Shown: positions 1 to 64,000 of the stretch, piece by piece
Layout: every line of letters begins with the position of its first letter
How positions within the stretch are numbered: position 1 is the first letter of the stretch
The notes under the pieces: model-generated
Told to the model about the DNA's origin: nothing
What the model saw: the letters and a program-made list of their open reading frames with translations, nothing else
The model's database searches: none
Translations under genes and position numbers: made by a program
Virus record (IMG/VR): IMGVR_UViG_3300031857_000005
Location: 124,001-188,000 of that record
DNA length: 64,000 nucleotides
Strand: one strand, 5' to 3'

Positions 1-612
1 TTCTTTGGTTGATGGATCAACAATAATTTTTTGGAATCTTCTTTCCAATGCACCATCCTTCTCAAAGTTCTTACGGTACTCATCTAATGTTGTTGCTCCA
101 ACACATTGGATTTCTCCTCTTGCCAATGCGGGTTTGAAGATATTTGATGCGTCTAATGAACCTGAAGAACTACCAGCACCAACTATTGTGTGAATCTCAT
201 CAATGAAAACAATGATATTGGGGTTATTCTGAAGTTCTTCAATAATAACCTTCATTCTTTCTTCAAATTGTCCTCTATATTTGGTACCTGCAACAATGGA
301 ATTCATATCTAAAGATACAATCCTTTTATCTGTTAAATTCTTTGGACAATCTCCCTCAAATATCTTCATTGCCAATCCTTCTACAATTGCGGTTTTACCA
401 CAACCTGGTTCACCAACAATAATTGGATTATTTTTCTTTCTCCTTGAAAGGACTTGTGCGATACGCATAATTTCTTTTTCCCTACCAACAACAGGATCTA
501 ATTTACCTTCACTTGCGAGTTTATTTAAATCCTTACTAAAGTTATCCAACACAGGAGTTCCTTTGTCAGAAGGCTTTTTATTTTTGTCATCGTTATCCAT
601 ATATTCAATCAT
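1..612 (-). CDS. ClpA/ClpB/ClpC-family AAA+ ATPase, 5' part (continues beyond window start); lacks the Clp N-terminal domain
   Basis: Manual minus-strand translation from ATG at 612 (alternative 600): [48 protein letters not shown]..., Walker [11 protein letters not shown], pore loop [11 protein letters not shown], Walker [28 protein letters not shown]. Missing from the ORF track because it is truncated. Confidence 0.95.
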
Positions 613-692
613 TTTTTAACTTTTTAAAAATGTAATTTAAAAAAAACAAAAAGTATATTATTTTGTCAACCTGTCATTCATTTTTTTTATAT

Positions 693-709
693 ACTGACAT
701 TTTGTCAGT
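693..709. promoter_or_regulatory. Perfect inverted repeat ACTGACA-ttt-TGTCAGT in the clp/hsp20 divergent intergenic region (candidate operator/enhancer)
   Basis: 7-bp perfect IR; extra TGTCA half-sites at 664-668 and 672-676. Confidence 0.5.
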
Positions 710-718
710 TTTATGATT

Positions 719-735
719 TTGGCACGCATTTAGTA
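719..735 (+). promoter_or_regulatory. Sigma54-like -24/-12 element upstream of hsp20
   Basis: TTGGCACG at 719-726 is a perfect -24 box; the -12 region (TAGTA vs TTGCW) matches only partly. Confidence 0.4.
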
Positions 736-775
736 AAATGAGGGACAAAAATAAACCAATAAAAAAAATAAAAAA

Positions 776-1123
776 ATGTTTAACACAATTTTTGATGAAT
801 TTTACACATTAACAAAACCAACTAACTTATTACAAACTTATCAGACAGATGAATCCACTGTATGTATTATGGATTTACCAGGGTATAATAAAGACAATTT
901 AAAGGTTGAATTAAAAGATGGGACATTACACATTGAGGGAAAACGATCAATTATTATTAACGGTTTGAAGTCCCCAATAAAAAACCACTCAATTTCAAGA
1001 ACATATACCATTGGTAATAAGTACGATGATGAAAAGGTAACTGCGGAGGTAAAAGATGGAATTCTGACAATAACTCTCCCGTTTAAAGATGAAAAGAAAA
1101 ATAAAGTGATTAGTTTGTTGTAA
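776..1123 (+). CDS. Hsp20/alpha-crystallin small heat-shock protein
   Basis: MDLPGYNKDNLKVELKDGTLHIEG...SRTYTIG...AEVKDGILTITLP, C-terminal I-S-L (IXI-like) motif. Confidence 0.93.
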   Translation: MFNTIFDEFYTLTKPTNLLQTYQTDESTVCIMDLPGYNKDNLKVELKDGTLHIEGKRSIIINGLKSPIKNHSISRTYTIGNKYDDEKVTAEVKDGILTITLPFKDEKKNKVISLL

Positions 1124-1154
1124 AAAAAGGTCCACTTCGGTGGACTTTTTTTTT
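1124..1154. terminator. Intrinsic terminator (possibly bidirectional)
   Basis: GTCCAC-TTCG-GTGGAC stem (C-UUCG-G tetraloop) flanked by an A-run and a T9 run. Confidence 0.85.
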
Positions 1155-1183
1155 ACCATATTTATTTTTAAATAAAAAAAGTT

Positions 1184-1426
1184 ATGGCAATTACAAAAGA
1201 AGAAATTTCAGGAACAACAATCATAAATGAAATACAATCAAGTAATATCAAAAAGACAGTTTATGATACAATCACTAAAAAATTAATGGTGGAGTTTAAT
1301 AATGGAACACAATATGAATATGATGAGGTACCACATCAAACTTATACTCAATTTAGAATGTCAGAATCACAAGGTAAGTTCTTTAGTTCAAAAATAGCAA
1401 AAACTTTCAAATATAAGAAAGTTTAA
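1184..1426 (+). CDS. KTSC domain protein
   Basis: SSNIKKTVYD...LMVEFNNGTQYEYDEVP...SESQGKFF pattern and size are typical of KTSC. Confidence 0.88.
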   Translation: MAITKEEISGTTIINEIQSSNIKKTVYDTITKKLMVEFNNGTQYEYDEVPHQTYTQFRMSESQGKFFSSKIAKTFKYKKV

Positions 1427-1457
1427 ATAAATTAATTAATCATTGTATTTATTATAG

Positions 1458-2192
1458 ATGGATAAACACGATGATATTCTTTCAAGTTTTAAAGTTCAAA
1501 AAGAACTAAACCCTAAAATTTGGGATGGTAAGGGTAGTAACTCTAAAATGAAACCTGATATTAGAGAAAGGTTACTTGAGATTGCGTATGAATTTATTGA
1601 TTTTTTAGGTGTTGATATTGTTGTTACAGATGTGATAATGACAGGTTCTCTTTCTAATTATAATTGGTCAAAATATTCAGATGTTGACTTACATATTGTT
1701 GCGAATTTTAACCAATTCCCAACCAATCAAATTGATTTATATAAAGAATTTTTCAACCTTAAAAAAATTCTTTTCAATGATAATCACGATATAACAATAT
1801 ATGGATATGATGTAGAACTTTATCTTCAGGACGAAGAAGAAACTCATTTTAGTAGTGGAGTATATTCAGTATTGTTTGATGAGTGGGCTAATAATCCTAA
1901 AAAAGAATCTGTTAGTATTGATAAAGAACAAATTAAAAATAAAGCAAAACAATGGATGGATATTATTGATGGTGTTATTAATAATATGAAAGATGAGGAT
2001 ATTGATACTGCAAAAGAATTAATAAAGAAATACAAAGATAAGTTAAAAAAATACAGAACCTGTGGACTGGAAAAAGACGGAGAATACTCAAACGAGAATT
2101 TGGTGTTTAAGATGTTAAGAAGAAATGGGTACATTGAAAAGTTATATAACTTTGGTAATGAATTTTTAGATAAAAAGTTATCTATTAACTAA
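1458..2192 (+). CDS. Pol-beta superfamily nucleotidyltransferase
   Basis: TGSLSNYNWSKYSDVDLH (GS...DxD), third acidic residue in YDVELY. Confidence 0.85.
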   Translation: MDKHDDILSSFKVQKELNPKIWDGKGSNSKMKPDIRERLLEIAYEFIDFLGVDIVVTDVIMTGSLSNYNWSKYSDVDLHIVANFNQFPTNQIDLYKEFFNLKKILFNDNHDITIYGYDVELYLQDEEETHFSSGVYSVLFDEWANNPKKESVSIDKEQIKNKAKQWMDIIDGVINNMKDEDIDTAKELIKKYKDKLKKYRTCGLEKDGEYSNENLVFKMLRRNGYIEKLYNFGNEFLDKKLSIN

Positions 2193-2279
2193 AAAAAAAT
2201 CTCATATTTAATCGTAATGTTAATAAACGATGATTATGATATATTTATATAAAAAAATAATTTTATAAAAAAAAACAAA

Positions 2280-3761
2280 ATGGGAAGTTTAAGACCGATA
2301 GGTAGTGAAAAACTACAAGGAATGGATAAAATTAAGAGAATTATAGAAATTTCTCGTTATAACGAACATATGCCAAATCCTGTTAATGAAAACGAATCAA
2401 AAGAATATTCTCGTTTTCTTGCTGATGGTAATAGATATGAAATAATTAAAGAAAAATCAGGTTACATTATTAAACACCAAATTTCTGAGGGTGTTTCTGA
2501 CTATATTGAACCTATGAAAAATAGAAAATATTATTCATCTTATTCTCAGGCTTTAAAAAGACTGAATTTAATGGCTAAAGAATTAAATACTCTTCACGAA
2601 AATAAAGAAGAGGTTTCATTATTTGGTGAAGAAAAGAAATTTTACCTTAAGAAGAATATGTCAGAAAAATTAAATATGGATCCAAACAGTATGGATGAAC
2701 TTGATGAACAAGCACCTGCACCCGCAGCACCCGCTCCGGCACCTGCAGCACCCGCTCCGGCACCTGTTCCCGCACCTGAAGATGTTCCTGTAGAACCTGA
2801 AGGAGAACTTCCTCCACCATCAGAAGAAGGAATGGAAGATGAGGGCATGGAAGATACTGAAGAAAATGAAGAAGAAGTAACATTCAAATCAATACAAAAA
2901 TTAACAGGAAAATTAGCACAAAAAATTCGTGACTTTGAATCAAATGGAGAAGAAGATGAAGAAGGTATGGATGGGAATGATGTTAAATATGTTATTAACT
3001 CAATATTGTCGTCATTAGACTTAACAACATTAGATGAAGATGATGTTGATGAAATTGTTGCTCGTTTTGAGGGTGATGAAGAAGGAATGCCTGAGGAAGG
3101 TGGTATGGAAACTGAAGAACCTATGGAACCATCACCTGAAGGAGAAGAAGGTGAAGAATTACCTCCACCACCAGCTGAAGGAGAAATGGCTGAAATGCAA
3201 AATTTAGGTGATAAGTTTATGAATAAACTTAAAGGGGCCTATTCGTCATCATTAGGTAAAAAATTACCTGGTATGGATGAAATGTTCGGTGATGGTGATG
3301 ATGAAGAGTTGGGAACTATGAGAGGTCGTTATTTCGGTGACGAAGAAGAAGAGGATGAGTTTGGATTTGATGACGAAATGGGTTTTGAAGATGAAGAAGA
3401 TGATTATACAATGAGAGGTGCAAGAAAACATAGAAGAATGTATGATGATGAAAATCATTTCTCACACGGAACATTTGGAGAATCCAAAGTAGATAATATT
3501 ATTAAAAAATACTTTGAAATTGACAATAAGGAAAAACAATTAAATGAAGAAAAAAGAAGAAGAGAATTAAGAAACCATATTCTTGAAACTAAATCTGAAA
3601 TTAAAAGATTGTCTGAAACAGTTCGTCAAGAAAGAATGGCGGTTAAATTTTTGAGTGAAAATAAAAAAGCAAGTTTAATTGGAATTACAAATAAGAAAAA
3701 TTTGATATTCAAAGTAAACGAAAATCAATTTAGAATTTCACCAAACGGAACGATTATATGA
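2280..3761 (+). CDS. Hypothetical acidic protein with Pro/Ala linker; probable internal head protein
   Basis: ORF track; PAPAAPAPA linker, D/E-rich tracts, upstream TATTTAT motif. Confidence 0.6.
   Translation: MGSLRPIGSEKLQGMDKIKRIIEISRYNEHMPNPVNENESKEYSRFLADGNRYEIIKEKSGYIIKHQISEGVSDYIEPMKNRKYYSSYSQALKRLNLMAKELNTLHENKEEVSLFGEEKKFYLKKNMSEKLNMDPNSMDELDEQAPAPAAPAPAPAAPAPAPVPAPEDVPVEPEGELPPPSEEGMEDEGMEDTEENEEEVTFKSIQKLTGKLAQKIRDFESNGEEDEEGMDGNDVKYVINSILSSLDLTTLDEDDVDEIVARFEGDEEGMPEEGGMETEEPMEPSPEGEEGEELPPPPAEGEMAEMQNLGDKFMNKLKGAYSSSLGKKLPGMDEMFGDGDDEELGTMRGRYFGDEEEEDEFGFDDEMGFEDEEDDYTMRGARKHRRMYDDENHFSHGTFGESKVDNIIKKYFEIDNKEKQLNEEKRRRELRNHILETKSEIKRLSETVRQERMAVKFLSENKKASLIGITNKKNLIFKVNENQFRISPNGTII
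2724..2765 (+). repeat. 21-nt tandem duplication (AAPAPAP x2)
   Basis: gcagcacccgctccggcacct occurs at 2724-2744 and 2745-2765. Confidence 0.9.
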
Positions 3762-4165
3762 ATAAATTAATATACATCAATGGTTTGGGACCAAACTACA
3801 AAGGTGATAATATTTATGAATTTATATTTTCAGATACCTTAGAAGTTTGGGGTGAAAATTGGGAATCAAAACCTGCAAATGGTTACCCACTTCCTCCAGA
3901 TATTGAGTATGTTAAAAAAGTTGGTGTATTAAGGAACGGAGAAATAACATTGGAATTAATTCAGGATTCCGATGTTTTTTCACTTATAGACGCGACTGAC
4001 GATGTTATTGCGTTAGGTTGGGAAAAAGAAACTGAAGAGTTAGATTTCTCAGTAACAAAAAGGTTAGTCTTCAAATTTGGACAAACCGAAGAAGAAGTAA
4101 AAAATAAATTATATGAACGAGATATCGTTCTTGAGTTTGAAAAAAAAGTGGTATATGAGAACTAA
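3758..4165 (+). CDS. Hypothetical protein
   Basis: ORF track; ATGA overlap with upstream gene. Confidence 0.75.
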   Translation: MNKLIYINGLGPNYKGDNIYEFIFSDTLEVWGENWESKPANGYPLPPDIEYVKKVGVLRNGEITLELIQDSDVFSLIDATDDVIALGWEKETEELDFSVTKRLVFKFGQTEEEVKNKLYERDIVLEFEKKVVYEN

Positions 4166-4991
4166 AAACCCTATTACTGTATTGTTGGAAAATGGAATTC
4201 ATTTTTCCACTTTAACAAATATGTCGGAAAAACAAATTAAAGTTTTAGCGGAAAGATTTAAAAAAGAAGAATCTAAAGAGGCGGTAACTAAAACCGTATA
4301 TCAACCATTAAAAAACCCTAAAGATATGGAAGCGGTTCAAAATATGGTAACTAAATCAGATCCTAACGCATCTGTTGAATTGGAAGAAAAATTTGAGTCC
4401 AAAGCACAACAAGGATTATTTTGGGCTAAATGTAATAAATCTAAAGGTAAGGAAAAAAAGAAATGGTGTGATATGGCGAAAGAATTTTCGGACGACACAA
4501 CAAAAAAAGACTATGGAAAAAACCCAAAAAAGAAACATCCTGAAAAAACGGTTGATTATAAAAAGAAGGCTCAAAAAGAAAGTTATGAAAAATTTCTTGA
4601 GGATAGAATCGTTGAGATGGTTTATAACCATGTCAACCCTAAATTAACTAAAGGTGAAATCAAAAAAACAATTCAAGAAAGATCTGAAAGCATGATCTTG
4701 AGGAATCCAAAAAAAATGTCTATGTTCTCTGATGAATCAGGAATAGAAATGAAAAAAATGGATAAACCAATCGGTAAAGTATTTTCAGTGGGTAAATCAC
4801 CAATGGACGAACAAGGAACAAAAGAGAAAGAAAGAACAAAAGAAAAAGAACCTGGAACAAAGAATCCACCAAAAAGAAGAGGTAACCCTTTTAAAAACCC
4901 AAATCCTGGTGTAAAAGAAAGTCCAAGAGGTGGTAATAAAGAGGATGTTAAAATGACTTTTATGGGTCAGATAAAACAAGCGTTAAAATAA
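4155..4991 (+). CDS. Hypothetical basic protein (start probably 4155, MRTKNP)
   Basis: ORF track 4113..4991; the internal ATG overlaps the upstream stop; EKFESKAQQ motif. Confidence 0.7.
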   Translation: MRTKNPITVLLENGIHFSTLTNMSEKQIKVLAERFKKEESKEAVTKTVYQPLKNPKDMEAVQNMVTKSDPNASVELEEKFESKAQQGLFWAKCNKSKGKEKKKWCDMAKEFSDDTTKKDYGKNPKKKHPEKTVDYKKKAQKESYEKFLEDRIVEMVYNHVNPKLTKGEIKKTIQERSESMILRNPKKMSMFSDESGIEMKKMDKPIGKVFSVGKSPMDEQGTKEKERTKEKEPGTKNPPKRRGNPFKNPNPGVKESPRGGNKEDVKMTFMGQIKQALK

Positions 4992-4995
4992 TAAG

Positions 4996-6345
4996 ATGGT
5001 AGATAAAGACTTAGAAAGATTAATCAGGAAAATAATTAAAGAAGCACCAATTGATTATGGTGATTATCCTGAAAGAATGGATCCAAAAACTCAAAGAAGA
5101 ATTGAAGATCCTGAGAACATTTACGCTAAGAACAGAGCTTTTAAAGGTGGTGTTTCTGATGTTGAGAAAATTGCAGGGACAAGATTTAAAGAGATTGTTG
5201 ATTATGTAAAAAGATATTTTAGTACTCAAGAAAACATAACTGACCCTCATGTGATGAGATCTATTATGATGGAACAAATGAGAGCGGTTCAACAATCAAT
5301 GGTTATAGAGTCATCGCATAAAGATGAGTTAAAAGATTTGGCGGTAGAAATTGCGGCGAAAGAAGAAGGATGGATGGATTATTCATTAACTATAAATGAA
5401 GCGATAGAAAATGGTGACATCAGTAAGTCACCAATCCAAGGTGCAGGAACTAGATACGGATTTGAGTTTATTAATGTTGACGCATTTTTAAATGAGAAAA
5501 AAATTAACCCAAGTCAATTCCAAATGAAGGAAAAGGATTTACCTAAATTACAAATTCCTTCAGATTTTTCATTTGATATTGACGAGTTGACACCGGAAGA
5601 ACAAAGACAACTTGAAATTGAAAAGAGGCATGTTATTAACGCATTGATTCAAGGTAAAGGTAAAAGAGGACAATTTTCGTATCAAGCATTTAAAAATAGG
5701 TTAGACGAGATTGATCCAAGATTATATTCATTATACAATAAGATTATGTCTGCAAATGACTTAATGTATTTTACTCAAGAAGATTTGATTGAGATGATGG
5801 GAGGAAATGCCGCTGGTTCATCTGGTGTTGAGAGTGAAGACGAAGATGATGAAGGTGGTGAAGAAGGTGAAGGTATGGATGTTGTAGTAGCAAACGGTAT
5901 AATATTCCCAATTTTATTACACGAATTAATTAAAGGTTTTGGTTCTGTTGCATCAAGAGAACAATGGAGAGGTATGGATCCAGGAATGGCTCAAGATATT
6001 ATGGGTAAGACAGATGTATTTTCTAATGAACCAATGCAATTTAGAGTTGGTGCAGAACTTGTTAGAAAATTAAGAACTTTATTACCTGATGAATTAGTCT
6101 TAGATGAAAGAAGTAAAATTTATATTCCTTTCTTTGAGAGAATTCTTTATGGTATTCCTGCAGATAGATTCTTAAAAGAAATTATGTCAAATGTTGTTTC
6201 TGAAAGAGAAGAAGATAATAATAAAGTAAAACGAACTTTTGAGGACATCCTTAGAAGGGCAAAATCGGACTATCAGAAATATAAAGGTGGTGATAACGAA
6301 GAAGATGAGGAGGATGACGATGCCTTATCAAAATTAGGTTTATAA
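4996..6345 (+). CDS. Hypothetical protein immediately upstream of terminase
   Basis: ORF track, 449 aa; N-terminal KIIKEA motif. Confidence 0.75.
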   Translation: MVDKDLERLIRKIIKEAPIDYGDYPERMDPKTQRRIEDPENIYAKNRAFKGGVSDVEKIAGTRFKEIVDYVKRYFSTQENITDPHVMRSIMMEQMRAVQQSMVIESSHKDELKDLAVEIAAKEEGWMDYSLTINEAIENGDISKSPIQGAGTRYGFEFINVDAFLNEKKINPSQFQMKEKDLPKLQIPSDFSFDIDELTPEEQRQLEIEKRHVINALIQGKGKRGQFSYQAFKNRLDEIDPRLYSLYNKIMSANDLMYFTQEDLIEMMGGNAAGSSGVESEDEDDEGGEEGEGMDVVVANGIIFPILLHELIKGFGSVASREQWRGMDPGMAQDIMGKTDVFSNEPMQFRVGAELVRKLRTLLPDELVLDERSKIYIPFFERILYGIPADRFLKEIMSNVVSEREEDNNKVKRTFEDILRRAKSDYQKYKGGDNEEDEEDDDALSKLGL

Positions 6346-6363
6346 TCTACTTAAATTATTAAT

Positions 6364-6397
6364 AAAACCCCCTTTTATGTAAATAACTGGGGGTTTT
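6364..6397. terminator. Inverted repeat / probable terminator
   Basis: aaaaccccc-N16-gggggtttt. Confidence 0.55.
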
Positions 6398-6420
6398 GAT
6401 ATTTATTGCTAAATGGTTTT

Positions 6421-8184
6421 ATGAGTTTAACTAAAGAACAGGTAATGTTGGAGTATGTAAAATGTATGAAGGATACTCCATACGCATTAAAAACATATTT
6501 ACAAACTTACGACAATACGGTATCACAATATGTCCCATTACAATTATTCCCCGATCAAGTTTCATTATTAAATGATTACGAAAGTTTTAACGAAAATATT
6601 GCATTAAAATATCGTCAAGCGGGTGTATCCACCGTAACTGCGGCATGGGTATCAAAAAAATTAGCGTTCGCAAAGAAAAATAAACCTGAAAAAATTCTAA
6701 TTATTGCCAACAAATTGGACACCTCTTTAGAGATGGCGAATAAGATTAGAGGGTTTGTTGGACAATGGCCGAAATGGGTTGGGATTGATTTTGCCGCAGA
6801 AAAAAATTCACAAAAACACTACAAATTAAATAACGGATGTGAAGTTAAAGCGGTTGCAACATCAAAGGATGCCCTTCGTGGATTTACCCCTACGGTTCTT
6901 ATATTTGATGAGGCGGCGTTTATTGAGGCGGATAGTGATTTTTGGGCGGCTTGTATGGCATCCCTATCTACAGGGGGTAAAGTAATCGTGGTATCAACAC
7001 CGAATGGTTATGATCCAATTTACTATGAAATATATGATCAGGCATTAAGAAATATGAACGACTTTAAAATTACAGAAATGTATTGGTTTAGAGATCCTCG
7101 TTACACAAAAGATTTATACTTGGTTAAAACTGAAGATATTATCCATTATTTGTTAAATAAAGAAGAATATCCTGAAGATAAAATATTAAGTTGGGAAGGT
7201 ATCCCATTTGAAACAAGAAATTATGATGATCTTAAAACAATAATGGATTCAGGTTACAAACCTTGTTCAGATTGGTTTGAAAGAATGGTTAAGAAACTTA
7301 AATATGATAAACGAAAAGTTTCTCAGGAGTTGGAATGTAACTTCCTTGGATCAGGAGATAATGTGTTTGATTCAAAGATGTTACAGACTATTCGTGAAAA
7401 TATGGTTAAAGACCCCCAAAATAAAATGATGGGAAATTCACTATGGATATGGAAGGAACCTATTGTTGGGCACAAATATATTATGGGGGTTGATGTTTCT
7501 CGTGGTGATAGTGAGGATTTTAGTACAATACAAATCATTGATTTTGATGAAAGAGAACAAGTATTGGAATACATTGGAAAAATTCCACCTGATGTATTGG
7601 CAGAAATTGCATATAAATGGGGAAATATGTATTCAGCATATATTGTAATTGATATCACTGGTGGTATGGGAATTGCAACATCAAGAAAATTACAAGAACT
7701 TGGATATAAAAATATGTATGTTGATGGTATTGATTTAAATAATACTTGGAAATACAATCCAAAAGCCCTTGATAAAATTCCTGGCATCAACTTTAATAAC
7801 AAAAGAGTTCAAATAATTGCCGCTTTTGAGGAAGGAATGAGACATAAGTTTAGGATATATAGTTCAAGGTTATATAATGAAATGAATACATTCGTATATG
7901 TGAATGGTAGACCGGATCACCAAAAAGGACATCACGATGATTTAATTATGTCCATATCAATGGCATTATATGTTGGGGAGTCCTCATTCTCAAGTTTAGA
8001 GAAAGTAACTGAACAAACTAAAGCAATGTTAGAATCTTGGACGGTAAATAATAATGAATCAGTTAAAAATGTAATTGATTTTAATCCCGTAATTCCACAT
8101 ATGAATCAAGATAGATTTAGAGATAATTCAAGTATTAGTAGAAAGGATTATGAAAACTATGGTTGGTTATTTGGTATTAGATAA
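6421..8184 (+). CDS. terL: Terminase large subunit (T4 gp17-like)
   Basis: LKYRQAGVST (Walker A region), VLIFDEAAF (Walker B), VVSTPNG (motif III), nuclease GVDVSRG and HHDDLIMS; start moved to MSLTKEQ. Confidence 0.95.
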   Translation: MSLTKEQVMLEYVKCMKDTPYALKTYLQTYDNTVSQYVPLQLFPDQVSLLNDYESFNENIALKYRQAGVSTVTAAWVSKKLAFAKKNKPEKILIIANKLDTSLEMANKIRGFVGQWPKWVGIDFAAEKNSQKHYKLNNGCEVKAVATSKDALRGFTPTVLIFDEAAFIEADSDFWAACMASLSTGGKVIVVSTPNGYDPIYYEIYDQALRNMNDFKITEMYWFRDPRYTKDLYLVKTEDIIHYLLNKEEYPEDKILSWEGIPFETRNYDDLKTIMDSGYKPCSDWFERMVKKLKYDKRKVSQELECNFLGSGDNVFDSKMLQTIRENMVKDPQNKMMGNSLWIWKEPIVGHKYIMGVDVSRGDSEDFSTIQIIDFDEREQVLEYIGKIPPDVLAEIAYKWGNMYSAYIVIDITGGMGIATSRKLQELGYKNMYVDGIDLNNTWKYNPKALDKIPGINFNNKRVQIIAAFEEGMRHKFRIYSSRLYNEMNTFVYVNGRPDHQKGHHDDLIMSISMALYVGESSFSSLEKVTEQTKAMLESWTVNNNESVKNVIDFNPVIPHMNQDRFRDNSSISRKDYENYGWLFGIR

Positions 8185-8204
8185 TATTTATAATAAAATA
8201 TAGT

Positions 8205-8384
8205 ATGGGATTATCAAGTAGAAAAAAATCAGGTAAACTTATTGCTGGCAGTACGATGATAGTACCTGGGCAACCTATTTTGAGTGCAAAAAAATTCGTT
8301 ATAACATTCTCAAATAAAAAAGGTTCTTTACCTGAGACATATAATGAACAATCAACAAGTTCAGGAACCACATCTAACAGTTAA
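8205..8384 (+). CDS. Small hypothetical protein (59 aa), not in ORF track
   Basis: MGLSSRKKSGKLIAGSTMIVPGQPILSAKKF...; fills the terL-portal gap; TATTTAT at 8185-8191. Confidence 0.6.
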   Translation: MGLSSRKKSGKLIAGSTMIVPGQPILSAKKFVITFSNKKGSLPETYNEQSTSSGTTSNS

Positions 8385-8441
8385 TTCTATACTTATAGAT
8401 AAAAGTGATTAAAATTATATAAATAAAATTAAATAGTCAAT

Positions 8442-10268
8442 ATGGAACAAAATCAAAATAATCTAACTATTTGGCAAAGATTATCTCAAGCATTTGGTCC
8501 GAATTCTTTATTAGGTCAAGATTTACCAACATACAAACTTGATAAGACAGAGTTATTAAGAACTACAGATAAGAAAGAATACGAACTTGAAAAACTACAA
8601 ACTCAACAATCATTGTACCTATCAGGACAATGGGCAAAAATTGAGAATAATCTATATACACAAGCGATTTATTATGAACCAACAAGATTGGCTTCATTTT
8701 ATGATTATGAATCTATGGAATTTACACCTGAGATTTCTACCGCTTTGGATATCTATTCTGAGGAATCGACAACCGCAGATCAAAACGGGTATATACTCCA
8801 AATATATTCTGAATCAAAAAGAATAAAAGGAATATTAGCAGATTTGTTTAATAATGTATTGGATATTAATACCAATCTTGCAATGTGGACAAGAAACACT
8901 TGTAAGTATGGTGATAATTTTGTTTATCTAAAACTTGATCCTGAAAAAGGAATTGTTGGTTGTATGCAATTACCTAACATTGAAATCGAAAGATTGGAGC
9001 GAGGTATGGCAGCTAAATCAACAAATGCTGAAGTTGATCCCAAATCTAAAGGTTTAAGATTTCATTGGAAGGTTAAAGATATGGAATTTAATTCTTGGGA
9101 GGTTGCTCACTTTAGATTATTGGGTGACGATAGAAAACTTCCTTATGGAACATCTATGCTTGAGAAGGCAAGAAGAATTTGGAAACAGTTAATGTTGTCT
9201 GAAGATGCGATGTTAATATATAGAACATCAAGAGCACCTGAAAGAAGGGTGTTTAAAGTGTTTGTTGGAAACATGGACGATAAGGATGTTGAACCATATG
9301 TACAAAGGGTTGCAAATAAGTTTAAACGAGATCAAGTGGTTGACTCAAAAACAGGAAATGTTGATTTAAGATTTAACCAAATGGCGGTGGATCAAGATTA
9401 TTTTGTACCTGTTAGAGATGCTACACAAACAATGCCGATTGAGACATTACCAGGAGCTCAAAACTTATCTGAAATTGCGGATATTGAATATATCCAAAAG
9501 AAATTGGTAACCGCATTGAGAGTTCCAAAGGCATATTTAGGATTTGAAGAGGTAGTTGGTGACGGTAAAAATCTATCATTACAAGATATTCGTTTTGCAA
9601 GGACTATTAATAAAATTCAAAAAAGTATGATTGCAGAAATGAATAAAATTGCAATCATTCACTTGTTCTTATTAGGTTTTGAAGACGAGTTACAAAACTT
9701 TACATTAGGACTTACTAACCCATCAAAACAAGCCGATTTGTTAATGGTTGATGTATGGAAAGAAAAAGTTCTTTTATATAAAGATTTGGTTACTGAGATA
9801 CCAAACACAATTCAACCAACATCAGCAACTTGGGCTAAGAAACATATATTCGGTTTCTCTGATGAGGATATTAAATTAGATGTACAACAAATTAGATTAG
9901 AGAGAGCAGTTGCTGCCGAACTTACAAATACACCAACAATTATTACACATACAGGAATGTTTGATACTGTTGATAAATTATACAAAACTAAATCAGGATC
10001 AACTCAAACTGCAGGTGCGGCACCAGCAGAAGGAGGAGGGGAACCACCTATGGGTGGAGGAATGCCACCGATGGGTCCTGAGCCAGGTGGAGGAGCGGAA
10101 CCACCACTACCAGGAGGAGAAACATTACCTGAAAATAAAGAAAAAAATAATTTAAATATTTTATTAGAAAGTGATGATATTCATGGTGATTCGTACATTG
10201 ACTTAAGTAGAGCGAGAAATTCTTTAGGTTCAATTGAGGATGAATTGAGCAAATTGTTAAGAGATTGA
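8442..10268 (+). CDS. Portal protein (T4 gp20-like)
   Basis: PYGTSMLEKARRIWKQLMLSEDAMLIYRTSRAPERRVF, DYFVP, IETLPGAQNLSEIADIEYIQKKL..ALRVPKAYL. Confidence 0.95.
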   Translation: MEQNQNNLTIWQRLSQAFGPNSLLGQDLPTYKLDKTELLRTTDKKEYELEKLQTQQSLYLSGQWAKIENNLYTQAIYYEPTRLASFYDYESMEFTPEISTALDIYSEESTTADQNGYILQIYSESKRIKGILADLFNNVLDINTNLAMWTRNTCKYGDNFVYLKLDPEKGIVGCMQLPNIEIERLERGMAAKSTNAEVDPKSKGLRFHWKVKDMEFNSWEVAHFRLLGDDRKLPYGTSMLEKARRIWKQLMLSEDAMLIYRTSRAPERRVFKVFVGNMDDKDVEPYVQRVANKFKRDQVVDSKTGNVDLRFNQMAVDQDYFVPVRDATQTMPIETLPGAQNLSEIADIEYIQKKLVTALRVPKAYLGFEEVVGDGKNLSLQDIRFARTINKIQKSMIAEMNKIAIIHLFLLGFEDELQNFTLGLTNPSKQADLLMVDVWKEKVLLYKDLVTEIPNTIQPTSATWAKKHIFGFSDEDIKLDVQQIRLERAVAAELTNTPTIITHTGMFDTVDKLYKTKSGSTQTAGAAPAEGGGEPPMGGGMPPMGPEPGGGAEPPLPGGETLPENKEKNNLNILLESDDIHGDSYIDLSRARNSLGSIEDELSKLLRD

Positions 10269-10289
10269 TATTTATAAATAAAAAAGATT

Positions 10290-11006
10290 ATGAAATTTGG
10301 TTTATTAAAATCACAGATAGAAAATATATTGATTGAGTCATATAAGAACGAATCAATAAAAGATAATATGTTTATCTTTAAAGAGTTGGTACTTAAAAAC
10401 AAAAACATTAGTAGAATGTTTTATTTATATGACGAGTTAAATTCTAATAAAGGACTTAATGAGTCCATTGCTAGTGAATATATAAATCAAAGTATTATTG
10501 TTTATGAAAATTTAACCAATAAAATTAACCCTAACCAATTGAGAGAAATTCAATCGTGGGTGGGACACATACAATGTGAAAATAACTACACATTGGTGGA
10601 TGATTTGTTTTCTAACAATGTTACAAATTTAGAATCTAAAATTAAAAGTAAAAATACAATTTTAGAGAATCTAAAGAAAGAACCAAAAAAAGAAAAAGAG
10701 ATTATTAATGTCCCAATAAAAACTATGGTTAGTGTTGCAAACAAAACGGCATCAAACTATATTGAAAGTTTAAACGAATCAGATAAAACTGAACTGAAAA
10801 AACTTTTGTCATCTGATGATGAAACTATAAAGGAGTCTTACTTAATCCTTAAAGGAAAAGTAATTTCTAAATTAGAAAGACTACAAGAAAGCGAGCAAGA
10901 TAATGATGTAACTTCTAAAATAGACGAAACAATACAGAAAATTCAAAATGAATCTTTTGATAAGGTTGGTTATTTTAAGTTACAAAAATTGAATGAAAAT
11001 CTTTAA
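10290..11006 (+). CDS. Hypothetical protein (head module)
   Basis: ORF track; follows portal; upstream TATTTAT. Confidence 0.75.
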   Translation: MKFGLLKSQIENILIESYKNESIKDNMFIFKELVLKNKNISRMFYLYDELNSNKGLNESIASEYINQSIIVYENLTNKINPNQLREIQSWVGHIQCENNYTLVDDLFSNNVTNLESKIKSKNTILENLKKEPKKEKEIINVPIKTMVSVANKTASNYIESLNESDKTELKKLLSSDDETIKESYLILKGKVISKLERLQESEQDNDVTSKIDETIQKIQNESFDKVGYFKLQKLNENL

Positions 11007-11188
11007 TCGTTCATAAATTTTTGACGATAAATAGCTCTGTTCTTAATTTCTCGTTTTGAGATTGACTTCTTTTTAAATTCTTTTCTACCATTGAGTAGAG
11101 AATTTTGACGAGTCCTAATAACTTTACTTTTTAGTTCTTTAAGGGCTTTCTCTATATCCCCATTTTTATTCACTCTAACTATTAACAT
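11003..11188 (-). CDS. rpsU: Phage-encoded 30S ribosomal protein bS21 (Bacteroidota type)
   Basis: MLIVRVNKNGDIEKALKELKSKV...RKEFKKKS..KRE...RAIYRQ aligns without gaps to Bacteroidota bS21 as recalled (MLII..K.GENIDRALK..K.KF...F.KPS..R...KA.Y). Confidence 0.88.
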   Translation of the reverse strand: MLIVRVNKNGDIEKALKELKSKVIRTRQNSLLNGRKEFKKKSISKREIKNRAIYRQKFMND

Positions 11189-11228
11189 TATAATTTTTTA
11201 TTGGTTTATTGGTATTTGATATATATCA

Positions 11229-11236
11229 CAAAAATA
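11229..11236 (-). promoter_or_regulatory. Bacteroidota housekeeping -7 element (TAnnTTTG) upstream of rpsU
   Basis: Minus strand reads TATTTTTG ~40 nt upstream of the bS21 start; -33 element not clearly seen. Confidence 0.4.
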
Positions 11237-11279
11237 CTTATTTTTTTGGAAAATAAACGCGATAGTATGAGAAACATCT

Positions 11280-11747
11280 ATGAAAAAAGGAAAAACCGCC
11301 AAAATTAATGGTTTTAGAACATCAAAGGTAGTCTATGGGACGGTAGACTCAAAAGAATTTAAATCACTTTATCTTAATTTACAAACTTGGGTGGAACCAA
11401 AAGAAGACTATGAGAATTGGGTAAGAATTACACAAAATATGTGCCGATCAATTAAACATTCAGTCTATGACAATATAGATAAATCATTATTTGATGATAA
11501 ATTTATTGTGGACATGGATTTAAGAACAAGTGGTTTACATATAAAGAAAAAATCATTCTTAAATCTTGAGATAAACTTATTTTTAATAGATGAGGTAGAT
11601 TTCAAGGACATGAAACTAAAAAGAAAATTAAAAAGTATTATTAAAGGAGTTTATGATGATGTATTAAATAAGAACGAACATTTTAAATTTTATTTGACAA
11701 AAAACGGGAATATAAAAAAACCAAAGGTAAAAATGGAGAAAGTTTAA
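11280..11747 (+). CDS. Hypothetical protein
   Basis: ORF track, 155 aa. Confidence 0.75.
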   Translation: MKKGKTAKINGFRTSKVVYGTVDSKEFKSLYLNLQTWVEPKEDYENWVRITQNMCRSIKHSVYDNIDKSLFDDKFIVDMDLRTSGLHIKKKSFLNLEINLFLIDEVDFKDMKLKRKLKSIIKGVYDDVLNKNEHFKFYLTKNGNIKKPKVKMEKV

Positions 11748-11770
11748 TATTTATATAGAAAACTTTTGAT

Positions 11771-12499
11771 ATGAACCAAAACAGAATATTAGGACCGAAT
11801 GAAACCGGCAGAGGAATTCTTATTGAATACGATGCCGGTTATATTGATCCTTCAGACAAATATAATTCAGATATAATTAAAGAATCTAAAAACTTTTTAG
11901 ATCACTCAAAACCATTTGAGTTCTATGCGGTGTTACAAAAATACAATACCCCAAATAGAAATGGTAGAGTATATCCTGAGAAAGTATTAAAGCGTGAAGC
12001 AGAAAATTATAAGAAGATGATTGAGAAGGGAACTGCATTGTCAGAACTTAATCACCCTGAATCTTCATTAATTGATTTAGACAGAGTTTCCCATTTAATT
12101 ACTGAAGTATGGTGGGATGGACCTGTATTGTTAGGTAAGTTAAAATTATTAACAAGTCCAGGATTTCACGAAAGTGGTATCTGTTCTACTAAAGGAGATT
12201 TAGCGGCGAACTATTTAAGACAAGGAGTTACTTTAGGTATTTCTTCTCGTGGTGTTGGTTCACTTAAAAAAGTGGGAGAACAAAATGAGGTACAGGATGA
12301 TTTTGAATTAATTTGTTTTGACTTAGTATCATCACCATCTACTCCTGGTGCATATCTTTTCTTAGATAAAAACGACAGAATGAAGTTTGACGAGAATCTT
12401 GAGGAAGATAAAAAAATGGCAGTGGAAAGAAATGTTGGTAGTACGGGAAACAAATCACTTGACTTAATGAAGCGTTTATCCGATTATTTGGATAAATAA
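11771..12499 (+). CDS. Prohead core protease (T4 gp21-like)
   Basis: NRNGRVYP, ELNHP, LGISSRGVGS, FDLVSSPSTPGAY. Confidence 0.93.
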   Translation: MNQNRILGPNETGRGILIEYDAGYIDPSDKYNSDIIKESKNFLDHSKPFEFYAVLQKYNTPNRNGRVYPEKVLKREAENYKKMIEKGTALSELNHPESSLIDLDRVSHLITEVWWDGPVLLGKLKLLTSPGFHESGICSTKGDLAANYLRQGVTLGISSRGVGSLKKVGEQNEVQDDFELICFDLVSSPSTPGAYLFLDKNDRMKFDENLEEDKKMAVERNVGSTGNKSLDLMKRLSDYLDK

Positions 12500-12505
12500 A
12501 AATTT

Positions 12506-12721
12506 ATGGAACAAGGAGAAAAATATTTTGTGGCAAAGATCACTTCTGATTTGTTAGATACAGAATCGGGTAAAGTTAAAAAAGTAAGAGAAGAAAAATT
12601 AGTTTTGGGATATTCCCCAACTGATGTGGAAGCTAAAGTTACTAAAGTATATGAAAACTATACAATGGATTGGAGAATCACTTCAATTACAGAGAGTAAA
12701 ATTGATGAAGTAATTGAATAA
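12506..12721 (+). CDS. Hypothetical protein
   Basis: ORF track, 71 aa. Confidence 0.7.
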   Translation: MEQGEKYFVAKITSDLLDTESGKVKKVREEKLVLGYSPTDVEAKVTKVYENYTMDWRITSITESKIDEVIE

Positions 12722-12741
12722 ATTACTAAAGATTAAATTAT

Positions 12742-12770
12742 AAGGATGGACAAATGTTCATCCTTTTTTT
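12742..12770 (+). terminator. Intrinsic terminator
   Basis: aaggatggaca-aa-tgttcatcctt followed by a T-run. Confidence 0.7.
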
Positions 12771-12864
12771 ATGCTCAAAATTTAATTTTTTTTATCTAAA
12801 AATAGTATTAAACTGATTTTTTTGAAAATGTCAAGTATTTATCTGTAAAACTATTCAAAAAATA

Positions 12865-14265
12865 ATGAGCAAAAAAGAATCATTAGTAGAAGATACATTT
12901 ATCCAATTAAAGAATTTGGAGGATGTTATCGCGGAAAACGCACAAGGAATACTTGCATCAACAATGAAGCAAGAAATCAAAGAATTAGTAAAAGAATCTC
13001 TGAACGAACAAGAAGAGGAAGATGAGATTGATTTAGATGCTGAGGTTGATACCGACGCTGATAACGACGAAATGGAAATGGATATGGATTTCGACGATGA
13101 AGACATGGAAGTGAATACTGATATGGATTTCGACGATGAAGATATGGATATGGACATGGATGTCGAAGATGATACCATTGATTTAACAGGAGCCTCAGAT
13201 GAAGAAATTCTTCGTGTATTTAAGGCAATGGGAGATGAAGATGGAATCATTGTAAAAAAAGATGATGAAATGATACATTTATCTGATGATAATGAAGATG
13301 TAGAATACATCATCCAACTTGGAGAATCTGACGAAGACGAAATGGAATTGGACGAAATGTACGATGACGAAATGGATTTTGAAGACGAAGACGAAATGGG
13401 CTTTGAAGACGAAATGGATTTTGGAGACGAAGAAACTGAAGGAGTTATTTATGAGTTAGAACTTGACGACATGGGTAACGAAGAAGAAGAACTTGACATG
13501 GATGACATGGAATCTATTGAAGATGATTATTTCGACATGGAAGAAGAGTATGTTATGGAATCCTCAAAATTCAAATCTAAAGGAGTTGGAATGGGTAACG
13601 CATCAAAATTCAAATACGGTAAAAAACCTAACCAAGAAGGTGGTTTCGATGTTAAGAAAAAACAAGGAACTAGAGGTGTTGGAATGGGTAAAGCTAAATT
13701 TGAATATAAAGAGGAAGTTAACACTGGTAAAGAACCTAAAAAATCTACAACAATTAAAAAGGTAGAGACTAAAGAGGCTTCAAGAACATTAGGTTCAGGT
13801 AAAAGATTTGGTAGAAAAGGTTTAGACAAACCTAAAGCAGCACCAAGACATTTACGAGTTGAATCTACTGACGGTGAATTAAACTTACTTAGAGAAAAAA
13901 ATGAAGAGTATAGAAAGGCACTTAACCTTTTCAGAACAAAGTTAAATGAAGTTGCGGTATTCAATTCAAACTTAGCTTACGCTACGAGATTGTTTACAGA
14001 ACATTCTACAACTAAACAAGAAAAGATTAACATCTTAAGAAGATTTGACAGTGTAGATACTCTTAAAGAATCAAAAAATCTTTACAAATCTATTAAAAAC
14101 GAACTTTCAAACACAAGTACTACGGATAACACAATCACAGAATCAATTGAAAGAAATGTTGTTAAGACTCCATCAAGTGGATCGGCAGTAAATCTAATTG
14201 AATCTAAGACTTATGAAAATCCACAATTCTTGAGAATGAAAGATTTAATGGGAAAATTAAAATAA
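12865..14265 (+). CDS. Prohead core/scaffolding protein (T4 gp22 position) with long acidic D/E/M tract
   Basis: Lies between protease and MCP; coiled-coil C-terminus; DMDFDDED repeats (gatatggatttcgacgatgaaga at 13081 and 13120). Confidence 0.75.
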   Translation: MSKKESLVEDTFIQLKNLEDVIAENAQGILASTMKQEIKELVKESLNEQEEEDEIDLDAEVDTDADNDEMEMDMDFDDEDMEVNTDMDFDDEDMDMDMDVEDDTIDLTGASDEEILRVFKAMGDEDGIIVKKDDEMIHLSDDNEDVEYIIQLGESDEDEMELDEMYDDEMDFEDEDEMGFEDEMDFGDEETEGVIYELELDDMGNEEEELDMDDMESIEDDYFDMEEEYVMESSKFKSKGVGMGNASKFKYGKKPNQEGGFDVKKKQGTRGVGMGKAKFEYKEEVNTGKEPKKSTTIKKVETKEASRTLGSGKRFGRKGLDKPKAAPRHLRVESTDGELNLLREKNEEYRKALNLFRTKLNEVAVFNSNLAYATRLFTEHSTTKQEKINILRRFDSVDTLKESKNLYKSIKNELSNTSTTDNTITESIERNVVKTPSSGSAVNLIESKTYENPQFLRMKDLMGKLK

Positions 14266-14299
14266 AAATAAACTAAAAACAAATAAAAAACCAAAAAAA

Positions 14300-16177
14300 A
14301 TGGGAGCATTATTAGAATCAGGTCTTGTTGGTAATATTGGGTTAAAGCACCTTAAAGTTATCAAAGAAGATACTATTAACAAATGGGACAAATTAGGGTT
14401 CCTTGATGGACTTAAAGGACATCTAAAAGAAAATGTAGCACAGTTGTATGAAAACCAAGCTTCTTTCTTAATTAACGAAGCAACTTCTGAAGGTTCTAAC
14501 GGAGCGTTCGAAACAGTTGTTTTCCCTATCGTAAGAAGAGTTTTCTCTAAATTGTTGGCTAACGATATCGTATCAGTACAAGCAATGAACTTACCTATCG
14601 GTAAATTGTTCTACTTCGTACCTCGTATCCAAGGTTATGAAACAGGAACTGAACAAACTGCAGCAAATAACTATGTTGGTGGTGGTTCACACTACGCACC
14701 TGTAGGAGCACCTAATAACAACGGTGGATCAGTTGATTCATCAGTAATTGGAGCTGGATACCCTGACAATGCAAATGCATATAAGAAAAATCTTTATGAT
14801 TTATTCTACGAAGGTGCTGAAGGACAATTAGATCCTCCAGGATTGTTTGATTACTCAAAAGGAAAATGGTCAGCGGTAACTGCTGAAACTAGCGTACAAG
14901 CATGGAGTAATGGTGATTTGGATAATTATGTTTACTCATCAGGTTCTCAAGTAAGAAAAGTTATTGTTAAACTTTGTGGATGGAATCAAATTGAAGGTTA
15001 CGGAAAATTAATAGGTCCTGATGGAAATGAGGTTGATTCTGAAACTTTCCTTTCTGACTTAAGAATTTTTGCACCTAGAGGAAATGCTGCTTTAACAGGT
15101 ACAACACCTTGTAATGTTGTTTATAACGCTGAAGGTAATCCAAATTCACTATTGTTTAGAGTTGTTACTCAACAATATGGTAAAGGAATCGTTAAATATG
15201 GTTCTAACCGAGGAACTACATTCCCTGAAACAGGTAATGGTGGTTCTTACTACAACATCTGTGATGGTAATGGTTGTATCTATTTAGAAGTAGATTTATC
15301 TTGTCCAGCATGTGCTGACTGTGGTGACACTTCATTAGATGGTTACACAGGAACTACATTGACGGCTAACTTGGCGTCAGGTACTTCATTCTACGCGGCT
15401 TGGAGAACTTATGAGAACCTTGAGTTCCAAGATCAAATTGGTGAGGTTTCTTTTGATTTAGAATCTGTTACAGTTTCTGTATCTGAAAGAAAACTAAGAG
15501 CACAATGGTCACCTGAAATGGCTCAAGATGTTGCGGCATTCCACAATATCGATGCAGAGGCTGAATTGACAGCGTTGTTGTCAGAACAAGTAGCAGCTGA
15601 AATCGACCGTGAAATTCTTCGTGACTTGAGAAAAGGAGCGGCTTGGAATCTTCGTTGGGATTACAACGGATGGAGAAGAATCCAACAAACTACATCTTAC
15701 ACTCAGAAAGATTGGAACCAAACTTTGATTACTGCGATTAACCAATTGTCAGCACAAATCCACAAATCAACATTGAGAGGTGGGGCTAACTGGATCGTTG
15801 TATCTTCTGAGGTTTCTGCAATCTTCGATGATTTAGAATACTTCCACGTATCTAACGCATCTCCTGAGCAAGATCAGTATAACATGGGTATCGAAAGAGT
15901 TGGTACTTTAGCAGGACGTTACCAAGTGTATCGTGATCCTTACTTCCCACCAAACCAAGTTTTGATTGGACACAAAGGAACATCGTTACTTGACACAGGT
16001 TACATCTACGCACCGTATGTACCTCTACAATTGACACCTACAATGTACAATCCGTTCAACTTCACACCTATCAAAGGTATTATGACAAGATACGCTAAGA
16101 AAATGGTTAATAACCGTTTCTACGGTCGTATCACTGTTGATGGAGTTCGTACATTCGATTTAAGAGAATTGAGATAA
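14300..16177 (+). CDS. Major capsid protein (T4 gp23-like) with large central insertion
   Basis: FPIVRRVFSKLLANDIVSVQAMNLPIGKLFY; RKLRAQWSPEMAQD...HNIDAEAELTALLSEQVAAEIDREI; YAPYVPL; GIMTRYA. Confidence 0.96.
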   Translation: MGALLESGLVGNIGLKHLKVIKEDTINKWDKLGFLDGLKGHLKENVAQLYENQASFLINEATSEGSNGAFETVVFPIVRRVFSKLLANDIVSVQAMNLPIGKLFYFVPRIQGYETGTEQTAANNYVGGGSHYAPVGAPNNNGGSVDSSVIGAGYPDNANAYKKNLYDLFYEGAEGQLDPPGLFDYSKGKWSAVTAETSVQAWSNGDLDNYVYSSGSQVRKVIVKLCGWNQIEGYGKLIGPDGNEVDSETFLSDLRIFAPRGNAALTGTTPCNVVYNAEGNPNSLLFRVVTQQYGKGIVKYGSNRGTTFPETGNGGSYYNICDGNGCIYLEVDLSCPACADCGDTSLDGYTGTTLTANLASGTSFYAAWRTYENLEFQDQIGEVSFDLESVTVSVSERKLRAQWSPEMAQDVAAFHNIDAEAELTALLSEQVAAEIDREILRDLRKGAAWNLRWDYNGWRRIQQTTSYTQKDWNQTLITAINQLSAQIHKSTLRGGANWIVVSSEVSAIFDDLEYFHVSNASPEQDQYNMGIERVGTLAGRYQVYRDPYFPPNQVLIGHKGTSLLDTGYIYAPYVPLQLTPTMYNPFNFTPIKGIMTRYAKKMVNNRFYGRITVDGVRTFDLRELR

Positions 16178-16199
16178 TCAATAACTTAAAATAATCCTC

Positions 16200-16230
16200 A
16201 AAGGAGACAAGAAATTGTCTCCTTTTTTTA
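16200..16230 (+). terminator. Intrinsic terminator after MCP
   Basis: aaaggagacaa-gaaa-ttgtctccttt plus a T-run. Confidence 0.85.
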
Positions 16231-16273
16231 TTTATGATAATTTATAATGAGTTATATTTATATAAAAAAGATT

Positions 16274-17392
16274 ATGAAAAAAATATTACTATTTTTAATG
16301 TTATTAATAAGTTCCGTAATAAACGGACAAACAGTATTATATAATGATAATTGTGAAGTATCTGGGTATAACTGGTTTGGGTTTTCAACGAACCCTCAGT
16401 TCCCAAACATATTTTCAACATATTTAGGTGGGACAACATCAATTTCAGATGGACCATCAAATAAACCTCTATATGTTAGTAATAGTAGTTCATTTGGTTT
16501 ATTTGGTCTTGGGGGGTCAGGTTCAGGAAGTGAATATGAAAGATATCAATTACCTAACATAACTGGATTGAATCCTAATAAACTATATAGATTTACTTTT
16601 AAACTTATGGCGTACGCTGAAAATATTACAGGGTTTTCAGGAAGTGGTTTAGACGTTACCGATTCTGTAACGGTAAGAGTTTCGGTAAATAACGGACCAT
16701 ATCAAATTGAGTCTATAATTAAAGGGTGGTCAAACTCATACTGGAGTTTTGATGCAACTGGAATTATTAATGAAACTGCCAATGGATTACCAAATACATA
16801 TAGACCAATATCTGCGGGTAATCAAGAAAATACCGGATTTGGGTATTCTACATATAACTTATTATTAACAAATATTAGTCAAATACAAATTAGAATAGAT
16901 ATGAGATCAAATTATGGTGGTTCTAATTATGGTGAATGGTGGGTAATTGATGATATGGAATTAATAGATGAGGATCCCCTACCTGTTGAGTTGATGTCAT
17001 TTGATGGTATGTCAACTGAGGAAGGTAACCTTTTATTATGGAAAACTGCATCAGAGCACAATTCAGATTATTTTTTAATTCAATCCACAATTGATGGTGA
17101 AAAATACACTACAGTTGATAAAGTTGGTGCTGCGGGTAATAGTAATCAAGTAATGGAATATAGTTTATTAGACACAAAGTATGGTAATAATTTAACCTAT
17201 TATAGATTGTTACAATATGACTTTGACGGTAAATATACTATATACGGTCCAATATTAATTAATAACCAAGTTAAAGAAAAGAAAGTTATTAAAATCATTG
17301 ATTTAATGGGGAAAGAAGTTACAGAATTTTCTTCAAATGGTATATATATTGAGGTATATGAAGATGGTACAATGAGTAAAGTGTGGAGATAA
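16274..17392 (+). CDS. Secreted protein: Sec signal peptide, beta-rich domain, LPVEL Fn3-like domain, T9SS-type C-terminal sorting-like tail
   Basis: MKKILLFLMLLISSVING|Q; PLPVELMSF..W.TASEHNSDYF..S.DG..GNSN..Y...YYRLLQYDFDG; KVIKIIDLMGKEV...GIYIEVYEDGTMSKV. Confidence 0.78.
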   Translation: MKKILLFLMLLISSVINGQTVLYNDNCEVSGYNWFGFSTNPQFPNIFSTYLGGTTSISDGPSNKPLYVSNSSSFGLFGLGGSGSGSEYERYQLPNITGLNPNKLYRFTFKLMAYAENITGFSGSGLDVTDSVTVRVSVNNGPYQIESIIKGWSNSYWSFDATGIINETANGLPNTYRPISAGNQENTGFGYSTYNLLLTNISQIQIRIDMRSNYGGSNYGEWWVIDDMELIDEDPLPVELMSFDGMSTEEGNLLLWKTASEHNSDYFLIQSTIDGEKYTTVDKVGAAGNSNQVMEYSLLDTKYGNNLTYYRLLQYDFDGKYTIYGPILINNQVKEKKVIKIIDLMGKEVTEFSSNGIYIEVYEDGTMSKVWR

Positions 17393-17407
17393 GAAATTAT
17401 CTCCAAT

Positions 17408-17632
17408 TTACTGATTCTTTGTTAGAACCCTAATTGATTTAGATATTACCTCAGACTCCCCAATTGTGAACGCACCTCTACTATGAGCAGCCTTAACTGC
17501 CTCAACTAGATAGTAAATGGAATGATTACTATCTATTGTTGATAAAATCATATCTAAATGTTCTTCAGTTAAAAGATTTATTGTCCCAAATAGATTACCA
17601 TAAATTTCCGATTGTTCTTCACTCATTTCCAT
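17408..17632 (-). CDS. Hypothetical protein
   Basis: ORF track, 74 aa. Confidence 0.65.
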   Translation of the reverse strand: MEMSEEQSEIYGNLFGTINLLTEEHLDMILSTIDSNHSIYYLVEAVKAAHSRGAFTIGESEVISKSIRVLTKNQ

Positions 17633-17670
17633 ATTGTTTGATATTTATAATAATAGACAAGTTTGTTAAA

Positions 17671-18969
17671 ATGTTAAATGATATTATAAAAAAAATTTTA
17701 AGGGAGGCAACTTCAGATAGTAGTGGATCTAGAGGTTCATTTGTTGTACCATTAAGACCTGGTTTAAAAAAATTTGATAAAACACAGTTAGCTCCATTTA
17801 CAGAAAAGGTTTCTAACTATGATAGTCCATTATTAGATTATGATAGTTACGACGGTAAAATGAGTGAAACCAAGAAACAAATTAAAAAAATTGAGGGTAA
17901 GGCTGAGAAATCTACAAAGTATCTCAAAAATCACCCAATTCAAAATGATGATGATGGGGATATTATAAACCCAACACCAGGAAAAGGAAAAAAATTTGTT
18001 CCCATTAAAGAAAGTTCAACATCAATATCTGCGGGAGAATATTCCGGACCAATAGAACTTGGACTTAAAAAATGGAAACCTCAATTGTTGGCTCCATTCA
18101 CAGAATTTGTTGATACTGAAATTAATCATAAGAAAAAACAAAAAACCATGAAAAACAACATCAAAAAACAAGTTGGCGTTTGGGAAAAAAATCCTGACGG
18201 GACTTACAAACAAGATGATCATGATGTTCACACTATTAAAGAGGATTTAGCGGTATGGTTTGGTACAAAGAAAAAACCAAAAGGATCTAAACAACCAAAA
18301 GGTCCATGGGTTGATATTTGTCGTAAGGTAAATGGAAAACATCCACCTTGTGGAAGAAGTGATTCCGACAGTGGTGCATATCCTAAATGTCGTGCAGTAG
18401 GTGTTGCGGGTAAAATGAGTGACTCAGCAAAAAAAGCGGCTTGTCAACAAAAAAGAAAAGCCGAGAAAAAAGACACTCAAACAGGTAAAGGACAAAAACC
18501 AATTATGACATCTTATAAACCAAGAAAAAAAACAAATGAAAATATGAAAACAATTAGATTGACAGAATCTGAATTAGTTAGAATTGTAAAAAAAATTCTT
18601 AACGAAGAAACCTCAATGGGATTAAAAAAGGAAACTCCTCAGATGTTTATGGTAGATAAATTGTGGGATAGAAAAATGATTACCCCAATAGATAACACCA
18701 ATATTAGTGTACAAAAAGGATATGAGGTTTGGTATGGTTATGATAATGTTGGTAGAAAAATTGTTGAATCTTCAAAAGTAATGAGTACTTTTGGTAGGGT
18801 AGAATTAAATTGTAATACAAAAATGGTTGATTATGATACGATGGCAACTAAAAAATATGAGGAGTACTCTATTGACATTGAAAGACAAAAACAATCTGAT
18901 TTTGATTTCTTAAACCCATATTGCTCAATGATTGACTGGAAATATGGTGACAAACCTAAAAAAAGGTAG
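17671..18969 (+). CDS. Hypothetical multi-module basic protein; probable internal head protein (start probably 17671)
   Basis: TATTTAT at 17642; N-terminal IIKKILREA; GKHPPCGRS..YPKCR module; internal TESELVRIVKKILNE motif. Confidence 0.7.
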   Translation: MLNDIIKKILREATSDSSGSRGSFVVPLRPGLKKFDKTQLAPFTEKVSNYDSPLLDYDSYDGKMSETKKQIKKIEGKAEKSTKYLKNHPIQNDDDGDIINPTPGKGKKFVPIKESSTSISAGEYSGPIELGLKKWKPQLLAPFTEFVDTEINHKKKQKTMKNNIKKQVGVWEKNPDGTYKQDDHDVHTIKEDLAVWFGTKKKPKGSKQPKGPWVDICRKVNGKHPPCGRSDSDSGAYPKCRAVGVAGKMSDSAKKAACQQKRKAEKKDTQTGKGQKPIMTSYKPRKKTNENMKTIRLTESELVRIVKKILNEETSMGLKKETPQMFMVDKLWDRKMITPIDNTNISVQKGYEVWYGYDNVGRKIVESSKVMSTFGRVELNCNTKMVDYDTMATKKYEEYSIDIERQKQSDFDFLNPYCSMIDWKYGDKPKKR

Positions 18970-19377
18970 TTATAACACTACCTTTTTTTGTTTTTCTATC
19001 TCAATCTTATATTTTGAGCAGACAATATAATCTTTTTTATTTTTAGTGACTACAAAATCAAATCCTTCTTTAACAGGTATTGAGAATACATATTTGGTTT
19101 TAAACAAATTATCCTTAATTGCTACAATAATCACACAGTTACCATCAAATGATTTTTCTACTATAGTATATGGTTTTTCATTTGAAAATAGTTTATATGG
19201 GTGTACCATATCTGCCATCATATGAAATAGATAATTATATTTTGGAGTTTTTTCTTTTCCATTTTTATAAATTACTAATGGTTCCACATCAATGTAGTGA
19301 ATACTATCACAGTTAAATTGTGAGAAACTATAAAAAGACATTAAAAAAGATACGATTAATAAAAATAGATTTTTCAT
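18970..19377 (-). CDS. Secreted hypothetical protein
   Basis: Signal peptide MKNLFLLIVSFLMSFYSFS|Q; TAGTTTTG (-7 element) at 19399-19406 on the minus strand. Confidence 0.7.
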   Translation of the reverse strand: MKNLFLLIVSFLMSFYSFSQFNCDSIHYIDVEPLVIYKNGKEKTPKYNYLFHMMADMVHPYKLFSNEKPYTIVEKSFDGNCVIIVAIKDNLFKTKYVFSIPVKEGFDFVVTKNKKDYIVCSKYKIEIEKQKKVVL

Positions 19378-19430
19378 GTTTATTTGTTTTTATATTTACA
19401 AAACTAATATTTTTTTTCTAAAAAACAAAA

Positions 19431-19853
19431 TTAAAGATTAGAAATTTTTTCTAATACATTGTGTAGAGAATTTTTAATCTGAGAATTAATTTTTTCCTCG
19501 TAATTTAATCTTCTTTTCTCCGCTTCATTATCAAAAATTTGGGTAACCCTTTCCCAATCTCTATGAGTTAATTTAACGCTATAGTGATATACATGGTTAG
19601 TTAAATCTACCCTACCATAATCCATAGTGATAAAAATATCCATATCTTTATTCTCAATGTACCGTTTGTTAGACATTGGTGCAATGTCAAATTTGGTTGT
19701 TGGGTGTTTGATTGTTTTTAAACAAATCTTAAAACAAGTTTTTTCGTATGATACCTCTTCATCTTCGTGGGATGGTATGAATGAACTTCTTTTTGCCCAT
19801 AAATACATTCGTAGTTTTAACCTAGTAAAAAATCTAATTATTCTTTTTTTCAT
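19431..19853 (-). CDS. Hypothetical protein
   Basis: ORF track, 140 aa. Confidence 0.7.
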   Translation of the reverse strand: MKKRIIRFFTRLKLRMYLWAKRSSFIPSHEDEEVSYEKTCFKICLKTIKHPTTKFDIAPMSNKRYIENKDMDIFITMDYGRVDLTNHVYHYSVKLTHRDWERVTQIFDNEAEKRRLNYEEKINSQIKNSLHNVLEKISNL

Positions 19854-19911
19854 ATTATTAATTTATACGATTAAAATATATGAAAAAAATTTGGTTAAGA
19901 CAAATGTTAAA

Positions 19912-20379
19912 TTAACAATATGAACCTGAACAATGTTTTTTACCGTCTAATCCTGGTTTTGTACCTTTACATACTTGTACCGCATAACCATTAGCATATG
20001 CCGAAGGGTAAACCTCAAATTTAGATTTTGCTGCCGCTTTACCACGAGCACATAATTTAGTTCCTGTTTTCTTACGTCCTTCCATCATCATATCATCATC
20101 ATCAATATTCATTGACATTTGCATTCCGTGTTTTTTGGTTTCATTCATTAAAAAATCAAAAACTTGATCCATATTGTTTTTCGCTTCAGAAATATGATCT
20201 TGAGCCCAATCGTGACCATTCTCAAGAATTTCTTCAATCATAGAGTGATCCATATCCAACAACATATCACATTGTCTTCTCATTTGTTGAAGGTTTGAAA
20301 AGAACATATATCTATTACTTTCTTCGTGAGTCTCTCTAAGAACTCTTTTTACTACTCTACTTACTAAATCCGTTTTCAT
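19912..20379 (-). CDS. Hypothetical protein with C-terminal basic YPSAYAN module
   Basis: ORF track; VVKRVLRE N-terminal motif; KLCARGKAAAKSKFEVYPSAYANGY. Confidence 0.7.
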   Translation of the reverse strand: MKTDLVSRVVKRVLRETHEESNRYMFFSNLQQMRRQCDMLLDMDHSMIEEILENGHDWAQDHISEAKNNMDQVFDFLMNETKKHGMQMSMNIDDDDMMMEGRKKTGTKLCARGKAAAKSKFEVYPSAYANGYAVQVCKGTKPGLDGKKHCSGSYC

Positions 20380-20385
20380 AATACG

Positions 20386-21021
20386 TTAAGAATTTAATCC
20401 ATTACCACCAAGGGTAATCATATTTAATTGTGTCACGGAAGCACCATATCCATCTGTCCATACAGGATGAGGTGGAGACACCTGTGTTATTGTACTTCCA
20501 GTTGCTCCACAATCACAACAAATTACACATACGGTAGATTCGGTGCTTGCACTTCTTGGTGGAGTATCTTTTGGGACACACTCCCAACAATCCCCAAAAG
20601 GTCCTTCATCAGGAATTATATTGGGTTCACCTGGATCTGAAGAATAACCTGTATGTGTTGCACAAAATGATTCATTAGTTGATTGATTAGAAAATTGGAA
20701 GACATCTCCCAAGTTTGGTATATCACCATAAGTAGTACAAAAACCTGATAACTCTATCAAAATTTTATCACCACCACATATATTAAATTCTAATGAAATT
20801 AATTCATCCATTTCTGTTTGGATGCAATCACAACAATCTGTGTATATATGATTACCTCCCGCACCTTCTTGTGTGTCTAATGTTACAGAAATTACTTTTC
20901 CACAATATGGACCTATTTCACCAATATAATAATCAATTATATTATTTGGGTAAAGAGTGGTAGTACTACTAATTATAGATTGTTCACCTGAAGTACAACT
21001 TATTACAATATAATTTGCCAT
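20386..21021 (-). CDS. Cys-rich hypothetical virion protein (short paralogue)
   Basis: CxxC modules; C-terminal ~57 aa nearly identical to the neighbour; TATTTAT upstream. Confidence 0.7.
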   Translation of the reverse strand: MANYIVISCTSGEQSIISSTTTLYPNNIIDYYIGEIGPYCGKVISVTLDTQEGAGGNHIYTDCCDCIQTEMDELISLEFNICGGDKILIELSGFCTTYGDIPNLGDVFQFSNQSTNESFCATHTGYSSDPGEPNIIPDEGPFGDCWECVPKDTPPRSASTESTVCVICCDCGATGSTITQVSPPHPVWTDGYGASVTQLNMITLGGNGLNS

Positions 21022-21053
21022 TTTTGTTTTTTATTTATAAATATCACATTATT

Positions 21054-23090
21054 TTAATTATTCAACCCATTTCCGCCTAATGTAACCATATTCATTTGAG
21101 TTACCTCAGTTCCATATCCATCTGTCCATACAGGATGAGGAGGAGCAACTTGAGTTATTGTACTTCCTGTTGATCCACAATCACAACAAATAACACAAAT
21201 TAGTGTTTCTGTATTTGCACTTCTTGGAAATCTTGTATTATCAAAAGTACATTGAATACAGTTATAATATGTTGAAACAGGAGTTATTGTTGTGTAATTA
21301 GGTTCTAATGGACAAGTGTTTAATAAAATATAACATTGTCCATAATTTTGAGTGACGAATACTAATTGAGAGTCAAAATAAGTCATTATATTCCATATAT
21401 CAATTGGGATATTAACAAACTGTTGTCCTCCACCACCACATTTAACAATAGAGGCACCAATTAATGTTCCACTATTACAAGATGTGCAATCACTAAATGG
21501 TGTTACCGTATTTGAAATATATGATACAATAGCATTATCAGTTACAGGGTTATATGGGGATATTAATTCGTGACATTGAAATTCAGTTGTTCCTCTTACT
21601 ACCTTCACATAATCTCCTGTTGTGAATGAATTTGAATTTAAAACGACGATATTATTTTGACCACTACCACATTCTCTCGTTAACCAAATATAAGAATTAT
21701 CAGCATTTAATTCACATTCTGAACAACTTTCAAAAACATCAAAACTAAGAACAGGATAGAATGAGTCATTAATATCCTGAATACCCGTTATTTCAACACA
21801 ATCATCAAGTTGTGGAACATAAAATGTTTTACCAATTGGGTTTTGAACGTATTGATAAGAAAACACAACACCTGTTGTGACTACATCGGTAATTGTTATT
21901 ATTAAATCTAAACTACCCTCAAATAAATCTTTATTGATAGTTATTGTGTCATCTACAGAATATCTAATCCCATTATTAGATAATGAAACACTAGTGACTA
22001 CTCCGCTCATAATGTCAACGTAAAAACCTGAACCAACCCCATTACCCGTTGTTGTACCTGTGAATGGACCATATGTACCATCACCAAGTAAAGAATTTGG
22101 TGATGTAAATGAAAAATTATTGATTAATCCTGTGTTAGTACAACTTGAATAAGTATAATACAATCCCGTACACTGAATACATTCTTGACAATCAGGTTGT
22201 GGGTTATAATCTAAAAATGTTGAAATAGTAACCGCTGATTCTGTTAAATCACCCACTTCAAAACACCCATCAGATGTAGAGAGATTTGATACTTCATTTC
22301 CTTCATAAAATACAGAACCCCATACAACTTCATCTTCTTGTGTTAAACAATTTGTTATAATTCTTTTTTCATTACTAATTGCTAAACACTCATCACAACT
22401 TACTTCCTCGTTTGTACCTAAAATAGAAATTAATGTCCCTGTAGTTTCAGTGGTTTGAATACTATCAACAGTACCACATTGTATATCACCAAAACTATCA
22501 ATAAAGGTTACAATATAATTAGTGTAATCAAAACCAGAAGGAAATTCAATGTAATAAGATGTAAAGGGATCTAAACAGGTATTGACTTGATATGTTGCAA
22601 AATTATTTATTAAACATTCAGTGCAACCCGTATACGAATCACTTATTGATGTCAAAGAATAAATAAAATCTCCGTCTCTTGGTGTAACAAAACAACTAAT
22701 AGTTACACAACCTAACGATTTAATCTCCCCTTCTATTGAAACTGACAAATAATAAATGTCACCTATTGTTGGTAATGTTGTAAAAGTATTGATATCAATA
22801 AAATATGTTTCACCTCTTACACAATCCACAACACTTACCGCAGTGGTAATTCCACTTAAACATTCTTCACAAGATGTATATGATTCATCAAGTGTTGCGG
22901 TTACTTGAGATGTTGTATCTTTTATTATTAATACTCTATAACAATCGGTAGTTCTTGGTTCAGTTAAAACCGTAAATAAATAGGTATTTCCTGTTGTTAT
23001 TGTACTAATTGGATCGTCAACTATAATATTTGTTGGTCTAGCGTCACCAACACAACATTTTATAACGGTTAAATCTTTAAGAGCTGCCAT
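21054..23090 (-). CDS. Cys-rich hypothetical virion protein (long paralogue, repeated CxxC modules)
   Basis: YTSCEECL, YTGCTECL, VSCDECL, DCQECIQC, FESCSECE, FSDCTSCN, YYNCIQCT. Confidence 0.7.
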   Translation of the reverse strand: MAALKDLTVIKCCVGDARPTNIIVDDPISTITTGNTYLFTVLTEPRTTDCYRVLIIKDTTSQVTATLDESYTSCEECLSGITTAVSVVDCVRGETYFIDINTFTTLPTIGDIYYLSVSIEGEIKSLGCVTISCFVTPRDGDFIYSLTSISDSYTGCTECLINNFATYQVNTCLDPFTSYYIEFPSGFDYTNYIVTFIDSFGDIQCGTVDSIQTTETTGTLISILGTNEEVSCDECLAISNEKRIITNCLTQEDEVVWGSVFYEGNEVSNLSTSDGCFEVGDLTESAVTISTFLDYNPQPDCQECIQCTGLYYTYSSCTNTGLINNFSFTSPNSLLGDGTYGPFTGTTTGNGVGSGFYVDIMSGVVTSVSLSNNGIRYSVDDTITINKDLFEGSLDLIITITDVVTTGVVFSYQYVQNPIGKTFYVPQLDDCVEITGIQDINDSFYPVLSFDVFESCSECELNADNSYIWLTRECGSGQNNIVVLNSNSFTTGDYVKVVRGTTEFQCHELISPYNPVTDNAIVSYISNTVTPFSDCTSCNSGTLIGASIVKCGGGGQQFVNIPIDIWNIMTYFDSQLVFVTQNYGQCYILLNTCPLEPNYTTITPVSTYYNCIQCTFDNTRFPRSANTETLICVICCDCGSTGSTITQVAPPHPVWTDGYGTEVTQMNMVTLGGNGLNN

Positions 23091-23092
23091 AA

Positions 23093-24562
23093 TTATTTCT
23101 TATTTACTATTTGAAACTTTATTTCTTTTTTATATGTATTAACTTCACCTGACGATAATACTTTAATATCAATAAAGTATTCATTAGGAATTTTGTCCCT
23201 CGTATCAAAAAGAAAATAATATTCATTTGGTGTTCTATTAATTTTAGTCCAATCTTGAACCCTAACTTCTGTTGATCCTTCCTTAACATATATTCTGTAG
23301 TAAGCATCAACATTTGGTTGTAGTTGATTAGTTGTATATGCCTTTTTAATAACAACACCAACTTTTCTTACATCGGTATTAAGTATTTTTTCATCTTGTT
23401 TTATACCATAATAATCAAAACCATATATTGTTGGTTGTTGAGATTCCGTCCCAATCTGAATAGATTTTTTTAGTGGATAAACATTAAATTCATTTACAAC
23501 ATTAGGAAGAGTAAAACCATTCAATACTATATTGGACCAAGTATCCGTAAATGTACAAGGAACCTGATAACCACCAGGAGGTAAAGGAGGTATTACTACC
23601 TCGTAAACTCCTTTAGCTCTTCTACAGGTTTGTAAATTAGTTAACCCAACAATAGGGTTACCATTACCGTCACCAATACTAACTGATGGGTTATTATCTA
23701 AATTTTGAAAATCTCCGTCTTCATAGATATACAAATATAATTTATTAGATTTTCCTAAAGAAAAACTATTTCTATCATCATCAATAATATCATTAAATGA
23801 TGTTTCTAAAAATGGTTCGTAAAAGGTTTGAGTATGTCTTGTAAAGAAACCAACTTCGTAGGTACCAGTTGTCCCTGATAAAAGTTCCACCTGAGGCATA
23901 TATGCAATCCCCCAACCCGCAACATTTGTTAAAAATCCCTGAAGTATGTCGTTTATTTCAGATGTCATATTAAATTCAATATTCTCATCACCAAATTCAA
24001 AATGTTGGGTGTCAACAATATATAAATCATTAAAGGTAAAAACCCCTGAATTTGTATTACTATATATTCCCGCTTGCTCCCAATTAGTCATTCCTGATGA
24101 TGTGTACCAATTTGACGATCTTGTAGAATAATTTTTATCATTAGGTACTTGAGTCATTAAGTCCGCAAAATCATAACCAACACCTTCATCCCAATATTGT
24201 GGTTGATCAGGATCTAAATCTCTGTACGGTATTCTAAATAAAATTAAATCAAATGATGTTGCTCTTAATCTACCGCTTGATGTTGATGTGTTAAGTAACT
24301 CTTTATCAAAAAAAGATGTATTTGTCATCCTTAAAGTGTGAACCATATTAGGATTACAATTTATTGGAGGTATTGTCCCATCTGAATATTTTTCTTTTAA
24401 TAGATTTAAATCTAAATTAAAAATAAATCTACTAAAACCTATTGGATCTACAATACTACCATTACCATAAAATAATTCCATTACAGGATTTCTTCCGGTA
24501 TTTGTTATACTACCTGATATTAATGTATTGTTTCTACTGAAATACGAATTGTTAATTGACAT
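23093..24562 (-). CDS. Hypothetical structural (baseplate/tail-region) protein
   Basis: ORF track; beta-rich; position next to spike gene; TATTTAT upstream. Confidence 0.6.
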   Translation of the reverse strand: MSINNSYFSRNNTLISGSITNTGRNPVMELFYGNGSIVDPIGFSRFIFNLDLNLLKEKYSDGTIPPINCNPNMVHTLRMTNTSFFDKELLNTSTSSGRLRATSFDLILFRIPYRDLDPDQPQYWDEGVGYDFADLMTQVPNDKNYSTRSSNWYTSSGMTNWEQAGIYSNTNSGVFTFNDLYIVDTQHFEFGDENIEFNMTSEINDILQGFLTNVAGWGIAYMPQVELLSGTTGTYEVGFFTRHTQTFYEPFLETSFNDIIDDDRNSFSLGKSNKLYLYIYEDGDFQNLDNNPSVSIGDGNGNPIVGLTNLQTCRRAKGVYEVVIPPLPPGGYQVPCTFTDTWSNIVLNGFTLPNVVNEFNVYPLKKSIQIGTESQQPTIYGFDYYGIKQDEKILNTDVRKVGVVIKKAYTTNQLQPNVDAYYRIYVKEGSTEVRVQDWTKINRTPNEYYFLFDTRDKIPNEYFIDIKVLSSGEVNTYKKEIKFQIVNKK

Positions 24563-24583
24563 TTATACTTTTTAATATAAATA

Positions 24584-26134
24584 TCAATTAATCCTAATAT
24601 TTTTGTTTAAAATGATATTATCTGCAGTTGCTAGTTTTTGGAGTATTTCACTTGCTAAAGTACCGTCACTTGCGGTTGGTACTGGAGGTACTCCAGGAAA
24701 TGGATGAACATGAAATAAAACGAATCTTGTTAATAGGGTTAAGAAACTTATTAACTCTTCACCTCTAACCATTGAATTAGTGTTATCGTATATTTGATTC
24801 GCTAACATTGGTTGTGGGATTCCATATAATGTATCTTTTAAATTAATTGCAAATTTATCTGTTGATCTATGTGTTAACAAATATAACTTATCACCTCCCA
24901 TAACTGAATAAGTAATAGGGTTTGAAATATAATCTCTTTTATTAACTTCTTCTCTAACAATGTTTTTTAAGATACCTAATTTTGGTGGTGTTTTTTGCCA
25001 TACCAAACCAGAACCTCTTTCTGTATAACCCTTACTTAAAGTTATTTTATTATATAATAATTTAACTTTTAGACAATGTTGGAAATCGTTTATTACATCA
25101 CTGATATCATTAAAATATTGGTATGTTTGGTAACTAGGTCCATAAAAAAATGGGAATTGATCGGATATAGATTCTCCGTCACCCGCAGGATAATTAATGT
25201 ACCCATCAACTTGTATTTTACCTTCATTAACTCCATTAATAAAGTCGTTAACAATTTCGGCAGCATCATTTAAAGACTTACCCGTAAACGTTAAAGTATA
25301 TAATGGTTTTATTGTTGTACCATCCAATATATCAACTGACTCGTTTATTTGAGAAACTTTTGTGTTTTCATTGTCTTTTGGTAATGAATATAATTTGACT
25401 TTACCGTTATATGTTAGTGCGGTTGGAGATAAGTTATCTAACGACCATTCAACATAATATTTAGTTTGGATGTCCTCATATGTCTCCCTTTCAACAACAT
25501 CAGTACCCGCCTCAACATTTTCTAACTGATAACTTGACAATTGTAAGAAAGATCTTCCATCGTTTTTTACCACAGGTATATTATCATTACCTGAAGGTAG
25601 GTATTTACCTGATCTTAATAATGCACTTGATGAACCATCATTAGGGTTCTCAACCATAACTAAATCACTACTACCCCTACCTAAAAATGCATTATCACCA
25701 GGTTTTGGGAAAACTCCCTCAAGAGTCACCCTAACTTTACCTGTTTGAGCATCAATAATTGATTCGGACTGTTTTAATTTTTCACCACTTGCTAATACGG
25801 ACTGAGAGTTGTTGTAGTTTTCAAATTTAGTATTCCAAGGTCGTGATAATGGTCCTTGAATATAAAATTTATTACCATCATACCTTTCTTCGTTATTGGC
25901 ATATATGATATTAACATATTCACCAACTTTTGGTATTTGGGAAATATACATAGGTAATAAAGGTAAAAAAACCAACGGATCCTTTATCGTCCACTTATCA
26001 ATATTAGGATTCCAATCTACAGGATAAATGTATTTAATTAATTCAATTTTAGGTTCAACACGAATTCGACCAATCCCTTTAGGATCGTCAATATCTTTAA
26101 CCTCACCATAAAATATATTTTTATTACTTAGCAT
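24584..26134 (-). CDS. Baseplate central spike/hub protein (gp5/gpV-like)
   Basis: N-terminal OB-fold-type GEVKDIDDPKGIGRIRV..PLLP...IPKVGEYV; C-terminal HVHP apex motif. Confidence 0.72.
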   Translation of the reverse strand: MLSNKNIFYGEVKDIDDPKGIGRIRVEPKIELIKYIYPVDWNPNIDKWTIKDPLVFLPLLPMYISQIPKVGEYVNIIYANNEERYDGNKFYIQGPLSRPWNTKFENYNNSQSVLASGEKLKQSESIIDAQTGKVRVTLEGVFPKPGDNAFLGRGSSDLVMVENPNDGSSSALLRSGKYLPSGNDNIPVVKNDGRSFLQLSSYQLENVEAGTDVVERETYEDIQTKYYVEWSLDNLSPTALTYNGKVKLYSLPKDNENTKVSQINESVDILDGTTIKPLYTLTFTGKSLNDAAEIVNDFINGVNEGKIQVDGYINYPAGDGESISDQFPFFYGPSYQTYQYFNDISDVINDFQHCLKVKLLYNKITLSKGYTERGSGLVWQKTPPKLGILKNIVREEVNKRDYISNPITYSVMGGDKLYLLTHRSTDKFAINLKDTLYGIPQPMLANQIYDNTNSMVRGEELISFLTLLTRFVLFHVHPFPGVPPVPTASDGTLASEILQKLATADNIILNKNIRIN

Positions 26135-26336
26135 TTCTTGATTGGTATTCTTTTAATAAAGTATTATAACTTAATTCTAATTTATCTAAATGATTTGTCA
26201 ACTTTATTACAGTATCTTTAGTTAACTCAAAATCTTTCTGAATAAAATCCATTGCCAATTTTAAATCTTGGTTAGTACTACTTTTGTATTCTTTTATTAT
26301 CTCAACAATTTTAGTTGATTCTATTTTATTTTCCAT
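26124..26336 (-). CDS. Hypothetical coiled-coil protein
   Basis: ORF track, 70 aa. Confidence 0.65.
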   Translation of the reverse strand: MENKIESTKIVEIIKEYKSSTNQDLKLAMDFIQKDFELTKDTVIKLTNHLDKLELSYNTLLKEYQSRNAK

Positions 26337-26340
26337 AATA

Positions 26341-28263
26341 TTAAACTATTACTCCATACGCCGAGTTAGGTATTGTTTGGAATGCCGGTGTCACACTTAG
26401 TGCGGGTATACCAATATCTGCTCTACCGTTTTCGTTAAACTCATCATCAATACCATTTATTATTCCTTTAACTGCCGCTAACATTAGATTCGGACTACCA
26501 TCTGGCATAGGTCCTGTTGGTAATCCTAATTCCTCAAACTCAGTTATCACTCTTAAAAATGCGCTTGTTTTTGAAAATCCTTTTCTCATTTTAGATGCCA
26601 ATAAAAGTGGTAACGGTAATGAATTAGTTTGGGTTTGTATATTAGATAATAATCCCAATAATTGATTAATTATTGATTTACATTCTCTTAAATCTTTAAT
26701 TATGTTTGCAATTTGTACTAATATTGCAGTTAAAGACAAAATCATATCTGTGTATTTTTTTGTTTTTTCTTTTGCAATGTTTTGGATTATTCCTCTAATT
26801 AAATTCTTTATATCTTTTTTAACTATATCAAAAATTATTTTAACAAAAAGTACTGTGACTCTAGAAACAAACTCAACAAAAAAGGTTCTTAATTTTTTTG
26901 CAAAATCCATATATGAATTAATTTCATCAACAAATGTTTTACCTAACGATTTCGCTATAACCATTATTGGTAAAACAATCTTTGGTGATAGTATTGCCAT
27001 AACAATTGCTTTAGGGAATTCTTTTAAAAAACTCAAATCAATGTTAATTTTAAATGGAAAAAATTTATCAGTAACTACATTTGTTAAATCCGCTGCCGCA
27101 TTTATTTGATTGTTATTATTACTACCCTCAATATAATTTAATGTGGCAATTGCGTCTATAATTGACTCTGGATCCACAGGTAATTTAACTGTTTCACATT
27201 CCTCAAACTCAACAACACCATTTTTTATATCAGAAACTTTTTGATCAATAATTCGTAAATCTATTTCACTAAATTCAAAAAACCCATCATCAATGTTATC
27301 AAATTGAGAAACTTTTGATGCTCCCGTGACATCAATCTCCTTGTTTGAATCAAAACATAATCCTAATATTCTTTTAAGAATTAATAATACTTTATTTAAG
27401 TCTATTAATTGGAAATCTCCGTCACCTTTTTTAATTGATAATGCACCAACCAATTGATTCATTAATTGAGCAAAAATATTTTTAAAATCAACAATATTAA
27501 CTGTCTTATAGTAGTCTTCAATAAACTCAGTTACTTTATTACTTTGTCTTGGTTTTAAATCTACTTTATAAAAATTACCAACAACAGTTTGTTGTTGGTT
27601 ATTAACATATGACTCAACATAAGTAATATCAAATAAATTTTGTGTTGATTTACCAAGGTAGTCATTACCAGCAGGTACGGAATATGGTTGGTTAATATTT
27701 TGTATTCTATTATATAACTCCTTATTCATTGAAAATGGGAAACTATTATATACTGGGTTAGTTCTTTCGTATATAATTTTACCGACAGGGCTTGTGGGAT
27801 CTTCCTTTAAGGTGTCCATTAAATCTATTGATTTAACTTTAATATAAACCGATGAGTTTGGCGCATATTCCTGATCTTCTGAACACCCAATTGCCTTAAC
27901 GGATAATTCGTTTAAGATACCTTCTAATTTAGGTTGTATTTCTTTTATTGCCGTAACAAATATTTTTTTTAAATACTTAACAGTTTTAGTGTCACCACTT
28001 TTTTCACCACTATTTGACAATATTTTTGTTAAATCTAATAATTGATCTAATTGATTTTTTTTGTCTCTAATAGTGTTTTCAAACTTATCAACTTTCTTTT
28101 TCGCACTTGATAATTGTTCAGATACTTCTTTTTTATAAATTTCTAAAGATTCTCCTTTTTTCTTTTTTAAGTCTTGAATATCTTTATCTACCTGTTGATA
28201 TTTTTGGGTTGCGGAAATCTTTTTTTGTACAGTTTTATAACCATCACTAATATCTAAAGCCAT
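26341..28263 (-). CDS. Hypothetical protein (baseplate region)
   Basis: ORF track, 640 aa. Confidence 0.7.
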   Translation of the reverse strand: MALDISDGYKTVQKKISATQKYQQVDKDIQDLKKKKGESLEIYKKEVSEQLSSAKKKVDKFENTIRDKKNQLDQLLDLTKILSNSGEKSGDTKTVKYLKKIFVTAIKEIQPKLEGILNELSVKAIGCSEDQEYAPNSSVYIKVKSIDLMDTLKEDPTSPVGKIIYERTNPVYNSFPFSMNKELYNRIQNINQPYSVPAGNDYLGKSTQNLFDITYVESYVNNQQQTVVGNFYKVDLKPRQSNKVTEFIEDYYKTVNIVDFKNIFAQLMNQLVGALSIKKGDGDFQLIDLNKVLLILKRILGLCFDSNKEIDVTGASKVSQFDNIDDGFFEFSEIDLRIIDQKVSDIKNGVVEFEECETVKLPVDPESIIDAIATLNYIEGSNNNNQINAAADLTNVVTDKFFPFKINIDLSFLKEFPKAIVMAILSPKIVLPIMVIAKSLGKTFVDEINSYMDFAKKLRTFFVEFVSRVTVLFVKIIFDIVKKDIKNLIRGIIQNIAKEKTKKYTDMILSLTAILVQIANIIKDLRECKSIINQLLGLLSNIQTQTNSLPLPLLLASKMRKGFSKTSAFLRVITEFEELGLPTGPMPDGSPNLMLAAVKGIINGIDDEFNENGRADIGIPALSVTPAFQTIPNSAYGVIV

Positions 28264-28264
28264 A

Positions 28265-28633
28265 TTATTTTAATTTATAATTTTTATCGTCAGATATGTC
28301 TTTCTCAATTAAATTTTTGATTATATCGTCATCTAAATCAATATCAGATAAAGTAAAGTCGTCTTGTTTTTCTGTTGATTTTTGCCACATTTGAGACTGT
28401 AGTTTTGAAAGAGTTAACTTTTTCTCAACACAGTCATTTATAATTTTTTGTTGTTTTTCAATGACAGGACCAATAAGTTGCATATCTTCAGGTTCCTTCA
28501 TCATTGTTAACATCTTATTTTGAATTCTTATTGCGGTATTCCTTTGCTCAACAAGTTCGTTATATATCTCTTGCATTAGAGATAACATTGATTCTTTTGT
28601 TAAATTGATTTGTTTTTTTTGAGGTCTTGCCAT
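28265..28633 (-). CDS. Hypothetical helical protein
   Basis: ORF track, 122 aa. Confidence 0.7.
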   Translation of the reverse strand: MARPQKKQINLTKESMLSLMQEIYNELVEQRNTAIRIQNKMLTMMKEPEDMQLIGPVIEKQQKIINDCVEKKLTLSKLQSQMWQKSTEKQDDFTLSDIDLDDDIIKNLIEKDISDDKNYKLK

Positions 28634-28653
28634 AACAATAAATACTTAAATTT

Positions 28654-29400
28654 TTATTTTAACATTTCTTGAATTAATTGAAAATAGATTTTGCGGTATC
28701 TTTTAATTGATGATCTAATTTCTTTAGTTGTCAAATTTGTCATCTCCCTCAATTCAAATAAGATAACATTTTTATTAAATTTATTGTTTGATGTATCAAG
28801 AAATATGTCATTATAATTTTCAAACATATCGTATAACGCTTGTCCTAATTTTAATTCTTGTTCGGACATTTGTTTATCAGATAAAGTATCTAATAATTTA
28901 TCTAAAAATTTTTTAATAATATCTTCAGTGGTTATACTATAATCATCAATATGATATATCATATCTGGACTATGTTGTAAATCAGATGAAATATCTTCGT
29001 AAGAAATTTTTCTATTCATTTCTTTTTGGTCTTTCATGATTTGTCCCATCAAGTAATTTTTACATATGGTACCAAAATATGAATACGCCTTTTTTTCTTT
29101 TGATGGTTTAAATTTATCAATTTTAGTCATCAAAAATGAATGAGTATCTATATGGACTTCCTCAAAGTTCATATCTTTTCTGTACAATTTATATCTTCTA
29201 ATGATTGAAGATATCATCTTGTCTAAAGGAAGTTTTAAAAACTCATTATATATTTTATTTTTTTCTTCGAAAGTGTCTGCGGTTAGATACATTCTAACCG
29301 CATTTTCCTCTCTTTCGTCAAAATAATTATTAAGTTTTGGTTTTCTACCTTTCTTTTTTACTTCATCTAATGTGTTTGAATTTTTTTCATTATCATTCAT
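28654..29400 (-). CDS. Putative phage sigma factor (gp55/sigma70 region 2-like)
   Basis: DTHSFLMTKIDKFKPSKEKKAYSYFGTICKNYL resembles the region-2 'FDPEK...F.YF..I..N' segment of gp55-like late sigmas. Confidence 0.55.
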   Translation of the reverse strand: MNDNEKNSNTLDEVKKKGRKPKLNNYFDEREENAVRMYLTADTFEEKNKIYNEFLKLPLDKMISSIIRRYKLYRKDMNFEEVHIDTHSFLMTKIDKFKPSKEKKAYSYFGTICKNYLMGQIMKDQKEMNRKISYEDISSDLQHSPDMIYHIDDYSITTEDIIKKFLDKLLDTLSDKQMSEQELKLGQALYDMFENYNDIFLDTSNNKFNKNVILFELREMTNLTTKEIRSSIKRYRKIYFQLIQEMLK

Positions 29401-30242
29401 TAAACTTCTTGGGGTTCGTATTTTATTTCCCTCTGATTGATGTACATATACTCTTTCTTCGCGGAGTCAATCCAAAATCTAACCTCATCTTCGGTTAATC
29501 TATCATCACCGTTTTTATAATTCCAAAAAATAGATCCTTCTCTTAAGTTTGTATGTTTATAACCAATTCTTGGAATTGACATAAATCTTACTGAGTTATG
29601 TGTCATTCTTAAAAGAAACTCATAACCAAAAGTTAATTTAAATGTTGTTTTTAACATTCCATAATCAACAAACGATTCTTTTTTAATAGCCAATCCTGAT
29701 AATTGGAAGTTTTGATATGACAACAATGTTTCGTTAGTTAAAATACCCATCTCACTTGAGAAGTTTGCCGCAAATGTTGCCTCATTAGTAAACCCAACAA
29801 ATACTCCTTTTTCATCAACATCAACCACGATAGGTAAAAATGCGTCAACATTAGGATAAATGTTTGCATACTCTTTAAAGTTTTTAACCCATATATTTGA
29901 GAATTCATCATCAAACTCAAATATTGTTACCCATTTAGATGTTGCCACCTTAACCCCATGATTAACCTGAGAACAAAAATTAGGTTCTTTAGTCCACTCC
30001 TCAAATTTAACATTTAAATCCCCAAAATCGTATGACTTCAAATGATCACTTAAAAATGTATCATTAGTGTGTACAATAACAATCTCATCAAATTGTTCTT
30101 TTTGTAATTTTAATGAAGTAATTGCCTTATCAAGGTACTCCTCAAAAAATCCTGTTTTACCTGTTCTAATCGGTAATATAACCGAAATTGTATTCTTTTC
30201 CATATTATTCAATTGTTTCAAATTTAGATAGTTGATCTTCAA
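29400..30242 (-). CDS. Glycosyltransferase, GT2-like (GT-A)
   Basis: ISVILPI..., NFCSQVNHGVKVATSKWVTIFEFDD. Confidence 0.75.
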   Translation of the reverse strand: MKINYLNLKQLNNMEKNTISVILPIRTGKTGFFEEYLDKAITSLKLQKEQFDEIVIVHTNDTFLSDHLKSYDFGDLNVKFEEWTKEPNFCSQVNHGVKVATSKWVTIFEFDDEFSNIWVKNFKEYANIYPNVDAFLPIVVDVDEKGVFVGFTNEATFAANFSSEMGILTNETLLSYQNFQLSGLAIKKESFVDYGMLKTTFKLTFGYEFLLRMTHNSVRFMSIPRIGYKHTNLREGSIFWNYKNGDDRLTEDEVRFWIDSAKKEYMYINQREIKYEPQEV

Positions 30243-31263
30243 ACGATTCCAACCTTGTGTTTATCATACTTTCAAATAGATTGTTTACATCAGATTCAAA
30301 TTTTGTTTTATCTGAAAATTCCGATATTGTTTTATCCATTTCTTCAAAAATAATTGGATTAATATTATCCTCTAACCAATTTTGAATAAAGTCGGCAACA
30401 ACATCAACAAACATATTTTGATTGTTAATCCAAATTCCATTATTTTCATTCATCCATTCTGGTTGAAGGTTAGGTACTAATCCGACTACAGGGATTCCCA
30501 TTTTAAATGATTCAAGAGGGAAAGTTCCAAATCCACTCGTAGGGTCAATCCATACTGAACAAAAACTTTCTTTCATAGCATTTGCAAATTCAATTTCTGA
30601 CAATCCTCTCATATCTCTAAATGTAATCCATCTGTATTGTGGAAATTTAGCGTAGAATGCTTTAATCATATTTACAGTATCTCTTTGATCTCTTGAGTGA
30701 ACTGAAATAATTGTTTTTGGTGGAAATTTTTGTTTCTCAAATGATTCAGTAATAAATGGATTAACAACATCAATTGACACACCTCTCATCATTGACTCAA
30801 TCATTTCTTTTTGTCTGTCTGAAGTTGTAATACATTTATAAAAACCTAATTTTGTCCATGTATCCCCTGGATTTAAAGTTTCAAAAACATGATCATATGC
30901 CTGACAAATAACCACTTTACCACAAGGTAAATTTGTAATTTGATCCATAACAAACCCATATATTTCAGGTACAACAATAATATCTTCAGGAGATACCGCC
31001 AAATTAGTACCCTCAATTGCGTTATGAGGTAATTCCATATATTCCTCACCTAACCAACTTGATACTCCGAAATATTCAGGTTTTTCATGTAAGATTATAG
31101 AATTGAATCCATTGTTTTTAAGAGCCATCGCCATTTGATAAATGTATCTAACTGACGCTCTAGCATTACCTTTTGTGTCTTGTACCAAAAAATAAATTCG
31201 GGACGACTTGTCCTTCATGTTTTGGATTGACTTTTCAAGTTTTGATATTTGTTCTTGGTTCAT
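30205..31263 (-). CDS. Glycosyltransferase-like protein (GT-B)
   Basis: GGVRYIYQ-like ASVRYIYQMA, IIVVPEIY, GFGTFPLESFKMGIPVV; true start probably near 31263. Confidence 0.6.
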   Translation of the reverse strand: MNQEQISKLEKSIQNMKDKSSRIYFLVQDTKGNARASVRYIYQMAMALKNNGFNSIILHEKPEYFGVSSWLGEEYMELPHNAIEGTNLAVSPEDIIVVPEIYGFVMDQITNLPCGKVVICQAYDHVFETLNPGDTWTKLGFYKCITTSDRQKEMIESMMRGVSIDVVNPFITESFEKQKFPPKTIISVHSRDQRDTVNMIKAFYAKFPQYRWITFRDMRGLSEIEFANAMKESFCSVWIDPTSGFGTFPLESFKMGIPVVGLVPNLQPEWMNENNGIWINNQNMFVDVVADFIQNWLEDNINPIIFEEMDKTISEFSDKTKFESDVNNLFESMINTRLESFEDQLSKFETIE

Positions 31264-31267
31264 AATA

Positions 31268-31549
31268 TTAAAATTTATTTATTATTTTTTTTGTTAATAG
31301 TGTATTAAATGCGAATCTAAAAGGGACTGATGTTTCGTTTGAACTTAATGCCATTTTTTCATCAATTTCATCATGAGGATCCATTAAAATTTCCAACATA
31401 TATTTAATCATTTCATATTTAACAATATGTACTTTTGTTTGATTGTCAACATCTTCAGTTTCATCTGATTTTTTTTCATCATCAATTCTAGTGAATTCAT
31501 CAATTGCATCTAAATCAATGTAATAGTGCTCTCCAAAAATCTTAAACAT
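31268..31549 (-). CDS. Hypothetical protein
   Basis: ORF track. Confidence 0.7.
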   Translation of the reverse strand: MFKIFGEHYYIDLDAIDEFTRIDDEKKSDETEDVDNQTKVHIVKYEMIKYMLEILMDPHDEIDEKMALSSNETSVPFRFAFNTLLTKKIINKF

Positions 31550-31552
31550 AAT

Positions 31553-32224
31553 TTATAAAGTTTTAAATAATTCTGTAAATTCGGATAATGATTTTATCGT
31601 ATATTTAGAATTAATTTGTTTATTGTAGTCAGTTTCAAATTTAATAACAATTTTATTTGACGGATGGTTTAATAATAAGTCAGGATTAGATGTAAGTAAA
31701 ATGTCTATACTATCCCAAACAGTATTTTTTGTTTGATTACTGTAAAAAAATACTTTCTCAATTAAACACCCAAATTTGGATAGGAAAAACAATGAGGATG
31801 GTTTTGATTTACCTATTTCATCTGAAAAAATAATAATATCATTATCTTCTCTTAAATCCAAATATAAATCGTTAAGGTAGTTGAATGACATGGTTTCCGT
31901 TGACGGAGCGTGCCCAAACAATTCCATAGTATAGTCTTCATACATAAACGAATATAATTCTTCTTTAGATTTAAATGAAAAGTGTTTATCTAATTCTAAT
32001 GAATCAACATCACCTAAAATTTCGTATTTAAAATAATTAACATCAGTATTCTCATTCATTTCAACCAACTCATCAGTATCTCCCGAAAAAGTTAATTCAT
32101 AAGTCTTATCTACGGACTCCATTTGAATATCGTTAGATTCAATTAAATGTTTTTCATACAGTTGTTTAAACTTCCCAATAGTATCCCTCAATACACCATT
32201 AATCTCAATCCCTATTTTCTTCAT
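31553..32224 (-). CDS. HAD-like 5'(3')-nucleotidase-fold protein with degenerate motif I
   Basis: KIGIEINGVLRD (cf. IGIDIDGVL), YNKQ/NK tail pattern. Confidence 0.5.
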   Translation of the reverse strand: MKKIGIEINGVLRDTIGKFKQLYEKHLIESNDIQMESVDKTYELTFSGDTDELVEMNENTDVNYFKYEILGDVDSLELDKHFSFKSKEELYSFMYEDYTMELFGHAPSTETMSFNYLNDLYLDLREDNDIIIFSDEIGKSKPSSLFFLSKFGCLIEKVFFYSNQTKNTVWDSIDILLTSNPDLLLNHPSNKIVIKFETDYNKQINSKYTIKSLSEFTELFKTL

Positions 32225-32939
32225 ACTTATCCAAAATTTTACTAATTAATGGGTTTCTAACATTTTTAGCATTTCTAAAATCATAAACACCAATGTTATT
32301 AACATTTTTAAATCGTTGTAATGCGTCGTATAGTCCTGATTGTGTTTTATCTTTATATCTGTCTGTTTGTTCTAAATCTCCTGAAATAAAAAACTTACTA
32401 TTAAAACCAATTCTTGTAAGTAATAGTTTCATTTGATTTGGCGTTGAGTTTTGTGATTCTTCAAATATCAAAATTGAATTGTCAATATTCATACCTCTCA
32501 TATAAGCCAAGGCAAATACCTCAATAATGTCTGCCTTTTTTAACTCTTCTCTTGCCTCTTTACCGATGATTTTATTCAAAAGATAGTAAGAAGGGAATAT
32601 ATACGGATCCAATTTTTCCTCAAGATTTCCAGGTAAAGAACCTAACTTTTCTTCCGCTTCAACTGCGGGTCTAACAATAATTAATTTTTCATAACCATTG
32701 TTTGGATCCATTAATAAATCCACCGCCGCTTTCATTGAGATGTAACTTTTACCAACCCCTGCTGGACCTGAACAAATTGTAATTTCATTTTCTTTAAGGA
32801 GGTTATAATACTCTTCCTGATTTGGGGATAAGAATTTATTCTTTTGTTTTCTTTTGATTACTGAATTAATAAATTCTTTTTTTGAGAACGGTTTAGATTC
32901 TTGTTCCTCGTTCTGTTGTAATGGTTTTTTTCTAGTCAT
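32205..32939 (-). CDS. phoH: PhoH family ATPase
   Basis: SGPAGVGKSY, IIVRPAVE, LAYMRGMNIDNSILIFEESQN, LLTRIG, GDLEQTD. Confidence 0.95.
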   Translation of the reverse strand: MTRKKPLQQNEEQESKPFSKKEFINSVIKRKQKNKFLSPNQEEYYNLLKENEITICSGPAGVGKSYISMKAAVDLLMDPNNGYEKLIIVRPAVEAEEKLGSLPGNLEEKLDPYIFPSYYLLNKIIGKEAREELKKADIIEVFALAYMRGMNIDNSILIFEESQNSTPNQMKLLLTRIGFNSKFFISGDLEQTDRYKDKTQSGLYDALQRFKNVNNIGVYDFRNAKNVRNPLISKILDKYEENRD

Positions 32940-32944
32940 CTACT

Positions 32945-33856
32945 TTATTTTCTTATAATATTAAAATTATTTTCAAAGAATTCAATAGTTTCTTTTAACC
33001 CTTCATATATTGGTGTAAATTTAAAATCAGGTAAATATTTTTTTATTTTACTATTGTCACTTGGTTTTCTAAATTGTCCGTCAGGTTTTGTGGTGTCCCA
33101 TACTACCTCACCTTTAAAATTCATAAGTTCTATTATCATACCAACAACATCTTTAATTGATATTTCTTCTGATGTTGATAATATTATTGGTTCACTTTCG
33201 TCATATTCTTGTAATACCCATTCAGTTAATTTTGCAACATCTTTACTAAAAATAAATTCTCTTAAAGGATTACCACTACCCCAAATAGTAAATGGTGTTT
33301 TATTTTCTCTTGCTAAATAACATTTATGTATTAATGAAGGAATAACATGACCATTCACAATATTATAATTGTCATTCGGTCCATAAATATTACAGGGTAT
33401 AACTGATTTATAATTTAACCCATATTGTTCTCTGTATGATCTAATTTGTATATCAACCATTCTTTTTGCATATGCATAAGCATCATTTGATGTATGGGGA
33501 GGACCCATATGTATCTTTGATTCAGTAAGAGGGTATTCAACATTATCAGGAAAAATACAAGTAGATAAAAAAGAAACTAAATTTTTTACACCACATAATC
33601 TTGCTCCCTCAATAATGTTTGTATTCATCATAACATTATCATAAAAAAATTCTCCCTTATATCTCATATTGGCTCCAATCCCACCAACCTTTGCCGCACA
33701 ATGTATAACACTATCAAATCCTTTTAAAAGTAATGCATAAGTTTGATTTTTATCAACCAAATTGTAATCTTTAGAAGAAAAATTATAATACTTATCTCCA
33801 ATAAATTCAGAACCAACTAAACCATTTCCTCCTGTAACTAATATTTTATTTTCCAT
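32945..33856 (-). CDS. fcl: GDP-L-fucose synthase
   Basis: VTGGNGLVG, HCAAKVGGIGAN, FLSTCIFP, YAYAKR, PCNIYGPNDN, HVIPSLI, WGSGNPLREF, PDGQFRK. Confidence 0.93.
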   Translation of the reverse strand: MENKILVTGGNGLVGSEFIGDKYYNFSSKDYNLVDKNQTYALLLKGFDSVIHCAAKVGGIGANMRYKGEFFYDNVMMNTNIIEGARLCGVKNLVSFLSTCIFPDNVEYPLTESKIHMGPPHTSNDAYAYAKRMVDIQIRSYREQYGLNYKSVIPCNIYGPNDNYNIVNGHVIPSLIHKCYLARENKTPFTIWGSGNPLREFIFSKDVAKLTEWVLQEYDESEPIILSTSEEISIKDVVGMIIELMNFKGEVVWDTTKPDGQFRKPSDNSKIKKYLPDFKFTPIYEGLKETIEFFENNFNIIRK

Positions 33857-34820
33857 AATAATCTAACCAATATTGAACCATCTCATCTAACATAGACTCA
33901 AAAGTGTATTTAGGGTTCCACCCAAGTTTATTTCTTAGTTTAGAAGAATCTCCTTTTAAATCATGTAATTCTTCAGGTCTAAAATGTTTTTCATCAACAA
34001 CAACATAATCTCTAAAATCTAAATTTAATTTAGAAAAAGTATAATCACATAAATCCTTTACTGAGTGAGATATTCCTGTTGAACACACATAATCATCGGG
34101 ACTATCAGATTGTAACATCAACCACATTGCTTCAACATAATCTTTGGCGTGTCCCCAATCTCTGGTTGCATCAAGATTACCTAAATGTAAATTATCTTGT
34201 AAACCTAATTTAATTCTTACTGCTGCCTTTACGACTTTGTTAGTTACAAAATTTGTTCCTCTTCTTGGTGATTCGTGGTTGAACAGTATACCGTTCCATA
34301 TTTTCATTCCATAAGAGTTTCTGTAATTTCTACAAATATTGTATGAGAATACTTTTGCGCAACCGTATGGTGAAACTGGATTCATAGGGGTTATTTCTCG
34401 TTGATATCCATCCTCATCTATATTATTACCAAACATCTCAGAAGAAGATGCTTGATATATTTTTGAATGGGGGGATACCATTCTCACCGCTTCTAATAAA
34501 TTTAATGTACCTAATCCTGTTGCATTTGCGGTATATATTGGTTGATCAAAAGAAATTCTAACGTGAGATTGTGCAGCTAAATTATACACCTCATCAGGTT
34601 GTACTTTTTGTAAAACTCTAACTAATGATGCCATATCAGTTAGATCAGCATATTCTAAATTTATTTTATTTTCATCTCTTAAATTATTTATTCTTGATGA
34701 TTGTGTTTCAGAAACTGAATTTCTTTTTACTGTACCCCATACTTCATAACCTTTATTAACTAAAAGTTCTGCAAGATAAGATCCGTCCTGACCATTTATA
34801 CCTGTTATTAATGATTTCAT
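33846..34820 (-). CDS. gmd: GDP-mannose 4,6-dehydratase
   Basis: LITGINGQDGSYLAELL, YNLAAQSHVRISF, YQASSSEMFG, PVSPYGCAK, GILFNHESPRRGTNFVTNK, LGNLDATRDWGHAKDYV. Confidence 0.97.
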   Translation of the reverse strand: MKSLITGINGQDGSYLAELLVNKGYEVWGTVKRNSVSETQSSRINNLRDENKINLEYADLTDMASLVRVLQKVQPDEVYNLAAQSHVRISFDQPIYTANATGLGTLNLLEAVRMVSPHSKIYQASSSEMFGNNIDEDGYQREITPMNPVSPYGCAKVFSYNICRNYRNSYGMKIWNGILFNHESPRRGTNFVTNKVVKAAVRIKLGLQDNLHLGNLDATRDWGHAKDYVEAMWLMLQSDSPDDYVCSTGISHSVKDLCDYTFSKLNLDFRDYVVVDEKHFRPEELHDLKGDSSKLRNKLGWNPKYTFESMLDEMVQYWLDYYGK

Positions 34821-34823
34821 TAT

Positions 34824-35762
34824 TTATATAGTATTTTTTATTTGTTTATAAAAATTTTCACTTATCAGTTTTGTTTTAGATCTATTACCAACCTTGAATG
34901 GTTCAATCTCATTTAAACTTTTTGGACAAGATAAAATAAACCCGTCAAATTGAAAACTTTCATTATCAAAGTCACATGAGCAAAGTATTTTGTAATTATT
35001 CTTTTCAAGAAATTCAACACAATCGTAATGTAATTTATTACTGTGAGTTGAAATAAAAAGGTATTTTATTTTTTGACTCTTAAGTAAATCTTCTATTTGA
35101 TGTAACATGACGTATTCTTCTCCCTGAATGTCAGAATGTAATAAATCAACTCCCTCAATGTTTTTAGATTTCAAATAATCATATAAATTTATACCTTCGT
35201 TGGATATGAATCCTTTAGTTATATCATATTCTAAATTATTTAGAATAAAATTTTTTATTCCTAAATCAATGTTACTTTGTATTGGTTCAATACAATATGA
35301 TTTTGAATTTTTAATTTCTTTCATGAACCATATTGAATACATTGACCAATAACTGCCAAGTTCCACCATTATTGAGTTTTCACCTAATACATTCAAAACC
35401 TTTTTGAATGCCCTTTCTTCTGATGGTTCATGAACACCTAAGTTGTAACGTAGAATATTAATGAAATTACCGTAGTATTCTGAGTGTATTTTTAATCCAT
35501 TATGTAGAGTTATCAAATCACCATCAATAAAACCAGCATCTTTATGTCTTTCTATAAAAAGGTTATTTGGATCCGATATGATATCTATAAATCGACCATC
35601 AAAATCGTCAGGGTTACCCAAACCCCCCTTTTCGTTGGTTTCAGTAGTTTTTAAAACTTCAAAAATTTTATCATCATAATATTTGTCACCATAGTTGTTT
35701 TCTAAATTATCGTAACCAAAATTAAATAAATAATCTTTTATTTCTTTATGTGGATTAATCAT
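34824..35762 (-). CDS. FkbM-like SAM-dependent methyltransferase
   Basis: MVELGSYWSMYS, DLLHSDIQGEE, LFISTHS. Confidence 0.7.
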   Translation of the reverse strand: MINPHKEIKDYLFNFGYDNLENNYGDKYYDDKIFEVLKTTETNEKGGLGNPDDFDGRFIDIISDPNNLFIERHKDAGFIDGDLITLHNGLKIHSEYYGNFINILRYNLGVHEPSEERAFKKVLNVLGENSIMVELGSYWSMYSIWFMKEIKNSKSYCIEPIQSNIDLGIKNFILNNLEYDITKGFISNEGINLYDYLKSKNIEGVDLLHSDIQGEEYVMLHQIEDLLKSQKIKYLFISTHSNKLHYDCVEFLEKNNYKILCSCDFDNESFQFDGFILSCPKSLNEIEPFKVGNRSKTKLISENFYKQIKNTI

Positions 35763-36388
35763 TTGTGTAGTATTATGTTTACATTATTCTCAAAAAGAAC
35801 TTTGTTTATATTATGACTACCACAATAGTCTATGATTTCATTTTTAATTATGTTATTATGTTCTAAAACTAATAATTCTACCCCCATATTGGTTAAATCT
35901 AATTGTCTTAGAATATCTAAATCAACCCCTTCAATATCAATACTTACAAAATCAAATTTTTTATAAGGTACCGACGTTAAAACGGTATCAATTGTATCAC
36001 ATTCAATTTCAAACTCAGAAAAACTACCCCATGATGATGTTCTTTCATAACTTGATAAATCGATTGTAGATAACAAGTCCATATTATCTCCCGCGGTTGG
36101 GTTATGATGAAAGGTGTTATGATAAAAAGTGGTTTTAAGTTTTTCCTTTGATAGGCATTTTTCCACACATACAACTTTGTTTGAGTTTTCATACAAAGTT
36201 TTTAATTTTTTAAATGTCAGTGGAGACGCTTCAACTAAAACCCCTCCCCATCCATTTTCAATAAGTAATCTTGAGTTACTAAAAGTAATTCCGTCATTAG
36301 CCCCAAGATCTAGTAAATTACCTATTTTACCGTTAAAATAGTCAAACACTATTAAATCCTCCCTGTATTGGGAATATGTTTTTTTCAT
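35759..36388 (-). CDS. FkbM family methyltransferase
   Basis: YSQYRED, LDLGANDGITFSNS, GVLVEA, SIDIEGVD. Confidence 0.88.
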   Translation of the reverse strand: MKKTYSQYREDLIVFDYFNGKIGNLLDLGANDGITFSNSRLLIENGWGGVLVEASPLTFKKLKTLYENSNKVVCVEKCLSKEKLKTTFYHNTFHHNPTAGDNMDLLSTIDLSSYERTSSWGSFSEFEIECDTIDTVLTSVPYKKFDFVSIDIEGVDLDILRQLDLTNMGVELLVLEHNNIIKNEIIDYCGSHNINKVLFENNVNIILHK

Positions 36389-36397
36389 ATATTAATT

Positions 36398-37009
36398 TTA
36401 AATTAAAAATTGTTTATTTTTGAAAATTAAATTTGACCACTTTTCATCTTCTTTGATATGATGACTTAGTTCAAAATTATTTGATTCAAAAAAATCTATA
36501 ATTTTATAACATTTAGCCTCGTTTTCATACAAACTTTGTTCATCTTTGGTTGAAAAGCATTCTAGTTGTATTGATTTGAAATTTTTAATGTAATTACCCA
36601 ATGATTCTACTACGTCTAAGTCACTTCCTTGTGTGTCAATTTTTAAAAAACTTATTACTTTATCTGACAAATTGTTTTCTATTAAAAATGTAGATAGTTT
36701 AGATACTTTTACGTTAATAACATTCATTAGTTGTAACCGTACTTTTTTATCCCATTTATCTTTATAATCGGTAAATGGTTTTAACGAGCTAGTATAGTGG
36801 GGTTCATTAACATAAAACTCCGACATACCGTCATTGTTGTTTATTGCGTAATTAAAAACCTTTATGTTTTTGTGGTTTAATTCTAAAGATTTTAATTTTT
36901 CATATAAATGTGGTACAGGCTCAAAGGCAAAAATCATATTGTTTTCATCATCTAAATATTGACTTAAAAATGATCCTTCATTTGCCCCAACGTCTATTAT
37001 AATATTCAT
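36398..37009 (-). CDS. FkbM family methyltransferase
   Basis: IDVGANEG, IFAFEPVP, FLKIDTQGSDL. Confidence 0.88.
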   Translation of the reverse strand: MNIIIDVGANEGSFLSQYLDDENNMIFAFEPVPHLYEKLKSLELNHKNIKVFNYAINNNDGMSEFYVNEPHYTSSLKPFTDYKDKWDKKVRLQLMNVINVKVSKLSTFLIENNLSDKVISFLKIDTQGSDLDVVESLGNYIKNFKSIQLECFSTKDEQSLYENEAKCYKIIDFFESNNFELSHHIKEDEKWSNLIFKNKQFLI

Positions 37010-37782
37010 TTTTTTAAAATTTTTATTTCGTTATTTTCAAATTTTGTGTAATACATACAATTTTTTATGTTTGATAAATTACCATTAATTAATGAGTCGT
37101 TTATTTTTTGTTCATTTTGCCAATATGATGTTTCATATATGTCTGAAAATTTTTTATCAGTATTTGGTCCATAGTTATGTCTGTGATGTATGCAAAAAAT
37201 TGTTTCGGTACAGTCAATTGCTGTGTGTTCTTTTATTGCTTTATTCATTAAAAAATTATCAAACCTCATTCTTGCAATAAAAAATTTTGGAACATCTAAA
37301 AATACGTGCTTTTTAAAAATAAAATAATCTATAGCCCACTCACCATGAACACTTAAATTTTCAAATAAATTAAAATTAGGGATAGTATCTAATAAGGTGT
37401 AGTTGTGCCAATCATATTTTTGACCAACAAGAACAAAATCATTGATAGACTTGTTAACGGTATTTATAGTGTTTAATAAGGTTTCATCAAACATAACATC
37501 AGAATTAACCCAAACAATAACATCACTATTTTCCGCATGTTCAGAAGCAATATTTTTCATACTAACCCATGTAGGTATATCACTATAGCTCGAGTGATCA
37601 TAATCGGAAACAACCTCAACATCCAAATCTTCACACATATCAATCACTGATTGGTTTTTGTTAAAAACAAGAATTTTTTTATCAATAGGTAATCTTGACC
37701 AACTACGAATTGAGTTTTTTTGCATAATAGTTATATCTTCATTATTTAATGGTTTACAAGATGTAATAAAAATTAATTTCAT
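37006..37782 (-). CDS. Glycosyltransferase-like (GT-A) protein
   Basis: WVNSDVMF (DxD-like), FDNFL, HHRH; operon context. Confidence 0.55.
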   Translation of the reverse strand: MKLIFITSCKPLNNEDITIMQKNSIRSWSRLPIDKKILVFNKNQSVIDMCEDLDVEVVSDYDHSSYSDIPTWVSMKNIASEHAENSDVIVWVNSDVMFDETLLNTINTVNKSINDFVLVGQKYDWHNYTLLDTIPNFNLFENLSVHGEWAIDYFIFKKHVFLDVPKFFIARMRFDNFLMNKAIKEHTAIDCTETIFCIHHRHNYGPNTDKKFSDIYETSYWQNEQKINDSLINGNLSNIKNCMYYTKFENNEIKILKK

Positions 37783-38558
37783 TAGATGTTTTTAAGTATT
37801 TTATCTTTCCAATAATCATAATCAATAATATCTAAATTGTAATTATTAGAAATGATTTCATTATATTTTTTATCAATTAAATCGTAATCTAATAAATCTT
37901 CTATTTTATCTAAAATAATAATTGGTAAAGTTTCGTAAAGTTTATAAATTCCGTAATTATTAACCTTTACTGTTATAGGGATTCTATTGGAATACAATAC
38001 TTCCCATAATCTATGGGTATCTACTCCGTTACCTACGGGACATAATATCATTTTATAATCAAGCATCCTATTAAAAAAATCATGTAAGGACAGATTACTT
38101 TCCTCCCAATCTATATGTGGACATCCGATTGAAATATTTTTGTATTTTATTCTTTCTGTATAATTTGTATGAATGTTAAAATTAGAATAAATAAATTTTT
38201 CAGGTTCTTTATTTTTTATGTTGTTTAACAGGTTCTCTTTTTCTTGAACCCTTTCAAAATACCCAATACCATGATTGTATCTTAATGATTCTAATTTATT
38301 TTCTATTCCCATAGGAATAGGAATGACTAAATCTGAATTTGACAATGCGTTTTGTGCGTACCATTTTTTAATATTTGAAGGTACATGGGAAACATGATAG
38401 TCGGTTATTGGGTAGTCAGAATTACCTGTGATTAAAATTACATCAGAATCAAGATTTTTTATTGTATTAAATTCCTCAAATAAAAAATCTGTTTTACAAA
38501 AAATTATTTTATTACCATCATGAAGATTAGTGAATTTATTTAATTGTATGAAATTCAT
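37782..38558 (-). CDS. Exostosin/GT47-like glycosyltransferase
   Basis: YKMILCPVGNGVDTHRLWEVLY..IPI. Confidence 0.6.
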   Translation of the reverse strand: MNFIQLNKFTNLHDGNKIIFCKTDFLFEEFNTIKNLDSDVILITGNSDYPITDYHVSHVPSNIKKWYAQNALSNSDLVIPIPMGIENKLESLRYNHGIGYFERVQEKENLLNNIKNKEPEKFIYSNFNIHTNYTERIKYKNISIGCPHIDWEESNLSLHDFFNRMLDYKMILCPVGNGVDTHRLWEVLYSNRIPITVKVNNYGIYKLYETLPIIILDKIEDLLDYDLIDKKYNEIISNNYNLDIIDYDYWKDKILKNI

Positions 38559-38562
38559 AATT

Positions 38563-38634
38563 TTATTTTTTAATGGTATTCATCAACAATTTTCCTTTTT
38601 CTGTTAATTCTATCATTTGTCTTTGTACTGTCAT
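38563..38634 (-). CDS. Tiny translationally coupled ORF (23 aa) or gene remnant
   Basis: MTVQRQMIELTEKGKLLMNTIKK; ATGA overlap with upstream stop; fills the gap exactly. Confidence 0.35.
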   Translation of the reverse strand: MTVQRQMIELTEKGKLLMNTIKK

Positions 38635-39311
38635 ATTAAATTGGTTTTTTTAAGTAATTCCATTTCATCAACGTTTATTTGTTGTATGAAAAAATTTTTA
38701 TCTTCTATATTAAAAGGTCTTTTTCTACCATATCCAAAATCAAATTCTTTTATATCATTAGGATATTTTTCATATAAAAAATGATGTTTTAGTTCTGTTA
38801 ATAAATCATAATCGGCACTTGGGATATTAAGCCATTCAATAACAAATGTTAAAATAAAATCATGTTTTACAATAAAAAAACTTTGTTCTACCCAATCACT
38901 ATGTAAAATACTCATTAAAGATTTACATTGTTTATTTTCCAATTGTTCATAAACATTATTTATATCACCAAAAAAAAGACAATCTTGTTCTTTATAAATA
39001 AAATCACAATTGTTATTATAACAAATTAATAATCCTATTAAAATTGAGAGGCTCCACCCACTGAGGTGAAATTTTTTTGTTTTAATTAAATCACCAATGT
39101 GTCCTAAATTGTGTTCTAAATTAATAAATTCCGTGTTATCATATTTTTCCTTCTCAAAGTTTCCGTCAATATTAATCACATAAATTTTATTATTTGTGAA
39201 TTTTCTGGTATTTTTATACCATATATCAAAAAATTTATCTTTGTCAAATCCTGAATACATTTTGTTATTACCCTGAAAATATCCGGTAATAATATTAAAA
39301 TTATTATTCAT
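38631..39311 (-). CDS. Hypothetical protein in glycan operon (GT-like)
   Basis: ORF track; YKEQDCL. Confidence 0.55.
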   Translation of the reverse strand: MNNNFNIITGYFQGNNKMYSGFDKDKFFDIWYKNTRKFTNNKIYVINIDGNFEKEKYDNTEFINLEHNLGHIGDLIKTKKFHLSGWSLSILIGLLICYNNNCDFIYKEQDCLFFGDINNVYEQLENKQCKSLMSILHSDWVEQSFFIVKHDFILTFVIEWLNIPSADYDLLTELKHHFLYEKYPNDIKEFDFGYGRKRPFNIEDKNFFIQQINVDEMELLKKTNLI

Positions 39312-39997
39312 ATTATTGTAAAATTTAATTTGGATTGTGATTTTGTTGTACTATCTTTAATTTTATTATTTTTAAGGTTTATATGGTAAAATAAATTACT
39401 ATTCCTTAATTGTAATGAATCAAATAATAATTTAAAAGAACTATCTATAAAATGTGATTCACAACTTTTTTCCATTAAATAACAATAATCAAAAATATTA
39501 TTAGATAAACCTTTTTTTGGTGATATTATTGGTAAGTCTTTGTTTATTATTTTCCCTTTATTAATTTCAAAATTTCTATCCAAATCGTCGTGTAAAAAAA
39601 CATAGTTATTCTCCTTAACTTGATATAAATCAAATAATTTTTTTTCTGATTCTATATCACGATTTACAAAAAATTTGTCCCATCTATAATCAAATGGTAA
39701 ATTATTTTGAAGATAAAAACTGTCATCAAATTCTTTAGAATTAGGGTGTCTGTAAAATCCTGCAATTATTAATTCATTTTTATTTATATTATTTTCATTA
39801 ATATAATTTTGAACAAAATCGTCGTCCCCAATTAAAAATGATAAATTATTTAAATCACGATACATAAATGATACACTATCTAAATTATGTGATTTGACAA
39901 ACATTATATATTCTTCATTAGGGTTAATTAAAGAACGAACTAAACCATTACAAATTATGTGATCACCTAAACCTAAATGATGATAGATATATTTCAT
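39308..39997 (-). CDS. Glycosyltransferase-like (GT-B; LGLGD motif)
   Basis: YHHLGLGDHIICNG; HFIDSSF. Confidence 0.55.
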   Translation of the reverse strand: MKYIYHHLGLGDHIICNGLVRSLINPNEEYIMFVKSHNLDSVSFMYRDLNNLSFLIGDDDFVQNYINENNINKNELIIAGFYRHPNSKEFDDSFYLQNNLPFDYRWDKFFVNRDIESEKKLFDLYQVKENNYVFLHDDLDRNFEINKGKIINKDLPIISPKKGLSNNIFDYCYLMEKSCESHFIDSSFKLLFDSLQLRNSNLFYHINLKNNKIKDSTTKSQSKLNFTII

Positions 39998-40003
39998 GAA
40001 CTT

Positions 40004-40627
40004 TTAATTACAAAAATTATTTAATTCATTCATCTCATTAAAATTTTTTATATGATGAAATGTTATATTATTTTTTATTTCATTTTGATTAATGTTATAT
40101 GATAATGGGGGTTCAGAATGAAACATCTCATCTGTTTTCATTTTTATACCACACTCAATTAAATTTAAACCTAATGTTACATCGGCAAACATCGTATTTT
40201 TATGATGTATTTTTTCACAAAGAACATTTAATACTTCTCTATGTAACAATACCCCACCGCCCCCTGAATGATAAAACAAATCTTTCATTTTAGGCCAACA
40301 ATTAATTAAAAATCCGTACGCTGATTTAGTATCACAACCCACAACAAATTCTTCTAATTTTTTTGTGTTTACAAATGTATCATCATCACAGAAAAAAAAC
40401 CATTCCTTATCTAAAAAATTATTTTTTAGATATTTAAAAATGTTTATATGTTTCTCTTCTAAACTCCAATAGTCGGATTTATCAGTGACTTTAATGGTTT
40501 TTTCATCTTTACCATCATCATCTGAGTAAAAAAATAAATCCTGATTTTTTCCCCATGTTTCAGAAACATTTCTTTGTCTATCCAAGTATATTTTACTTGT
40601 CATTACAAAATAAGTAATTTTTTTCAT
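40004..40627 (-). CDS. Fringe/GT31-like glycosyltransferase
   Basis: WFFFCDDDTFVN, SGGGGVLL, DVTLG, ITFHH. Confidence 0.75.
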   Translation of the reverse strand: MKKITYFVMTSKIYLDRQRNVSETWGKNQDLFFYSDDDGKDEKTIKVTDKSDYWSLEEKHINIFKYLKNNFLDKEWFFFCDDDTFVNTKKLEEFVVGCDTKSAYGFLINCWPKMKDLFYHSGGGGVLLHREVLNVLCEKIHHKNTMFADVTLGLNLIECGIKMKTDEMFHSEPPLSYNINQNEIKNNITFHHIKNFNEMNELNNFCN

Positions 40628-40633
40628 ATTAAA

Positions 40634-41218
40634 TTAAAACCATTGATGTAGATTAATTCCTAAAGAAGTGATTTGATTTACTAATTCATTTTTAGTTTGT
40701 TCATTTTCTTTTGGCATAAATCTTTCGTGAAACTCAACATAAAGTTCATTAATTTTTTTTATAGAACCTTTCTCCAGTAAGTCTCTAAGAACTGCAAATT
40801 CACTCCCCTCAATATCCATTTTACAAACAATATAATCATCATCATTATACTGTTGGAGAAAGTTACTTAATGAAATTGATTCTACCTCAACCTTTGTTTC
40901 ATATCCTGGATGAATAAATCCAATATTGTCAATTGACGACCCCCAACCATCAACATCTGATTGTCCATCGTGAGGTGAACCTGAACGACTTTTTCTGTGG
41001 TTTTCTTGGTTAAAAAATACTGTTCCATCCTCAATCCACACCGCTTTTTGATGTGGTGTAACATTGTACGGAATTTGTTTTATTCTTTCAATAATGTTAC
41101 AAGCTGGATTAGCTTCAAATGTGTGAATTTCAAAATCTTCAGTTACAATTTTTTTACCTATAAAATCTTTTAACCCCTCACATAAATGTGTTCCGCAATC
41201 TAAAAATACTTTTTTCAT
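40634..41218 (-). CDS. FkbM family methyltransferase
   Basis: FLDCGTHLCEG, TFEANP, CKMDIEGSEF, YVEFH. Confidence 0.85.
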   Translation of the reverse strand: MKKVFLDCGTHLCEGLKDFIGKKIVTEDFEIHTFEANPACNIIERIKQIPYNVTPHQKAVWIEDGTVFFNQENHRKSRSGSPHDGQSDVDGWGSSIDNIGFIHPGYETKVEVESISLSNFLQQYNDDDYIVCKMDIEGSEFAVLRDLLEKGSIKKINELYVEFHERFMPKENEQTKNELVNQITSLGINLHQWF

Positions 41219-41250
41219 ATTTTATTTTATTTTATTTTATTTAATATTAT

Positions 41251-41898
41251 CTACACTAATTTTGAGTGTTCTGGATAAATCATATCATCGTTCTCATTAA
41301 ATGCTTGACCAACAAATCTATTATTTTCTCTTTTAGATGGAAATGGTTTATTATTAAAAAACTCATCATGAACCACACAATTATCTTTAATTAACGGGTA
41401 AATAATATCTTTAAGAAAAAATTGATCTACTTGCCAAAAATTACCCTTAACATACTCATCAATTTTTGTTTTCATATTATGTATTGTTCCTTTTTTTGAT
41501 CCCCACATTCCACCAAGTATTTCTATGTTATGATACGGGTGATCTTTCATAATATGAAATCCTTTATCAGACTCTAACCATTCATCAACGGCATTTTTTT
41601 CTCTTTCATTTAATCTTGAGTCACAATCTCTAACAATTACAACATCAACATCATCTTCACTTGATGGGTAAAACCTCCAGAACATTCCTGTCCAATCACC
41701 ATCAGTGTCCATTAAAATAATTTCGGTGTTATCAAAACTATTTAATTTTTCTATAATTTCTGTCGGAACACTTTTTCCAACATAATATCTACATATCCAA
41801 TCAGGATAAATAGTTTTAGCAAGTTCAGAATTTTTAATCGCACCAATATTATATATTGGATTTGTTCCCCATAAACTAAAAGATATTATTTTTTTCAT
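41251..41898 (-). CDS. Glycosyltransferase-like protein
   Basis: ISFSLWG, MFWRF, VRDCDSR (DxD), ILGGMWG, DQFFL. Confidence 0.6.
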   Translation of the reverse strand: MKKIISFSLWGTNPIYNIGAIKNSELAKTIYPDWICRYYVGKSVPTEIIEKLNSFDNTEIILMDTDGDWTGMFWRFYPSSEDDVDVVIVRDCDSRLNEREKNAVDEWLESDKGFHIMKDHPYHNIEILGGMWGSKKGTIHNMKTKIDEYVKGNFWQVDQFFLKDIIYPLIKDNCVVHDEFFNNKPFPSKRENNRFVGQAFNENDDMIYPEHSKLV

Positions 41899-42557
41899 AA
41901 ACCAAAATTTTTTTCTTTTCGTTTAATATAAACATTTCTATCAATAGTGTCAAACTTTACATTATCAATATGAACAAAATCTCTTTTACCAAATCCAGCG
42001 TCAGGATGTTCATGTCTAATAATTATATCATTAAAATATGTTTGTTTGTTTAATAAGTTTGCAACATCCATAAATTCATTATCCGCCCATAACGATGTGT
42101 AGTCAGGATGATAAATATAATTAAATCTTTCGTAATATTTTTTACCTAAGATACATAAAGTATTCAACCTATTACCTTGATTTCCATCGTTAAACCATAA
42201 AACCCCGTCAGTGTTAGGATATAGTTCAGTCATTTTATTTCTGATTATATTATCATACCCTTTAACTTTTGGTATCATGTCATCAGAGGCAATTAAAATA
42301 ATATCCCAATCACCAATTGTTATATCTCTATTAACCGCATTTATTTTATTTTTACTAAAACCAAGATTGTACTTTAAATTTTTATAAGTTTTTAATTTTT
42401 CTAAAACATTATGATTGTTCATAGACTCGTCGTCTGTATCTATTGTAATTTGAAACTCAACATTATCAATGTTTTCCGCTAATTGGTAATATATGTCTAA
42501 AACGTTAAAAAATTTATCTCTCCTACCTCTTGTTGGGAATTTAATTAGTATTTTCAT
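41895..42557 (-). CDS. GT2-like glycosyltransferase
   Basis: IKFPTRGR, NKINAVNR, IASDDMIP, WADNEF. Confidence 0.7.
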   Translation of the reverse strand: MKILIKFPTRGRRDKFFNVLDIYYQLAENIDNVEFQITIDTDDESMNNHNVLEKLKTYKNLKYNLGFSKNKINAVNRDITIGDWDIILIASDDMIPKVKGYDNIIRNKMTELYPNTDGVLWFNDGNQGNRLNTLCILGKKYYERFNYIYHPDYTSLWADNEFMDVANLLNKQTYFNDIIIRHEHPDAGFGKRDFVHIDNVKFDTIDRNVYIKRKEKNFGL

Positions 42558-43935
42558 TTTTAAAAATATTATTTTTATTCATTATATAATTATATAATTC
42601 TTGTGTGTTTTTATTTGCCTCAGTAGATACGGTACCATCTTTCTCATGGTGAAAATATGTGAATAGAGGTTTTGGTATTCTTTTACCAACAAAACCATTG
42701 TTCATCATTCTAACCCATAAATCATAATCTTCCCATCCTTTCATTTCTTCGTCATATCCTCCACAAATATCAAATGATTCTCTTGTAAACATTGAACAAT
42801 TCACAATGAATGGTCCTTGTATCAATCTTTCTTTTGTCCATTCAGGACGATTCTCAATTCCACTCATTTGTCCAATGTGATTAGTATCGCAATATACGGG
42901 ACTGATATTGTTATCTTTTTTAATAATATTCACACAAGTTTGAATATATTCTGATGAAATCATGTCGTCAGAATCTAAAGGTAAGATATAAACACCGTTT
43001 GAGTTTTTTATTCCGTTATTTCTGGCATTTGCCGGACCTCCATTTTCTTGATTAATAATTTTAATATTTGGATGATTGGATAATGAACTCAATTTATTTA
43101 AGACGTATTCATCCGTGGATCCATCATTAACAATAATCAACTCAAAATTTTTGTATGTGGAATTAAAAACGGACTCAATTGATTTATGAAACATTTTACC
43201 ATAATTATGAACCGGCATAATTACCGAGACTAAAGGTAAATTTTTATTTGGGTTTAATACTGGTAAGTTGTTCTCTAAAATGTTAGGTAGATGAGGTTTG
43301 TAATTTTCAATAAAAACTTTCCTATTTTTATCCCATTGTTCATTTGTCATGCCAATTGATAAATGAGTTATTGGAATATTGGAAACTACCCCAACCTTAA
43401 CACCGTTAATATGGTTCTCAAATGAAAATGTTGTATCATAAAAATGGAAACCTTCAACTGATTCATTAAATGGTTTAACAATTGTTTTTTTATTTATCAT
43501 CATAAATACACCATCAATAATTACGGTGTCGATGATTTTACCCCCAAAAGGTTCATTATAGGATGAAAGCCATTTTTTACCATTATGTTGATGATAAACT
43601 TGTCCTACCATTTCTGAACTAATCTCCCACCACATACCTGACGAAGGGTAGTATCTTGTTCCTGCAACACCCAATATCCCAAATTCAGGTTTCTTGGTAA
43701 AATGTTCTATAACTCTTTTAGCCCAATACCCCTTTTCAAAAATGATATCATCATGACATAAAACAACGATATCATTTAGACTTTCGGATAAAATTTCATT
43801 ATAAACTACTGACAATGATTTTTCACCATTATTAATTTTCTCAATGATTTGTACATCATTAATCCCACAAGTTTCCTTAATATGTTCAATAAACTTTGGT
43901 TTTGTTGATTTTGTACTATACCCAATTGTAATCAT
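42541..43935 (-). CDS. Two-domain glycosyltransferase (N-terminal GT-A plus C-terminal GT2)
   Basis: VLCHDDI, FHFYDTTFS; LVSVIMPVHN, IIVNDGSTD, GPANARNNG, LDSDD, EDYDLW. Confidence 0.88.
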   Translation of the reverse strand: MITIGYSTKSTKPKFIEHIKETCGINDVQIIEKINNGEKSLSVVYNEILSESLNDIVVLCHDDIIFEKGYWAKRVIEHFTKKPEFGILGVAGTRYYPSSGMWWEISSEMVGQVYHQHNGKKWLSSYNEPFGGKIIDTVIIDGVFMMINKKTIVKPFNESVEGFHFYDTTFSFENHINGVKVGVVSNIPITHLSIGMTNEQWDKNRKVFIENYKPHLPNILENNLPVLNPNKNLPLVSVIMPVHNYGKMFHKSIESVFNSTYKNFELIIVNDGSTDEYVLNKLSSLSNHPNIKIINQENGGPANARNNGIKNSNGVYILPLDSDDMISSEYIQTCVNIIKKDNNISPVYCDTNHIGQMSGIENRPEWTKERLIQGPFIVNCSMFTRESFDICGGYDEEMKGWEDYDLWVRMMNNGFVGKRIPKPLFTYFHHEKDGTVSTEANKNTQELYNYIMNKNNIFKNENTN

Positions 43936-44546
43936 ATCCCCGTACTTCCGAAACCATTTGAGTTTCTATCTTTATTGTTTATATTATCTACTTTGTTAAA
44001 CTTTATCCATTTACCACACGCTACAGGAGAAAAAACGGCTTGAGCAATTTTTTGTCCTTTTTTGATTGTTGTTGGTAAATTATTTGCGTTAAAAATAATA
44101 ACCTGTATTTCTCCCGTGTATCCTTGATCAACAGTTCCTGGCGAGTTCAATACCATAATACCATCTTTAAGTGCTAACCCACTCTTTGATCTTACTTGAA
44201 GTTCGTACTGTTCAGGAATATCAATATGTAATCCTGTTGGCACTAACTTCCTACCAAACGGAGGAACTTCAATCTCCTCAGTTGAGTATAAATCAAAACC
44301 AGAATCTGTAAAATATGCGTATTGAGGATCAACTGAATCGGGACGACTAAAAGAATAATTCACATTAATCTTTTGTTCGTATCTTTCCATATCTCTCTCT
44401 AACTCGGCAATATCAATTCCAAACTCATCAATAATTGCTTGATAATTCGGTTCTTCATCTCCAAATACTTCATCAAGTTCTTGGAGTTGTTTTAATAAAT
44501 CCTCAAGACTTTCCTCATCGTTATTATCACCTAATGTAAAACTCAT
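43932..44546 (-). CDS. dut: Trimeric dUTPase with acidic N-terminal extension
   Basis: DSGFDL, VRSKSGL, NSPGTVDQGYTGEI, KIAQAV, RNSNGFGSTG. Confidence 0.95.
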   Translation of the reverse strand: MSFTLGDNNDEESLEDLLKQLQELDEVFGDEEPNYQAIIDEFGIDIAELERDMERYEQKINVNYSFSRPDSVDPQYAYFTDSGFDLYSTEEIEVPPFGRKLVPTGLHIDIPEQYELQVRSKSGLALKDGIMVLNSPGTVDQGYTGEIQVIIFNANNLPTTIKKGQKIAQAVFSPVACGKWIKFNKVDNINNKDRNSNGFGSTGI

Positions 44547-45244
44547 TTTAATTCTTTTAATTTTTTAATTGCGTCAACTAAAACAACAACATCCTTTTCA
44601 CAATATTCAGATATTTCTTTTAATTTTTGTTCTTCCCAATAAGCACTATGAACTTTATCTCCAGTTACTTCCCCATCTTTTGGTGTTGGTATATCAAGAC
44701 AAGAACACATCAAATCTAATGAACCAATTGATGTATAAGCTCCGTATTGCCAAATTTCTTTGGTATCAATGGCTTTAACTTCCCAAGGTTTTGTATCATA
44801 TGAAGGAAGAAGTTTTGATGGCATAATACCATTAATAATCATTCTTTTTGCCATCATAGGAATATCAAAATTCTTTAAATTATGCCCACAAAGATAAAAA
44901 TCTAATTTTTGACATCTGTCTAAAAGATTTCTTACTTGAAGTAGTAATTCTTTTTCATCGTCTCCTGAAAATGTTTGTTTTTTTATGTCTCCGTTATCCA
45001 TAACAAATGCCATAGACACACAAACAATTTTTGCAAATTCAGGAACAAGAGCTGCTCGTTTTTTAAACACCTCATCCTTAGTTAATCCATTATCTTCAGG
45101 AAACCTTTTTTGAAACCAATCAAAATATTTGTCAAACTGATTTGCAATACTTGGACTAAATCTTTCACAAGATTCATAATCAGGACATCCACCAACCGTT
45201 TCAATATCCAAGAATAAAATTTTTGTAATAGGAATATTAATCAT
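44543..45244 (-). CDS. PolB-like 3'-5' exonuclease (DEDDy)
   Basis: LFLDIETV, GHNLKNFDIP, YCEKDV. Confidence 0.88.
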   Translation of the reverse strand: MINIPITKILFLDIETVGGCPDYESCERFSPSIANQFDKYFDWFQKRFPEDNGLTKDEVFKKRAALVPEFAKIVCVSMAFVMDNGDIKKQTFSGDDEKELLLQVRNLLDRCQKLDFYLCGHNLKNFDIPMMAKRMIINGIMPSKLLPSYDTKPWEVKAIDTKEIWQYGAYTSIGSLDLMCSCLDIPTPKDGEVTGDKVHSAYWEEQKLKEISEYCEKDVVVLVDAIKKLKELK

Positions 45245-45247
45245 AAA

Positions 45248-46465
45248 TTATTTAATTAAAGATTTGTAAAATTCTGCTCGTGTTTTTGTTACATTTTTAA
45301 GATCATATCTATCTTTAACAGTTTCATATAATCTTTCACCCATATCAACAACCATATTTGGGTTGTCAACCAATTTTTTAACATATTTTGCCCAATCTCC
45401 ATGATTTCTATTTTTATCCACTAATAAAGCGTTACCATCAGTAAAATTACCATTATTAAGTGAATGTTTTAAATCAATGGTATAAGGTCCAACATTAGAT
45501 GCGATTAATGCTTTTTTATAGAATCCAGCTTCAATAACCTTAAGTTGTGACTTCATTCGGTTAAATACATGATCAACAATTGGTGCCAATGAAATATCAA
45601 ACTTAGAGTAGTTCTTGGCATATGATGTGGTAGGTTTTGTCCAAACCCTTACATAGTTTTCATTTTCCCAACCAAAATATTCTTCATCGTTAAATTTATC
45701 CAAAAATGTTTTATAGTTTGGTGTAATGATTTTATAATTGTTAGTAAATATACTCTCATATTTAACCCAAACAGTTTCTTCAGGTCTAATTGGTCTTCTT
45801 GTCTCTTGTCCTGTCTGTTTGTTTATTTCAGTCACAGTTCCTCTTGTATCAAAACCACAAACATAATATTGTAATTTATCTTGGATTGGTTTTAACTTTG
45901 ACACCATTCCATCTAAAAGTTTTAAATCGTGAAGGTGAGATGATCCCCCTAACCAACCAACTCTAATTTTTTCTGATGGTAATGTTGGTTGATTAAATTG
46001 TTCTTCGTTTGGATTAATTGCATTTGGTAAAACAAGAACATTTTTATTAAATTTTCTTATTTCATCGGCGAATAATTCTGTCGTTGTTGTGACATACGAA
46101 CAAACTTTCATGTTTGCCGTTATCTTTTCGTGTATTTTATTTGTTACAATTAATTGATGTATTGGGTGTTCCTTTGTTGGTAACCAATAATCATCAATAT
46201 CCATAATAACAACAATACCATTTGATTTTAATTTTTCTATTAATGATGGAGTTTCTTCATAGTTATTCCCAATATTTCTATGGAAATGAACAATTTGATA
46301 CTGACCCCAATATTTGTCATCATCAACTTTTGGTTGGAAGTCTATGTCAACATGAAAATCATCAGAATATAAATTTTGTAACATTACATGGGGGTCAACG
46401 GATCTGTACTTACCAACACCTGAACCATCAGATGGGAGTACTAATACTTTAATTTTTTCTTTCAT
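45248..46465 (-). CDS. Glycosyltransferase, GT4/GT1-like (GT-B)
   Basis: DIDDYW, VLPNAI, VGWLGGSSH, DISLAP, KSQLKVIEAG...ASNVGPY. Confidence 0.85.
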   Translation of the reverse strand: MKEKIKVLVLPSDGSGVGKYRSVDPHVMLQNLYSDDFHVDIDFQPKVDDDKYWGQYQIVHFHRNIGNNYEETPSLIEKLKSNGIVVIMDIDDYWLPTKEHPIHQLIVTNKIHEKITANMKVCSYVTTTTELFADEIRKFNKNVLVLPNAINPNEEQFNQPTLPSEKIRVGWLGGSSHLHDLKLLDGMVSKLKPIQDKLQYYVCGFDTRGTVTEINKQTGQETRRPIRPEETVWVKYESIFTNNYKIITPNYKTFLDKFNDEEYFGWENENYVRVWTKPTTSYAKNYSKFDISLAPIVDHVFNRMKSQLKVIEAGFYKKALIASNVGPYTIDLKHSLNNGNFTDGNALLVDKNRNHGDWAKYVKKLVDNPNMVVDMGERLYETVKDRYDLKNVTKTRAEFYKSLIK

Positions 46466-46523
46466 AAATTAGTTATATAATAATCCAATTATAATCATTA
46501 ATTTATGATATATCAATAAATAA

Positions 46524-46560
46524 AAAACAAAAAACCCCCACTTTTGGTGGAGGTTTAGCC
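46524..46560 (-). terminator. Intrinsic terminator separating the upstream genes from the glycan operon
   Basis: Minus strand: aaacctccac-caaaa-gtggggttt followed by T-rich tract. Confidence 0.6.
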
Positions 46561-46588
46561 GATGTAATAAAATACAAAGGGGTGCGTG

Positions 46589-47185
46589 TTATTCTGATAT
46601 TTTTCTAATTTTAGTTACTCTACCCTCAAAAAGATGTTGACCAACTCTAAATTTAAATTGTTCATTTGATTTTTTTGTTGACTCAACTAACAAACCATTT
46701 TCTTTCAAAACATCCTCAACAGTTTCTCTAACGATAGTTTTAATATCACTTGCGGATATACCAATTGATTGTGGTTGGGGATTACTAACTCTTTGTTTAG
46801 TTTCATTAATTACTTCACCTTTTGCGTTTGTGTTCATTAATCTTGATGCCTTCTCAACTAAATCATTAGATAATGATGGTCCTCCCATATTAGATGGTTG
46901 ATTAATTGGATGTTCCATCATTAATCTTTTAATCTCATCAGGTAATTTTGAATTTGCTATTCTATCTACTGTAGGTACCTCAGTGTTATACGATTTTGGG
47001 ATTGACTCCTCACTTAATAAATTTTGTGGTAAGTTATAACTGGCATTAACAGGTTGAAATTCTTCTACCATTGGAGAGTTAAATGCTTCAGGATTATTAA
47101 TCCCATTACGACCCATTGTGTCGTGTCTCTCCATTATTTTTTTTGATATCATTAATTTATTTATCAAATCTTGTTCTGCTGACAT
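46589..47185 (-). CDS. Hypothetical protein
   Basis: ORF track; C-terminal IVRETVEDVLKENGLLVES. Confidence 0.7.
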   Translation of the reverse strand: MSAEQDLINKLMISKKIMERHDTMGRNGINNPEAFNSPMVEEFQPVNASYNLPQNLLSEESIPKSYNTEVPTVDRIANSKLPDEIKRLMMEHPINQPSNMGGPSLSNDLVEKASRLMNTNAKGEVINETKQRVSNPQPQSIGISASDIKTIVRETVEDVLKENGLLVESTKKSNEQFKFRVGQHLFEGRVTKIRKISE

Positions 47186-47186
47186 A

Positions 47187-47591
47187 TTATACTAAATTTT
47201 CTTGGTTATTATCAAATACTGCATTTATCACAACGCTTGTCATACTTTTATCACCATTTGGGTTATATCCAGGTTTTGGTTCATTAAATGTTTCTGCCGT
47301 AGGTCTGAATGACACTATCTTGTCAACCCTAAACATTCTCCAACTTGGTAATGGTTTTTTTCCTAAATACGCCTTATGAGACGCCCCCTCTAAATCCCAA
47401 GCTCGTAACACAGGATTTCCTGCCTTACTATACCCAAAACAAACAGGTTCTATTGTTCTTAAACCATTTCCACCTGGTTCATCACCTTGGTAATAAATCA
47501 CAACTTTTTGTCGTTTCTTAATTGCATCAACGATTGACTCAATAGATGCTACCTCAAGAATAAGACTTTTTAATGTGTTGTAAAGTTTCAT
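47187..47591 (-). CDS. Stand-alone WYL-domain protein
   Basis: KVVIYYQG...RTIEPVCFG...VLRAWD...WRMFRVDKI. Confidence 0.8.
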   Translation of the reverse strand: MKLYNTLKSLILEVASIESIVDAIKKRQKVVIYYQGDEPGGNGLRTIEPVCFGYSKAGNPVLRAWDLEGASHKAYLGKKPLPSWRMFRVDKIVSFRPTAETFNEPKPGYNPNGDKSMTSVVINAVFDNNQENLV

Positions 47592-47878
47592 TAAACTGAT
47601 GGAGTGGTATATGGTTTATCGTATTGATATTCATTAATTTTTATTTCATTTTTTCTTTCTAAAATATCAACTGAAGAACCACCATTAACAGTATCCAAAA
47701 ATGATCCAGTACCTTTACCCAATTCATCCCCATCAGACAACGCATCTTTATTTGTTGCCGAATATTGGTTAACAGGTTTGTAATCGTTTTTTGGGATTAA
47801 CTTTTGTCTTTGTTGTTCACCTACTTGACCTAACTCATTCAGAGGTTGATCAAAATTCAATCTTTCACTAATTGCCAT
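47591..47878 (-). CDS. Hypothetical protein
   Basis: ORF track. Confidence 0.7.
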   Translation of the reverse strand: MAISERLNFDQPLNELGQVGEQQRQKLIPKNDYKPVNQYSATNKDALSDGDELGKGTGSFLDTVNGGSSVDILERKNEIKINEYQYDKPYTTPSV

Positions 47879-47879
47879 T

Positions 47880-48347
47880 TTAAATTATTTTTTTTATTAA
47901 ATCATTTATCCTTTTAAGGTTTTCTGTGATTTTTATATCATCATTATAATCTTTGTGACTTTTTACGTCTCTATTCATATTTGATAACCATCCCATGTCA
48001 TCAATTAATTCGTCAGTAATGTCATCAGGCATTACATCACTTACCGCTTGATTTGTATGAGTTCCGTTTCTCATTCCATCAATTGTTGTTGTTACCCAAT
48101 TATTCATATAATCACCACCATTTAAAATATATGGTGCATCTTCTTTATTACCGTCAAAATATTTAAACCAATTTTGAATTCTTTCTAACTGCTGAAATGT
48201 TACTTGTCCATTATCTCTTAAGAACATATTTCTTTTGTGTCCCTCAACAGTTGCATCAGAATTTGGTACTTGATCAAAACATTGTTGTAAGTACTGTGTA
48301 AGTTCTTTAGGTAATACTACTACCTGTCCGTATAATTCTTTATTCAC
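47880..48347 (-). CDS. Hypothetical protein
   Basis: ORF track. Confidence 0.7.
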   Translation of the reverse strand: MNKELYGQVVVLPKELTQYLQQCFDQVPNSDATVEGHKRNMFLRDNGQVTFQQLERIQNWFKYFDGNKEDAPYILNGGDYMNNWVTTTIDGMRNGTHTNQAVSDVMPDDITDELIDDMGWLSNMNRDVKSHKDYNDDIKITENLKRINDLIKKII

Positions 48348-49326
48348 CTGTTTTGAGTATTTTGATTAAATTGTTTATACTTATCCCTTCTTTTTCCGCA
48401 ATCTTTTTAATTGATTGTAAATTCCTTGTTAATATTTTATTAACTGGTGTATCGTCAATTTCGGAATCTTTCTTAACAACATCTCCTGATTTATTTTTTT
48501 TATTAAGAATAATTTCGTCAATCATCCTCACCATTTTTTCTTTTTCAATTTCTGATAATCTTTTTTTAGTAAAACAATTTTTACATTCACCTTGTTTTTT
48601 TTCTCGTTTTAATTGTTTGTCTAAACTCTTATCAAATCCAAATACCTTACATCTTTCATCTCTCTCAAATAAATCTTCAATACCCAACTTTTCCATAGTT
48701 TCCATACATTCTTTATATGTCTTATCATTTTTGGTTTCTTCATCACCAAACGCGCCAGACATATCTATTTCATCAAGTATATTTTCGTCATCATTTTCAA
48801 TTGATTCACCATAATAAACTCTATAACCACGAACAACAGGATTGTTTGTTTGTCTTGTTGTTATCACAGTTTGATCCATTGTTTTTCTTGGATGCATTCC
48901 TTGATCTAACATTGGTATATTTGAACCTGCAAAAGTACCGTCAGAAGCAACAAACTCAGTCATTTCACCATCAGTTTCTTCATCTTTGTTTTCTTTGTAT
49001 TTTTCAGGAATTTTAGTGTTTAATTTCATTCCTAATTTTTGTCCAAGTTTAATAATGAATGGAGTTGCAATTGTACTTCCTGGTATAATTTGTAATGCAA
49101 TTAACGGTATTAATTTTAATAAATCGGCAGATTGATCTTTAATGAATTCCTTTTCATCTTTAGGTAATTCAAAATCTTTATTTTTTAAATATTCTTTTGC
49201 TGAAGACATAAGAATTTTAACAAGGACTCTTGTTTGTTTTGCCTCATTAGATGCAACTTCTTTGTATTTCTTCAAATCAGAATATACTTTGTCTACAGTT
49301 TTATTTTTTGCCTCTTTAAAAGTCAT
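48340..49326 (-). CDS. Hypothetical protein with N-terminal hydrophobic hairpin
   Basis: ORF track; LLKLIPLIALQIIPGSTIATPFII. Confidence 0.7.
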   Translation of the reverse strand: MTFKEAKNKTVDKVYSDLKKYKEVASNEAKQTRVLVKILMSSAKEYLKNKDFELPKDEKEFIKDQSADLLKLIPLIALQIIPGSTIATPFIIKLGQKLGMKLNTKIPEKYKENKDEETDGEMTEFVASDGTFAGSNIPMLDQGMHPRKTMDQTVITTRQTNNPVVRGYRVYYGESIENDDENILDEIDMSGAFGDEETKNDKTYKECMETMEKLGIEDLFERDERCKVFGFDKSLDKQLKREKKQGECKNCFTKKRLSEIEKEKMVRMIDEIILNKKNKSGDVVKKDSEIDDTPVNKILTRNLQSIKKIAEKEGISINNLIKILKTGE

Positions 49327-49340
49327 AGGTATTTTTTACA

Positions 49341-49367
49341 ATAAATACTTTGATTTGTGGTATTTAT
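49341..49367. promoter_or_regulatory. Back-to-back pair of TATTTAT late-promoter-like motifs at a divergence point
   Basis: ATAAATA at 49341-49347 (14 nt before minus-strand start 49326) and TATTTAT at 49361-49367 (11 nt before plus-strand start 49379). Confidence 0.7.
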
Positions 49368-49378
49368 TTAGAAAAAAG

Positions 49379-51598
49379 ATGGCACAACAAAATATTAATC
49401 AATATGTATATTCTAAATTACGACTTAACATCGTAAATGAGTGTCAAGATATGTCTTTGGCGTCTGATGAGGTAAATTACAACCAAGAAGTTGTATTTTC
49501 ACCATTTCTTATTGCCCAAACATATGGAAATAAGTTACCAATAAACATAGATATATCGGATACGGATACCGTTCAAAATTTGAATTTATTCTATAAAGAT
49601 TATAATTTCAATAATATTTTTGTTTCTCAAAATTATTATAACCCTGAAAATAAAGATTTGTTATGTTTTTCATCATCAACAGCTTGTGATATAGGATTAA
49701 CGGGAATTGATAATGGGTTGGTAACATCAATGAATGGTGAAGAAATAAATTTCACAAATGGTTTATACGATAACTCATTAAAATTTGAAAGATTATATTT
49801 TGATAGAAGATTTAAGATGTTTCAAACTACTGGATATACTACTGATAATGTTAGATTTTCAGGTATAACCGACAGAACATTGTATGAAGTTGTTAGTAAG
49901 AATGGTCCAACAGGAAAATATCACGAACTATATGGGGGGTTCTATCAAGGATTTTATAGATTGTTTGGTTATGATTATAATATTTTTCCTGAAAGGATGA
50001 ATAAAGGATGGTCGGTTGAGATGTTGTTAAAACCGAGATTGATAGATGAATATTTTCCAAGTACAGGAGAAACTACTCTTAATGAAATTTATCCTGAAAA
50101 TGCTGAAATATTCTTTTATTTTGGTACAAGAGCTGAAAATAAATTTTATCACCACGCAGATGGTTCCCCAAATTGTTTTCCTGAATATAACAGAGTTACA
50201 AATGGGTTAGAAGAATGTGTGCAGACTTGTGCTTGTTGTAATCAACAAATCACAAATAGTAGATGTATATATGTTTACCCACCAAGATCAGAAAATAATC
50301 AACACGATCCTCATTTAAATTATGGATGTGATTTATGTAATGGAAATAAAGATAAAAAATTAACTTGTGGTTGTGACTGTGGTAAACAAGCTTGTGATTT
50401 GTGTGGGTGGGAATGTTTTACTCATCAGTGTGAAAACATAATTACGCCAACACCAACGCCAACACCTGATCCAACACCGACTCCTGATTGTAATAACCCC
50501 ATACCTGTCTGTACTCCAACTTGTACAACTTGCGATACTTGTGACGAATGTGAGAATTGCCCATCAACAGGATTTACTTCAGTTGAGAACACTTGCGAAT
50601 CTAATCCTTTATTTGACTCAATGTCGAATGCGATAGCAATTAAATTATGTGGTAGTAAAAACAATCCTCAAATTGGTGTTAAAATATTTAGATGGACTGG
50701 TAATTGTGAAACCACAGGAACTTGTGTTACAGGACAAACTTATGTTACGGGTTATACAATAGATGAATATTGTTCTCCTGATGGAATATATGATTATTGT
50801 GAAATAGTTAATCCTTTATATTTGTTAGAGGAACATTGGTTCCAAGTAGATGTTGTATGGGAAAGATATACTTGGTTAGATATATGTGATTTATGGTGGA
50901 GAGGTGGTCTTGGGGACATTACCAAATTTGAATACTTAGATTCGTTGGCTAACGATACTACAAAATTAATTAAACCCCCAATTACTCGTGGAACAGAAAT
51001 TGCGGAGAAAATAGAACTTGTTAATTTGGATCAATCTTGGTTAGATGACACCCAATTAAGAATGGGGAGATTAAAAATTTATGTTAATGGAAAAATATTC
51101 TTCAAAATAGAAAATATTGAGGAGATAATACCAAGAGCATTAAGTACGGATAAAGAAAGACAGTTAGGAGTTCCATTTAATATTTCTTGGGGTGGTGGAA
51201 CACAAGGATTAAGGGAAAATTTAACATTCTCGGCTTGTACTGCACTTGACGGAAAATATATACAAGACCCCGAATGTTTCTCAACAGAGTTATTAAACAC
51301 AACATCTTTAGCAGGATTACAAACAAATATATTATTGGAACAAAATTTTGCGGGGACTTTTGAGGGTGGTATATCACAATTTAGAATGTATGTAGAACCT
51401 TTATCGGCACCTGAAGTAAAACATAACTTCTTATTACTTAAAGATACTTTTGATATGTTAAACCCTGATTGTCCTGATTGTAGTACAATTGTTTGTTTAC
51501 CAAATGATTTCACATATGTTTTAGTTGAGTTGGATTTCTTAGTAACTCAAGATTTTTTCTACATTAGAACACAGAATAATGATTATTTCATAGTCTGA
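49379..51598 (+). CDS. Large structural protein with Cys-rich insert and (PT)n linker (start probably 49379)
   Basis: ORF track start 49142 overlaps the opposite gene; MAQQNINQY start has motif upstream; CACC, CGCDCG, PTPTPTPDPTPTP, CTTCDTCDECENC. Confidence 0.7.
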   Translation: MAQQNINQYVYSKLRLNIVNECQDMSLASDEVNYNQEVVFSPFLIAQTYGNKLPINIDISDTDTVQNLNLFYKDYNFNNIFVSQNYYNPENKDLLCFSSSTACDIGLTGIDNGLVTSMNGEEINFTNGLYDNSLKFERLYFDRRFKMFQTTGYTTDNVRFSGITDRTLYEVVSKNGPTGKYHELYGGFYQGFYRLFGYDYNIFPERMNKGWSVEMLLKPRLIDEYFPSTGETTLNEIYPENAEIFFYFGTRAENKFYHHADGSPNCFPEYNRVTNGLEECVQTCACCNQQITNSRCIYVYPPRSENNQHDPHLNYGCDLCNGNKDKKLTCGCDCGKQACDLCGWECFTHQCENIITPTPTPTPDPTPTPDCNNPIPVCTPTCTTCDTCDECENCPSTGFTSVENTCESNPLFDSMSNAIAIKLCGSKNNPQIGVKIFRWTGNCETTGTCVTGQTYVTGYTIDEYCSPDGIYDYCEIVNPLYLLEEHWFQVDVVWERYTWLDICDLWWRGGLGDITKFEYLDSLANDTTKLIKPPITRGTEIAEKIELVNLDQSWLDDTQLRMGRLKIYVNGKIFFKIENIEEIIPRALSTDKERQLGVPFNISWGGGTQGLRENLTFSACTALDGKYIQDPECFSTELLNTTSLAGLQTNILLEQNFAGTFEGGISQFRMYVEPLSAPEVKHNFLLLKDTFDMLNPDCPDCSTIVCLPNDFTYVLVELDFLVTQDFFYIRTQNNDYFIV

Positions 51599-51618
51599 AA
51601 TATTTATAGTAAAAAAAC

Positions 51619-54600
51619 ATGGCAAACATTAGAATTACCGATTTAGATTTAGTCCCATTTTCATCAATAACTGTTGATGACGTTTTTCCATTGGTAGATG
51701 TTAGTGGTAATACCACATATAAAATTAATTTAAATCAATTAAGTAATTATTTATCAGGATTTAATAACCGTTGGTACATTGAATCAGGTGAAACAATAAC
51801 CGTAAGAACAAATACTCAAAGTTTTATATATAACGATTTAATTGTTTATGGTAATTTAGTTTTGGAAAATAACTCAAAACTATTTGTTGTTAATGGGAAC
51901 ATTGAACTTATAAGTGGGGGAACAATTTCAAATGATGGGGGAGATATAATTTTAATTGATTTACCTGAATTTGATACCAAAGTTACTGATTTTACATATA
52001 ATGACAATGAATTTACTATATCAAATAATATTGGTAGTTCATATTCAGTTTCACTTAATGAAGTTACAGGTTTAACTGTAAACGGTAATTTTAGTGCAAC
52101 AACAATAAGTGCGTCTACTATTGATTTGTGTGGTACAAATGGAATATTATTTACCGATACCATATCAGGATGTTCCCCAATTAATATTTTAAGTTTTGCA
52201 ATTTTTCACGAAGGGTTAAGTGCCAATACAATTTCTGCAATAACATATCAAAATTTACCTGACAATGTTACTGGATTTTATTTACCATTAAGTGGAGGGA
52301 CAGTTACTGGATCAACAACATTTACTAATGGATTATTGTCAAGTACAATCTCTGCAACAACAATAAGTGGAGGTACTTTTTATGGTGATGGTAGTAACTT
52401 ACTTGGTAGTATAACTGGTGGAACTAATTTAGGTGACGGATTACCAATTTTTAGTAACACTCAAAATAAAAATTTAGAATTTAACTCAATTACTGGAGAC
52501 ACCCTTGATAAAATTTCAACTACTCTTAATTCAAACAAAATTGAAATTGGGATAAATGAACCTAATTTAGATATTTGGCCTTTAGTGGTAAAAGGAAGTA
52601 AGTTGTTAAATGGTGGTGTTTCATATATAAGCGGTTATACTTTTGAGGTAAGTCCTTTAGAATATATAATTGGAGAAACTATATATTCAATAACATCGTC
52701 ATCAACTGTTGTATTGAATTCGGGAGATAGTACATATGATAGGATTGATGTTATTATATCCGACGTTTTTGGGAATACATCTGTAATTCAAGGAACACCA
52801 TCCTTAAATCCCGAAAAACCAAATATAGATGAATTAACCCAACTTGAAATTACATTTATATTGGTACCAGCAAATAGTATTGAACCTGATATAACCACAC
52901 TAATATTATATAATAATAATTTGGGGACACCAACGGAATGGACATTTGGTTCGGTTGGTTCACAACCAACAAGAATAATTTCATCAGCAACTGAAGAAAC
53001 TTACAGTGGATCAACATCTATTAGAGTTAGTGGTGTTACAGGTGCATTTACAACATCTTTTAGATTAACTGGATTAACTACTGTTGACACAACAAATTAT
53101 TCTTCATTACAATTTGCAATAAGAAATTTATCCGCAAACACAACAACAACACAAATAAGATTCAGATTTTTAACATCCACAGGTACTCAAAATGGTAGTG
53201 CTGTTTTTATGAATGCCGCGGGTTCTTCAAACTTTGTCCAATATAATAATACTAACACATCATCATGGCAAGTAATATCAATACCTTTATGGAGATTTTA
53301 TCTAACTAATAATTTTGCACAAATTTTAGAAGTATCATTCAATAGTCCTAATGCAAGATATTATTTTGATTTAATCGAATTGTTAGAGGGTTATTCATCT
53401 TCCCCTCCTGTTAATTCTTGGACGGCAATAAAAGGTGATGGGACAACCACTATTACCGCACCAAACCCAAATGCTACTTTAACAATTTCAGGTGGAACAA
53501 ATATTAGTTCATCAATATCTGGTTCATCTACTGTTGTTCTAAACTTGGATAATAATATTTCACTTAATAGTGTTAGTGCAACAACTATAAGTGGGGGAAC
53601 ATTTTATGGTGATGGTAGTAATCTTACAGGAATTGGTGGTGGAGATAACTTTTTACCATTAAGTGGTGGTACGGTAACAGGTGATACTATTTTTACACAA
53701 AATATTACTGCGAATACCGTTAATAGTTTAAGGTTAGGTATTGGTGGTGGAAACATAAATTCTAATATTTCGTTGGGAACAAATTCACTCCAATCTAATA
53801 CTACAGGATTTGAAAACATTTCTTTTGGTAATCAATCACTCCAAAACAATACAACAGGTGTTAGAAATATTGCAATTGGTTCAAATACTTTACAAGCTAA
53901 CATAACAGGAAATTACAACGTATCATTGGGTAGATATTCACTCCGATGCAATACAACAGGTAGTAACAACGTATCATTGGGTAGATATTCACTCCGATGG
54001 AATACAACGGGTAGTAACAACGTATCATTGGGTGCGTGTTCACTCCTTTGTAACAGTACAGGTACTGCAAATATTGCGTTGGGTCAAAGTTCACTCCAAC
54101 GTAACACAACAGGTTACCGAAACGTATCATTAGGTAGTTATTCACTCTATTCTAACACAACAGGAACTAACAATGTATCGTTGGGTGCAAATTCACTCAT
54201 ATCCAATATCTCAGGATGTTTAAACGTGAGTATAGGTACAAATTCACTCCTATCTAACACAACAGGAGGTAGTAACATATCGATGGGTTTTCAATCACTC
54301 CGTAACAACACAACAGGAACTAACAACATATCGTTAGGTGGGTGTTCACTTTATTGTAACAGTATAGGATGTAACAACGTATCATTGGGTAGATATTCAC
54401 TCCAACGTAACACAACAGGAAATAATAACGTTGCGTTGGGTTACTCCTCACTCCGATGTAACACAACAGGATTATACAACGTATCGTTGGGTCAAAATTC
54501 ACTCCGATTAAACACAACAGGATGTAACAACGTATCGTTGGGATCAAGCTCACTCCAAAATAATACAACAGGTAATCACAACATATCATTGGGTTCAGGT

Positions 54601-56160
54601 TCACTCCTATCCAATATTTCAGGATGTTACAACGTATCGTTAGGTCAAAGTTCACTACTAAACAACACCACAGGATGTAACAACGTATCGTTGGGTAATT
54701 GCTCACTCCGAGGTAACACAACAGGATGTAACAACGTATCGTTAGGTTTGTGTTCACTCCGAGCAAACACTACAGGTAATGGAAATATTGCGTTAGGACA
54801 AGTTTCATTATTTAGTAATACAACTGGTTATCGTAATATTGGTTTAGGTGTAAGTTTAGTTGCAAATACCACAGGGTCTAATAATATAGCCCTTGGGGAT
54901 AATGCATTAGCCTTTAACACAACAGGAAATGGTAATATTGCATTGGGATCAAGATCTTTAAGAAGTAATACAACAGGGTTTTACAACGTCTCTATTGGTT
55001 GCGGTGCAATGTATTGTAGTACAACTAGTAATTTTAATACCGCAATAGGTTTTAGATCGTTATTTTGTAACACAACAGGTACTCGTAATGTTGGGATTGG
55101 TCAACAAACACTTTACGATAATACTACAGGTAATGATAATGTTGCGTTAGGGTATAGAATTTTAAGACGTAACACAACAGGATGTAACAACGTATCGTTA
55201 GGTTCTCTTTCACTATATGGTAATACAGTAGGAAATTACAACGTAGCGTTAGGACAATCTGCTTTACGTTGTAATACTTCAGGTACAACTAATGTTGGAA
55301 TTGGGAGGTGTTCTTTGTGTTTAAATACAACAGGTTCTTACAACGTAGCGTTGGGTCAAAATTCACTCCGATCAAACACAACAGGATGTCTTAATGTTGC
55401 GTTGGGATCATGTTCACTCCAAAACAACACAACAGGATGTTTTAATGTTGCTTTAGGTTTAAGTTCACTCCGATTAAACACAACAGGATGTAACAACGTA
55501 TCGTTGGGACAACTTTCGCTCTTTTCTAACACAACAGGAGCATACAACGTATCGTTGGGTACAGGTTCACTAAACACTAACACAACAGGATGTAACAACG
55601 TATCGTTGGGTAATCGTTCATTAAACTTTAACACAACAGGTTCTGACAACGTATCGTTGGGTAATCGTTCACTCCAATGTAATATTAATGGTGGATCAAA
55701 TGTATCAATAGGAAGGTATTCATTACAATGTAACACTTCGGGAACTTTAAATGTTTCTATAGGAGAAAGGTCAATGAGAAATAATACAACATCTAATTTT
55801 AACATTGCAATGGGTTATAACTCACTTTTTAGTAATTTATCAGGTAATACTAATATAAGTTTGGGTGTACAATCTTTATTTAGTAATAATGTTGGGGCGT
55901 GTAATATTGCAATAGGATTTAAAAGTGCTTGTATTAATACTTCAGGAAATACAAACGTTGTTATAGGATGTGAAGCACAAACGGGTGATTTTTCTAATTC
56001 GGTAATATTAGGTAATAGTGCCACTGCGGGTAATAATAATGAATTTGTGGTAGGTAGTTCAGGAACTCCTTTAGGAACAATAACAACCGAATCGTGCACA
56101 TCAAGTAAAACATGGCAGATAAGAGTCAATGGTAACTTATATAAATTACTATTGGCTTAA
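51619..56160 (+). CDS. Long tail fibre / adhesin with ~43 x 17-aa beta-roll repeats
   Basis: N-terminal MANIRITDL..DDVFPLVD..TYKI anchor-type motif; NVSLGxxSLxxNTTGxx repeats; C-terminal WQIRVNGNLYKLLL. Confidence 0.8.
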   Translation: MANIRITDLDLVPFSSITVDDVFPLVDVSGNTTYKINLNQLSNYLSGFNNRWYIESGETITVRTNTQSFIYNDLIVYGNLVLENNSKLFVVNGNIELISGGTISNDGGDIILIDLPEFDTKVTDFTYNDNEFTISNNIGSSYSVSLNEVTGLTVNGNFSATTISASTIDLCGTNGILFTDTISGCSPINILSFAIFHEGLSANTISAITYQNLPDNVTGFYLPLSGGTVTGSTTFTNGLLSSTISATTISGGTFYGDGSNLLGSITGGTNLGDGLPIFSNTQNKNLEFNSITGDTLDKISTTLNSNKIEIGINEPNLDIWPLVVKGSKLLNGGVSYISGYTFEVSPLEYIIGETIYSITSSSTVVLNSGDSTYDRIDVIISDVFGNTSVIQGTPSLNPEKPNIDELTQLEITFILVPANSIEPDITTLILYNNNLGTPTEWTFGSVGSQPTRIISSATEETYSGSTSIRVSGVTGAFTTSFRLTGLTTVDTTNYSSLQFAIRNLSANTTTTQIRFRFLTSTGTQNGSAVFMNAAGSSNFVQYNNTNTSSWQVISIPLWRFYLTNNFAQILEVSFNSPNARYYFDLIELLEGYSSSPPVNSWTAIKGDGTTTITAPNPNATLTISGGTNISSSISGSSTVVLNLDNNISLNSVSATTISGGTFYGDGSNLTGIGGGDNFLPLSGGTVTGDTIFTQNITANTVNSLRLGIGGGNINSNISLGTNSLQSNTTGFENISFGNQSLQNNTTGVRNIAIGSNTLQANITGNYNVSLGRYSLRCNTTGSNNVSLGRYSLRWNTTGSNNVSLGACSLLCNSTGTANIALGQSSLQRNTTGYRNVSLGSYSLYSNTTGTNNVSLGANSLISNISGCLNVSIGTNSLLSNTTGGSNISMGFQSLRNNTTGTNNISLGGCSLYCNSIGCNNVSLGRYSLQRNTTGNNNVALGYSSLRCNTTGLYNVSLGQNSLRLNTTGCNNVSLGSSSLQNNTTGNHNISLGSGSLLSNISGCYNVSLGQSSLLNNTTGCNNVSLGNCSLRGNTTGCNNVSLGLCSLRANTTGNGNIALGQVSLFSNTTGYRNIGLGVSLVANTTGSNNIALGDNALAFNTTGNGNIALGSRSLRSNTTGFYNVSIGCGAMYCSTTSNFNTAIGFRSLFCNTTGTRNVGIGQQTLYDNTTGNDNVALGYRILRRNTTGCNNVSLGSLSLYGNTVGNYNVALGQSALRCNTSGTTNVGIGRCSLCLNTTGSYNVALGQNSLRSNTTGCLNVALGSCSLQNNTTGCFNVALGLSSLRLNTTGCNNVSLGQLSLFSNTTGAYNVSLGTGSLNTNTTGCNNVSLGNRSLNFNTTGSDNVSLGNRSLQCNINGGSNVSIGRYSLQCNTSGTLNVSIGERSMRNNTTSNFNIAMGYNSLFSNLSGNTNISLGVQSLFSNNVGACNIAIGFKSACINTSGNTNVVIGCEAQTGDFSNSVILGNSATAGNNNEFVVGSSGTPLGTITTESCTSSKTWQIRVNGNLYKLLLA
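53760..55990 (+). repeat. 51-nt (17-aa) coding tandem repeat array, ~43 units
   Basis: For example, units at 53917 and 53968 differ at 2 of 51 nt. Confidence 0.92.
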
Positions 56161-56201
56161 AATATTTTATGTTTATGTTTTAGTTAAATTAATAATATAA
56201 C

Positions 56202-57023
56202 ATGGTACAAAAAATTTTTTTTAACGCATCACTACCGAGAGCAGGATCAACATTACTGCAAAATATTCTAATGCAAAATCCTGATATTTATTCCACACCA
56301 ACTTCTGGTGTTATAGAATTATTATCAACCGCAAGAACATTATATTCTAATGGAGATGCGTTTAAGGCTCAAGATTCTGAAACTATGAAATCAGGATTTA
56401 AAAATTTTTGTAACAAAGGTTTTTTTGGGTTTTATGATGGTGTTACTAATAGACCTTATGTTATGGAAAAAAGTAGAGGTTGGCTTGGATACCAAGATTT
56501 TGTTGAATTTTTTATGGATGAAAAACCTAAAATAATTTGTATGGTTCGTGATTTGAGATCAATATTTTCATCAATGGAAAAAAATTATAGAAAAAATCCT
56601 GATAAAGATCCAAACATTGTTAATACTGTTGAATTAAAAAATATGACAACAACATCAAGGATAGATCATTACTCAATTTCTCCCCCAATCGGACCATCAT
56701 TAGAATGGTTATCGGAGACATTCCAAAGAAAACAAAATAAAGATATACTTTTTATCCGATTTGAGGATTTAACATCAAATCCTGATACTGAACTTAAAAA
56801 GATTTACAACTATTTAGAATTACCTTACTACCAACATGATTTTAATAATGTACAACAACTTACATTTGAGAATGATATAATCCATGGGATTTTTGGTGAT
56901 CACCAAATTAAATCTCAGGTAAAACCTGTTAAAGATGATTACGTTGATATATTAAGTCAAGAAAATTGTGATAGATTAAGACAACATTATGATTGGTTTT
57001 TTAGGACATTTAACTATTTATAA
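56202..57023 (+). CDS. PAPS-dependent sulfotransferase
   Basis: 5'-PSB loop SLPRAGSTLL; EKSR; 3'-PB MVRDLRSIFSS; IRFEDL..P...L.KIY.YL. Confidence 0.85.
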   Translation: MVQKIFFNASLPRAGSTLLQNILMQNPDIYSTPTSGVIELLSTARTLYSNGDAFKAQDSETMKSGFKNFCNKGFFGFYDGVTNRPYVMEKSRGWLGYQDFVEFFMDEKPKIICMVRDLRSIFSSMEKNYRKNPDKDPNIVNTVELKNMTTTSRIDHYSISPPIGPSLEWLSETFQRKQNKDILFIRFEDLTSNPDTELKKIYNYLELPYYQHDFNNVQQLTFENDIIHGIFGDHQIKSQVKPVKDDYVDILSQENCDRLRQHYDWFFRTFNYL

Positions 57024-57050
57024 TATATAAAAAATTAAAAATATAATAAA

Positions 57051-57293
57051 ATGGAAGAAAATATAACACAAGAGCAAATCCAAAACAGTATCAACGCCGC
57101 GTTTGACTCCGTTAATTTAATAAATCAAATGTTAACGTCAGAAAAAACTGATGAAAACAAAAATACTGTAAAAAGAAATTTTGAACATTTGGAAATAATG
57201 TTATCAAAAGATTGGTTTTTAACAAATTTAACTGAACAACAAAAAACGGATATTGATTCTTCAATTGAAGATGGTAAATTGTTTATTTTGTAA
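57051..57293 (+). CDS. Small hypothetical protein (tail-fibre-associated?)
   Basis: ORF track, 80 aa. Confidence 0.7.
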   Translation: MEENITQEQIQNSINAAFDSVNLINQMLTSEKTDENKNTVKRNFEHLEIMLSKDWFLTNLTEQQKTDIDSSIEDGKLFIL

Positions 57294-57316
57294 TACTATA
57301 AATTATATTTTTTCTT

Positions 57317-58195
57317 ATGGAAGAAAAATATTTGGTTTGGCACATTGAGGGTGGTTTAGGTAAAAATATTGCGGCAACGGCATTATTAAATTCATTAAAA
57401 GAAAAATACAATGATAGAAAAATTGTTGTAGTTGCATCTTATCCCGAAATATTTTTAAACTTACCATCGGTATATAGGGTATACAAATTAGGTTCTACTC
57501 AGTATTTTTATGATGATTATATTAAAGATAAAGATACTATAGTTTTTAAACATGAACCATATTATGAAACACAACATATATTGAAACAAAAACATTTGAT
57601 TTCAAATTGGTGTAACATAATGGGAATAGATTATAATTTTCAATTACCAACTTTAAATTTTAATTTTGTTCAACAAAGGAATGTACTTTCATGGGAAAGA
57701 AGTAAACCTATTTTGGTGATTCAAACAAATGGAGGACATCTTCAGAGTAATCAATCTTATTCTTGGACAAGAGATTTGCCTTATATGATAACTTCTCAAA
57801 TTGCAGAAAAATATAAAGAGACTCATCACATCATACAAGTATGTAAACCAAATTCAATAAAATTACCAAACGCAGAAATTATTGATTATCAAATTCAATC
57901 AATGGATTTGTTTGGATTACTTATTGCAAGTGATAAAAGAATTCTAATTGATTCTTGTTTGCAACACGCATCCGCCGCACTTAATTTACCATCTACTGTG
58001 TTTTGGATTGGTACGTCACCTAAAAACTTTGGTTATTCATTACATAATAATATTATTGCTAATCAACCAACCGATACCACAAAATTAATTGATGGTTATC
58101 TTTTTGACTATTCTTTTGACGGAATAAGTCACGAATGTCCTTATTATAGTTTGGAAGAAATGTTTGACATACCAAATATCTTGGAAAAGATATAA
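57317..58195 (+). CDS. GT9/heptosyltransferase-like glycosyltransferase (GT-B)
   Basis: HIEGGLGKNIAAT, ILVIQTNGG, LIDSCLQHASAALNLPSTVFW. Confidence 0.68.
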   Translation: MEEKYLVWHIEGGLGKNIAATALLNSLKEKYNDRKIVVVASYPEIFLNLPSVYRVYKLGSTQYFYDDYIKDKDTIVFKHEPYYETQHILKQKHLISNWCNIMGIDYNFQLPTLNFNFVQQRNVLSWERSKPILVIQTNGGHLQSNQSYSWTRDLPYMITSQIAEKYKETHHIIQVCKPNSIKLPNAEIIDYQIQSMDLFGLLIASDKRILIDSCLQHASAALNLPSTVFWIGTSPKNFGYSLHNNIIANQPTDTTKLIDGYLFDYSFDGISHECPYYSLEEMFDIPNILEKI

Positions 58196-58292
58196 CCCGT
58201 TAAAAATCATTTTTTTATTTACTTTTTAAAATTAATTTCTGTATCTATCAGACAATTCTCTATTGGATAGATATTTATTGTAAAAACTAATA

Positions 58293-61172
58293 ATGGGAAA
58301 AATAATTCTTAAAAGTAATGGTGTTGAGACACAAATAATCAACGTAACCGATTTTACCGCATTAAGTGGAGAATCAAATGTTTACGTTTTAGGTATTAAC
58401 GATAACGGAGATGTTTTAGAACAATTTAATCCTGATGGTTCAGTAATCAAATTTGATAACAGTGGTGATAAAATCACTCAAGGAGTTTATAACGATAATA
58501 CAGGAACTTTAACACTTACCGATTTAACAGGTGGAACTTTAACCGTTACAGGTTTTACAACAGGATCAACTGAAATATACATAACAGGTGGTACATATTC
58601 CGCAAATACTATAACTTTTACAAATAATACGGGAGGAACATTTAATGTTACAGGTATTACATCTGTATATGAAGTAGGTTCAGGAAGTAGTTCCGTCCAA
58701 TTAGTGGGTGTTAGTGGTTCGGCAATTGGGGATTATTCTGTAGTAAGTGGAGGATTTAATAATACAACTTTTGGTGACTGCTCAAGTATTGTCGGGGGTT
58801 CAAATAACCTAATAACTGGACCAACAGGAATTGTGAATTCAACGTATAACGGGATATATAGTGGGAGTACATTTAGTGGTTATTATGGAAGTTATTCACC
58901 ATCATCAACATTATCAGGTTTAGGAACTGGTGCAACATTCTCATTTTATTTTAACCCACCAGGAACATTAAGTAATGTTTATGTTAATAATAACGGTAAG
59001 AATTACATTAATAATGATACTGTAACAGTACTTGGAAATGTCTTTGGCGGAACAATAGGAACAGATAATGTTACATTCCAAATTGGAACAGTTAATGCTC
59101 CGTCTAATAGTTTTATTGGTAGTGGGGAATTTAATACAATTTCAGCATACTACGGTTGTTCTGTAATTGTCGGTGGTGAAAATAATAGAACTTACGATGG
59201 TTATGATTCTGTTAAAAATAACTTTATTGGTGGGGGATGTAATAATACTTCTAGTGGATACTTCTCAACGGTTGTTGCGGGTAGAAACAATTGTTCTTTT
59301 GGTGATTGTGCCTTTGTTGGTGGTGGTTGTGGAAACCGAGCATATAGTAGATCAACAATCGCTGGTGGTAGAAGAAATACCGCAGGTATATCAGGAGGAG
59401 TTAATTCTGTAAATATTTTGGGTTCTTACACAGGTACTGGAGTTTCTCAAGGAACATATAGTGTTTATACAAATAATGTTATAAGTTCAGGAATTGGTTT
59501 AAGTTTATTAATTACTTTTGATAATTCTGGTGTTACTACAAATACCCAAGTTGAAAATAATGGTAACTTATATAACACTTCCGATCAAGTTATTGTTCCA
59601 GGAAATTTATTTAATGGTGGAACATCACCATTAAATGATATTATTTATGAGATTACTGGTACATTTACAAATTCTTACGCATCAATTATTGGTGGTTGTG
59701 GAAACAGATCTATTGGTGAGTATTCAACCATAAGTGGTGGTTATCGTAATACCGCATCAGGATATGTATCAACAATAAGTGGTGGTTATTGTAATACCGC
59801 ATCATCACAATACACGGTAATTGCTGGTGGTTGTTGTAATGAATCAAGAAAAAATTCATCAACAGTAAGTGGTGGTAGAAGTAATACAGTTGATAACGAA
59901 TACGATACAATTGGTGGTGGATATAGAAATACAACATTAGTTAGTGGAAGTGCTTGTGGGGTATCAACAATAAGTGGTGGATACCTTAATACATCTGGAA
60001 ACTATTATACATTTAATGGTGGTGGTTGTAATAATAAAACTTTAGGGGAATACTCATCAATCGTTGGGGGTTGTAATAACCAAATTCTTTCAGGTTTTGT
60101 TGATGGTGTGAATTTTAATGCGGGTGATGCTTCCTCAATACCTAATAACACATACACCGTTAATCCTACAAATATTAGTGGTTATGGTGACGGACTTCAA
60201 ATAAGTTTTGATGTAAATAGTGGTGTAGTAAGTAATATTAGTATATTAAATCCTGGTATAAGATATGAAAGTGGGAATCAAGTTTTAGTTCTTGGGACTA
60301 GTATTGGTGGTTCATCGGCAAACGATTTAACATTTGATATATCAAATGTTAAATCATCAAATCATTCATTTATTGGTGGTGGTAGAGAAAATACAACATT
60401 AAGTGATTGTTCAACCATAAGTGGAGGTTATGAGAACACTGTCAGCGGAAATTACGGATCTATAGGTGGTGGAGCAAACAATACAATATCAACATATTCT
60501 GATTACGCAACAATCGGTGGAGGTGACGACAATACAATATTATCGGGTGAAGCACCAACAATATCAGGTGGTGAAAACAATACAGTTAGTGGTCGTTATT
60601 CAACCGTTGGGGGTGGTAATTACAATGTAATAGAATCAATAACATCAAGTAATTATACTCAATACGCATCAACAATTGGTGGAGGTTCTTGTAATACAAT
60701 TTCATCATATAGTGGGTACTATGATATGTATGGTAATACAATTGCTGGTGGTACTTGTAATACAACGGTATCTTCAGAATACAACGGACAAACCATTAGT
60801 GGGGGATATAGGAATATAACAATGTCTAAATTCTCAACAGTTGGCGGTGGGTGTAACAACACATCAAGTGGTGATTATTCATTTATTGGTGGTGGTAGAA
60901 GTAACACATCAAGTAGTAATTACTCTATGATTCTTGGTGGTAATTCTAACACGACAATTGGTATAAGAAGTGCGGTTGTTGGTGGACAAAACATTATTGC
61001 AACAGATGATGATATGGTTTATATGGCAAATGCCAATATTCAGTCATCCGGATATATTTATTTTGGAGATGTGAACACAGACGGATCTTGGAGAATGAGA
61101 ATATCTGGTACAACATTTATAATAGAAAAAAGAGTTGGTGGTTCTTGGGTAACATCAGGAACATTTGTATAA
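58293..61172 (+). CDS. Tail fibre / adhesin with S-x-I-x-GG-x-x-N repeats and inserted beta-domains
   Basis: Many STISGGYxNT units; C-terminal GDVNTDGSWRMRISGTTFIIEKRVGGSW. Confidence 0.78.
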   Translation: MGKIILKSNGVETQIINVTDFTALSGESNVYVLGINDNGDVLEQFNPDGSVIKFDNSGDKITQGVYNDNTGTLTLTDLTGGTLTVTGFTTGSTEIYITGGTYSANTITFTNNTGGTFNVTGITSVYEVGSGSSSVQLVGVSGSAIGDYSVVSGGFNNTTFGDCSSIVGGSNNLITGPTGIVNSTYNGIYSGSTFSGYYGSYSPSSTLSGLGTGATFSFYFNPPGTLSNVYVNNNGKNYINNDTVTVLGNVFGGTIGTDNVTFQIGTVNAPSNSFIGSGEFNTISAYYGCSVIVGGENNRTYDGYDSVKNNFIGGGCNNTSSGYFSTVVAGRNNCSFGDCAFVGGGCGNRAYSRSTIAGGRRNTAGISGGVNSVNILGSYTGTGVSQGTYSVYTNNVISSGIGLSLLITFDNSGVTTNTQVENNGNLYNTSDQVIVPGNLFNGGTSPLNDIIYEITGTFTNSYASIIGGCGNRSIGEYSTISGGYRNTASGYVSTISGGYCNTASSQYTVIAGGCCNESRKNSSTVSGGRSNTVDNEYDTIGGGYRNTTLVSGSACGVSTISGGYLNTSGNYYTFNGGGCNNKTLGEYSSIVGGCNNQILSGFVDGVNFNAGDASSIPNNTYTVNPTNISGYGDGLQISFDVNSGVVSNISILNPGIRYESGNQVLVLGTSIGGSSANDLTFDISNVKSSNHSFIGGGRENTTLSDCSTISGGYENTVSGNYGSIGGGANNTISTYSDYATIGGGDDNTILSGEAPTISGGENNTVSGRYSTVGGGNYNVIESITSSNYTQYASTIGGGSCNTISSYSGYYDMYGNTIAGGTCNTTVSSEYNGQTISGGYRNITMSKFSTVGGGCNNTSSGDYSFIGGGRSNTSSSNYSMILGGNSNTTIGIRSAVVGGQNIIATDDDMVYMANANIQSSGYIYFGDVNTDGSWRMRISGTTFIIEKRVGGSWVTSGTFV

Positions 61173-61194
61173 AAAATTAAAAAAAAAATAAAAT

Positions 61195-64000
61195 ATGGGA
61201 TTTATAAGTGATAGTATATCGGGAACAACAATAAGTGGTGGAACTTTTTATGGTGATGGATCGGGTCTAACTGATGTGTCATTAAACGATATTTTAACAG
61301 CATCAGCGATTCTTGGTGTAAATATAAACACGTCAAGTGATTACTTAGGTATTACAGCTATTGACACATTTGATGATGAATCATCAAATTATATAAGTTG
61401 GACAAATGGATCAAACCAAGGAACTGGTTTTAATCCTTGGGTTATATCAACACAACCAAATACAGGTGTTTTTTTAGGAAATCCGGCTTCAGATGGAATG
61501 GGAACAACTGGTATTGGGACAAACGCATTCGCTTTATTTGCAACTGACGGATCAAACTATGTATCAACATCAAGAACATTTACAACACCTTTAAGTGTCG
61601 GTGAAGTGTTTTCTTTTTATTGGGCAATTAATTTTGATGCAAATGGTGGAAATAAAGGTTTTGATTTAAAAGCTGGTGGTGTAACAATATTTAATGCAAA
61701 TAATAATAATACATCAACAATTACCTCAAATTTATCAGCACCATATAATGTTGTTGATGGTGGTTATGGGACAACACCAATGCTTGTAACATTAACAAGA
61801 GACTCGTCAACACAATATACAATAACAATAACATCAAGAAGTGGTGGTCCAACATATTCAGCACCAATAAATTCTTCATTAGCAATTAATGAATTAAGTT
61901 TTTATTGTGGAGCACAAAGTGATGGATCAGGACAAAGAAATTTATATTTTAATAAATTACAAATAACACAAAATGTAAGTTTAAATAAAGTTTCTGTTGA
62001 TGAATTAAAAATCGCATTAAACGTTGGTGATATATTATATTCGGCAGGAACTGGAACCGACTCAACTGTAAGAGTAGACAATGGAAATTTTGCAAATGGT
62101 AACTGCTCAATTGTTGCTGGAGGAAGTGGAAATATTAGTGATAGTCAATATTCAACAATCGGTGGTGGATGTAATAACACAATAAATAATTTTACAACAA
62201 ATTCTAACTATTATTCGGTAGTTGGGAATTTAATTGGTGGGGGTAATCGTAATACAATTGATTCTAATACGTTAAATGATGCCGATGTTGGTGGATCAGT
62301 AATTGGTGGTGGTTATGTAAATCAATTGATTTCACCTTTTTATGGTTTCAACACGGTTAATGGTGGGGTTTTAAATAGAACATTTTTTGATTATAGTACA
62401 ATTGGTGGTGGAGCAATCAATGTTAACTTAGATTCGTTTACAACAATCGGTGGTGGAGCATTTAATACAAACTCAAGTTATACATCAACAATCGGTGGTG
62501 GTAATAATAATACAATTGGAACTTTATCTTCTTATTATAATGATCCTATTATTGGTCAAACTATAGGTGGTGGATCTTGTAATACAATGTCATCTTATAG
62601 TGCTCAGTATTATAATGGTGGTAGTACAATTAGTGGTGGATATTGTAACACAACAGTTTCTTCATATTATGGAGGGCAAACTATATCAGGAGGGTTTAAT
62701 AATATAACATCAAGTGATTATGCAACAGTTGGTGGAGGGGTTAGAAACACATCAAGTGGTTATTATTCAACTGTAAGTGGTGGGATTAACAATACATCAA
62801 GTTGTGGTGGTTCATTTATTGGTGGTGGTTGTAACAACACATCAAGTTGTAATTATTCTACCGTAAGTGGAGGTTATAGAAATACATCAAGTTGTTGTAA
62901 TTCAACAATAGGTGGTGGTAGAAGTAACACAGTAAGTTCTTGTTATTCAACTGTTAGTGGGGGTCGTAACAACGTATCCGGAATTAGCGGAACTATATCA
63001 GGAATTTATGATCAAACATATAATGGAGGAACATTTAGTGGTTATTATGGGTCATATTCACCAACCTCAACATCTTCAGGGTTTGGTAATGGAGGAACAT
63101 TCTCATTTAATTTTAATACGGGAACATTGTCTAACGTTTATGTTAACACAATTGGTCAAAGTTATGTTCAAGGAGATACGTTATTATTTGACGGTACTTT
63201 ATTTGGTGGATCAAGTGGTACTGATGATGTGACAATTAAAATTAATGTGACATCAAGTGGTAATAATTCTACCGTAAGTGGAGGTTATTGTAATACATCA
63301 ATTGGTAGTAGTTCAACAGTAAGTGGTGGTAAAAGAAACACATCAAGTGGTAGTTATTCAACAATTGGAGGTGGTAATGTTAACACATCAAGTTGTTATT
63401 ACTCAACCGTTGGTGGTGGTAGAAATAACACGTCAAGCGATTATTGTTCAACCATTGGTGGTGGTTTTAATAATAAAATTAATCCAGCATCATCCGATAG
63501 TGGTACTATATACGCATCAACAATAGGAGGAGGATCTTGTAATACAATCGGAACATTATCGGCATATTATGATGTATATGGTGCAACAATAGGTGGGGGA
63601 ACTTGTAATACAGTTGGGACATTATCCTCTTATTGTGGTGTGTATAGCTCAACAATTGGTGGAGGTTCCTTTAATATAATATCATCCTACAGTGGATACT
63701 ATGAAATGTATGGTAATACAATAGCTGGTGGTACTTTTAATACAACGGTATCTTCAGAATACAACGGACAAACAATTGGTGGAGGTCGTGGTAATGTAAC
63801 AAGGTATAATTATTCAACTGTAAGTGGGGGTAGAACTAACACATCAAGTGGTTATTATTCAACAATTGGTGGTGGTATAAATAACACATTAATAAATGGT
63901 TGTTCGGCAATACTTGGAGGAATATGTAATACGTCACAACACGATTGTTCATTTATTGTTGGTAGTGGTATATGTAGTACTGCCGCAAACACAACACACG
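61195..64000 (+). CDS. Third tail fibre / adhesin (runs off window end)
   Basis: Manual translation MGFISDSISGTTISGGTFYGDGSGL...; lectin-like N-terminal domain then STIGGGxxN repeats; reading frame appears open to 64000 (not every codon checked). Confidence 0.78.
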   Translation, partial: MGFISDSISGTTISGGTFYGDGSGLTDVSLNDILTASAILGVNINTSSDYLGITAIDTFDDESSNYISWTNGSNQGTGFNPWVISTQPNTGVFLGNPASDGMGTTGIGTNAFALFATDGSNYVSTSRTFTTPLSVGEVFSFYWAINFDANGGNKGFDLKAGGVTIFNANNNNTSTITSNLSAPYNVVDGGYGTTPMLVTLTRDSSTQYTITITSRSGGPTYSAPINSSLAINELSFYCGAQSDGSGQRNLYFNKLQITQNVSLNKVSVDELKIALNVGDILYSAGTGTDSTVRVDNGNFANGNCSIVAGGSGNISDSQYSTIGGGCNNTINNFTTNSNYYSVVGNLIGGGNRNTIDSNTLNDADVGGSVIGGGYVNQLISPFYGFNTVNGGVLNRTFFDYSTIGGGAINVNLDSFTTIGGGAFNTNSSYTSTIGGGNNNTIGTLSSYYNDPIIGQTIGGGSCNTMSSYSAQYYNGGSTISGGYCNTTVSSYYGGQTISGGFNNITSSDYATVGGGVRNTSSGYYSTVSGGINNTSSCGGSFIGGGCNNTSSCNYSTVSGGYRNTSSCCNSTIGGGRSNTVSSCYSTVSGGRNNVSGISGTISGIYDQTYNGGTFSGYYGSYSPTSTSSGFGNGGTFSFNFNTGTLSNVYVNTIGQSYVQGDTLLFDGTLFGGSSGTDDVTIKINVTSSGNNSTVSGGYCNTSIGSSSTVSGGKRNTSSGSYSTIGGGNVNTSSCYYSTVGGGRNNTSSDYCSTIGGGFNNKINPASSDSGTIYASTIGGGSCNTIGTLSAYYDVYGATIGGGTCNTVGTLSSYCGVYSSTIGGGSFNIISSYSGYYEMYGNTIAGGTFNTTVSSEYNGQTIGGGRGNVTRYNYSTVSGGRTNTSSGYYSTIGGGINNTLINGCSAILGGICNTSQHDCSFIVGSGICSTAANTTH

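What the first reader, a model, noticed from the sequence alone, without database searches (positions are those of the whole stretch)
1159..58278. TATTTAT late-promoter-like motif (reverse complement of the T4 late box) before at least 17 genes on both strands
Seen in sequence: TATTTAT on the coding strand at 1159, 1446, 2242, 6400, 8185, 10269, 11748, 12836, 16255, 17642, 49361, 51601 and 58272 (+), and at 21037, 24577, 28638 and 49341 (-). Most lie 11-22 nt before the ATG, nearly all upstream of head, baseplate or fibre genes. Orientation follows the gene strand, including the back-to-back pair at 49341/49361. Established knowledge: T4 gp55 recognises TATAAATA. Inference: this lineage uses a distinct late promoter whose core is the inverse of the T4 box, with very short 5' UTRs. 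Caveat: the genome is AT-rich, so single hits are weak evidence.
Basis: partly seen in the sequence, partly recalled or inferred. Interest (0 to 1): 0.66.

Follow-up and report, generated by a model that had tools for sequence, protein, structure and literature searches.

The report
Phage promoter box TATTTAT, T4-late type
A short DNA word, TATTTAT, sits just upstream of about a quarter of this giant freshwater T4-like phage's genes and is conserved in its relatives; it is most likely the phage's own promoter signal, a two-letter variant of the phage T4 late promoter, read by a distant relative of the T4 late sigma factor encoded in the same window.

Summary
All 17 coordinates exist. In the window, 19 sense copies lie within 45 nt upstream of 63 genes, against 2.75 +/- 1.6 in shuffles. 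In the whole 304-kb phage genome the figures are 102 against 18.9 (z=20), and TATTTAT is the top upstream 7-mer. The word is strand-specific (75 against 13). It is conserved gene by gene in 80 related contigs. It is also the top upstream 7-mer in two cultured relatives, Flavobacterium phage immuto and Microcystis phage Mel-JY01.

The spacing to the ATG has two peaks, 4-6 nt and 12-16 nt. An A-rich stretch 4-6 nt downstream of the word marks the likely transcription start. This predicts leaderless mRNAs for the first peak and roughly 6-12-nt leaders for the second. In Mel-JY01 the box lies 30-40 nt upstream with a Shine-Dalgarno sequence in between, so it is a transcription signal, not a translation signal.

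ORF 28654-29400(-) is a remote gp55 homologue (best structural match to T4 gp55, Z 11.2; profile E 3.6e-4).

"Inverse of the T4 box" is a misleading description: in the same orientation TATTTATA differs from TATAAATA only at positions -10 and -9. That these promoters fire late is inferred, not shown. Verdict: a new variant of a known kind.

The parts
1159..1165 (+). TATTTAT box, 18 nt before ATG 1184 (80-aa ORF); follows a hairpin plus T-run at 1130-1158
1446..1452 (+). TATTTAT box, 5 nt before ATG 1458 (244 aa, phrog_36119); leaderless-type spacing
2242..2248 (+). TATTTAT box, 31 nt before ATG 2280 (493 aa)
6400..6406 (+). TATTTAT box right after a terminator hairpin, 14 nt before ATG 6421 of the large terminase; terminator+box conserved in several relatives
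8185..8191 (+). TATTTAT box abutting the TerL stop codon, 13 nt before ATG 8205 of an unlisted 59-aa ORF upstream of the portal gene
10269..10275 (+). TATTTAT box abutting the portal stop codon (TGA), 14 nt before ATG 10290; present in 36 of 36 orthologous loci
11748..11754 (+). TATTTAT box 16 nt before ATG 11771 of the head maturation protease (phrog_207); present in 47 of 48 orthologous loci
12742..12765 (+). Intrinsic-terminator-like hairpin plus T-run that closes the unit upstream of the 12836 box
12836..12842 (+). TATTTAT box 22 nt before ATG 12865; heads the two-gene unit 12865-14265 + major capsid protein 14300-16177. Present in 36 of 39 orthologous loci; the capsid gene itself has no box (4 of 79)
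16200..16225 (+). Strong terminator hairpin after the capsid gene; its T-run runs into the 16229 box
16229..16235 (+).
16255..16261 (+). TATTTAT box with AAA at +11..+13, 12 nt before ATG 16274 (signal-peptide-like N-terminus)
17642..17648 (+). TATTTAT box in a short divergent intergenic region, 22 nt before ATG 17671. Present in 33 of 35 orthologous loci, where the spacing switches between 5-6, 15 and 22 nt
21037..21043 (-). TATTTAT box (palindromic TATTTATAAATA) 15 nt before ATG 21021 of gene 20386-21021
24577..24583 (-). TATTTAT box abutting an upstream TGA stop, 14 nt before ATG 24562 of gene 23093-24562; present in 26 of 26 orthologous loci
28638..28644 (-). TATTTAT box 4 nt before ATG 28633 (122 aa); leaderless-type spacing; directly downstream of the gp55-like gene
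28654..29400 (-). 248-aa remote homologue of the T4 late sigma factor gp55: sigma-2 domain at residues 25-125 plus a C-terminal helical domain of possible sigma-4 type. Candidate reader of the box
46516..46522 (-). It is the only box on the 18-kb minus-strand glycan-gene block that ends with the gp55-like gene
49341..49347 (-). TATTTAT box 14 nt before ATG 49326; back to back with the 49361 box, 13 nt between the two cores
49361..49367 (+). TATTTAT box 11 nt before ATG 49379 (true start of the 49142-51598 frame)
51601..51607 (+). TATTTAT box 11 nt before ATG 51619 (1513-aa virion/tail-spike-like protein)
57015..57021 (+).
58272..58278 (+). TATTTAT box 14 nt before ATG 58293 (959 aa)

Best explanation
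TATTTAT is the core of a phage-specific promoter. The full form is a-TATTTAT-a/t, then three variable bases, then AAA. It is a -10-type box that works without a -35 element, like the T4 late promoter TATAAATA, from which TATTTATA differs only at positions -10 and -9 in the same orientation.

I propose that host RNA polymerase core is directed to it by the gp55-like sigma factor encoded at 28654-29400(-). Transcription would start at an A 4-6 nt downstream of the heptamer. Where the ATG lies 4-6 nt from the box, the mRNA would be leaderless. Where it lies 12-16 nt away, the leader would be about 6-12 nt, A-rich and without a Shine-Dalgarno sequence, as fits a Bacteroidota host.

The boxes head transcription units for terminase, prohead protease, scaffold plus capsid, tail and fibre genes on either strand. 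They often follow a terminator hairpin directly or abut the previous stop codon.

Shown: enrichment, strand bias, gene-specific conservation, the shift in spacing with host type, and the gp55 homology. Inferred: the start site, which sigma reads the box, and the late timing.
For: 1. Enrichment. TATTTAT is the top 7-mer in -45..-1 of 413 ORFs: 102 against 18.9 +/- 4.1 in local dinucleotide shuffles. ATATTTAT: 72 against 7.4. Window alone: 19 against 2.75.
2. Strand. 75 sense against 13 antisense in co-directional intergenic DNA.
3. Positive control. The same pipeline on T4 76-125 kb returns ATAAATA/TATAAAT as the top words at similar strength (z 18.9).
4. Conservation. In 80 related loci (capsid protein 76-89% identical) there are 401 sense copies before 993 genes. 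Presence is gene-specific. Orthologues of 10290, 11771, 12865, 17671 and 23093 carry it in 36/36, 47/48, 36/39, 33/35 and 26/26 loci. Orthologues of the capsid gene, 11280, 12506, 19431 and 19912 carry it in 4/79, 2/42, 1/54, 0/30 and 0/32. The heptamer is invariant while the flanks diverge.
5. Unit structure. Only 2 of 141 genes with a gap under 12 nt have the box, against 39-48% of genes with larger gaps. 32 of 96 sites have a run of five or more T within 25 nt upstream. Terminators flank the unit 12836-16225. Contigs from two freshwater metatranscriptomes cover only 12972-16155 of the stretch 11500-17400, while a DNA run covers all of it.
6. No -35. No position from -30 to -3 exceeds 0.35 bit, apart from the G at -2 (0.65 bit in the 13-17-nt class), which largely reflects abutting TGA stop codons. 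The back-to-back pair at 49341/49361 leaves no room for a -35 element.
7. Start-site signature. A at +13 in 95% of sites with 12-16-nt spacing and 88% of sites with 17-24-nt spacing. In the 4-6-nt class the A of the ATG falls at +11..+13.
8. Transcription, not translation. In Mel-JY01 the same box lies 30-40 nt upstream, with GGAG-type ribosome sites between box and ATG. In Flavobacterium phage immuto it lies 14-17 nt upstream, before the portal and virion structural protein genes, further upstream of the terminase and tail sheath genes.
9. Sigma factor.
- Profile A2 finds T4 gp55 (7d7c_F) as the best PDB hit: E 3.6e-4, covering gp55 residues 3-153.
- hhalign gives E 6e-5.
- An exhaustive structure search puts gp55 (7d7d_F) first, with Z 11.2 and 2.3 A over 96 residues, followed by sigma-2 domains.
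- Homologues exist in immuto and Mel-JY01. Both lack any RpoD-like sigma yet have the box.
10. Recognition. Shi et al. 2021 (PMC7892883) show that gp55 flips A-12, A-9 and A-8 into pockets. In the T4 register this box keeps A-12 and A-8. Y97 of the -12 pocket is invariant here (Y108). The -9 pocket residues N13 and H95 are replaced, by D/T28 and Y/F106.
Against: - No transcript 5' end has been mapped. The RNA evidence is from assembled contigs only, which cannot show starts.
- Late timing is unproven. About half the sites lie in the 1-124 kb part, which is rich in small non-structural genes.
- A tight spacing to the ATG is unusual for promoters and would also suit an RNA-level signal.
- The register relative to the T4 box is ambiguous. 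If the start is at +12, ATATTTAT occupies -13..-6 and every position differs from T4.
- The gp55 homology is remote (19% identity).
- T99 of gp55 is not conserved.
- The T4 clamp-binding tail is absent, and no gp45-type clamp was found.
- The gp55-like gene has no recognisable host-type promoter of its own.
Confidence: 0.68

Rival explanations
1. The box is a promoter but is read by another sigma factor: the host primary sigma or the phage's RpoD-like sigma (genome 280552-281352). It would then be a general phage promoter, not a late one.
For: About 100 sites, many before small non-structural genes in the 40-124 kb part. The genome encodes a full RpoD-like sigma (PF04542 E 2e-18; phrog_351 E 4.5e-53). 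Nothing here ties the gp55-like protein to the box biochemically.
Against: The host-type Bacteroidota pattern TTTG-N17-21-TAnnTTTG is a separate motif in this genome: 42 against 21.7 +/- 5 expected, clustered at 8-50 kb and 280-295 kb. The box has no -33 TTTG. Immuto and Mel-JY01 have the box and the gp55-like gene but no Sigma70_r2 protein. The same box is used in a phage reported on a cyanobacterium and in phages of Bacteroidota, so it follows the phage, not the host sigma.
Confidence: 0.17
2. The word acts in RNA, not DNA: a translation-initiation enhancer replacing the Shine-Dalgarno sequence in a Bacteroidota host, or an endonuclease processing site between cistrons.
For: Narrow spacing to the ATG (4-6 or 12-16 nt). 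The 4-6-nt class sits where a ribosome-binding site would. 22 of 96 boxes abut the preceding stop codon. AU-rich words are typical RNase E-type targets (general knowledge).
Against: In Mel-JY01 the box is 30-40 nt upstream and a normal GGAG site lies between it and the ATG. Only about a quarter of genes have it, and 139 of 141 tightly packed genes do without it. It follows terminators directly and occurs in short divergent regions where no upstream transcript is expected. Orthologues switch between the two spacing classes. A bimodal spacing 10 nt apart does not fit one ribosome contact. No Rfam family matches.
Confidence: 0.1
3. Chance occurrences of an AT-rich word in AT-rich intergenic DNA.
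For: The genome is 31% GC and intergenic DNA is 25% GC. The total count in the window is not above expectation (53 against 60).
Against: z=20-25 against dinucleotide shuffles of the upstream stretches themselves. 75:13 strand bias. Gene-specific conservation across 80 loci and two cultured phages.
Confidence: 0.01

Closest known systems
Phage T4 late promoter (TATAAATA at -13..-6) read by gp55, with gp33 and the gp45 sliding clamp
   Same: An 8-bp A/T box with no -35 element, on either strand, before virion genes. Similar density: about 50 sites in 169 kb for T4 (PMC2988020) against about 100 in 304 kb here. A gp55 homologue is encoded. 6 of 8 box positions are identical in the same orientation. 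The same k-mer pipeline recovers both boxes at similar strength.
   Different: Positions -10 and -9 are T, not A. There is an added A at -14 and a conserved AAA at the presumed start. Leaders are about 6-12 nt or absent, against 14-28 nt between box and ATG with a Shine-Dalgarno sequence in T4. The sigma is 248 aa with an extra C-terminal helical domain and lacks the T4 clamp-binding tail. No gp45-type clamp was detected.
Variant late-promoter consensus of other T4-related phages (KVP40, 44RR and S-PM2 like T4; Aeh1 with a/gC at -13/-12), as reviewed in PMC2988020
   Same: Lineage-specific drift of the gp55 box within the T4 superfamily, found in silico.
   Different: The known variants change -13/-12. 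This one changes the central -10/-9, including one of the three bases that T4 gp55 flips into pockets. I found no paper describing TATTTAT as a phage promoter.
Bacteroidota primary-sigma promoter (-33 TTTG / -7 TAnnTTTG)
   Same: T-rich -10-region element; host phylum inferred from a T9SS CHU_C/SprB protein.
   Different: Different word, and no -33 partner. The host-type pattern occurs separately in this genome at other genes.
Leaderless-mRNA promoters, with the -10 element a few nt upstream of the start codon, common in Actinobacteria, Deinococcus and archaea (general knowledge)
   Same: A box 4-6 nt before the ATG implies transcription starting at the A of the ATG. 30 genes here and 55 unique sites in relatives have this spacing.
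   Different: Here the same box also serves a second class with a fixed short leader, and orthologues switch between the classes. Leaderless initiation is not shown for this host.

Membership tests
T4-type late transcription (gp55-dependent promoter) | Consensus box TATAAATA | tested here: not met
   The box is TATTTAT(A). TATAAATA in sense upstream: 23 against 8.1 expected, and 9 of the 23 exist only as part of the palindrome TATTTATAAATA.
T4-type late transcription (gp55-dependent promoter) | Single -10-type box, no conserved -35 element | tested here: met
   No position from -30 to -3 exceeds 0.35 bit; the G at -2 (0.65 bit in the 13-17-nt class) largely reflects abutting TGA stop codons. 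Boxes abut coding sequence or a divergent box.
T4-type late transcription (gp55-dependent promoter) | Box about one helical turn upstream of a mapped transcription start | not testable with these tools
   Only assembled RNA contigs were available. The start at +11..+13 is inferred from conserved A residues and ATG placement.
T4-type late transcription (gp55-dependent promoter) | Sites on either strand before virion (late) genes | tested here: met
   Before TerL, protease, the scaffold+capsid unit, a tail-spike-like protein and the sheath, on both strands. Also before many non-structural genes.
T4-type late transcription (gp55-dependent promoter) | Phage encodes a gp55 homologue | tested here: met
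   7d7c_F gp55 is the top PDB sequence hit, E 3.6e-4. hhalign E 6e-5, probability 65%. 7d7d_F is the top structural hit, Z 11.2. phrog_234 E 1.5e-4.
T4-type late transcription (gp55-dependent promoter) | gp45 sliding clamp as activator, with a clamp-binding hydrophobic tail on gp55 | tested here: not met
   phrog_223 and PF02916 find nothing in the genome. This is weak evidence, because a divergent clamp could be missed. The T4 tail SLDFLYEAND has no counterpart at the C-terminus of the 248-aa protein or of its homologues.
T4-type late transcription (gp55-dependent promoter) | gp33 co-activator | not tested
   No search was made. The C-terminal domain (residues 155-248) weakly resembles sigma region 4 (Z 5.1 to 2h27_D) and might take over the beta-flap contact.
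T4-type late transcription (gp55-dependent promoter) | Activity late in infection, coupled to replication | not testable with these tools
   No time-resolved data.
Bacteroidota sigma-A promoter | -7 TAnnTTTG with -33 TTTG | tested here: not met
   The box does not fit TAnnTTTG, and no TTTG is conserved upstream. The host-type pattern occurs at other places.
E. coli-type sigma-70 promoter | TTGACA-N16-18-TATAAT | tested here: not met
   95 found against 102 +/- 10 in shuffles over window 1-20000. TATAAT is not enriched upstream: 44 against 47.5.
Ribosome-binding / translation signal | Fixed distance to the start codon in all carriers, and present at most genes | tested here: not met
   Bimodal spacing. 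30-40 nt in Mel-JY01, with a separate GGAG site. Absent from about 75% of genes.

The most novel reading that the evidence does not exclude
This widespread freshwater clade of T4-like phages has rewired T4-type late transcription. Its gp55 homologue has changed specificity at the centre of the box (-10/-9, with altered -9 pocket residues). It has gained a sigma-4-like domain that replaces gp33 and sliding-clamp coupling. It starts transcription at, or about 6-12 nt before, the start codon, so that a large share of phage mRNAs in a Bacteroidota host are leaderless.
Probability: 0.25. Interest if true: 0.72.

Novelty: new variant of a known kind. Interest (0 to 1): 0.56.

Why it matters
It gives a concrete, testable promoter grammar for a very abundant but almost unstudied group of freshwater jumbo phages. 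More than 598 related capsid loci turned up in IMG/VR, and more than 7,900 homologues of the sigma factor in protein databases. It also covers cultured relatives, so experiments are possible.

It offers a natural specificity switch for studying how gp55-type minimal sigma factors read single-stranded -10 DNA. Two central bases of the box are changed and the -9 pocket residues are replaced.

It predicts large-scale use of leaderless and ultra-short-leader mRNAs in phages of Bacteroidota, a phylum whose translation initiation without Shine-Dalgarno pairing is still being worked out.

In practice, the box improves start-codon and operon calling in these genomes. Five start codons in this window were corrected with it.

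Tried and rejected
- **Whole-window count.** Not enriched, so only position and strand carry the signal.
- **T4 consensus TATAAATA as the real box.** Weak: 23 against 8.1, and 9 of the 23 are palindrome by-products.
- **E. coli-type sigma-70 scan.** No enrichment.
- **Direct Pfam and PHROG scans of the 248-aa protein.** Nothing. A first profile of close homologues gave only E 0.16 to gp55 and hhalign probability 5.5%. Homology became clear only after adding the immuto, Mel-JY01 and LR756508 homologues and with the exhaustive structure search. Foldseek alone gave only weak sigma-factor hits, E 0.04 and above.
- **Depletion of the word inside coding sequence.** 55 against 110 by codon permutation, but it is not specific, because other AT-rich words are depleted as well. 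Inconclusive.
- **gp45 clamp searches.** Blank.
- **Host-type promoter in front of the gp55-like gene.** None found.
- **LR756508.** It has a gp55-like gene but no TATTTAT enrichment in 41 kb around its capsid gene. Its ORF calls may be affected by an in-frame TAG.
- **Literature.** No paper links TATTTAT to phage promoters, and there is no promoter analysis for immuto or Mel-JY01.
- **Rfam and tRNA scans of the window.** Empty.
- **RNA evidence.** They show where RNA-library contigs lie, not starts.

Full report
**What the window is.** The window is bases 124001-188000 of a 304,365-bp IMG/VR virus record of 31% GC. It is a distant T4-like phage.
- It has a gp23-type capsid protein (14300-16177), a T4-type portal (8442-10268), a large terminase (6421-8184) and a head maturation protease (11771-12499).
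- The nearest annotated capsid relatives are only 41-43% identical: an uncultured 484-kb phage (LR756508), Microcystis phage Mel-JY01 and Flavobacterium phage immuto.
- A protein with a T9SS CHU_C sorting domain and SprB repeats points to a Bacteroidota host.
- The DNA is found in many lake-water runs.

**Check of the observation.** All 17 coordinates carry TATTTAT.
- The plain count in the window is not enriched: 53 against 60.4 +/- 7.2. The claim therefore rests on position and strand.
- With start codons corrected by inspection, 19 sense copies lie within 45 nt upstream of 63 genes. Dinucleotide shuffles of those same stretches give 2.75 +/- 1.64, with a maximum of 10 in 1000.
- In the whole genome TATTTAT is the single most enriched upstream 7-mer: 102 sense copies against 18.9 +/- 4.1, z=20. 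ATATTTAT is the top 8-mer: 72 of its 131 oriented copies in the genome lie in these stretches, z=25.
- In intergenic DNA between genes on the same strand, sense outnumbers antisense 75 to 13 once the palindrome TATTTATAAATA is set aside.
- As a positive control, the same script on T4 76-125 kb gives ATAAATA and TATAAAT as the top words with z 18.9 and 13.0. The signal here is therefore of the strength of a proven promoter set.

**Anatomy.**
- The base before the heptamer is A in about 85% of sites, and the base after it is A or T.
- In sites 12-24 nt from the ATG, positions +11 to +13 (counting the first T as 0) are A in 68-95% of sites, with +13 highest.
- No position from -30 to -3 exceeds 0.35 bit, apart from the G at -2 (0.65 bit in the 13-17-nt class). 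That G comes largely from TGA stop codons that directly abut the box: 14 of 96 sites have TGA there. There is therefore no -35 partner.
- The distance from the heptamer to the ATG has two peaks: 4-6 nt (30 genes) and 14-16 nt (30 genes) in this genome. Among 358 unique sites in relatives the peaks are at 4-5 nt and 12-16 nt, with a tail to 23.
- In the short class the A of the ATG falls on +11..+13, the same place as the conserved A run of the long class.
- My reading, which is an inference: transcription starts there. That gives leaderless mRNAs in the short class and A-rich leaders of about 6-12 nt in the long class.

**Conservation.**
- A capsid search found at least 598 related loci in IMG/VR. 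The best 80 (76-89% identity, 1.0 Mb) hold 401 sense copies in the upstream stretches of 993 genes.
- Presence is gene-specific and stable:

| Orthologues of | Loci with the box |
|---|---|
| 10290 | 36/36 |
| 11771 (protease) | 47/48 |
| 12865 | 36/39 |
| 17671 | 33/35 |
| 23093 | 26/26 |
| capsid gene (14300) | 4/79 |
| 11280 | 2/42 |
| 12506 | 1/54 |
| 19431 | 0/30 |
| 19912 | 0/32 |

- In the stacks the heptamer is invariant while the flanks change. Orthologues of one gene (17671) switch between spacings of 5-6, 15 and 22 nt. The two spacing classes are therefore not fixed properties of genes.
- The word is also the top upstream 7-mer around the capsid genes of two cultured phages: immuto (10 copies before 42 genes) and Mel-JY01 (8 before 30). 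It is not enriched in LR756508.

**Promoter or RNA signal.** Several results favour a DNA-level transcription signal.
1. In Mel-JY01, whose genes have GGAG-type ribosome sites, the box sits 30-40 nt upstream and the ribosome site lies between it and the ATG. In immuto and here, where there is no Shine-Dalgarno sequence, it sits 4-17 nt upstream. The distance thus follows the host's way of starting translation, while the word stays the same.
2. Only 2 of 141 genes that follow their neighbour by less than 12 nt have it, against 39-48% of genes after larger gaps.
3. A third of sites (32 of 96) have a run of five or more T within 25 nt upstream, many of them the tail of a terminator hairpin. In the window, hairpins at 12742-12765 and 16200-16225 bracket a unit that begins with the 12836 box.
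4. Contigs of two freshwater metatranscriptomes cover only 12972-16155 of the stretch 11500-17400, whereas a lake DNA run covers every bin. This fits that unit, but contigs cannot show ends, and DNA carry-over is not excluded.
5. The pair at 49341/49361 is back to back with 13 nt between the cores.
6. No Rfam family matches the window.

**The sigma factor.**
- It is nevertheless the only place in the genome hit by the gp55 family phrog_234 (E 1.5e-4) and a weak hit for Sigma70_r2.
- It belongs to a large, highly conserved family: more than 7,900 hits, the best 120 all 75% or more identical.
- A profile of the family finds full-length homologues in immuto (E 4.8e-17), LR756508 and Mel-JY01.
- With these added, T4 gp55 becomes the best sequence match in the PDB (7d7c_F, E 3.6e-4, gp55 residues 3-153). 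hhalign gives E 6e-5 over 147 columns.
- An AlphaFold model (mean pLDDT 68) has T4 gp55 as its best match in an exhaustive structure search (7d7d_F, Z 11.2, 2.3 A over 96 residues). Many sigma-2 domains follow. The C-terminal domain (155-248) weakly resembles sigma region 4 (Z 5.1).
- The genome also has a true RpoD-like sigma at 280552-281352. Immuto and Mel-JY01 have the box and the gp55-like gene but no Sigma70_r2 protein.

**Relation to the T4 box.**
Sigma factors read the non-template strand, so a reverse complement would mean nothing mechanistically.
- Written in the same orientation, TATTTATA and TATAAATA agree at 6 of 8 positions and differ at -10 and -9.
- In the gp55 open complex, A-12, A-9 and A-8 are flipped into pockets. 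Y97 stacks on A-12, N13 and H95 line the -9 pocket, and T99 bonds A-8 (PMC7892883).
- In the hhalign alignment Y97, F86, R57 and L54 correspond to Y108, F97, R69 and I66. N13, H95 and T99 correspond to D28, Y106 and G110.
- A kept -12 pocket and a changed -9 pocket fit the box. This rests on a remote alignment and on an assumed register. If transcription starts at +12 rather than +13, ATATTTAT fills -13..-6 and no position matches T4.

**Is it late?** This is not shown.
- For: the box precedes terminase, protease, the scaffold-capsid unit, sheath and fibre-like genes on both strands. Its density (about 100 sites in 304 kb) resembles T4's 50 late sites in 169 kb.
- Against an exclusive late role: about half the sites lie at 1-124 kb, before small genes and a PAS/GAF histidine kinase.
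- A separate host-type pattern, TTTG-N17-21-TAnnTTTG, occurs 42 times against 21.7 +/- 5 expected. It is concentrated at 8-50 kb and 280-295 kb and is a plausible early class.
- The short-spacing class is commoner at 1-124 kb (23 against 9) and the long-spacing class at 124-304 kb (26 against 16). Both occur in both parts.

**Differences from T4 beyond the box.** No gp45-type clamp was detected by two models. The T4 clamp-binding tail of gp55 is absent. The immuto group is known to swap its replicative polymerases (PMC11348598). Clamp-coupled activation, the hallmark of T4 late transcription, may therefore not apply here.

**Verdict.** This is a new variant of a known kind: a T4-type, -35-less phage promoter with an altered centre, an extended start region and very short or absent leaders, paired with a divergent gp55. 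I found no description of it in the searchable literature.

Noticed in passing
genome G000:C1 8478-49713, 279966-281403, 295232-295262; in the window 19399-19429(-) and 24850-24881(-): Host-type Bacteroidota promoter pattern TTTG-N17-21-TAnnTTTG: 42 copies against 21.7 +/- 5.0 in Markov simulations. 17 lie within 120 nt upstream of a gene in sense. They cluster at 8-50 kb and 280-295 kb, and one heads the unit holding the RpoD-like sigma gene. A plausible early promoter class, distinct from TATTTAT.
   Followed up: partly
genome G000:C1 280552-281352 (+), outside the window: A second, canonical RpoD-like sigma factor of 266 aa (Sigma70_r2 E 2e-18; phrog_351 E 4.5e-53). Absent from immuto and Mel-JY01.
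   Followed up: partly
window 28654-46465 (-): An 18-kb one-strand block of about 18 genes at 25-28% GC that encodes glycan synthesis: GDP-mannose 4,6-dehydratase (33846-34820), an epimerase (32945-33856), family-2 glycosyltransferases (42541-43935, 29400-30242) and an FkbM-type methyltransferase (34824-35762). It has a single TATTTAT at its head (46516), and the gp55-like gene is its last gene.
   Followed up: partly
genome G000:C1 75066-77393 and 77515-79638: A T9SS-sorted protein (CHU_C, SprB repeat, PKD) that indicates a Bacteroidota host. Next to it lies a PAS/GAF histidine kinase of 707 aa, an unusual phage gene, with a TATTTAT box 4 nt before its ATG.
   Followed up: no
genome G000:C1 59979, 61135, 63770, 65884, 70516: Near-identical cassettes of terminator hairpin, T-run, TATTTAT, 4-9 nt (5 nt in three of the five) and ATG before small genes; they look like duplicated units.
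   Followed up: no
window 16229-16261: Two TATTTAT boxes in tandem, 26 nt apart, right after the capsid terminator. The second gives a 12-nt spacing to ATG 16274, so the first in-frame ATG at 16247 is probably not the start.
   Followed up: yes
window 8418-8425, upstream of the portal ATG at 8442: In this phage the portal gene has a perfect T4-type TATAAATA 16 nt before its ATG, whereas 17 of 31 orthologous loci have TATTTAT within 45 nt upstream of theirs. A 59-aa ORF with its own TATTTAT box (8185) lies between the terminase and portal genes.
   Followed up: partly
L103 (LR756508 98809-102462): The gp55-like frame of this 484-kb uncultured phage carries an in-frame TAG. This could be a recoded stop or a separate upstream ORF. 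This genome lacks the TATTTAT enrichment.
   Followed up: no
window 14300-16177: The capsid protein is 625 aa, and the Pfam Gp23 model matches best at residues 362-610, so the N-terminal half is divergent or extended. Freshwater metatranscriptome contigs cover it heavily.
   Followed up: no
whole genome G000: No gp45-type sliding clamp found by phrog_223 or PF02916. Other unusual genes include a glutamine-synthetase-like gene at 650-1855, a 1190-aa tail sheath at 210682-214254 and a 2319-aa ORF at 224129-231088.
   Followed up: no

What the first reader, a model, noticed from the sequence alone, without database searches (positions are those of the whole stretch)
11003..11236. Phage bS21 in the head module retains Tyr54, the residue linked to anti-Shine-Dalgarno sequestration in Bacteroidota
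Seen in sequence: a 61-aa antisense bS21 between portal and prohead-protease genes, with Tyr at position 54 (R-A-I-Y54) and a TAnnTTTG-type -7 box upstream. Established knowledge (recalled): bS21 occurs in large freshwater Bacteroidota phages next to structural genes, and Flavobacterium bS21 Tyr54 helps occlude the 16S anti-SD. Several basic host residues appear replaced (e.g. KELKSKV vs KRYKRKF). Inference: the phage copy keeps ribosomes in SD-independent mode, suiting its SD-less, A-rich leaders, and may bypass host rpsU autoregulation.
Basis: partly seen in the sequence, partly recalled or inferred. Interest (0 to 1): 0.6.

Follow-up and report, generated by a model that had tools for sequence, protein, structure and literature searches.

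The report
Phage copy of ribosomal protein bS21
A 304-kb freshwater-type jumbo phage carries its own copy of small ribosomal protein bS21, with the tyrosine that Bacteroidota ribosomes use to hide their anti-Shine-Dalgarno tail; the gene is real and conserved, but this gene, its position and this tyrosine were already described for this phage group in 2022.

Summary
Window 11003-11188 (minus strand) encodes a 61-aa bS21 homologue (Pfam 28.1 bits, cut-off 27). It lies between the T4-type portal and prohead protease genes. It aligns without gaps to Flavobacterium johnsoniae bS21, so its Tyr54 matches Tyr54 there.

In 70 distinct relatives from IMG/VR this position is always aromatic (Y63/H4/F3), and the gene is under purifying selection (median dN/dS 0.26). 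The phage's genes lack Shine-Dalgarno motifs and show the Bacteroidia-type adenine pattern (-14 to -11, and -3). The bS21 gene itself has no SD.

The TAnnTTTG box exists (11229-11236), but this pattern occurs about once per 1.1 kb per strand here. Only its conserved position in 14 of 19 relatives gives it some weight.

The finding is not new. Chen et al. 2022 (PMC9723584) described this phage group, the reverse-strand bS21 in the same gene block, Tyr54 and the divergent N-terminal helix. McNutt et al. 2023 discussed phage bS21 against rpsU autoregulation. Ribosome incorporation remains untested.

Small additions from this work:
- bS21 was deleted at least twice within the clade.
- A recurrent promoter-like motif, ATATTTAT, lies just upstream of many genes.
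- A GOLLD, tmRNA and tRNA island lies nearby in the genome.

The parts
11003..11188 (-). bS21 (rpsU-like) coding sequence, 61 aa, pI 10.9, net charge +13
   Evidence: dN/dS median 0.26 over 836 pairs of relatives.
11027..11029 (-). Codon TAT for Tyr54
   Evidence: Gap-free alignment to Tyr54 of F. johnsoniae bS21, 7JIL chain z. The position is Y63/H4/F3 in 70 distinct phage homologues.
11189..11279 (.). 91-nt divergent intergenic region between bS21 and the 155-aa gene. The bS21 leader is A/T-only with no SD (A at -3, -6, -11, -13, -14).
11229..11236 (-). TATTTTTG, a match to the Bacteroidota -7 promoter box TAnnTTTG
   Evidence: the pattern is common in this genome; it is conserved in position in 14 of 19 relatives. 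Promoter function is not shown.
11216..11225 (-). TATATATCAA element, the best-conserved part of the intergenic region. It is a one-base variant of the genome's recurrent ATATTTAT motif.
   Evidence: present in all relatives, and kept in loci that lost bS21; not repeated elsewhere upstream of genes.
10290..11006 (+). 238-aa all-helical hypothetical protein. It equals 'bS21_CN' (fam498) of Chen et al. It is convergent with bS21, and their stop codons overlap in TTAA (11003-11006).
   Evidence: (gene order in the paper's supplement).
11280..11747 (+). 155-aa hypothetical protein (fam656 of Chen et al.), divergent from bS21. Alpha/beta fold with no informative match.
6406..8184 (+). Large terminase
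8442..10268 (+). T4 gp20-type portal protein
   Evidence: Pfam Portal_T4, E 4e-75.
11771..12499 (+). T4 gp21-type prohead protease (Peptidase_S77)
12865..14265 (+). 466-aa Asp/Glu-rich protein at the position of the T4 gp22 scaffold (assigned by position only)
   Evidence: sequence. No family match.
14300..16177 (+). T4 gp23-type major capsid protein
   Evidence: Pfam Gp23, E 1.4e-74.

Best explanation
This is a functional phage-encoded copy of ribosomal protein bS21 of the Bacteroidia type. It belongs to the published group of about 300-kb freshwater myophages that carry bS21 on the reverse strand inside the terminase-portal-protease-capsid block. Shown here: the protein's identity, Tyr54 in register, purifying selection, fixed synteny, and SD-less phage mRNAs with Bacteroidia-type A-rich initiation regions. 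Inferred: the protein is made late in infection from its own SD-less initiation region, so its synthesis does not depend on the host's SD-based rpsU feedback. It then binds host 30S platforms in place of, or in addition to, host bS21. With Tyr54 stacking on A1534, it keeps the 16S 3' tail sequestered. This keeps ribosomes fully loaded with bS21 and efficient on SD-less phage messages while host gene expression declines.
For: Identity: Pfam 28.1 bits. The family profile hits only P. gingivalis 9I5V and F. johnsoniae 7JIL bS21 among all PDB chains, at E about 1e-11 (9I5V organism from PMC12123416). Register of Tyr54. Conservation: always aromatic in 70 distinct proteins; dN/dS 0.26. Synteny: identical in all 48 loci found through bS21 and in 58 of 61 loci found through the protease. 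Genome traits match Chen et al.: 304 kb, 31.0% GC, 24 tRNAs (PMC9723584). No SD enrichment; A peaks at -14 to -11 and at -3 as in F. johnsoniae (PMC6847099). No SD before bS21 in any relative. Literature: ribosomes lacking bS21 release the ASD and work poorly on SD-less mRNAs; Y54A raises translation of SD mRNAs about 3-fold (PMC9976891; PMC13000457). bS21 is transcribed together with late structural genes in lake metatranscriptomes (PMC9723584).
Against: The NCBIfam equivalog cut-off is not met. Residue 55, a van der Waals contact (Ile) in F. johnsoniae, is Arg here and varies in the family. Helix 1 carries invariant phage-specific residues (E/D18, L19, S/G21, V23, I24, Q28), which suggests more than simple replacement. 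bS21 was deleted at least twice inside the clade, so it is not essential to these phages.
Confidence: 0.6

Rival explanations
1. Specialised-ribosome model (Chen et al. 2022). The phage bS21 replaces host bS21, and its altered N-terminal helix changes mRNA choice. Ribosomes then prefer phage late transcripts over host ones, rather than merely staying loaded with bS21.
For: Helix 1 residues that differ from Bacteroidia bS21 are nearly invariant in 70 phage proteins: E/D18, L19, S/G21, V23, I24, Q28, against R18, Y19, R21, F23, D24, T28 in F. johnsoniae. Helix 1 net charge is +2 against +5 (and hand count). In other bacteria the SD-ASD helix runs between the two bS21 helices (PMC13000457).
Against: I found no phage-specific mRNA feature that such a helix could read. 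Phage initiation regions look like ordinary F. johnsoniae ones. There is no experimental support. This model is compatible with the best explanation rather than exclusive of it.
Confidence: 0.25
2. Virion or extraribosomal role. The small, very basic protein is packaged in the head, either as an internal protein delivered with the DNA or as a nucleic-acid binder. This would explain its place among the head-assembly genes.
For: The gene sits where T4 has its prohead-core genes, between portal and protease (T4 gene order from my own knowledge). pI is 10.9. Chen et al. raise packaging as a possibility.
Against: It is on the opposite strand with its own upstream region. It retains the Bacteroidia ribosome-contact signature, including Tyr54. 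Loss of the gene leaves the head module intact.
Confidence: 0.07
3. Passenger gene with no present function, picked up from a host and on its way to decay.
For: There were two independent losses, one a clean 124-nt deletion. The Pfam score is marginal.
Against: dN/dS is 0.26, and 116 intact copies were found in loci from many samples. The slot and the upstream element are fixed. The gene is highly transcribed according to PMC9723584.
Confidence: 0.03

Closest known systems
bS21 of the freshwater 'bS21 phages', clades a-e (Chen et al. 2022, ISME Commun 2:31, PMC9723584)
   Same: Reverse-strand bS21 between two hypothetical families inside the TerL-portal-protease-MCP block. Genome about 300 kb, about 31% GC, up to 25 tRNAs. 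Tyr, or rarely His or Phe, at position 54. Divergent N-terminal helix at positions 21, 23, 24/25 and 28. Predicted Bacteroidota hosts.
   Different: Nothing essential. I could not tell whether this exact 304,365-bp record is one of their 61 genomes: its length and two identical IMG/VR ids are absent from the held supplements. The paper does not mention promoters, SD statistics, loss variants, GOLLD or tmRNA.
Host bS21 of Bacteroidia (F. johnsoniae 7JIL chain z; P. gingivalis 9I5V)
   Same: Same length class (61 against 63-64 aa), collinear over residues 1-57, Tyr54 signature, and a short, only mildly basic C-terminal part.
   Different: HMMER E-values for the single sequence are only 4e-5 and 0.012. 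Helix 1 is less basic. Arg replaces Ile at position 55. The gene has no SD, whereas F. johnsoniae rpsU has an extended SD used for autoregulation (PMC9976891).
Pelagibacter phage HTVC008M bS21 and other viral bS21 (Mizuno et al. 2019, PMC6375957)
   Same: A phage-encoded bS21. HTVC008M bS21 was reported to enter E. coli ribosomes (as cited in PMC9976891).
   Different: Different host phylum and no link to ASD sequestration. I did not compare the sequences here. tblastn of the window protein against 50,697 GenBank phage records found only two huge uncultured phages, at 43-48% identity.

Membership tests
Ribosomal protein bS21 (Pfam PF01165 / TIGR00030) | Sequence match above the curated family threshold | tested here: met
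   Pfam 28.1 bits against 27, which is marginal. The family profile against solved bS21 chains gives E 1e-11. The NCBIfam equivalog cut-off is not reached: 20.8 against 28.95.
Ribosomal protein bS21 (Pfam PF01165 / TIGR00030) | Small (about 55-71 aa), strongly basic protein | tested here: met
   61 aa, pI 10.9, net +13.
Ribosomal protein bS21 (Pfam PF01165 / TIGR00030) | Physically part of the 30S subunit | not testable with these tools
   Needs ribosome proteomics or cryo-EM from infected cells.
Bacteroidia-type bS21 (ASD-sequestering) | Signature Tyr at F. johnsoniae position 54 | tested here: met
   Gap-free alignment. Y63/H4/F3 in relatives.
Bacteroidia-type bS21 (ASD-sequestering) | Ile55 contact to the 16S 3' tail (PMC7797042) | tested here: not met
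   Arg55 in the window. The family has I25/R21/V15/K5/L3 at this position. This is a minor contact, not the signature residue.
Bacteroidia-type bS21 (ASD-sequestering) | Closest to Bacteroidota bS21 rather than to other phyla | tested here: met
   Only the P. gingivalis and F. johnsoniae chains pass E<=1 among all bS21 chains in the PDB.
Flavobacteriales rpsU autoregulatory unit | Extended SD upstream of the bS21 start codon | tested here: not met
   The 40-nt leader holds no G and no purine-rich SD, in the window or in any relative. So it is a bS21 gene, but not an autoregulated rpsU unit.
Chen et al. 2022 bS21 phage group | bS21 on the reverse strand between fam498 and fam656, within TerL-portal-protease-MCP | tested here: met
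   Window gene order. Same order in 48/48 and 58/61 related loci. Supplement gene order.
Chen et al. 2022 bS21 phage group | Genome 293-331 kb, GC 31-34%, 5-25 tRNAs | tested here: met
   304,365 bp and 31.0% GC. 24 tRNAs.
Chen et al. 2022 bS21 phage group | Bacteroidota host, freshwater origin | tested here: inconclusive
   Indirect only: the Bacteroidia-like initiation pattern, the bS21 affinity, and one related fragment binned in an 'uncultured Bacteroides sp.' MAG. I saw no sample metadata or CRISPR match.

The most novel reading that the evidence does not exclude
The phage bS21 may be a 'lock' rather than a plain substitute. Its invariant, less basic helix 1 (E18, L19, S21, V23, I24, Q28), together with Tyr54, could let it stay on the 30S platform when the extended SD of host rpsU mRNA tries to pair with the ASD; in F. 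johnsoniae that pairing evicts host bS21. This would shut off host bS21 resynthesis and make the ribosome takeover one-way. The natural deletion variants would then mark hosts where this lock is not needed.
Probability: 0.1. Interest if true: 0.7.

Novelty: already known. Interest (0 to 1): 0.25.

Why it matters
Phage-encoded ribosomal proteins are one of the few cases where a virus may change the ribosome itself. The Bacteroidia ASD-sequestration system gives a concrete read-out that can be assayed. However, the gene, its context, Tyr54 and the substitution hypothesis are already in print. This window adds another member and some supporting statistics, not a new idea. The open question is still experimental: does the phage protein enter the 30S subunit, and what does that change? 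The natural bS21-deletion variants found here could serve as ready-made controls for that test.

Tried and rejected
- PHROGs gave no family for bS21 or for the two flanking genes.
- tblastn of both flanking proteins against GenBank phages found no match.
- The ESM Atlas feature search for the 155-aa protein gave no usable hit.
- AlphaFold models were built for the 155-aa protein (pLDDT 79.7) and the 238-aa protein (pLDDT 85.3, pTM 0.52).
- Foldseek against the PDB gave nothing at E<=0.001 for the 155-aa protein.
- VIA-align wide gave a best Z of 7.3, within the noise range. Type III chaperone/YbjN-like rows at Z 5.4-6.9 are only a weak lead.
- BFVD returned only uncharacterised myovirus proteins.
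- I considered the 155-aa protein as a dedicated bS21 escort. I dropped the idea because both flanking genes persist where bS21 is deleted. For the same reason I did not spend the complex-prediction job.
- Sigma-70 promoter matches were at chance (12 found, 12.9 expected). Two terminator-like sites were found against 0.8 expected, neither close to bS21.
- Rfam found nothing above threshold at 9000-13000.
- I tested TATATATCAA as a genome-wide promoter and rejected it: 4 copies against about 6 expected.
- In L064 I first read a hairpin as a terminator. The alignment showed it is the remnant 3' part of the deleted bS21 gene.
- S21 was not found elsewhere in the bS21-less records, but these are only 2-20% complete, so relocation is not excluded.
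- The large protein searches were not used because the protein's identity was already settled.

Full report
**Observation**

The minus strand of window 11003-11188 holds a 61-codon ORF. No plus-strand frame is open across 11007-11279, so it is not the shadow of another gene.

- The product matches Pfam Ribosomal_S21 over residues 4-56 at 28.1 bits, just above the 27-bit gathering score.
- It misses the stricter NCBIfam equivalog cut-off, 20.8 against 28.95.
- A profile built from 12 phage homologues removes the doubt. Among all PDB chains it matches only two bS21 proteins, P. gingivalis 9I5V (E 1.3e-11) and F. johnsoniae 7JIL (E 7.5e-11). No bS21 from another phylum reaches E 1 (the 9I5V organism is from PMC12123416).

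The pairwise alignment with F. johnsoniae bS21 runs residue 1-57 to residue 1-57 without a gap. Tyr54 of the phage protein (codon 11029-11027) therefore corresponds to Tyr54 of the host-type protein.

**Context**

The window is bases 124001-188000 of a 304,365-bp IMG/VR virus record with 31.0% GC. The plus-strand gene order around bS21 is:

- large terminase
- T4 gp20-type portal
- a 238-aa helical protein
- bS21, on the opposite strand
- a 155-aa protein
- T4 gp21-type prohead protease
- a 71-aa protein
- a 466-aa acidic protein
- gp23-type major capsid protein

The stop codons of bS21 and the 238-aa gene overlap in the palindrome TTAA at 11003-11006.

**Relatives**

A scan of IMG/VR with the bS21 protein returned 48 loci at 68-100% identity, all with the same gene order. 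A scan with the protease found at least 578 related loci.

From all fetched loci I recovered 116 complete bS21 genes, giving 70 distinct proteins.

- The residue aligned with Tyr54 is Tyr in 63, His in 4 and Phe in 3.
- Pairwise dN/dS has a median of 0.26 over 836 pairs, so the gene is under purifying selection.
- Residues 17-28 are the most constrained part. At positions 18, 19, 21, 23, 24 and 28 the phage family differs from F. johnsoniae: E/D, L, S/G, V, I, Q against R, Y, R, F, D, T.

Its net charge is +2 against +5 (the host figure is my hand count). The whole protein is not less basic, at +14 against +11 over residues 1-57.

**Translation signals**

In 296 ORFs of at least 100 codons across the genome, GGAG, GAGG and AGGA occur at -20 to -4 no more often than in random genome windows. 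G never exceeds 14% at any leader position from -20 to -4. A peaks at 50-58% at -14 to -11 and at 58% at -3.

The pattern stays when genes with the promoter-like motif described below are left out, although G then rises to at most 17%. It is the pattern reported for F. johnsoniae: adenines at -14 to -11, -6 and -3, and no SD (PMC6847099).

The bS21 leader itself contains no G in its last 40 nt and has A at -3, -6, -11, -13 and -14. None of the relatives has an SD. In F. johnsoniae, by contrast, rpsU is the one gene with a strong SD, and that SD underlies feedback by bS21-free ribosomes (PMC9976891; PMC13000453). The phage gene is thus outside that circuit as far as sequence can tell.

**The -7 box**

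TATTTTTG at 11229-11236 (minus strand) fits TAnnTTTG. The genome has 538 such matches on both strands, close to the expectation from base composition. Genes carry them upstream on the correct strand no more often than on the wrong strand, 61 against 71. A single match is therefore weak evidence.

Some support comes from its presence at the same place in 14 of 19 distinct relatives. The neighbouring element TATATATCAA (11216-11225) is conserved in all of them.

**What is known**

Chen et al. 2022 (PMC9723584) describe 47 curated plus 14 IMG/VR genomes of freshwater phages. They report:

- genomes of 293-331 kb, 31-34% GC and 5-25 tRNAs
- bS21 on the reverse strand between two hypothetical families, amid terminase, portal, protease and capsid genes
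- Tyr54 in 54 of 61 genomes and an aromatic residue in all
- divergence concentrated in the N-terminal helix (Arg21, Phe23, Asp25, Thr28)
- Bacteroidetes hosts, and co-expression with late structural genes

Their supplement gives the order fam656, fam334 (bS21), fam498, portal. This identifies their co-varying neighbour 'bS21_CN' as the 238-aa gene at 10290-11006.

- Jha et al. 2021 (PMC7797042) established the Tyr54-A1534 stacking.
- McNutt et al. 2023 (PMC9976891) showed that Y54A raises translation of SD messages about 3-fold. They also discuss phage bS21 in relation to rpsU autoregulation.
- The 2026 structure paper shows that loss of bS21 frees the ASD, and that the extended SD-ASD helix on rpsU mRNA evicts bS21 (PMC13000457).

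I found no paper reporting an experimental test of a Bacteroidota phage bS21.

**Mechanism**

The best-supported reading is that the phage supplies a Bacteroidia-type bS21 from a feedback-free, SD-less initiation region during late infection. The protein would occupy the 30S platform and keep the ASD sequestered. Ribosomes would then stay fully loaded with bS21 and efficient on the phage's SD-less messages.

Identity, register, selection and the mRNA features are shown here. Incorporation and its effect are inferred from the F. johnsoniae literature. The invariant phage-specific face of helix 1 leaves room for the selective-translation model of Chen et al., or for a variant in which the phage protein resists eviction by the rpsU SD. 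A virion or extraribosomal role and a passenger gene are less likely, for the reasons given under the rival explanations.

1. bS21 is not universal in the clade. Three of 61 loci that span portal to protease lack it, while both flanking genes remain.
   - On a tree of the three flanking proteins, the two lineages concerned sit inside different bS21-bearing clades with SH-aLRT 99-100.
   - L064 and L067, from different samples, differ from 91%-identical relatives by a clean 124-nt deletion. It removes the start and most of the gene and leaves a 3' remnant.
   - The records are fragments, so a second copy elsewhere cannot be excluded.
2. A motif ATATTTAT, often extended to ATATTTATAAATA and so containing the T4 late-promoter word TATAAATA, occurs 131 times.
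   - 81 copies lie in the 8% of the genome that is intergenic.
   - 77 copies lie within 60 nt upstream of a same-strand start, with a median gap of 13 nt. These include the terminase, the 238-aa gene and the protease.
   - The bS21 upstream element is a one-base variant of it.
3. About 15-32 kb from bS21, outside the window, the genome holds 23-24 tRNA genes, a tmRNA (118 bits) and a full-length GOLLD RNA (312 bits).

**What failed**

The two flanking proteins gave confident models but no informative fold match.

**Verdict**

Novelty: already known. Interest is low to moderate.

Noticed in passing
L064:4300-4560, L067, L085:4200-4460 (IMG/VR relatives): Three loci from three samples (two lineages) keep portal, the 238-aa gene, the 155-aa gene and the protease but lack bS21. 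L064/L067 show a clean 124-nt deletion relative to 91%-identical relatives L066/L075, leaving a 3' gene remnant. Both lineages are nested inside bS21-bearing clades, which means at least two losses.
   Followed up: yes
Whole genome G000; in the window for example about 6399, 8184, 10268, 11747, 17641 (+) and 21037, 24577 (-): Recurrent motif ATATTTAT(AAATA). There are 131 copies: 81 are intergenic and 77 lie within 60 nt upstream of a same-strand start codon, in two spacing classes (4-6 nt and 13-16 nt). It contains the T4 late-promoter word TATAAATA in many copies. It is a candidate phage promoter and implies very short leaders.
   Followed up: partly
G000:C1:119352-119766 (+) and 120178-120580 (-); tRNAs at 102951-114715 (outside the window, L131): Full-length GOLLD RNA (Rfam 312 bits) next to a tmRNA (118 bits; ARAGORN tag EKEQTLIIRG) and a cluster of 23-24 tRNA genes. 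Together with bS21 these form a translation-related set. Chen et al. 2022 mention neither GOLLD nor tmRNA.
   Followed up: partly
window 11003-11006: The stop codons of bS21 (-) and the 238-aa 'bS21_CN' gene (+) overlap in TTAA, so their transcripts must overlap antisense. The similar RNA levels reported for this pair could partly reflect this overlap, depending on whether those libraries were stranded (not checked).
   Followed up: no
window 11159-11161 (codon 10, Gly): The window protein and 22 of the 70 homologues carry one extra residue in the N-terminal loop. This makes the tyrosine number 54, as in F. johnsoniae. In the other 48 it is residue 53 but in the same alignment column.
   Followed up: yes
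window 12506-12721 (+): The 71-aa protein downstream of the protease is in most relatives more conserved (82-97% identity) than the protease (79-95%) or any other neighbour. Its function is unknown.
   Followed up: no
L130 (CAZYEM010000401.1, 2.8 kb): A fragment with the same portal / 239-aa / bS21(-) / 156-aa / protease order is binned in an 'uncultured Bacteroides sp.' MAG. Its bS21 reads KLYKSKV in helix 1, intermediate between the phage and host versions.
   Followed up: partly

What the first reader, a model, noticed from the sequence alone, without database searches (positions are those of the whole stretch)
16255..17392. Phage-encoded Type IX secretion (T9SS)-like cargo directly downstream of the major capsid gene
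Seen in sequence: a Sec signal peptide ending in G|Q, a ~220-aa beta-rich domain, the 'LPVEL..F...W.TASE.N...YYRL.Q.DFDG' domain, and a C-terminal 'KIIDLMGKEV...GIYIEVYEDG..SK' tail. It is preceded by the same TATTTAT motif as the capsid genes. Established knowledge: this domain pair is a hallmark of Bacteroidota T9SS-secreted proteins, and Gln at +1 follows the Bacteroidota pyroglutamate Q-rule. Inference: late in infection the phage may send its own protein through the host T9SS to the cell surface or medium, for superinfection exclusion, receptor masking, lysis assistance or virion adhesion. I know of no characterised phage T9SS substrate. The tail is short (~45 aa), so the sorting signal may be degenerate.
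Basis: partly seen in the sequence, partly recalled or inferred. Interest (0 to 1): 0.82.

Follow-up and report, generated by a model that had tools for sequence, protein, structure and literature searches.

The report
Phage secreted lectin-like protein, short T9SS-like tail
A freshwater T4-like phage carries, just after its capsid gene, a gene for an exported sugar-binding-type protein whose binding domain is swapped wholesale between near-identical phages; its C-terminal end looks like a cut-down version of the tag that Bacteroidota use for type IX secretion.

Summary
ORF 16274-17392 (372 aa) follows the gp23-like capsid gene, behind a terminator and its own RTATTTAT promoter-like motif. It encodes four parts:
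- a Sec signal peptide with invariant Gln at +1;
- a MAM/CBM-like jelly-roll;
- an FN3-like 'LPVEL' domain;
- a conserved ~40-aa tail.

The family has more than 700 protein clusters, mostly on large phage contigs.

No T9SS CTD HMM matches: 0 of 46 family members and 0 of 80 other tail-bearing proteins. Fold search finds only FN3 domains. So this is not a canonical type A CTD.

The T9SS link still has support:
- In Bacteroidota genomes the same FN3-like domain sits directly before canonical PF18962 CTDs.
- The tail aligns to CTD strands β3-β4 and β6-β7 (hhalign P about 1e-4; 0 of 200 shuffles reach it).
- It keeps the Gly and the C-terminal Lys that published work shows matter for secretion.
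- The FN3+tail module always ends proteins with diverse adhesin-type N-termini, in phages and in some bacterial chromosomes.

A sister phage, 96-98% identical in the flanks, has exactly the jelly-roll cassette replaced.

Best reading (about 0.5): a late, Sec- and T9SS-exported variable lectin. Phage T9SS cargo has been predicted before, so this is a new variant of a known kind.

The parts
16200..16225 (+). Intrinsic-terminator-like hairpin plus T-run that ends the MCP transcription unit
   Evidence: Terminator scan. Metatranscriptome contigs cover the MCP gene up to ~16155, and none cover 16260-19000.
16254..16261 (+). ATATTTAT promoter-like motif, 20 nt upstream of the start codon (putative late promoter)
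   Evidence: Nine of the 17 copies in the window lie 19-39 nt upstream of gene starts. RTATTTAT is present upstream of the homologue in 15 of 22 distinct MCP-linked loci, against 3 of 34 loci in the other context.
16274..17392 (+). Coding sequence of the 372-aa exported protein, stop codon included. An upstream in-frame ATG at 16247 is unlikely to be the start.
   Evidence: ORF list and homologue N-termini.
16274..16327 (+). Sec/SPI signal peptide (residues 1-18); predicted cleavage VING|Q
   Evidence: KK, then a 13-residue hydrophobic core, then a polar c-region. AF2 models a helix at 2-16. Gln19 is invariant in 46 homologues and at least 90% conserved in 80 other tail-bearing proteins.
16328..16972 (+). 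N-terminal beta-jelly-roll domain (residues 19-233), MAM/CBM/'cleaved-adhesin'-like. It is the swappable cassette (no similarity to L169 across 16337-16976).
   Evidence: Foldseek PDB hits are MAM-Ig-FN (PTPRK, PTPRmu), meprin MAM and GH2 sugar-binding domains, E 1e-6 to 1e-4. Atlas leads point the same way. Cassette replacement is shown.
16973..17263 (+). FN3-like 7-strand 'LPVEL' domain (residues 234-330)
   Evidence: AF2 strands. Foldseek finds FNIII domains. The profile finds 102,962 50%-clusters. In Bacteroidota genomes the domain directly precedes PF18962 CTDs.
17264..17389 (+). Conserved C-terminal tail (residues 331-372), 3 strands. Proposed shortened T9SS type-A CTD derivative ('mini-CTD') with invariant Gly346 and near-invariant Lys369.
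   Evidence: Conservation. hhalign against bona fide CTDs gives P 1e-4 to 1e-3, and 0 of 200 shuffles reach the real score. It always lies at the extreme C-terminus.
17385..17404 (.). Hairpin GGAGATAA-GAAA-TTATCTCC overlapping the stop codon, between this gene and the convergent 74-aa ORF (17408-17632, minus strand)
   Evidence: Read directly from the sequence. The terminator scan did not flag it because there is no T-run.

Best explanation
The gene encodes a phage protein made late in infection, from its own RTATTTAT-type promoter, that leaves the cytoplasm.

Proposed route:
1. The Sec pathway and signal peptidase I remove an 18-residue leader and expose Gln19 (the Bacteroidota Q-rule).
2. 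The mature protein has three parts: a variable jelly-roll ligand-binding domain (probably glycan-binding), an FN3-like spacer, and a 40-residue tail.
3. The tail is a cut-down type-A T9SS sorting domain. It keeps the beta3-beta4 loop glycine and the C-terminal lysine strand.
4. The host type IX secretion system most likely carries the protein across the outer membrane. It is then displayed on, or released from, the infected Bacteroidota cell.

The binding domain behaves as an exchangeable cassette on a constant export frame (signal peptide plus FN3 plus tail). That fits a ligand that varies between host strains, such as a surface glycan. A likely role is masking receptors or otherwise conditioning the cell surface around lysis.

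Shown here: the ORF, the domains, conservation, synteny, the cassette swap, and motif-level similarity to the CTD.
Inferred: signal-peptide cleavage, late timing, T9SS dependence, the ligand and the biological role.
For: Head-module context:
- The gene follows TerL, portal, S77-type protease, scaffold and gp23-like MCP.
- It has its own terminator and promoter-like motif.

Export:
- The signal peptide has an invariant Gln at +1.
- The Q-rule is specific to Bacteroidetes SPI substrates (PMC5837995).

Link between the C-terminal module and the T9SS:
- The best 80 genome loci with the FN3-like domain are all Bacteroidota.
- In about 85 of those proteins the domain is followed directly by a ~85-aa PF18962 CTD. 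That CTD set matches solved T9SS CTDs 8glk, 8glj, 8qb1 and 5hfs.
- In the phage type the same position holds the 40-aa tail.
- hhalign aligns vvK.iNllGQEV to the CTD i.v.D..G+.v segment, and GivIEvYeDGT..K to G.Y.i.i...K: global P 2e-4, official run P 9.7e-5 with probability 58%. None of 200 column shuffles reached the real score.
- Gly346 is invariant and Lys369 is at least 90% conserved.
- The equivalent loop-beta3-beta4 Gly and C-terminal motif are needed for secretion of RgpB and PorU (PMC11285876). The C-terminal Lys is the one conserved CTD residue that contacts PorV (PMC10994853).

Behaviour as a sorting module:
- 133 of the best 148 50%-cluster representatives carry FN3+tail at the extreme C-terminus of proteins 131-1595 aa long.
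- Most of these have signal peptides.
- Their N-terminal domains are typical of T9SS cargo: GEVED, CUB, GBD_T9SS_assoc, CHU_C-associated Ig, PKD and MAM.
- The module also occurs in true bacterial chromosomal contexts (L130, L093, L165).

Cassette swap:
- L169 is 96.4% identical to window 10337-16336 and 98.1% identical to 16977-18319.
- It is unrelated across 16337-16976, which encodes residues 22-234.

Precedent: predicted, variable T9SS-CTD genes in a Bacteroidetes phage (PMC7468147).
Against: - No T9SS CTD HMM matches the protein, 46 family members or 80 other tail-bearing proteins, even at E up to 10 for the family.
- The tail profile finds no solved CTD by sequence.
- Foldseek finds only FN3 domains for the C-terminal module.
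- The tail has 3 strands and ~40 aa. Functional type-A signals are described as 7-strand sandwiches of ~70-100 aa (PMC12618676, PMC10994853).
- The hhalign probability is only 20-58%.
- No transcript contigs of the gene were seen in four metatranscriptomes that hold MCP transcripts. This is weak, because contigs show presence only.
- The host is unknown.
- The biological role is speculative. Late timing rests on a motif, not on data.
Confidence: 0.5

Rival explanations
1. The protein is exported by Sec but does not use the T9SS. It would stay in the periplasm or associate with the outer membrane, for example as a periplasmic lectin or exclusion factor. The tail would be only a structural extension of the FN3-like domain that happens to resemble part of a CTD.
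For: - All CTD HMM and fold tests were negative.
- The tail is half the length of any functional type-A CTD described (PMC12618676).
- The hhalign probability is modest.
Against: - The tail occupies exactly the place of the CTD after the same FN3-like domain.
- It keeps the two functionally important CTD motifs (PMC11285876, PMC10994853).
- The module ends very large bacterial GEVED, PKD and CUB proteins, which are classic surface or extracellular cargo and are hard to picture as periplasmic residents.
- It is always at the extreme C-terminus.
Confidence: 0.27
2. The protein is a virion component: a Hoc-like capsid decoration or head-fibre adhesin encoded next to the MCP gene. The hydrophobic N-terminus would be a propeptide or assembly signal rather than a secretion signal.
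For: - Its position is directly after the MCP gene, under a motif shared with structural genes.
- It has an Ig/FN3-like domain plus a variable binding domain, as in phage decoration proteins and fibres.
- Cassette exchange is typical of receptor-binding proteins.
Against: - It has a canonical cleavable signal peptide with invariant Gln +1 throughout the family.
- The same C-terminal module occurs on chromosomal bacterial secreted proteins far from any phage genes.
- 48 of 80 viral loci carry the gene away from MCP, with a different upstream motif.
- It has no PHROG or structural-protein match.
- The MCP transcript ends before it.
Confidence: 0.1
3. The gene is a recently captured, decaying host gene with no function for the phage.
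For: - The C-terminal module is shared with host-phylum proteins.
- The CTD-like part is truncated.
Against: - The family has more than 700 clusters, with intact ORFs across phages whose MCPs differ by up to ~28%.
- The truncated tail is itself strongly conserved, at 53% mean column identity with invariant Gly and Tyr.
- GC is 30.8%, equal to the window's 30.4%.
- The cassette swap preserves the reading frame, the signal peptide and the tail.
Confidence: 0.02

Closest known systems
Bacteroidota T9SS type-A cargo proteins with an FN3-like 'LPVEL' domain followed by a Por_Secre_tail CTD (PF18962/TIGR04183), e.g. the Brumimicrobium, Crocinitomicaceae and Cyclobacteriaceae proteins in loci L085-L164
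   Same: - A Sec signal peptide and variable adhesin- or enzyme-type N-terminal domains.
- A homologous FN3-like domain, 36-51% identical.
- A sorting-type element at the extreme C-terminus.
- A conserved Gly in the i.D..G+.V segment and a Lys in the last strand.
   Different: - After the D.DG motif the phage type has 52-54 residues instead of 93-104.
- It lacks the YPNP strand pair and the middle hairpin.
- It is not detected by PF18962 or TIGR04183.
- It is predicted to have 3 strands rather than a 7-strand sandwich.
- It is found mainly on viral contigs.
Predicted phage-encoded T9SS cargo: 'Cryophage' flexible genes (Bellas et al. 2020, PMC7468147), and T9SS-sorting-domain ORFs near the head module of crAss-BACON cluster 2 phages (de Jonge et al. 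2019, PMC6949934)
   Same: - They are Bacteroidota phages.
- The secreted-cargo genes are among the most variable ('flexible') genes between near-identical phage genomes.
- The genes lie near head genes.
- No experimental proof exists in either case.
   Different: - Those carry canonical type-A CTDs recognised by HMMs, with enzymatic or PA14 passengers. Here the signal is a short, HMM-invisible variant and the passenger is a lectin-like jelly-roll.
- The phage here is a large T4-like myovirus-type genome.
- The swap boundaries are mapped to the domain borders.
T4 Hoc and other Ig-like capsid decoration proteins
   Same: - Encoded near the major capsid gene.
- Contain Ig/FN3-like domains.
- Thought to mediate adhesion.
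   Different: - Hoc has no signal peptide and binds the capsid by its C-terminal domain.
- Here a cleavable Q-rule signal peptide is invariant, and the C-terminal module is shared with bacterial secreted proteins.
MAM / CBM / 'cleaved adhesin' jelly-roll domains (PF00629, PF07675, PF02018, PF23759 GBD_T9SS_assoc)
   Same: - The predicted fold of residues 19-233.
- The same kinds of domain occur in other proteins that carry this tail.
   Different: - No Pfam model reaches significance on this protein.
- The ligand is unknown.

Membership tests
T9SS type-A CTD cargo (TIGR04183 / PF18962 Por_Secre_tail) | Significant match to the CTD profile HMM | tested here: not met
   There was no hit for the protein at E up to 10. 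0 of 46 family members matched in NCBIfam. 0 of 80 other tail-bearing proteins matched in Pfam. As positive controls, bacterial neighbours of the same FN3-like domain hit PF18962 at 1e-9 to 1e-13.
T9SS type-A CTD cargo (TIGR04183 / PF18962 Por_Secre_tail) | C-terminal 7-strand Ig-like beta-sandwich of ~70-100 aa | tested here: not met
   AF2 models 3 strands in ~40 aa after the FN3-like domain. Foldseek against the PDB returns FN3 domains only, with no CTD chain in the best 50.
T9SS type-A CTD cargo (TIGR04183 / PF18962 Por_Secre_tail) | N-terminal Sec signal peptide, and the signal located at the extreme C-terminus | tested here: met
   The signal peptide has invariant Gln +1. The module ends within a few residues of the C-terminus in all 133 tail-bearing representatives seen. 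SignalP itself was not available.
T9SS type-A CTD cargo (TIGR04183 / PF18962 Por_Secre_tail) | Conserved loop-beta3-beta4 glycine, and conserved lysine in the last strand (functionally required; the Lys contacts PorV) | tested here: inconclusive
   Gly346 is invariant and Lys369 is at least 90% conserved. They align to the CTD Gly and Lys columns in hhalign at P 1e-4 to 1e-3, and 0 of 200 shuffles reach the real score. Equivalence rests on a weak alignment. The literature basis is PMC11285876 and PMC10994853.
T9SS type-A CTD cargo (TIGR04183 / PF18962 Por_Secre_tail) | Restriction to T9SS-bearing Bacteroidota (and their phages) | tested here: met
   All 80 best genome loci are Bacteroidota. 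The Q-rule signal peptides agree. Only the best hits could be inspected.
T9SS type-A CTD cargo (TIGR04183 / PF18962 Por_Secre_tail) | Secretion dependent on SprA/PorV/GldKLMN, with removal of the CTD by PorU | not testable with these tools
   This needs genetics and biochemistry.
T9SS type-B CTD cargo (TIGR04131 / PF13585 CHU_C) | Match to the CHU_C/type-B profile, and a cognate PorP/SprF-like gene downstream | tested here: not met
   There were no hits. The downstream genes are a convergent 74-aa ORF and a 433-aa ORF, neither with a Pfam match.
Bacteroidota Sec/SPI 'Q-rule' substrates | Cleavable signal peptide exposing N-terminal Gln | tested here: met
   The sequence pattern is VING|QT. Gln19 is invariant in 46 sequences and at least 90% conserved in 80 others. 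Actual cleavage and pyroglutamate formation were not testable.
Hoc-like capsid decoration proteins | Cytoplasmic protein (no signal peptide) with a capsid-binding domain, present in virions | tested here: not met
   A signal peptide is present and conserved. There is no PHROG match. The C-terminal module is shared with bacterial chromosomal proteins. Virion presence was not testable.
Exosortase/sortase-type C-terminal signals (PEP-CTERM, LPXTG and relatives) | C-terminal motif followed by a hydrophobic helix and a basic tail | tested here: not met
   The tail is beta-strand and charged. NCBIfam shows only one noise-level PEP-CTERM hit (E 0.34) in 46 members.

The most novel reading that the evidence does not exclude
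The FN3-like domain plus 40-residue tail would be a distinct, so far unmodelled class of minimal T9SS sorting signal, used above all by large phages of freshwater Bacteroidota. With it they would push hypervariable, cassette-exchanged lectin or adhesin domains through the host's T9SS late in infection. The type IX translocon and PorV would then accept a signal half the size of any characterised CTD, and phages would routinely remodel the surface of the cells they are about to lyse.
Probability: 0.35. Interest if true: 0.75.

Novelty: new variant of a known kind. Interest (0 to 1): 0.6.

Why it matters
If the short tail works as a T9SS signal, three things follow:
- It would define the smallest natural type-A-like sorting element, and would test current ideas that the CTD fold rather than its motifs is what is recognised.
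- It would reveal a large set of cargo that standard HMM-based T9SS secretome predictions miss: hundreds of 50%-identity clusters.
- It would show that lytic T4-like phages of Bacteroidota export their own variable surface-binding proteins.

The exact replacement of the passenger domain between 96-98% identical phages marks this gene as a hotspot of phage-host or phage-phage conflict. In that respect it is comparable to tail-fibre loci, and it gives a concrete handle for finding the ligand.

Tried and rejected
- Pfam, NCBIfam and PHROGs scans of the protein and of 46 family members found no meaningful hit.
- A sequence search of the PDB with the whole-protein, C-module and tail profiles returned only noise.
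- tblastn against 50,697 deposited phage genomes found only three huge uncultured phages, which share the C-terminal module. No cultured phage has it.
- A search for paralogues within the window found none.
- Foldseek on the C-terminal model, run to look for T9SS CTD folds, found FN3 domains only.
- Metatranscriptome mapping showed the MCP gene heavily covered and this gene not covered. It is uninformative about absence, because only contigs are held and the gene diverges fast.
- A FastTree of the FN3-like domain, built to ask whether short-tail forms have one origin, showed strong clustering (6 changes against ~40 in shuffles). The tree is too poorly resolved to decide.
- Recent host-gene capture was considered and rejected on conservation and GC.
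- A prohead-protease propeptide was considered instead of a signal peptide. It was rejected because the N-terminus is a classical n-h-c leader and the same leader type occurs on bacterial chromosomal proteins with this module.
- Two literature searches for further phage T9SS reports returned nothing relevant.
Full report
**What is there.** The window carries a T4-type head module on the + strand:
- large terminase (6406);
- portal (8442);
- S77-type prohead protease (11771);
- a very acidic scaffold-like ORF (12865);
- a 625-aa gp23-like major capsid protein, MCP (14300-16177).

The closest cultured relatives of the MCP are Flavobacterium phage immuto and Microcystis phage Mel-JY01, at ~41-42% identity. 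After the MCP stop comes a terminator-like hairpin with a T-run (16200-16225). Next is the motif ATATTTAT at 16254. The ORF in question follows at 16274-17392. Homologues begin at the MKK of 16274, not at the upstream ATG of 16247.

**Is it more than chance?** Yes. A protein search found at least 708 clusters (90% identity) of ~350-380 aa. Many lie on contigs of 125-300 kb. In an alignment of 46 spread members, the signal peptide's Gln19, a set of acidic and aromatic residues in the N-domain, the LPVEL/W.TASE/YY..Q.D.DG motifs, and Gly346, Gly356, Tyr362, Asp364, Gly365 and Lys369 of the tail are invariant or nearly so. The gene's GC (30.8%) equals the window mean of 30.4%.

**Anatomy.**
- AlphaFold2 with this alignment gives mean pLDDT 83.7.
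- It models a leader helix (2-16), an all-beta domain (about 20-233), a seven-strand domain (237-330) and three final strands (338-371).
- Foldseek against the PDB matches the first domain plus the second to MAM-Ig-FN modules (PTPRK, PTPRmu), meprin MAM domains and the sugar-binding/Ig parts of GH2 enzymes, at E 1e-6 to 1e-4.
- Language-model neighbours of residues 19-235 include Cleaved_Adhesin, MAM, InhA-like MAM and CBM_4_9 clusters. These are leads only.
- The C-terminal module modelled alone (pLDDT 89.5) matches FNIII domains only, at E of 1e-3 or weaker.

**The T9SS question: negative tests.**
- Neither the protein nor any of 46 family members hits TIGR04183, TIGR04131 or PF18962, even with E allowed up to 10.
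- None of 80 other proteins with the same tail hits PF18962.
- Profiles of the module or the tail find no solved CTD.
- The tail has three strands and about 40 residues. Type-A CTDs are seven-strand sandwiches, and about 100 aa is used as the functional signal (PMC12618676, PMC10994853).
- On the defining features, this is therefore not a canonical type-A or type-B CTD.

**The T9SS question: positive evidence.**
- A profile of residues 234-372 finds 102,962 clusters at 50% identity in a 1.8-billion-protein library. Of these, 612 score below E 1e-30.
- Of the best 148 hits, 133 carry FN3+tail at the extreme C-terminus of proteins 131-1595 aa long with unrelated N-termini. Most have signal peptides with Gln near the cleavage site.
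- Their N-terminal Pfam domains are GEVED, CUB, GBD_T9SS_assoc, CHU_C-associated Ig, PKD, P-domain and MAM. This is the usual repertoire of T9SS surface cargo.
- In species-representative genomes the 80 best loci are all Bacteroidota.
- There the same FN3-like domain is followed, at fixed spacing, by a ~85-aa domain with the YPNP...D..G+.V...G.Y.....K pattern. That domain scores as PF18962 and matches solved T9SS CTDs: NucA and another substrate in the translocon complexes 8glk and 8glj, mirolase 8qb1, and gingipain 5hfs/5ag8.
- After the D.DG motif the bacterial proteins have 93-104 residues. The phage type has 52-54.
- Profile-profile alignment places the tail's vvK.iNllGQEV on the CTD's beta3-loop-beta4 segment, and GivIEvYeDGT..K on beta6-beta7. 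Scores are local P 1e-3, global P 2e-4, and P 9.7e-5 with probability 58% in the official run. None of 200 column-shuffled controls reached the real score in either mode.
- These two pieces are the ones with known function. The loop-beta3-beta4 glycine and the C-terminal motif are required for secretion of RgpB and PorU (PMC11285876). The near-invariant lysine in the last strand is the only conserved CTD residue that contacts PorV (PMC10994853).
- Gly346 is invariant here, and Lys369 is at least 90% conserved.

**Phage or host?**
- The short-tail form is mainly viral. IMG/VR holds 293 related loci, whereas only about five of the best 80 genome loci have the short tail.
- It is not exclusively viral. 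L130 is a 308-kb Flavobacteriales contig with a tandem pair beside a TonB-dependent receptor and a CHU_C protein. L093 lies beside PEPCK and a UvrA-like gene. L165 holds a 1595-aa GEVED protein among housekeeping genes. All three are bacterial.
- These bacterial proteins share only the C-terminal module with the phage protein, at 32-36% identity.
- A module shared by secreted bacterial proteins argues against a capsid-binding role.

**Synteny and regulation.**
- In 32 of 80 viral loci the homologue lies directly downstream of the MCP gene. It is sometimes separated from it by an extra ~227-aa ORF, and is twice in convergent orientation.
- In four of these loci the slot holds a 592-820-aa protein with another N-terminus but the same module.
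- The other 48 loci have the gene elsewhere in large phage genomes.
- RTATTTAT precedes the gene in 15 of 22 distinct MCP-linked loci, but in only 3 of 34 others. The others share a different A/C-rich upstream motif.
- In the window, 9 of the 17 ATATTTAT copies lie 19-39 nt upstream of gene starts. Calling the motif 'late' is an analogy with T4's TATAAATA, not a measurement.
- Four freshwater metatranscriptomes hold many contigs on the MCP gene that stop near 16155, and none on 16260-19000. This agrees with the terminator but cannot show that the gene is silent.

**Cassette exchange.**
- Domain-wise identities are mosaic. P0012 shares 100% of the signal peptide and 94-98% of FN3+tail with the window protein, but only 38% of the N-domain.
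- P0002, P0005 and P0006 show the reverse: 79-82% in the N-domain and 43-50% in the module.
- At DNA level the P0012 locus (L169) is 96.4% identical to window 10337-16336 and 98.1% identical to 16977-18319. It has no detectable similarity across 16337-16976, which encodes residues 22-234.
- The passenger domain is thus replaced precisely between a constant leader and a constant export or anchor module, in otherwise near-identical phages.
- This mirrors the 'flexible' T9SS-CTD genes of Cryophage (PMC7468147). It points to a ligand that differs between host strains or competitors.

**Interpretation.**
- I rate it about 0.85 that this is a functional, Sec-exported phage protein with a variable binding domain.
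- I rate it about 0.5 that it crosses the outer membrane by the T9SS using a shortened CTD derivative.
- The role is inference. Masking or conditioning of surface glycans around lysis is more likely than early superinfection exclusion, given the structural-gene-type promoter.

The rivals are:
- Sec export without T9SS (0.27);
- a virion decoration protein (0.1);
- a dead captured gene (0.02).

**Novelty.** Phage-encoded T9SS cargo has been predicted before (PMC7468147, PMC6949934). P. gingivalis phages are known to carry Q-rule signal peptides (PMC10367356). None has been characterised. Three things are new here:
- a large family in T4-like freshwater phages that uses a short tail invisible to the HMMs;
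- the evidence that this FN3+tail module is a widespread C-terminal unit;
- the domain-exact cassette swap.

This is a new variant of a known kind, and of moderate to good interest.

Noticed in passing
window 11003-11188 (- strand): A 61-aa ORF inside the head module matches ribosomal protein bS21 (PF01165, 28.1 bits against a cutoff of 27, E 1.7e-6). The syntenic ORF in L169 carries the same weak Pfam flag.
   Followed up: partly
window 16973-17263, and loci L085-L164: The FN3-like 'LPVEL' domain has no model in the Pfam-A or NCBIfam copies used here. Yet its profile finds about 103,000 50%-identity clusters, with up to 12 tandem copies per protein. In Bacteroidota it is the usual last domain before the T9SS CTD.
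   Followed up: partly
window 14300-16177: The gp23-like MCP is 625 aa. It aligns to T4-type capsid proteins in two pieces, which implies a large insertion (about residues 100-340) relative to classical gp23.
   Followed up: no
window 18970-19377 (- strand): This is the only other ORF in the window with a classical signal peptide (MKNLFLLIVSFLMSFYSFS|QF). It also has Gln at the predicted +1 position. It is 135 aa with no family match.
   Followed up: partly
L004 5223-5909, L009 5213-5896, L017 5212-5901, L052 4096-4776; L043 6982-8974, L052 5970-7857: The slot between the MCP gene and the next conserved (convergent ~74-aa) gene is a variable island. Some relatives carry an extra ~227-aa ORF before the cargo gene (no Pfam hit). 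Others carry about 2 kb of extra small ORFs after it.
   Followed up: partly
L013, L014, L019, L023, L033, L035, L041, L044, L048, L077 (40 nt upstream of the homologue): Homologues that are not next to MCP share a different conserved upstream sequence (AAAAAACATATACCCGTAAAACAAAACA...) instead of RTATTTAT. This suggests another promoter class or timing for that subfamily.
   Followed up: no
L168 (LR745206.1, a 635-kb uncultured phage) 1691-2965 and 2932-3369: A huge phage carries the same FN3+short-tail module in a different reading frame from the preceding 424-aa signal-peptide ORF. This is either a frameshifted gene or an assembly error.
   Followed up: no
PDB 7jvi chain A, residues 815-836 of 847: The tail profile's best PDB hit, though not significant (E 0.34), is the C-terminal segment KVYNLQGQRVATNYHGIII of a 'beta-helix domain' protein. 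It shows the same short spacing between the G-x-x-V and G-I-x-I segments.
   Followed up: no
window 12865-14265: The scaffold-position ORF is extremely acidic, with long D/E/M-rich repeats. It has no Pfam or PHROG match.
   Followed up: no
window 17385-17404: A perfect 8-bp hairpin (GGAGATAA-GAAA-TTATCTCC) overlaps the stop codon, between the convergent cargo gene and the 74-aa ORF. It has no T-run, so the terminator scan did not flag it.
   Followed up: no
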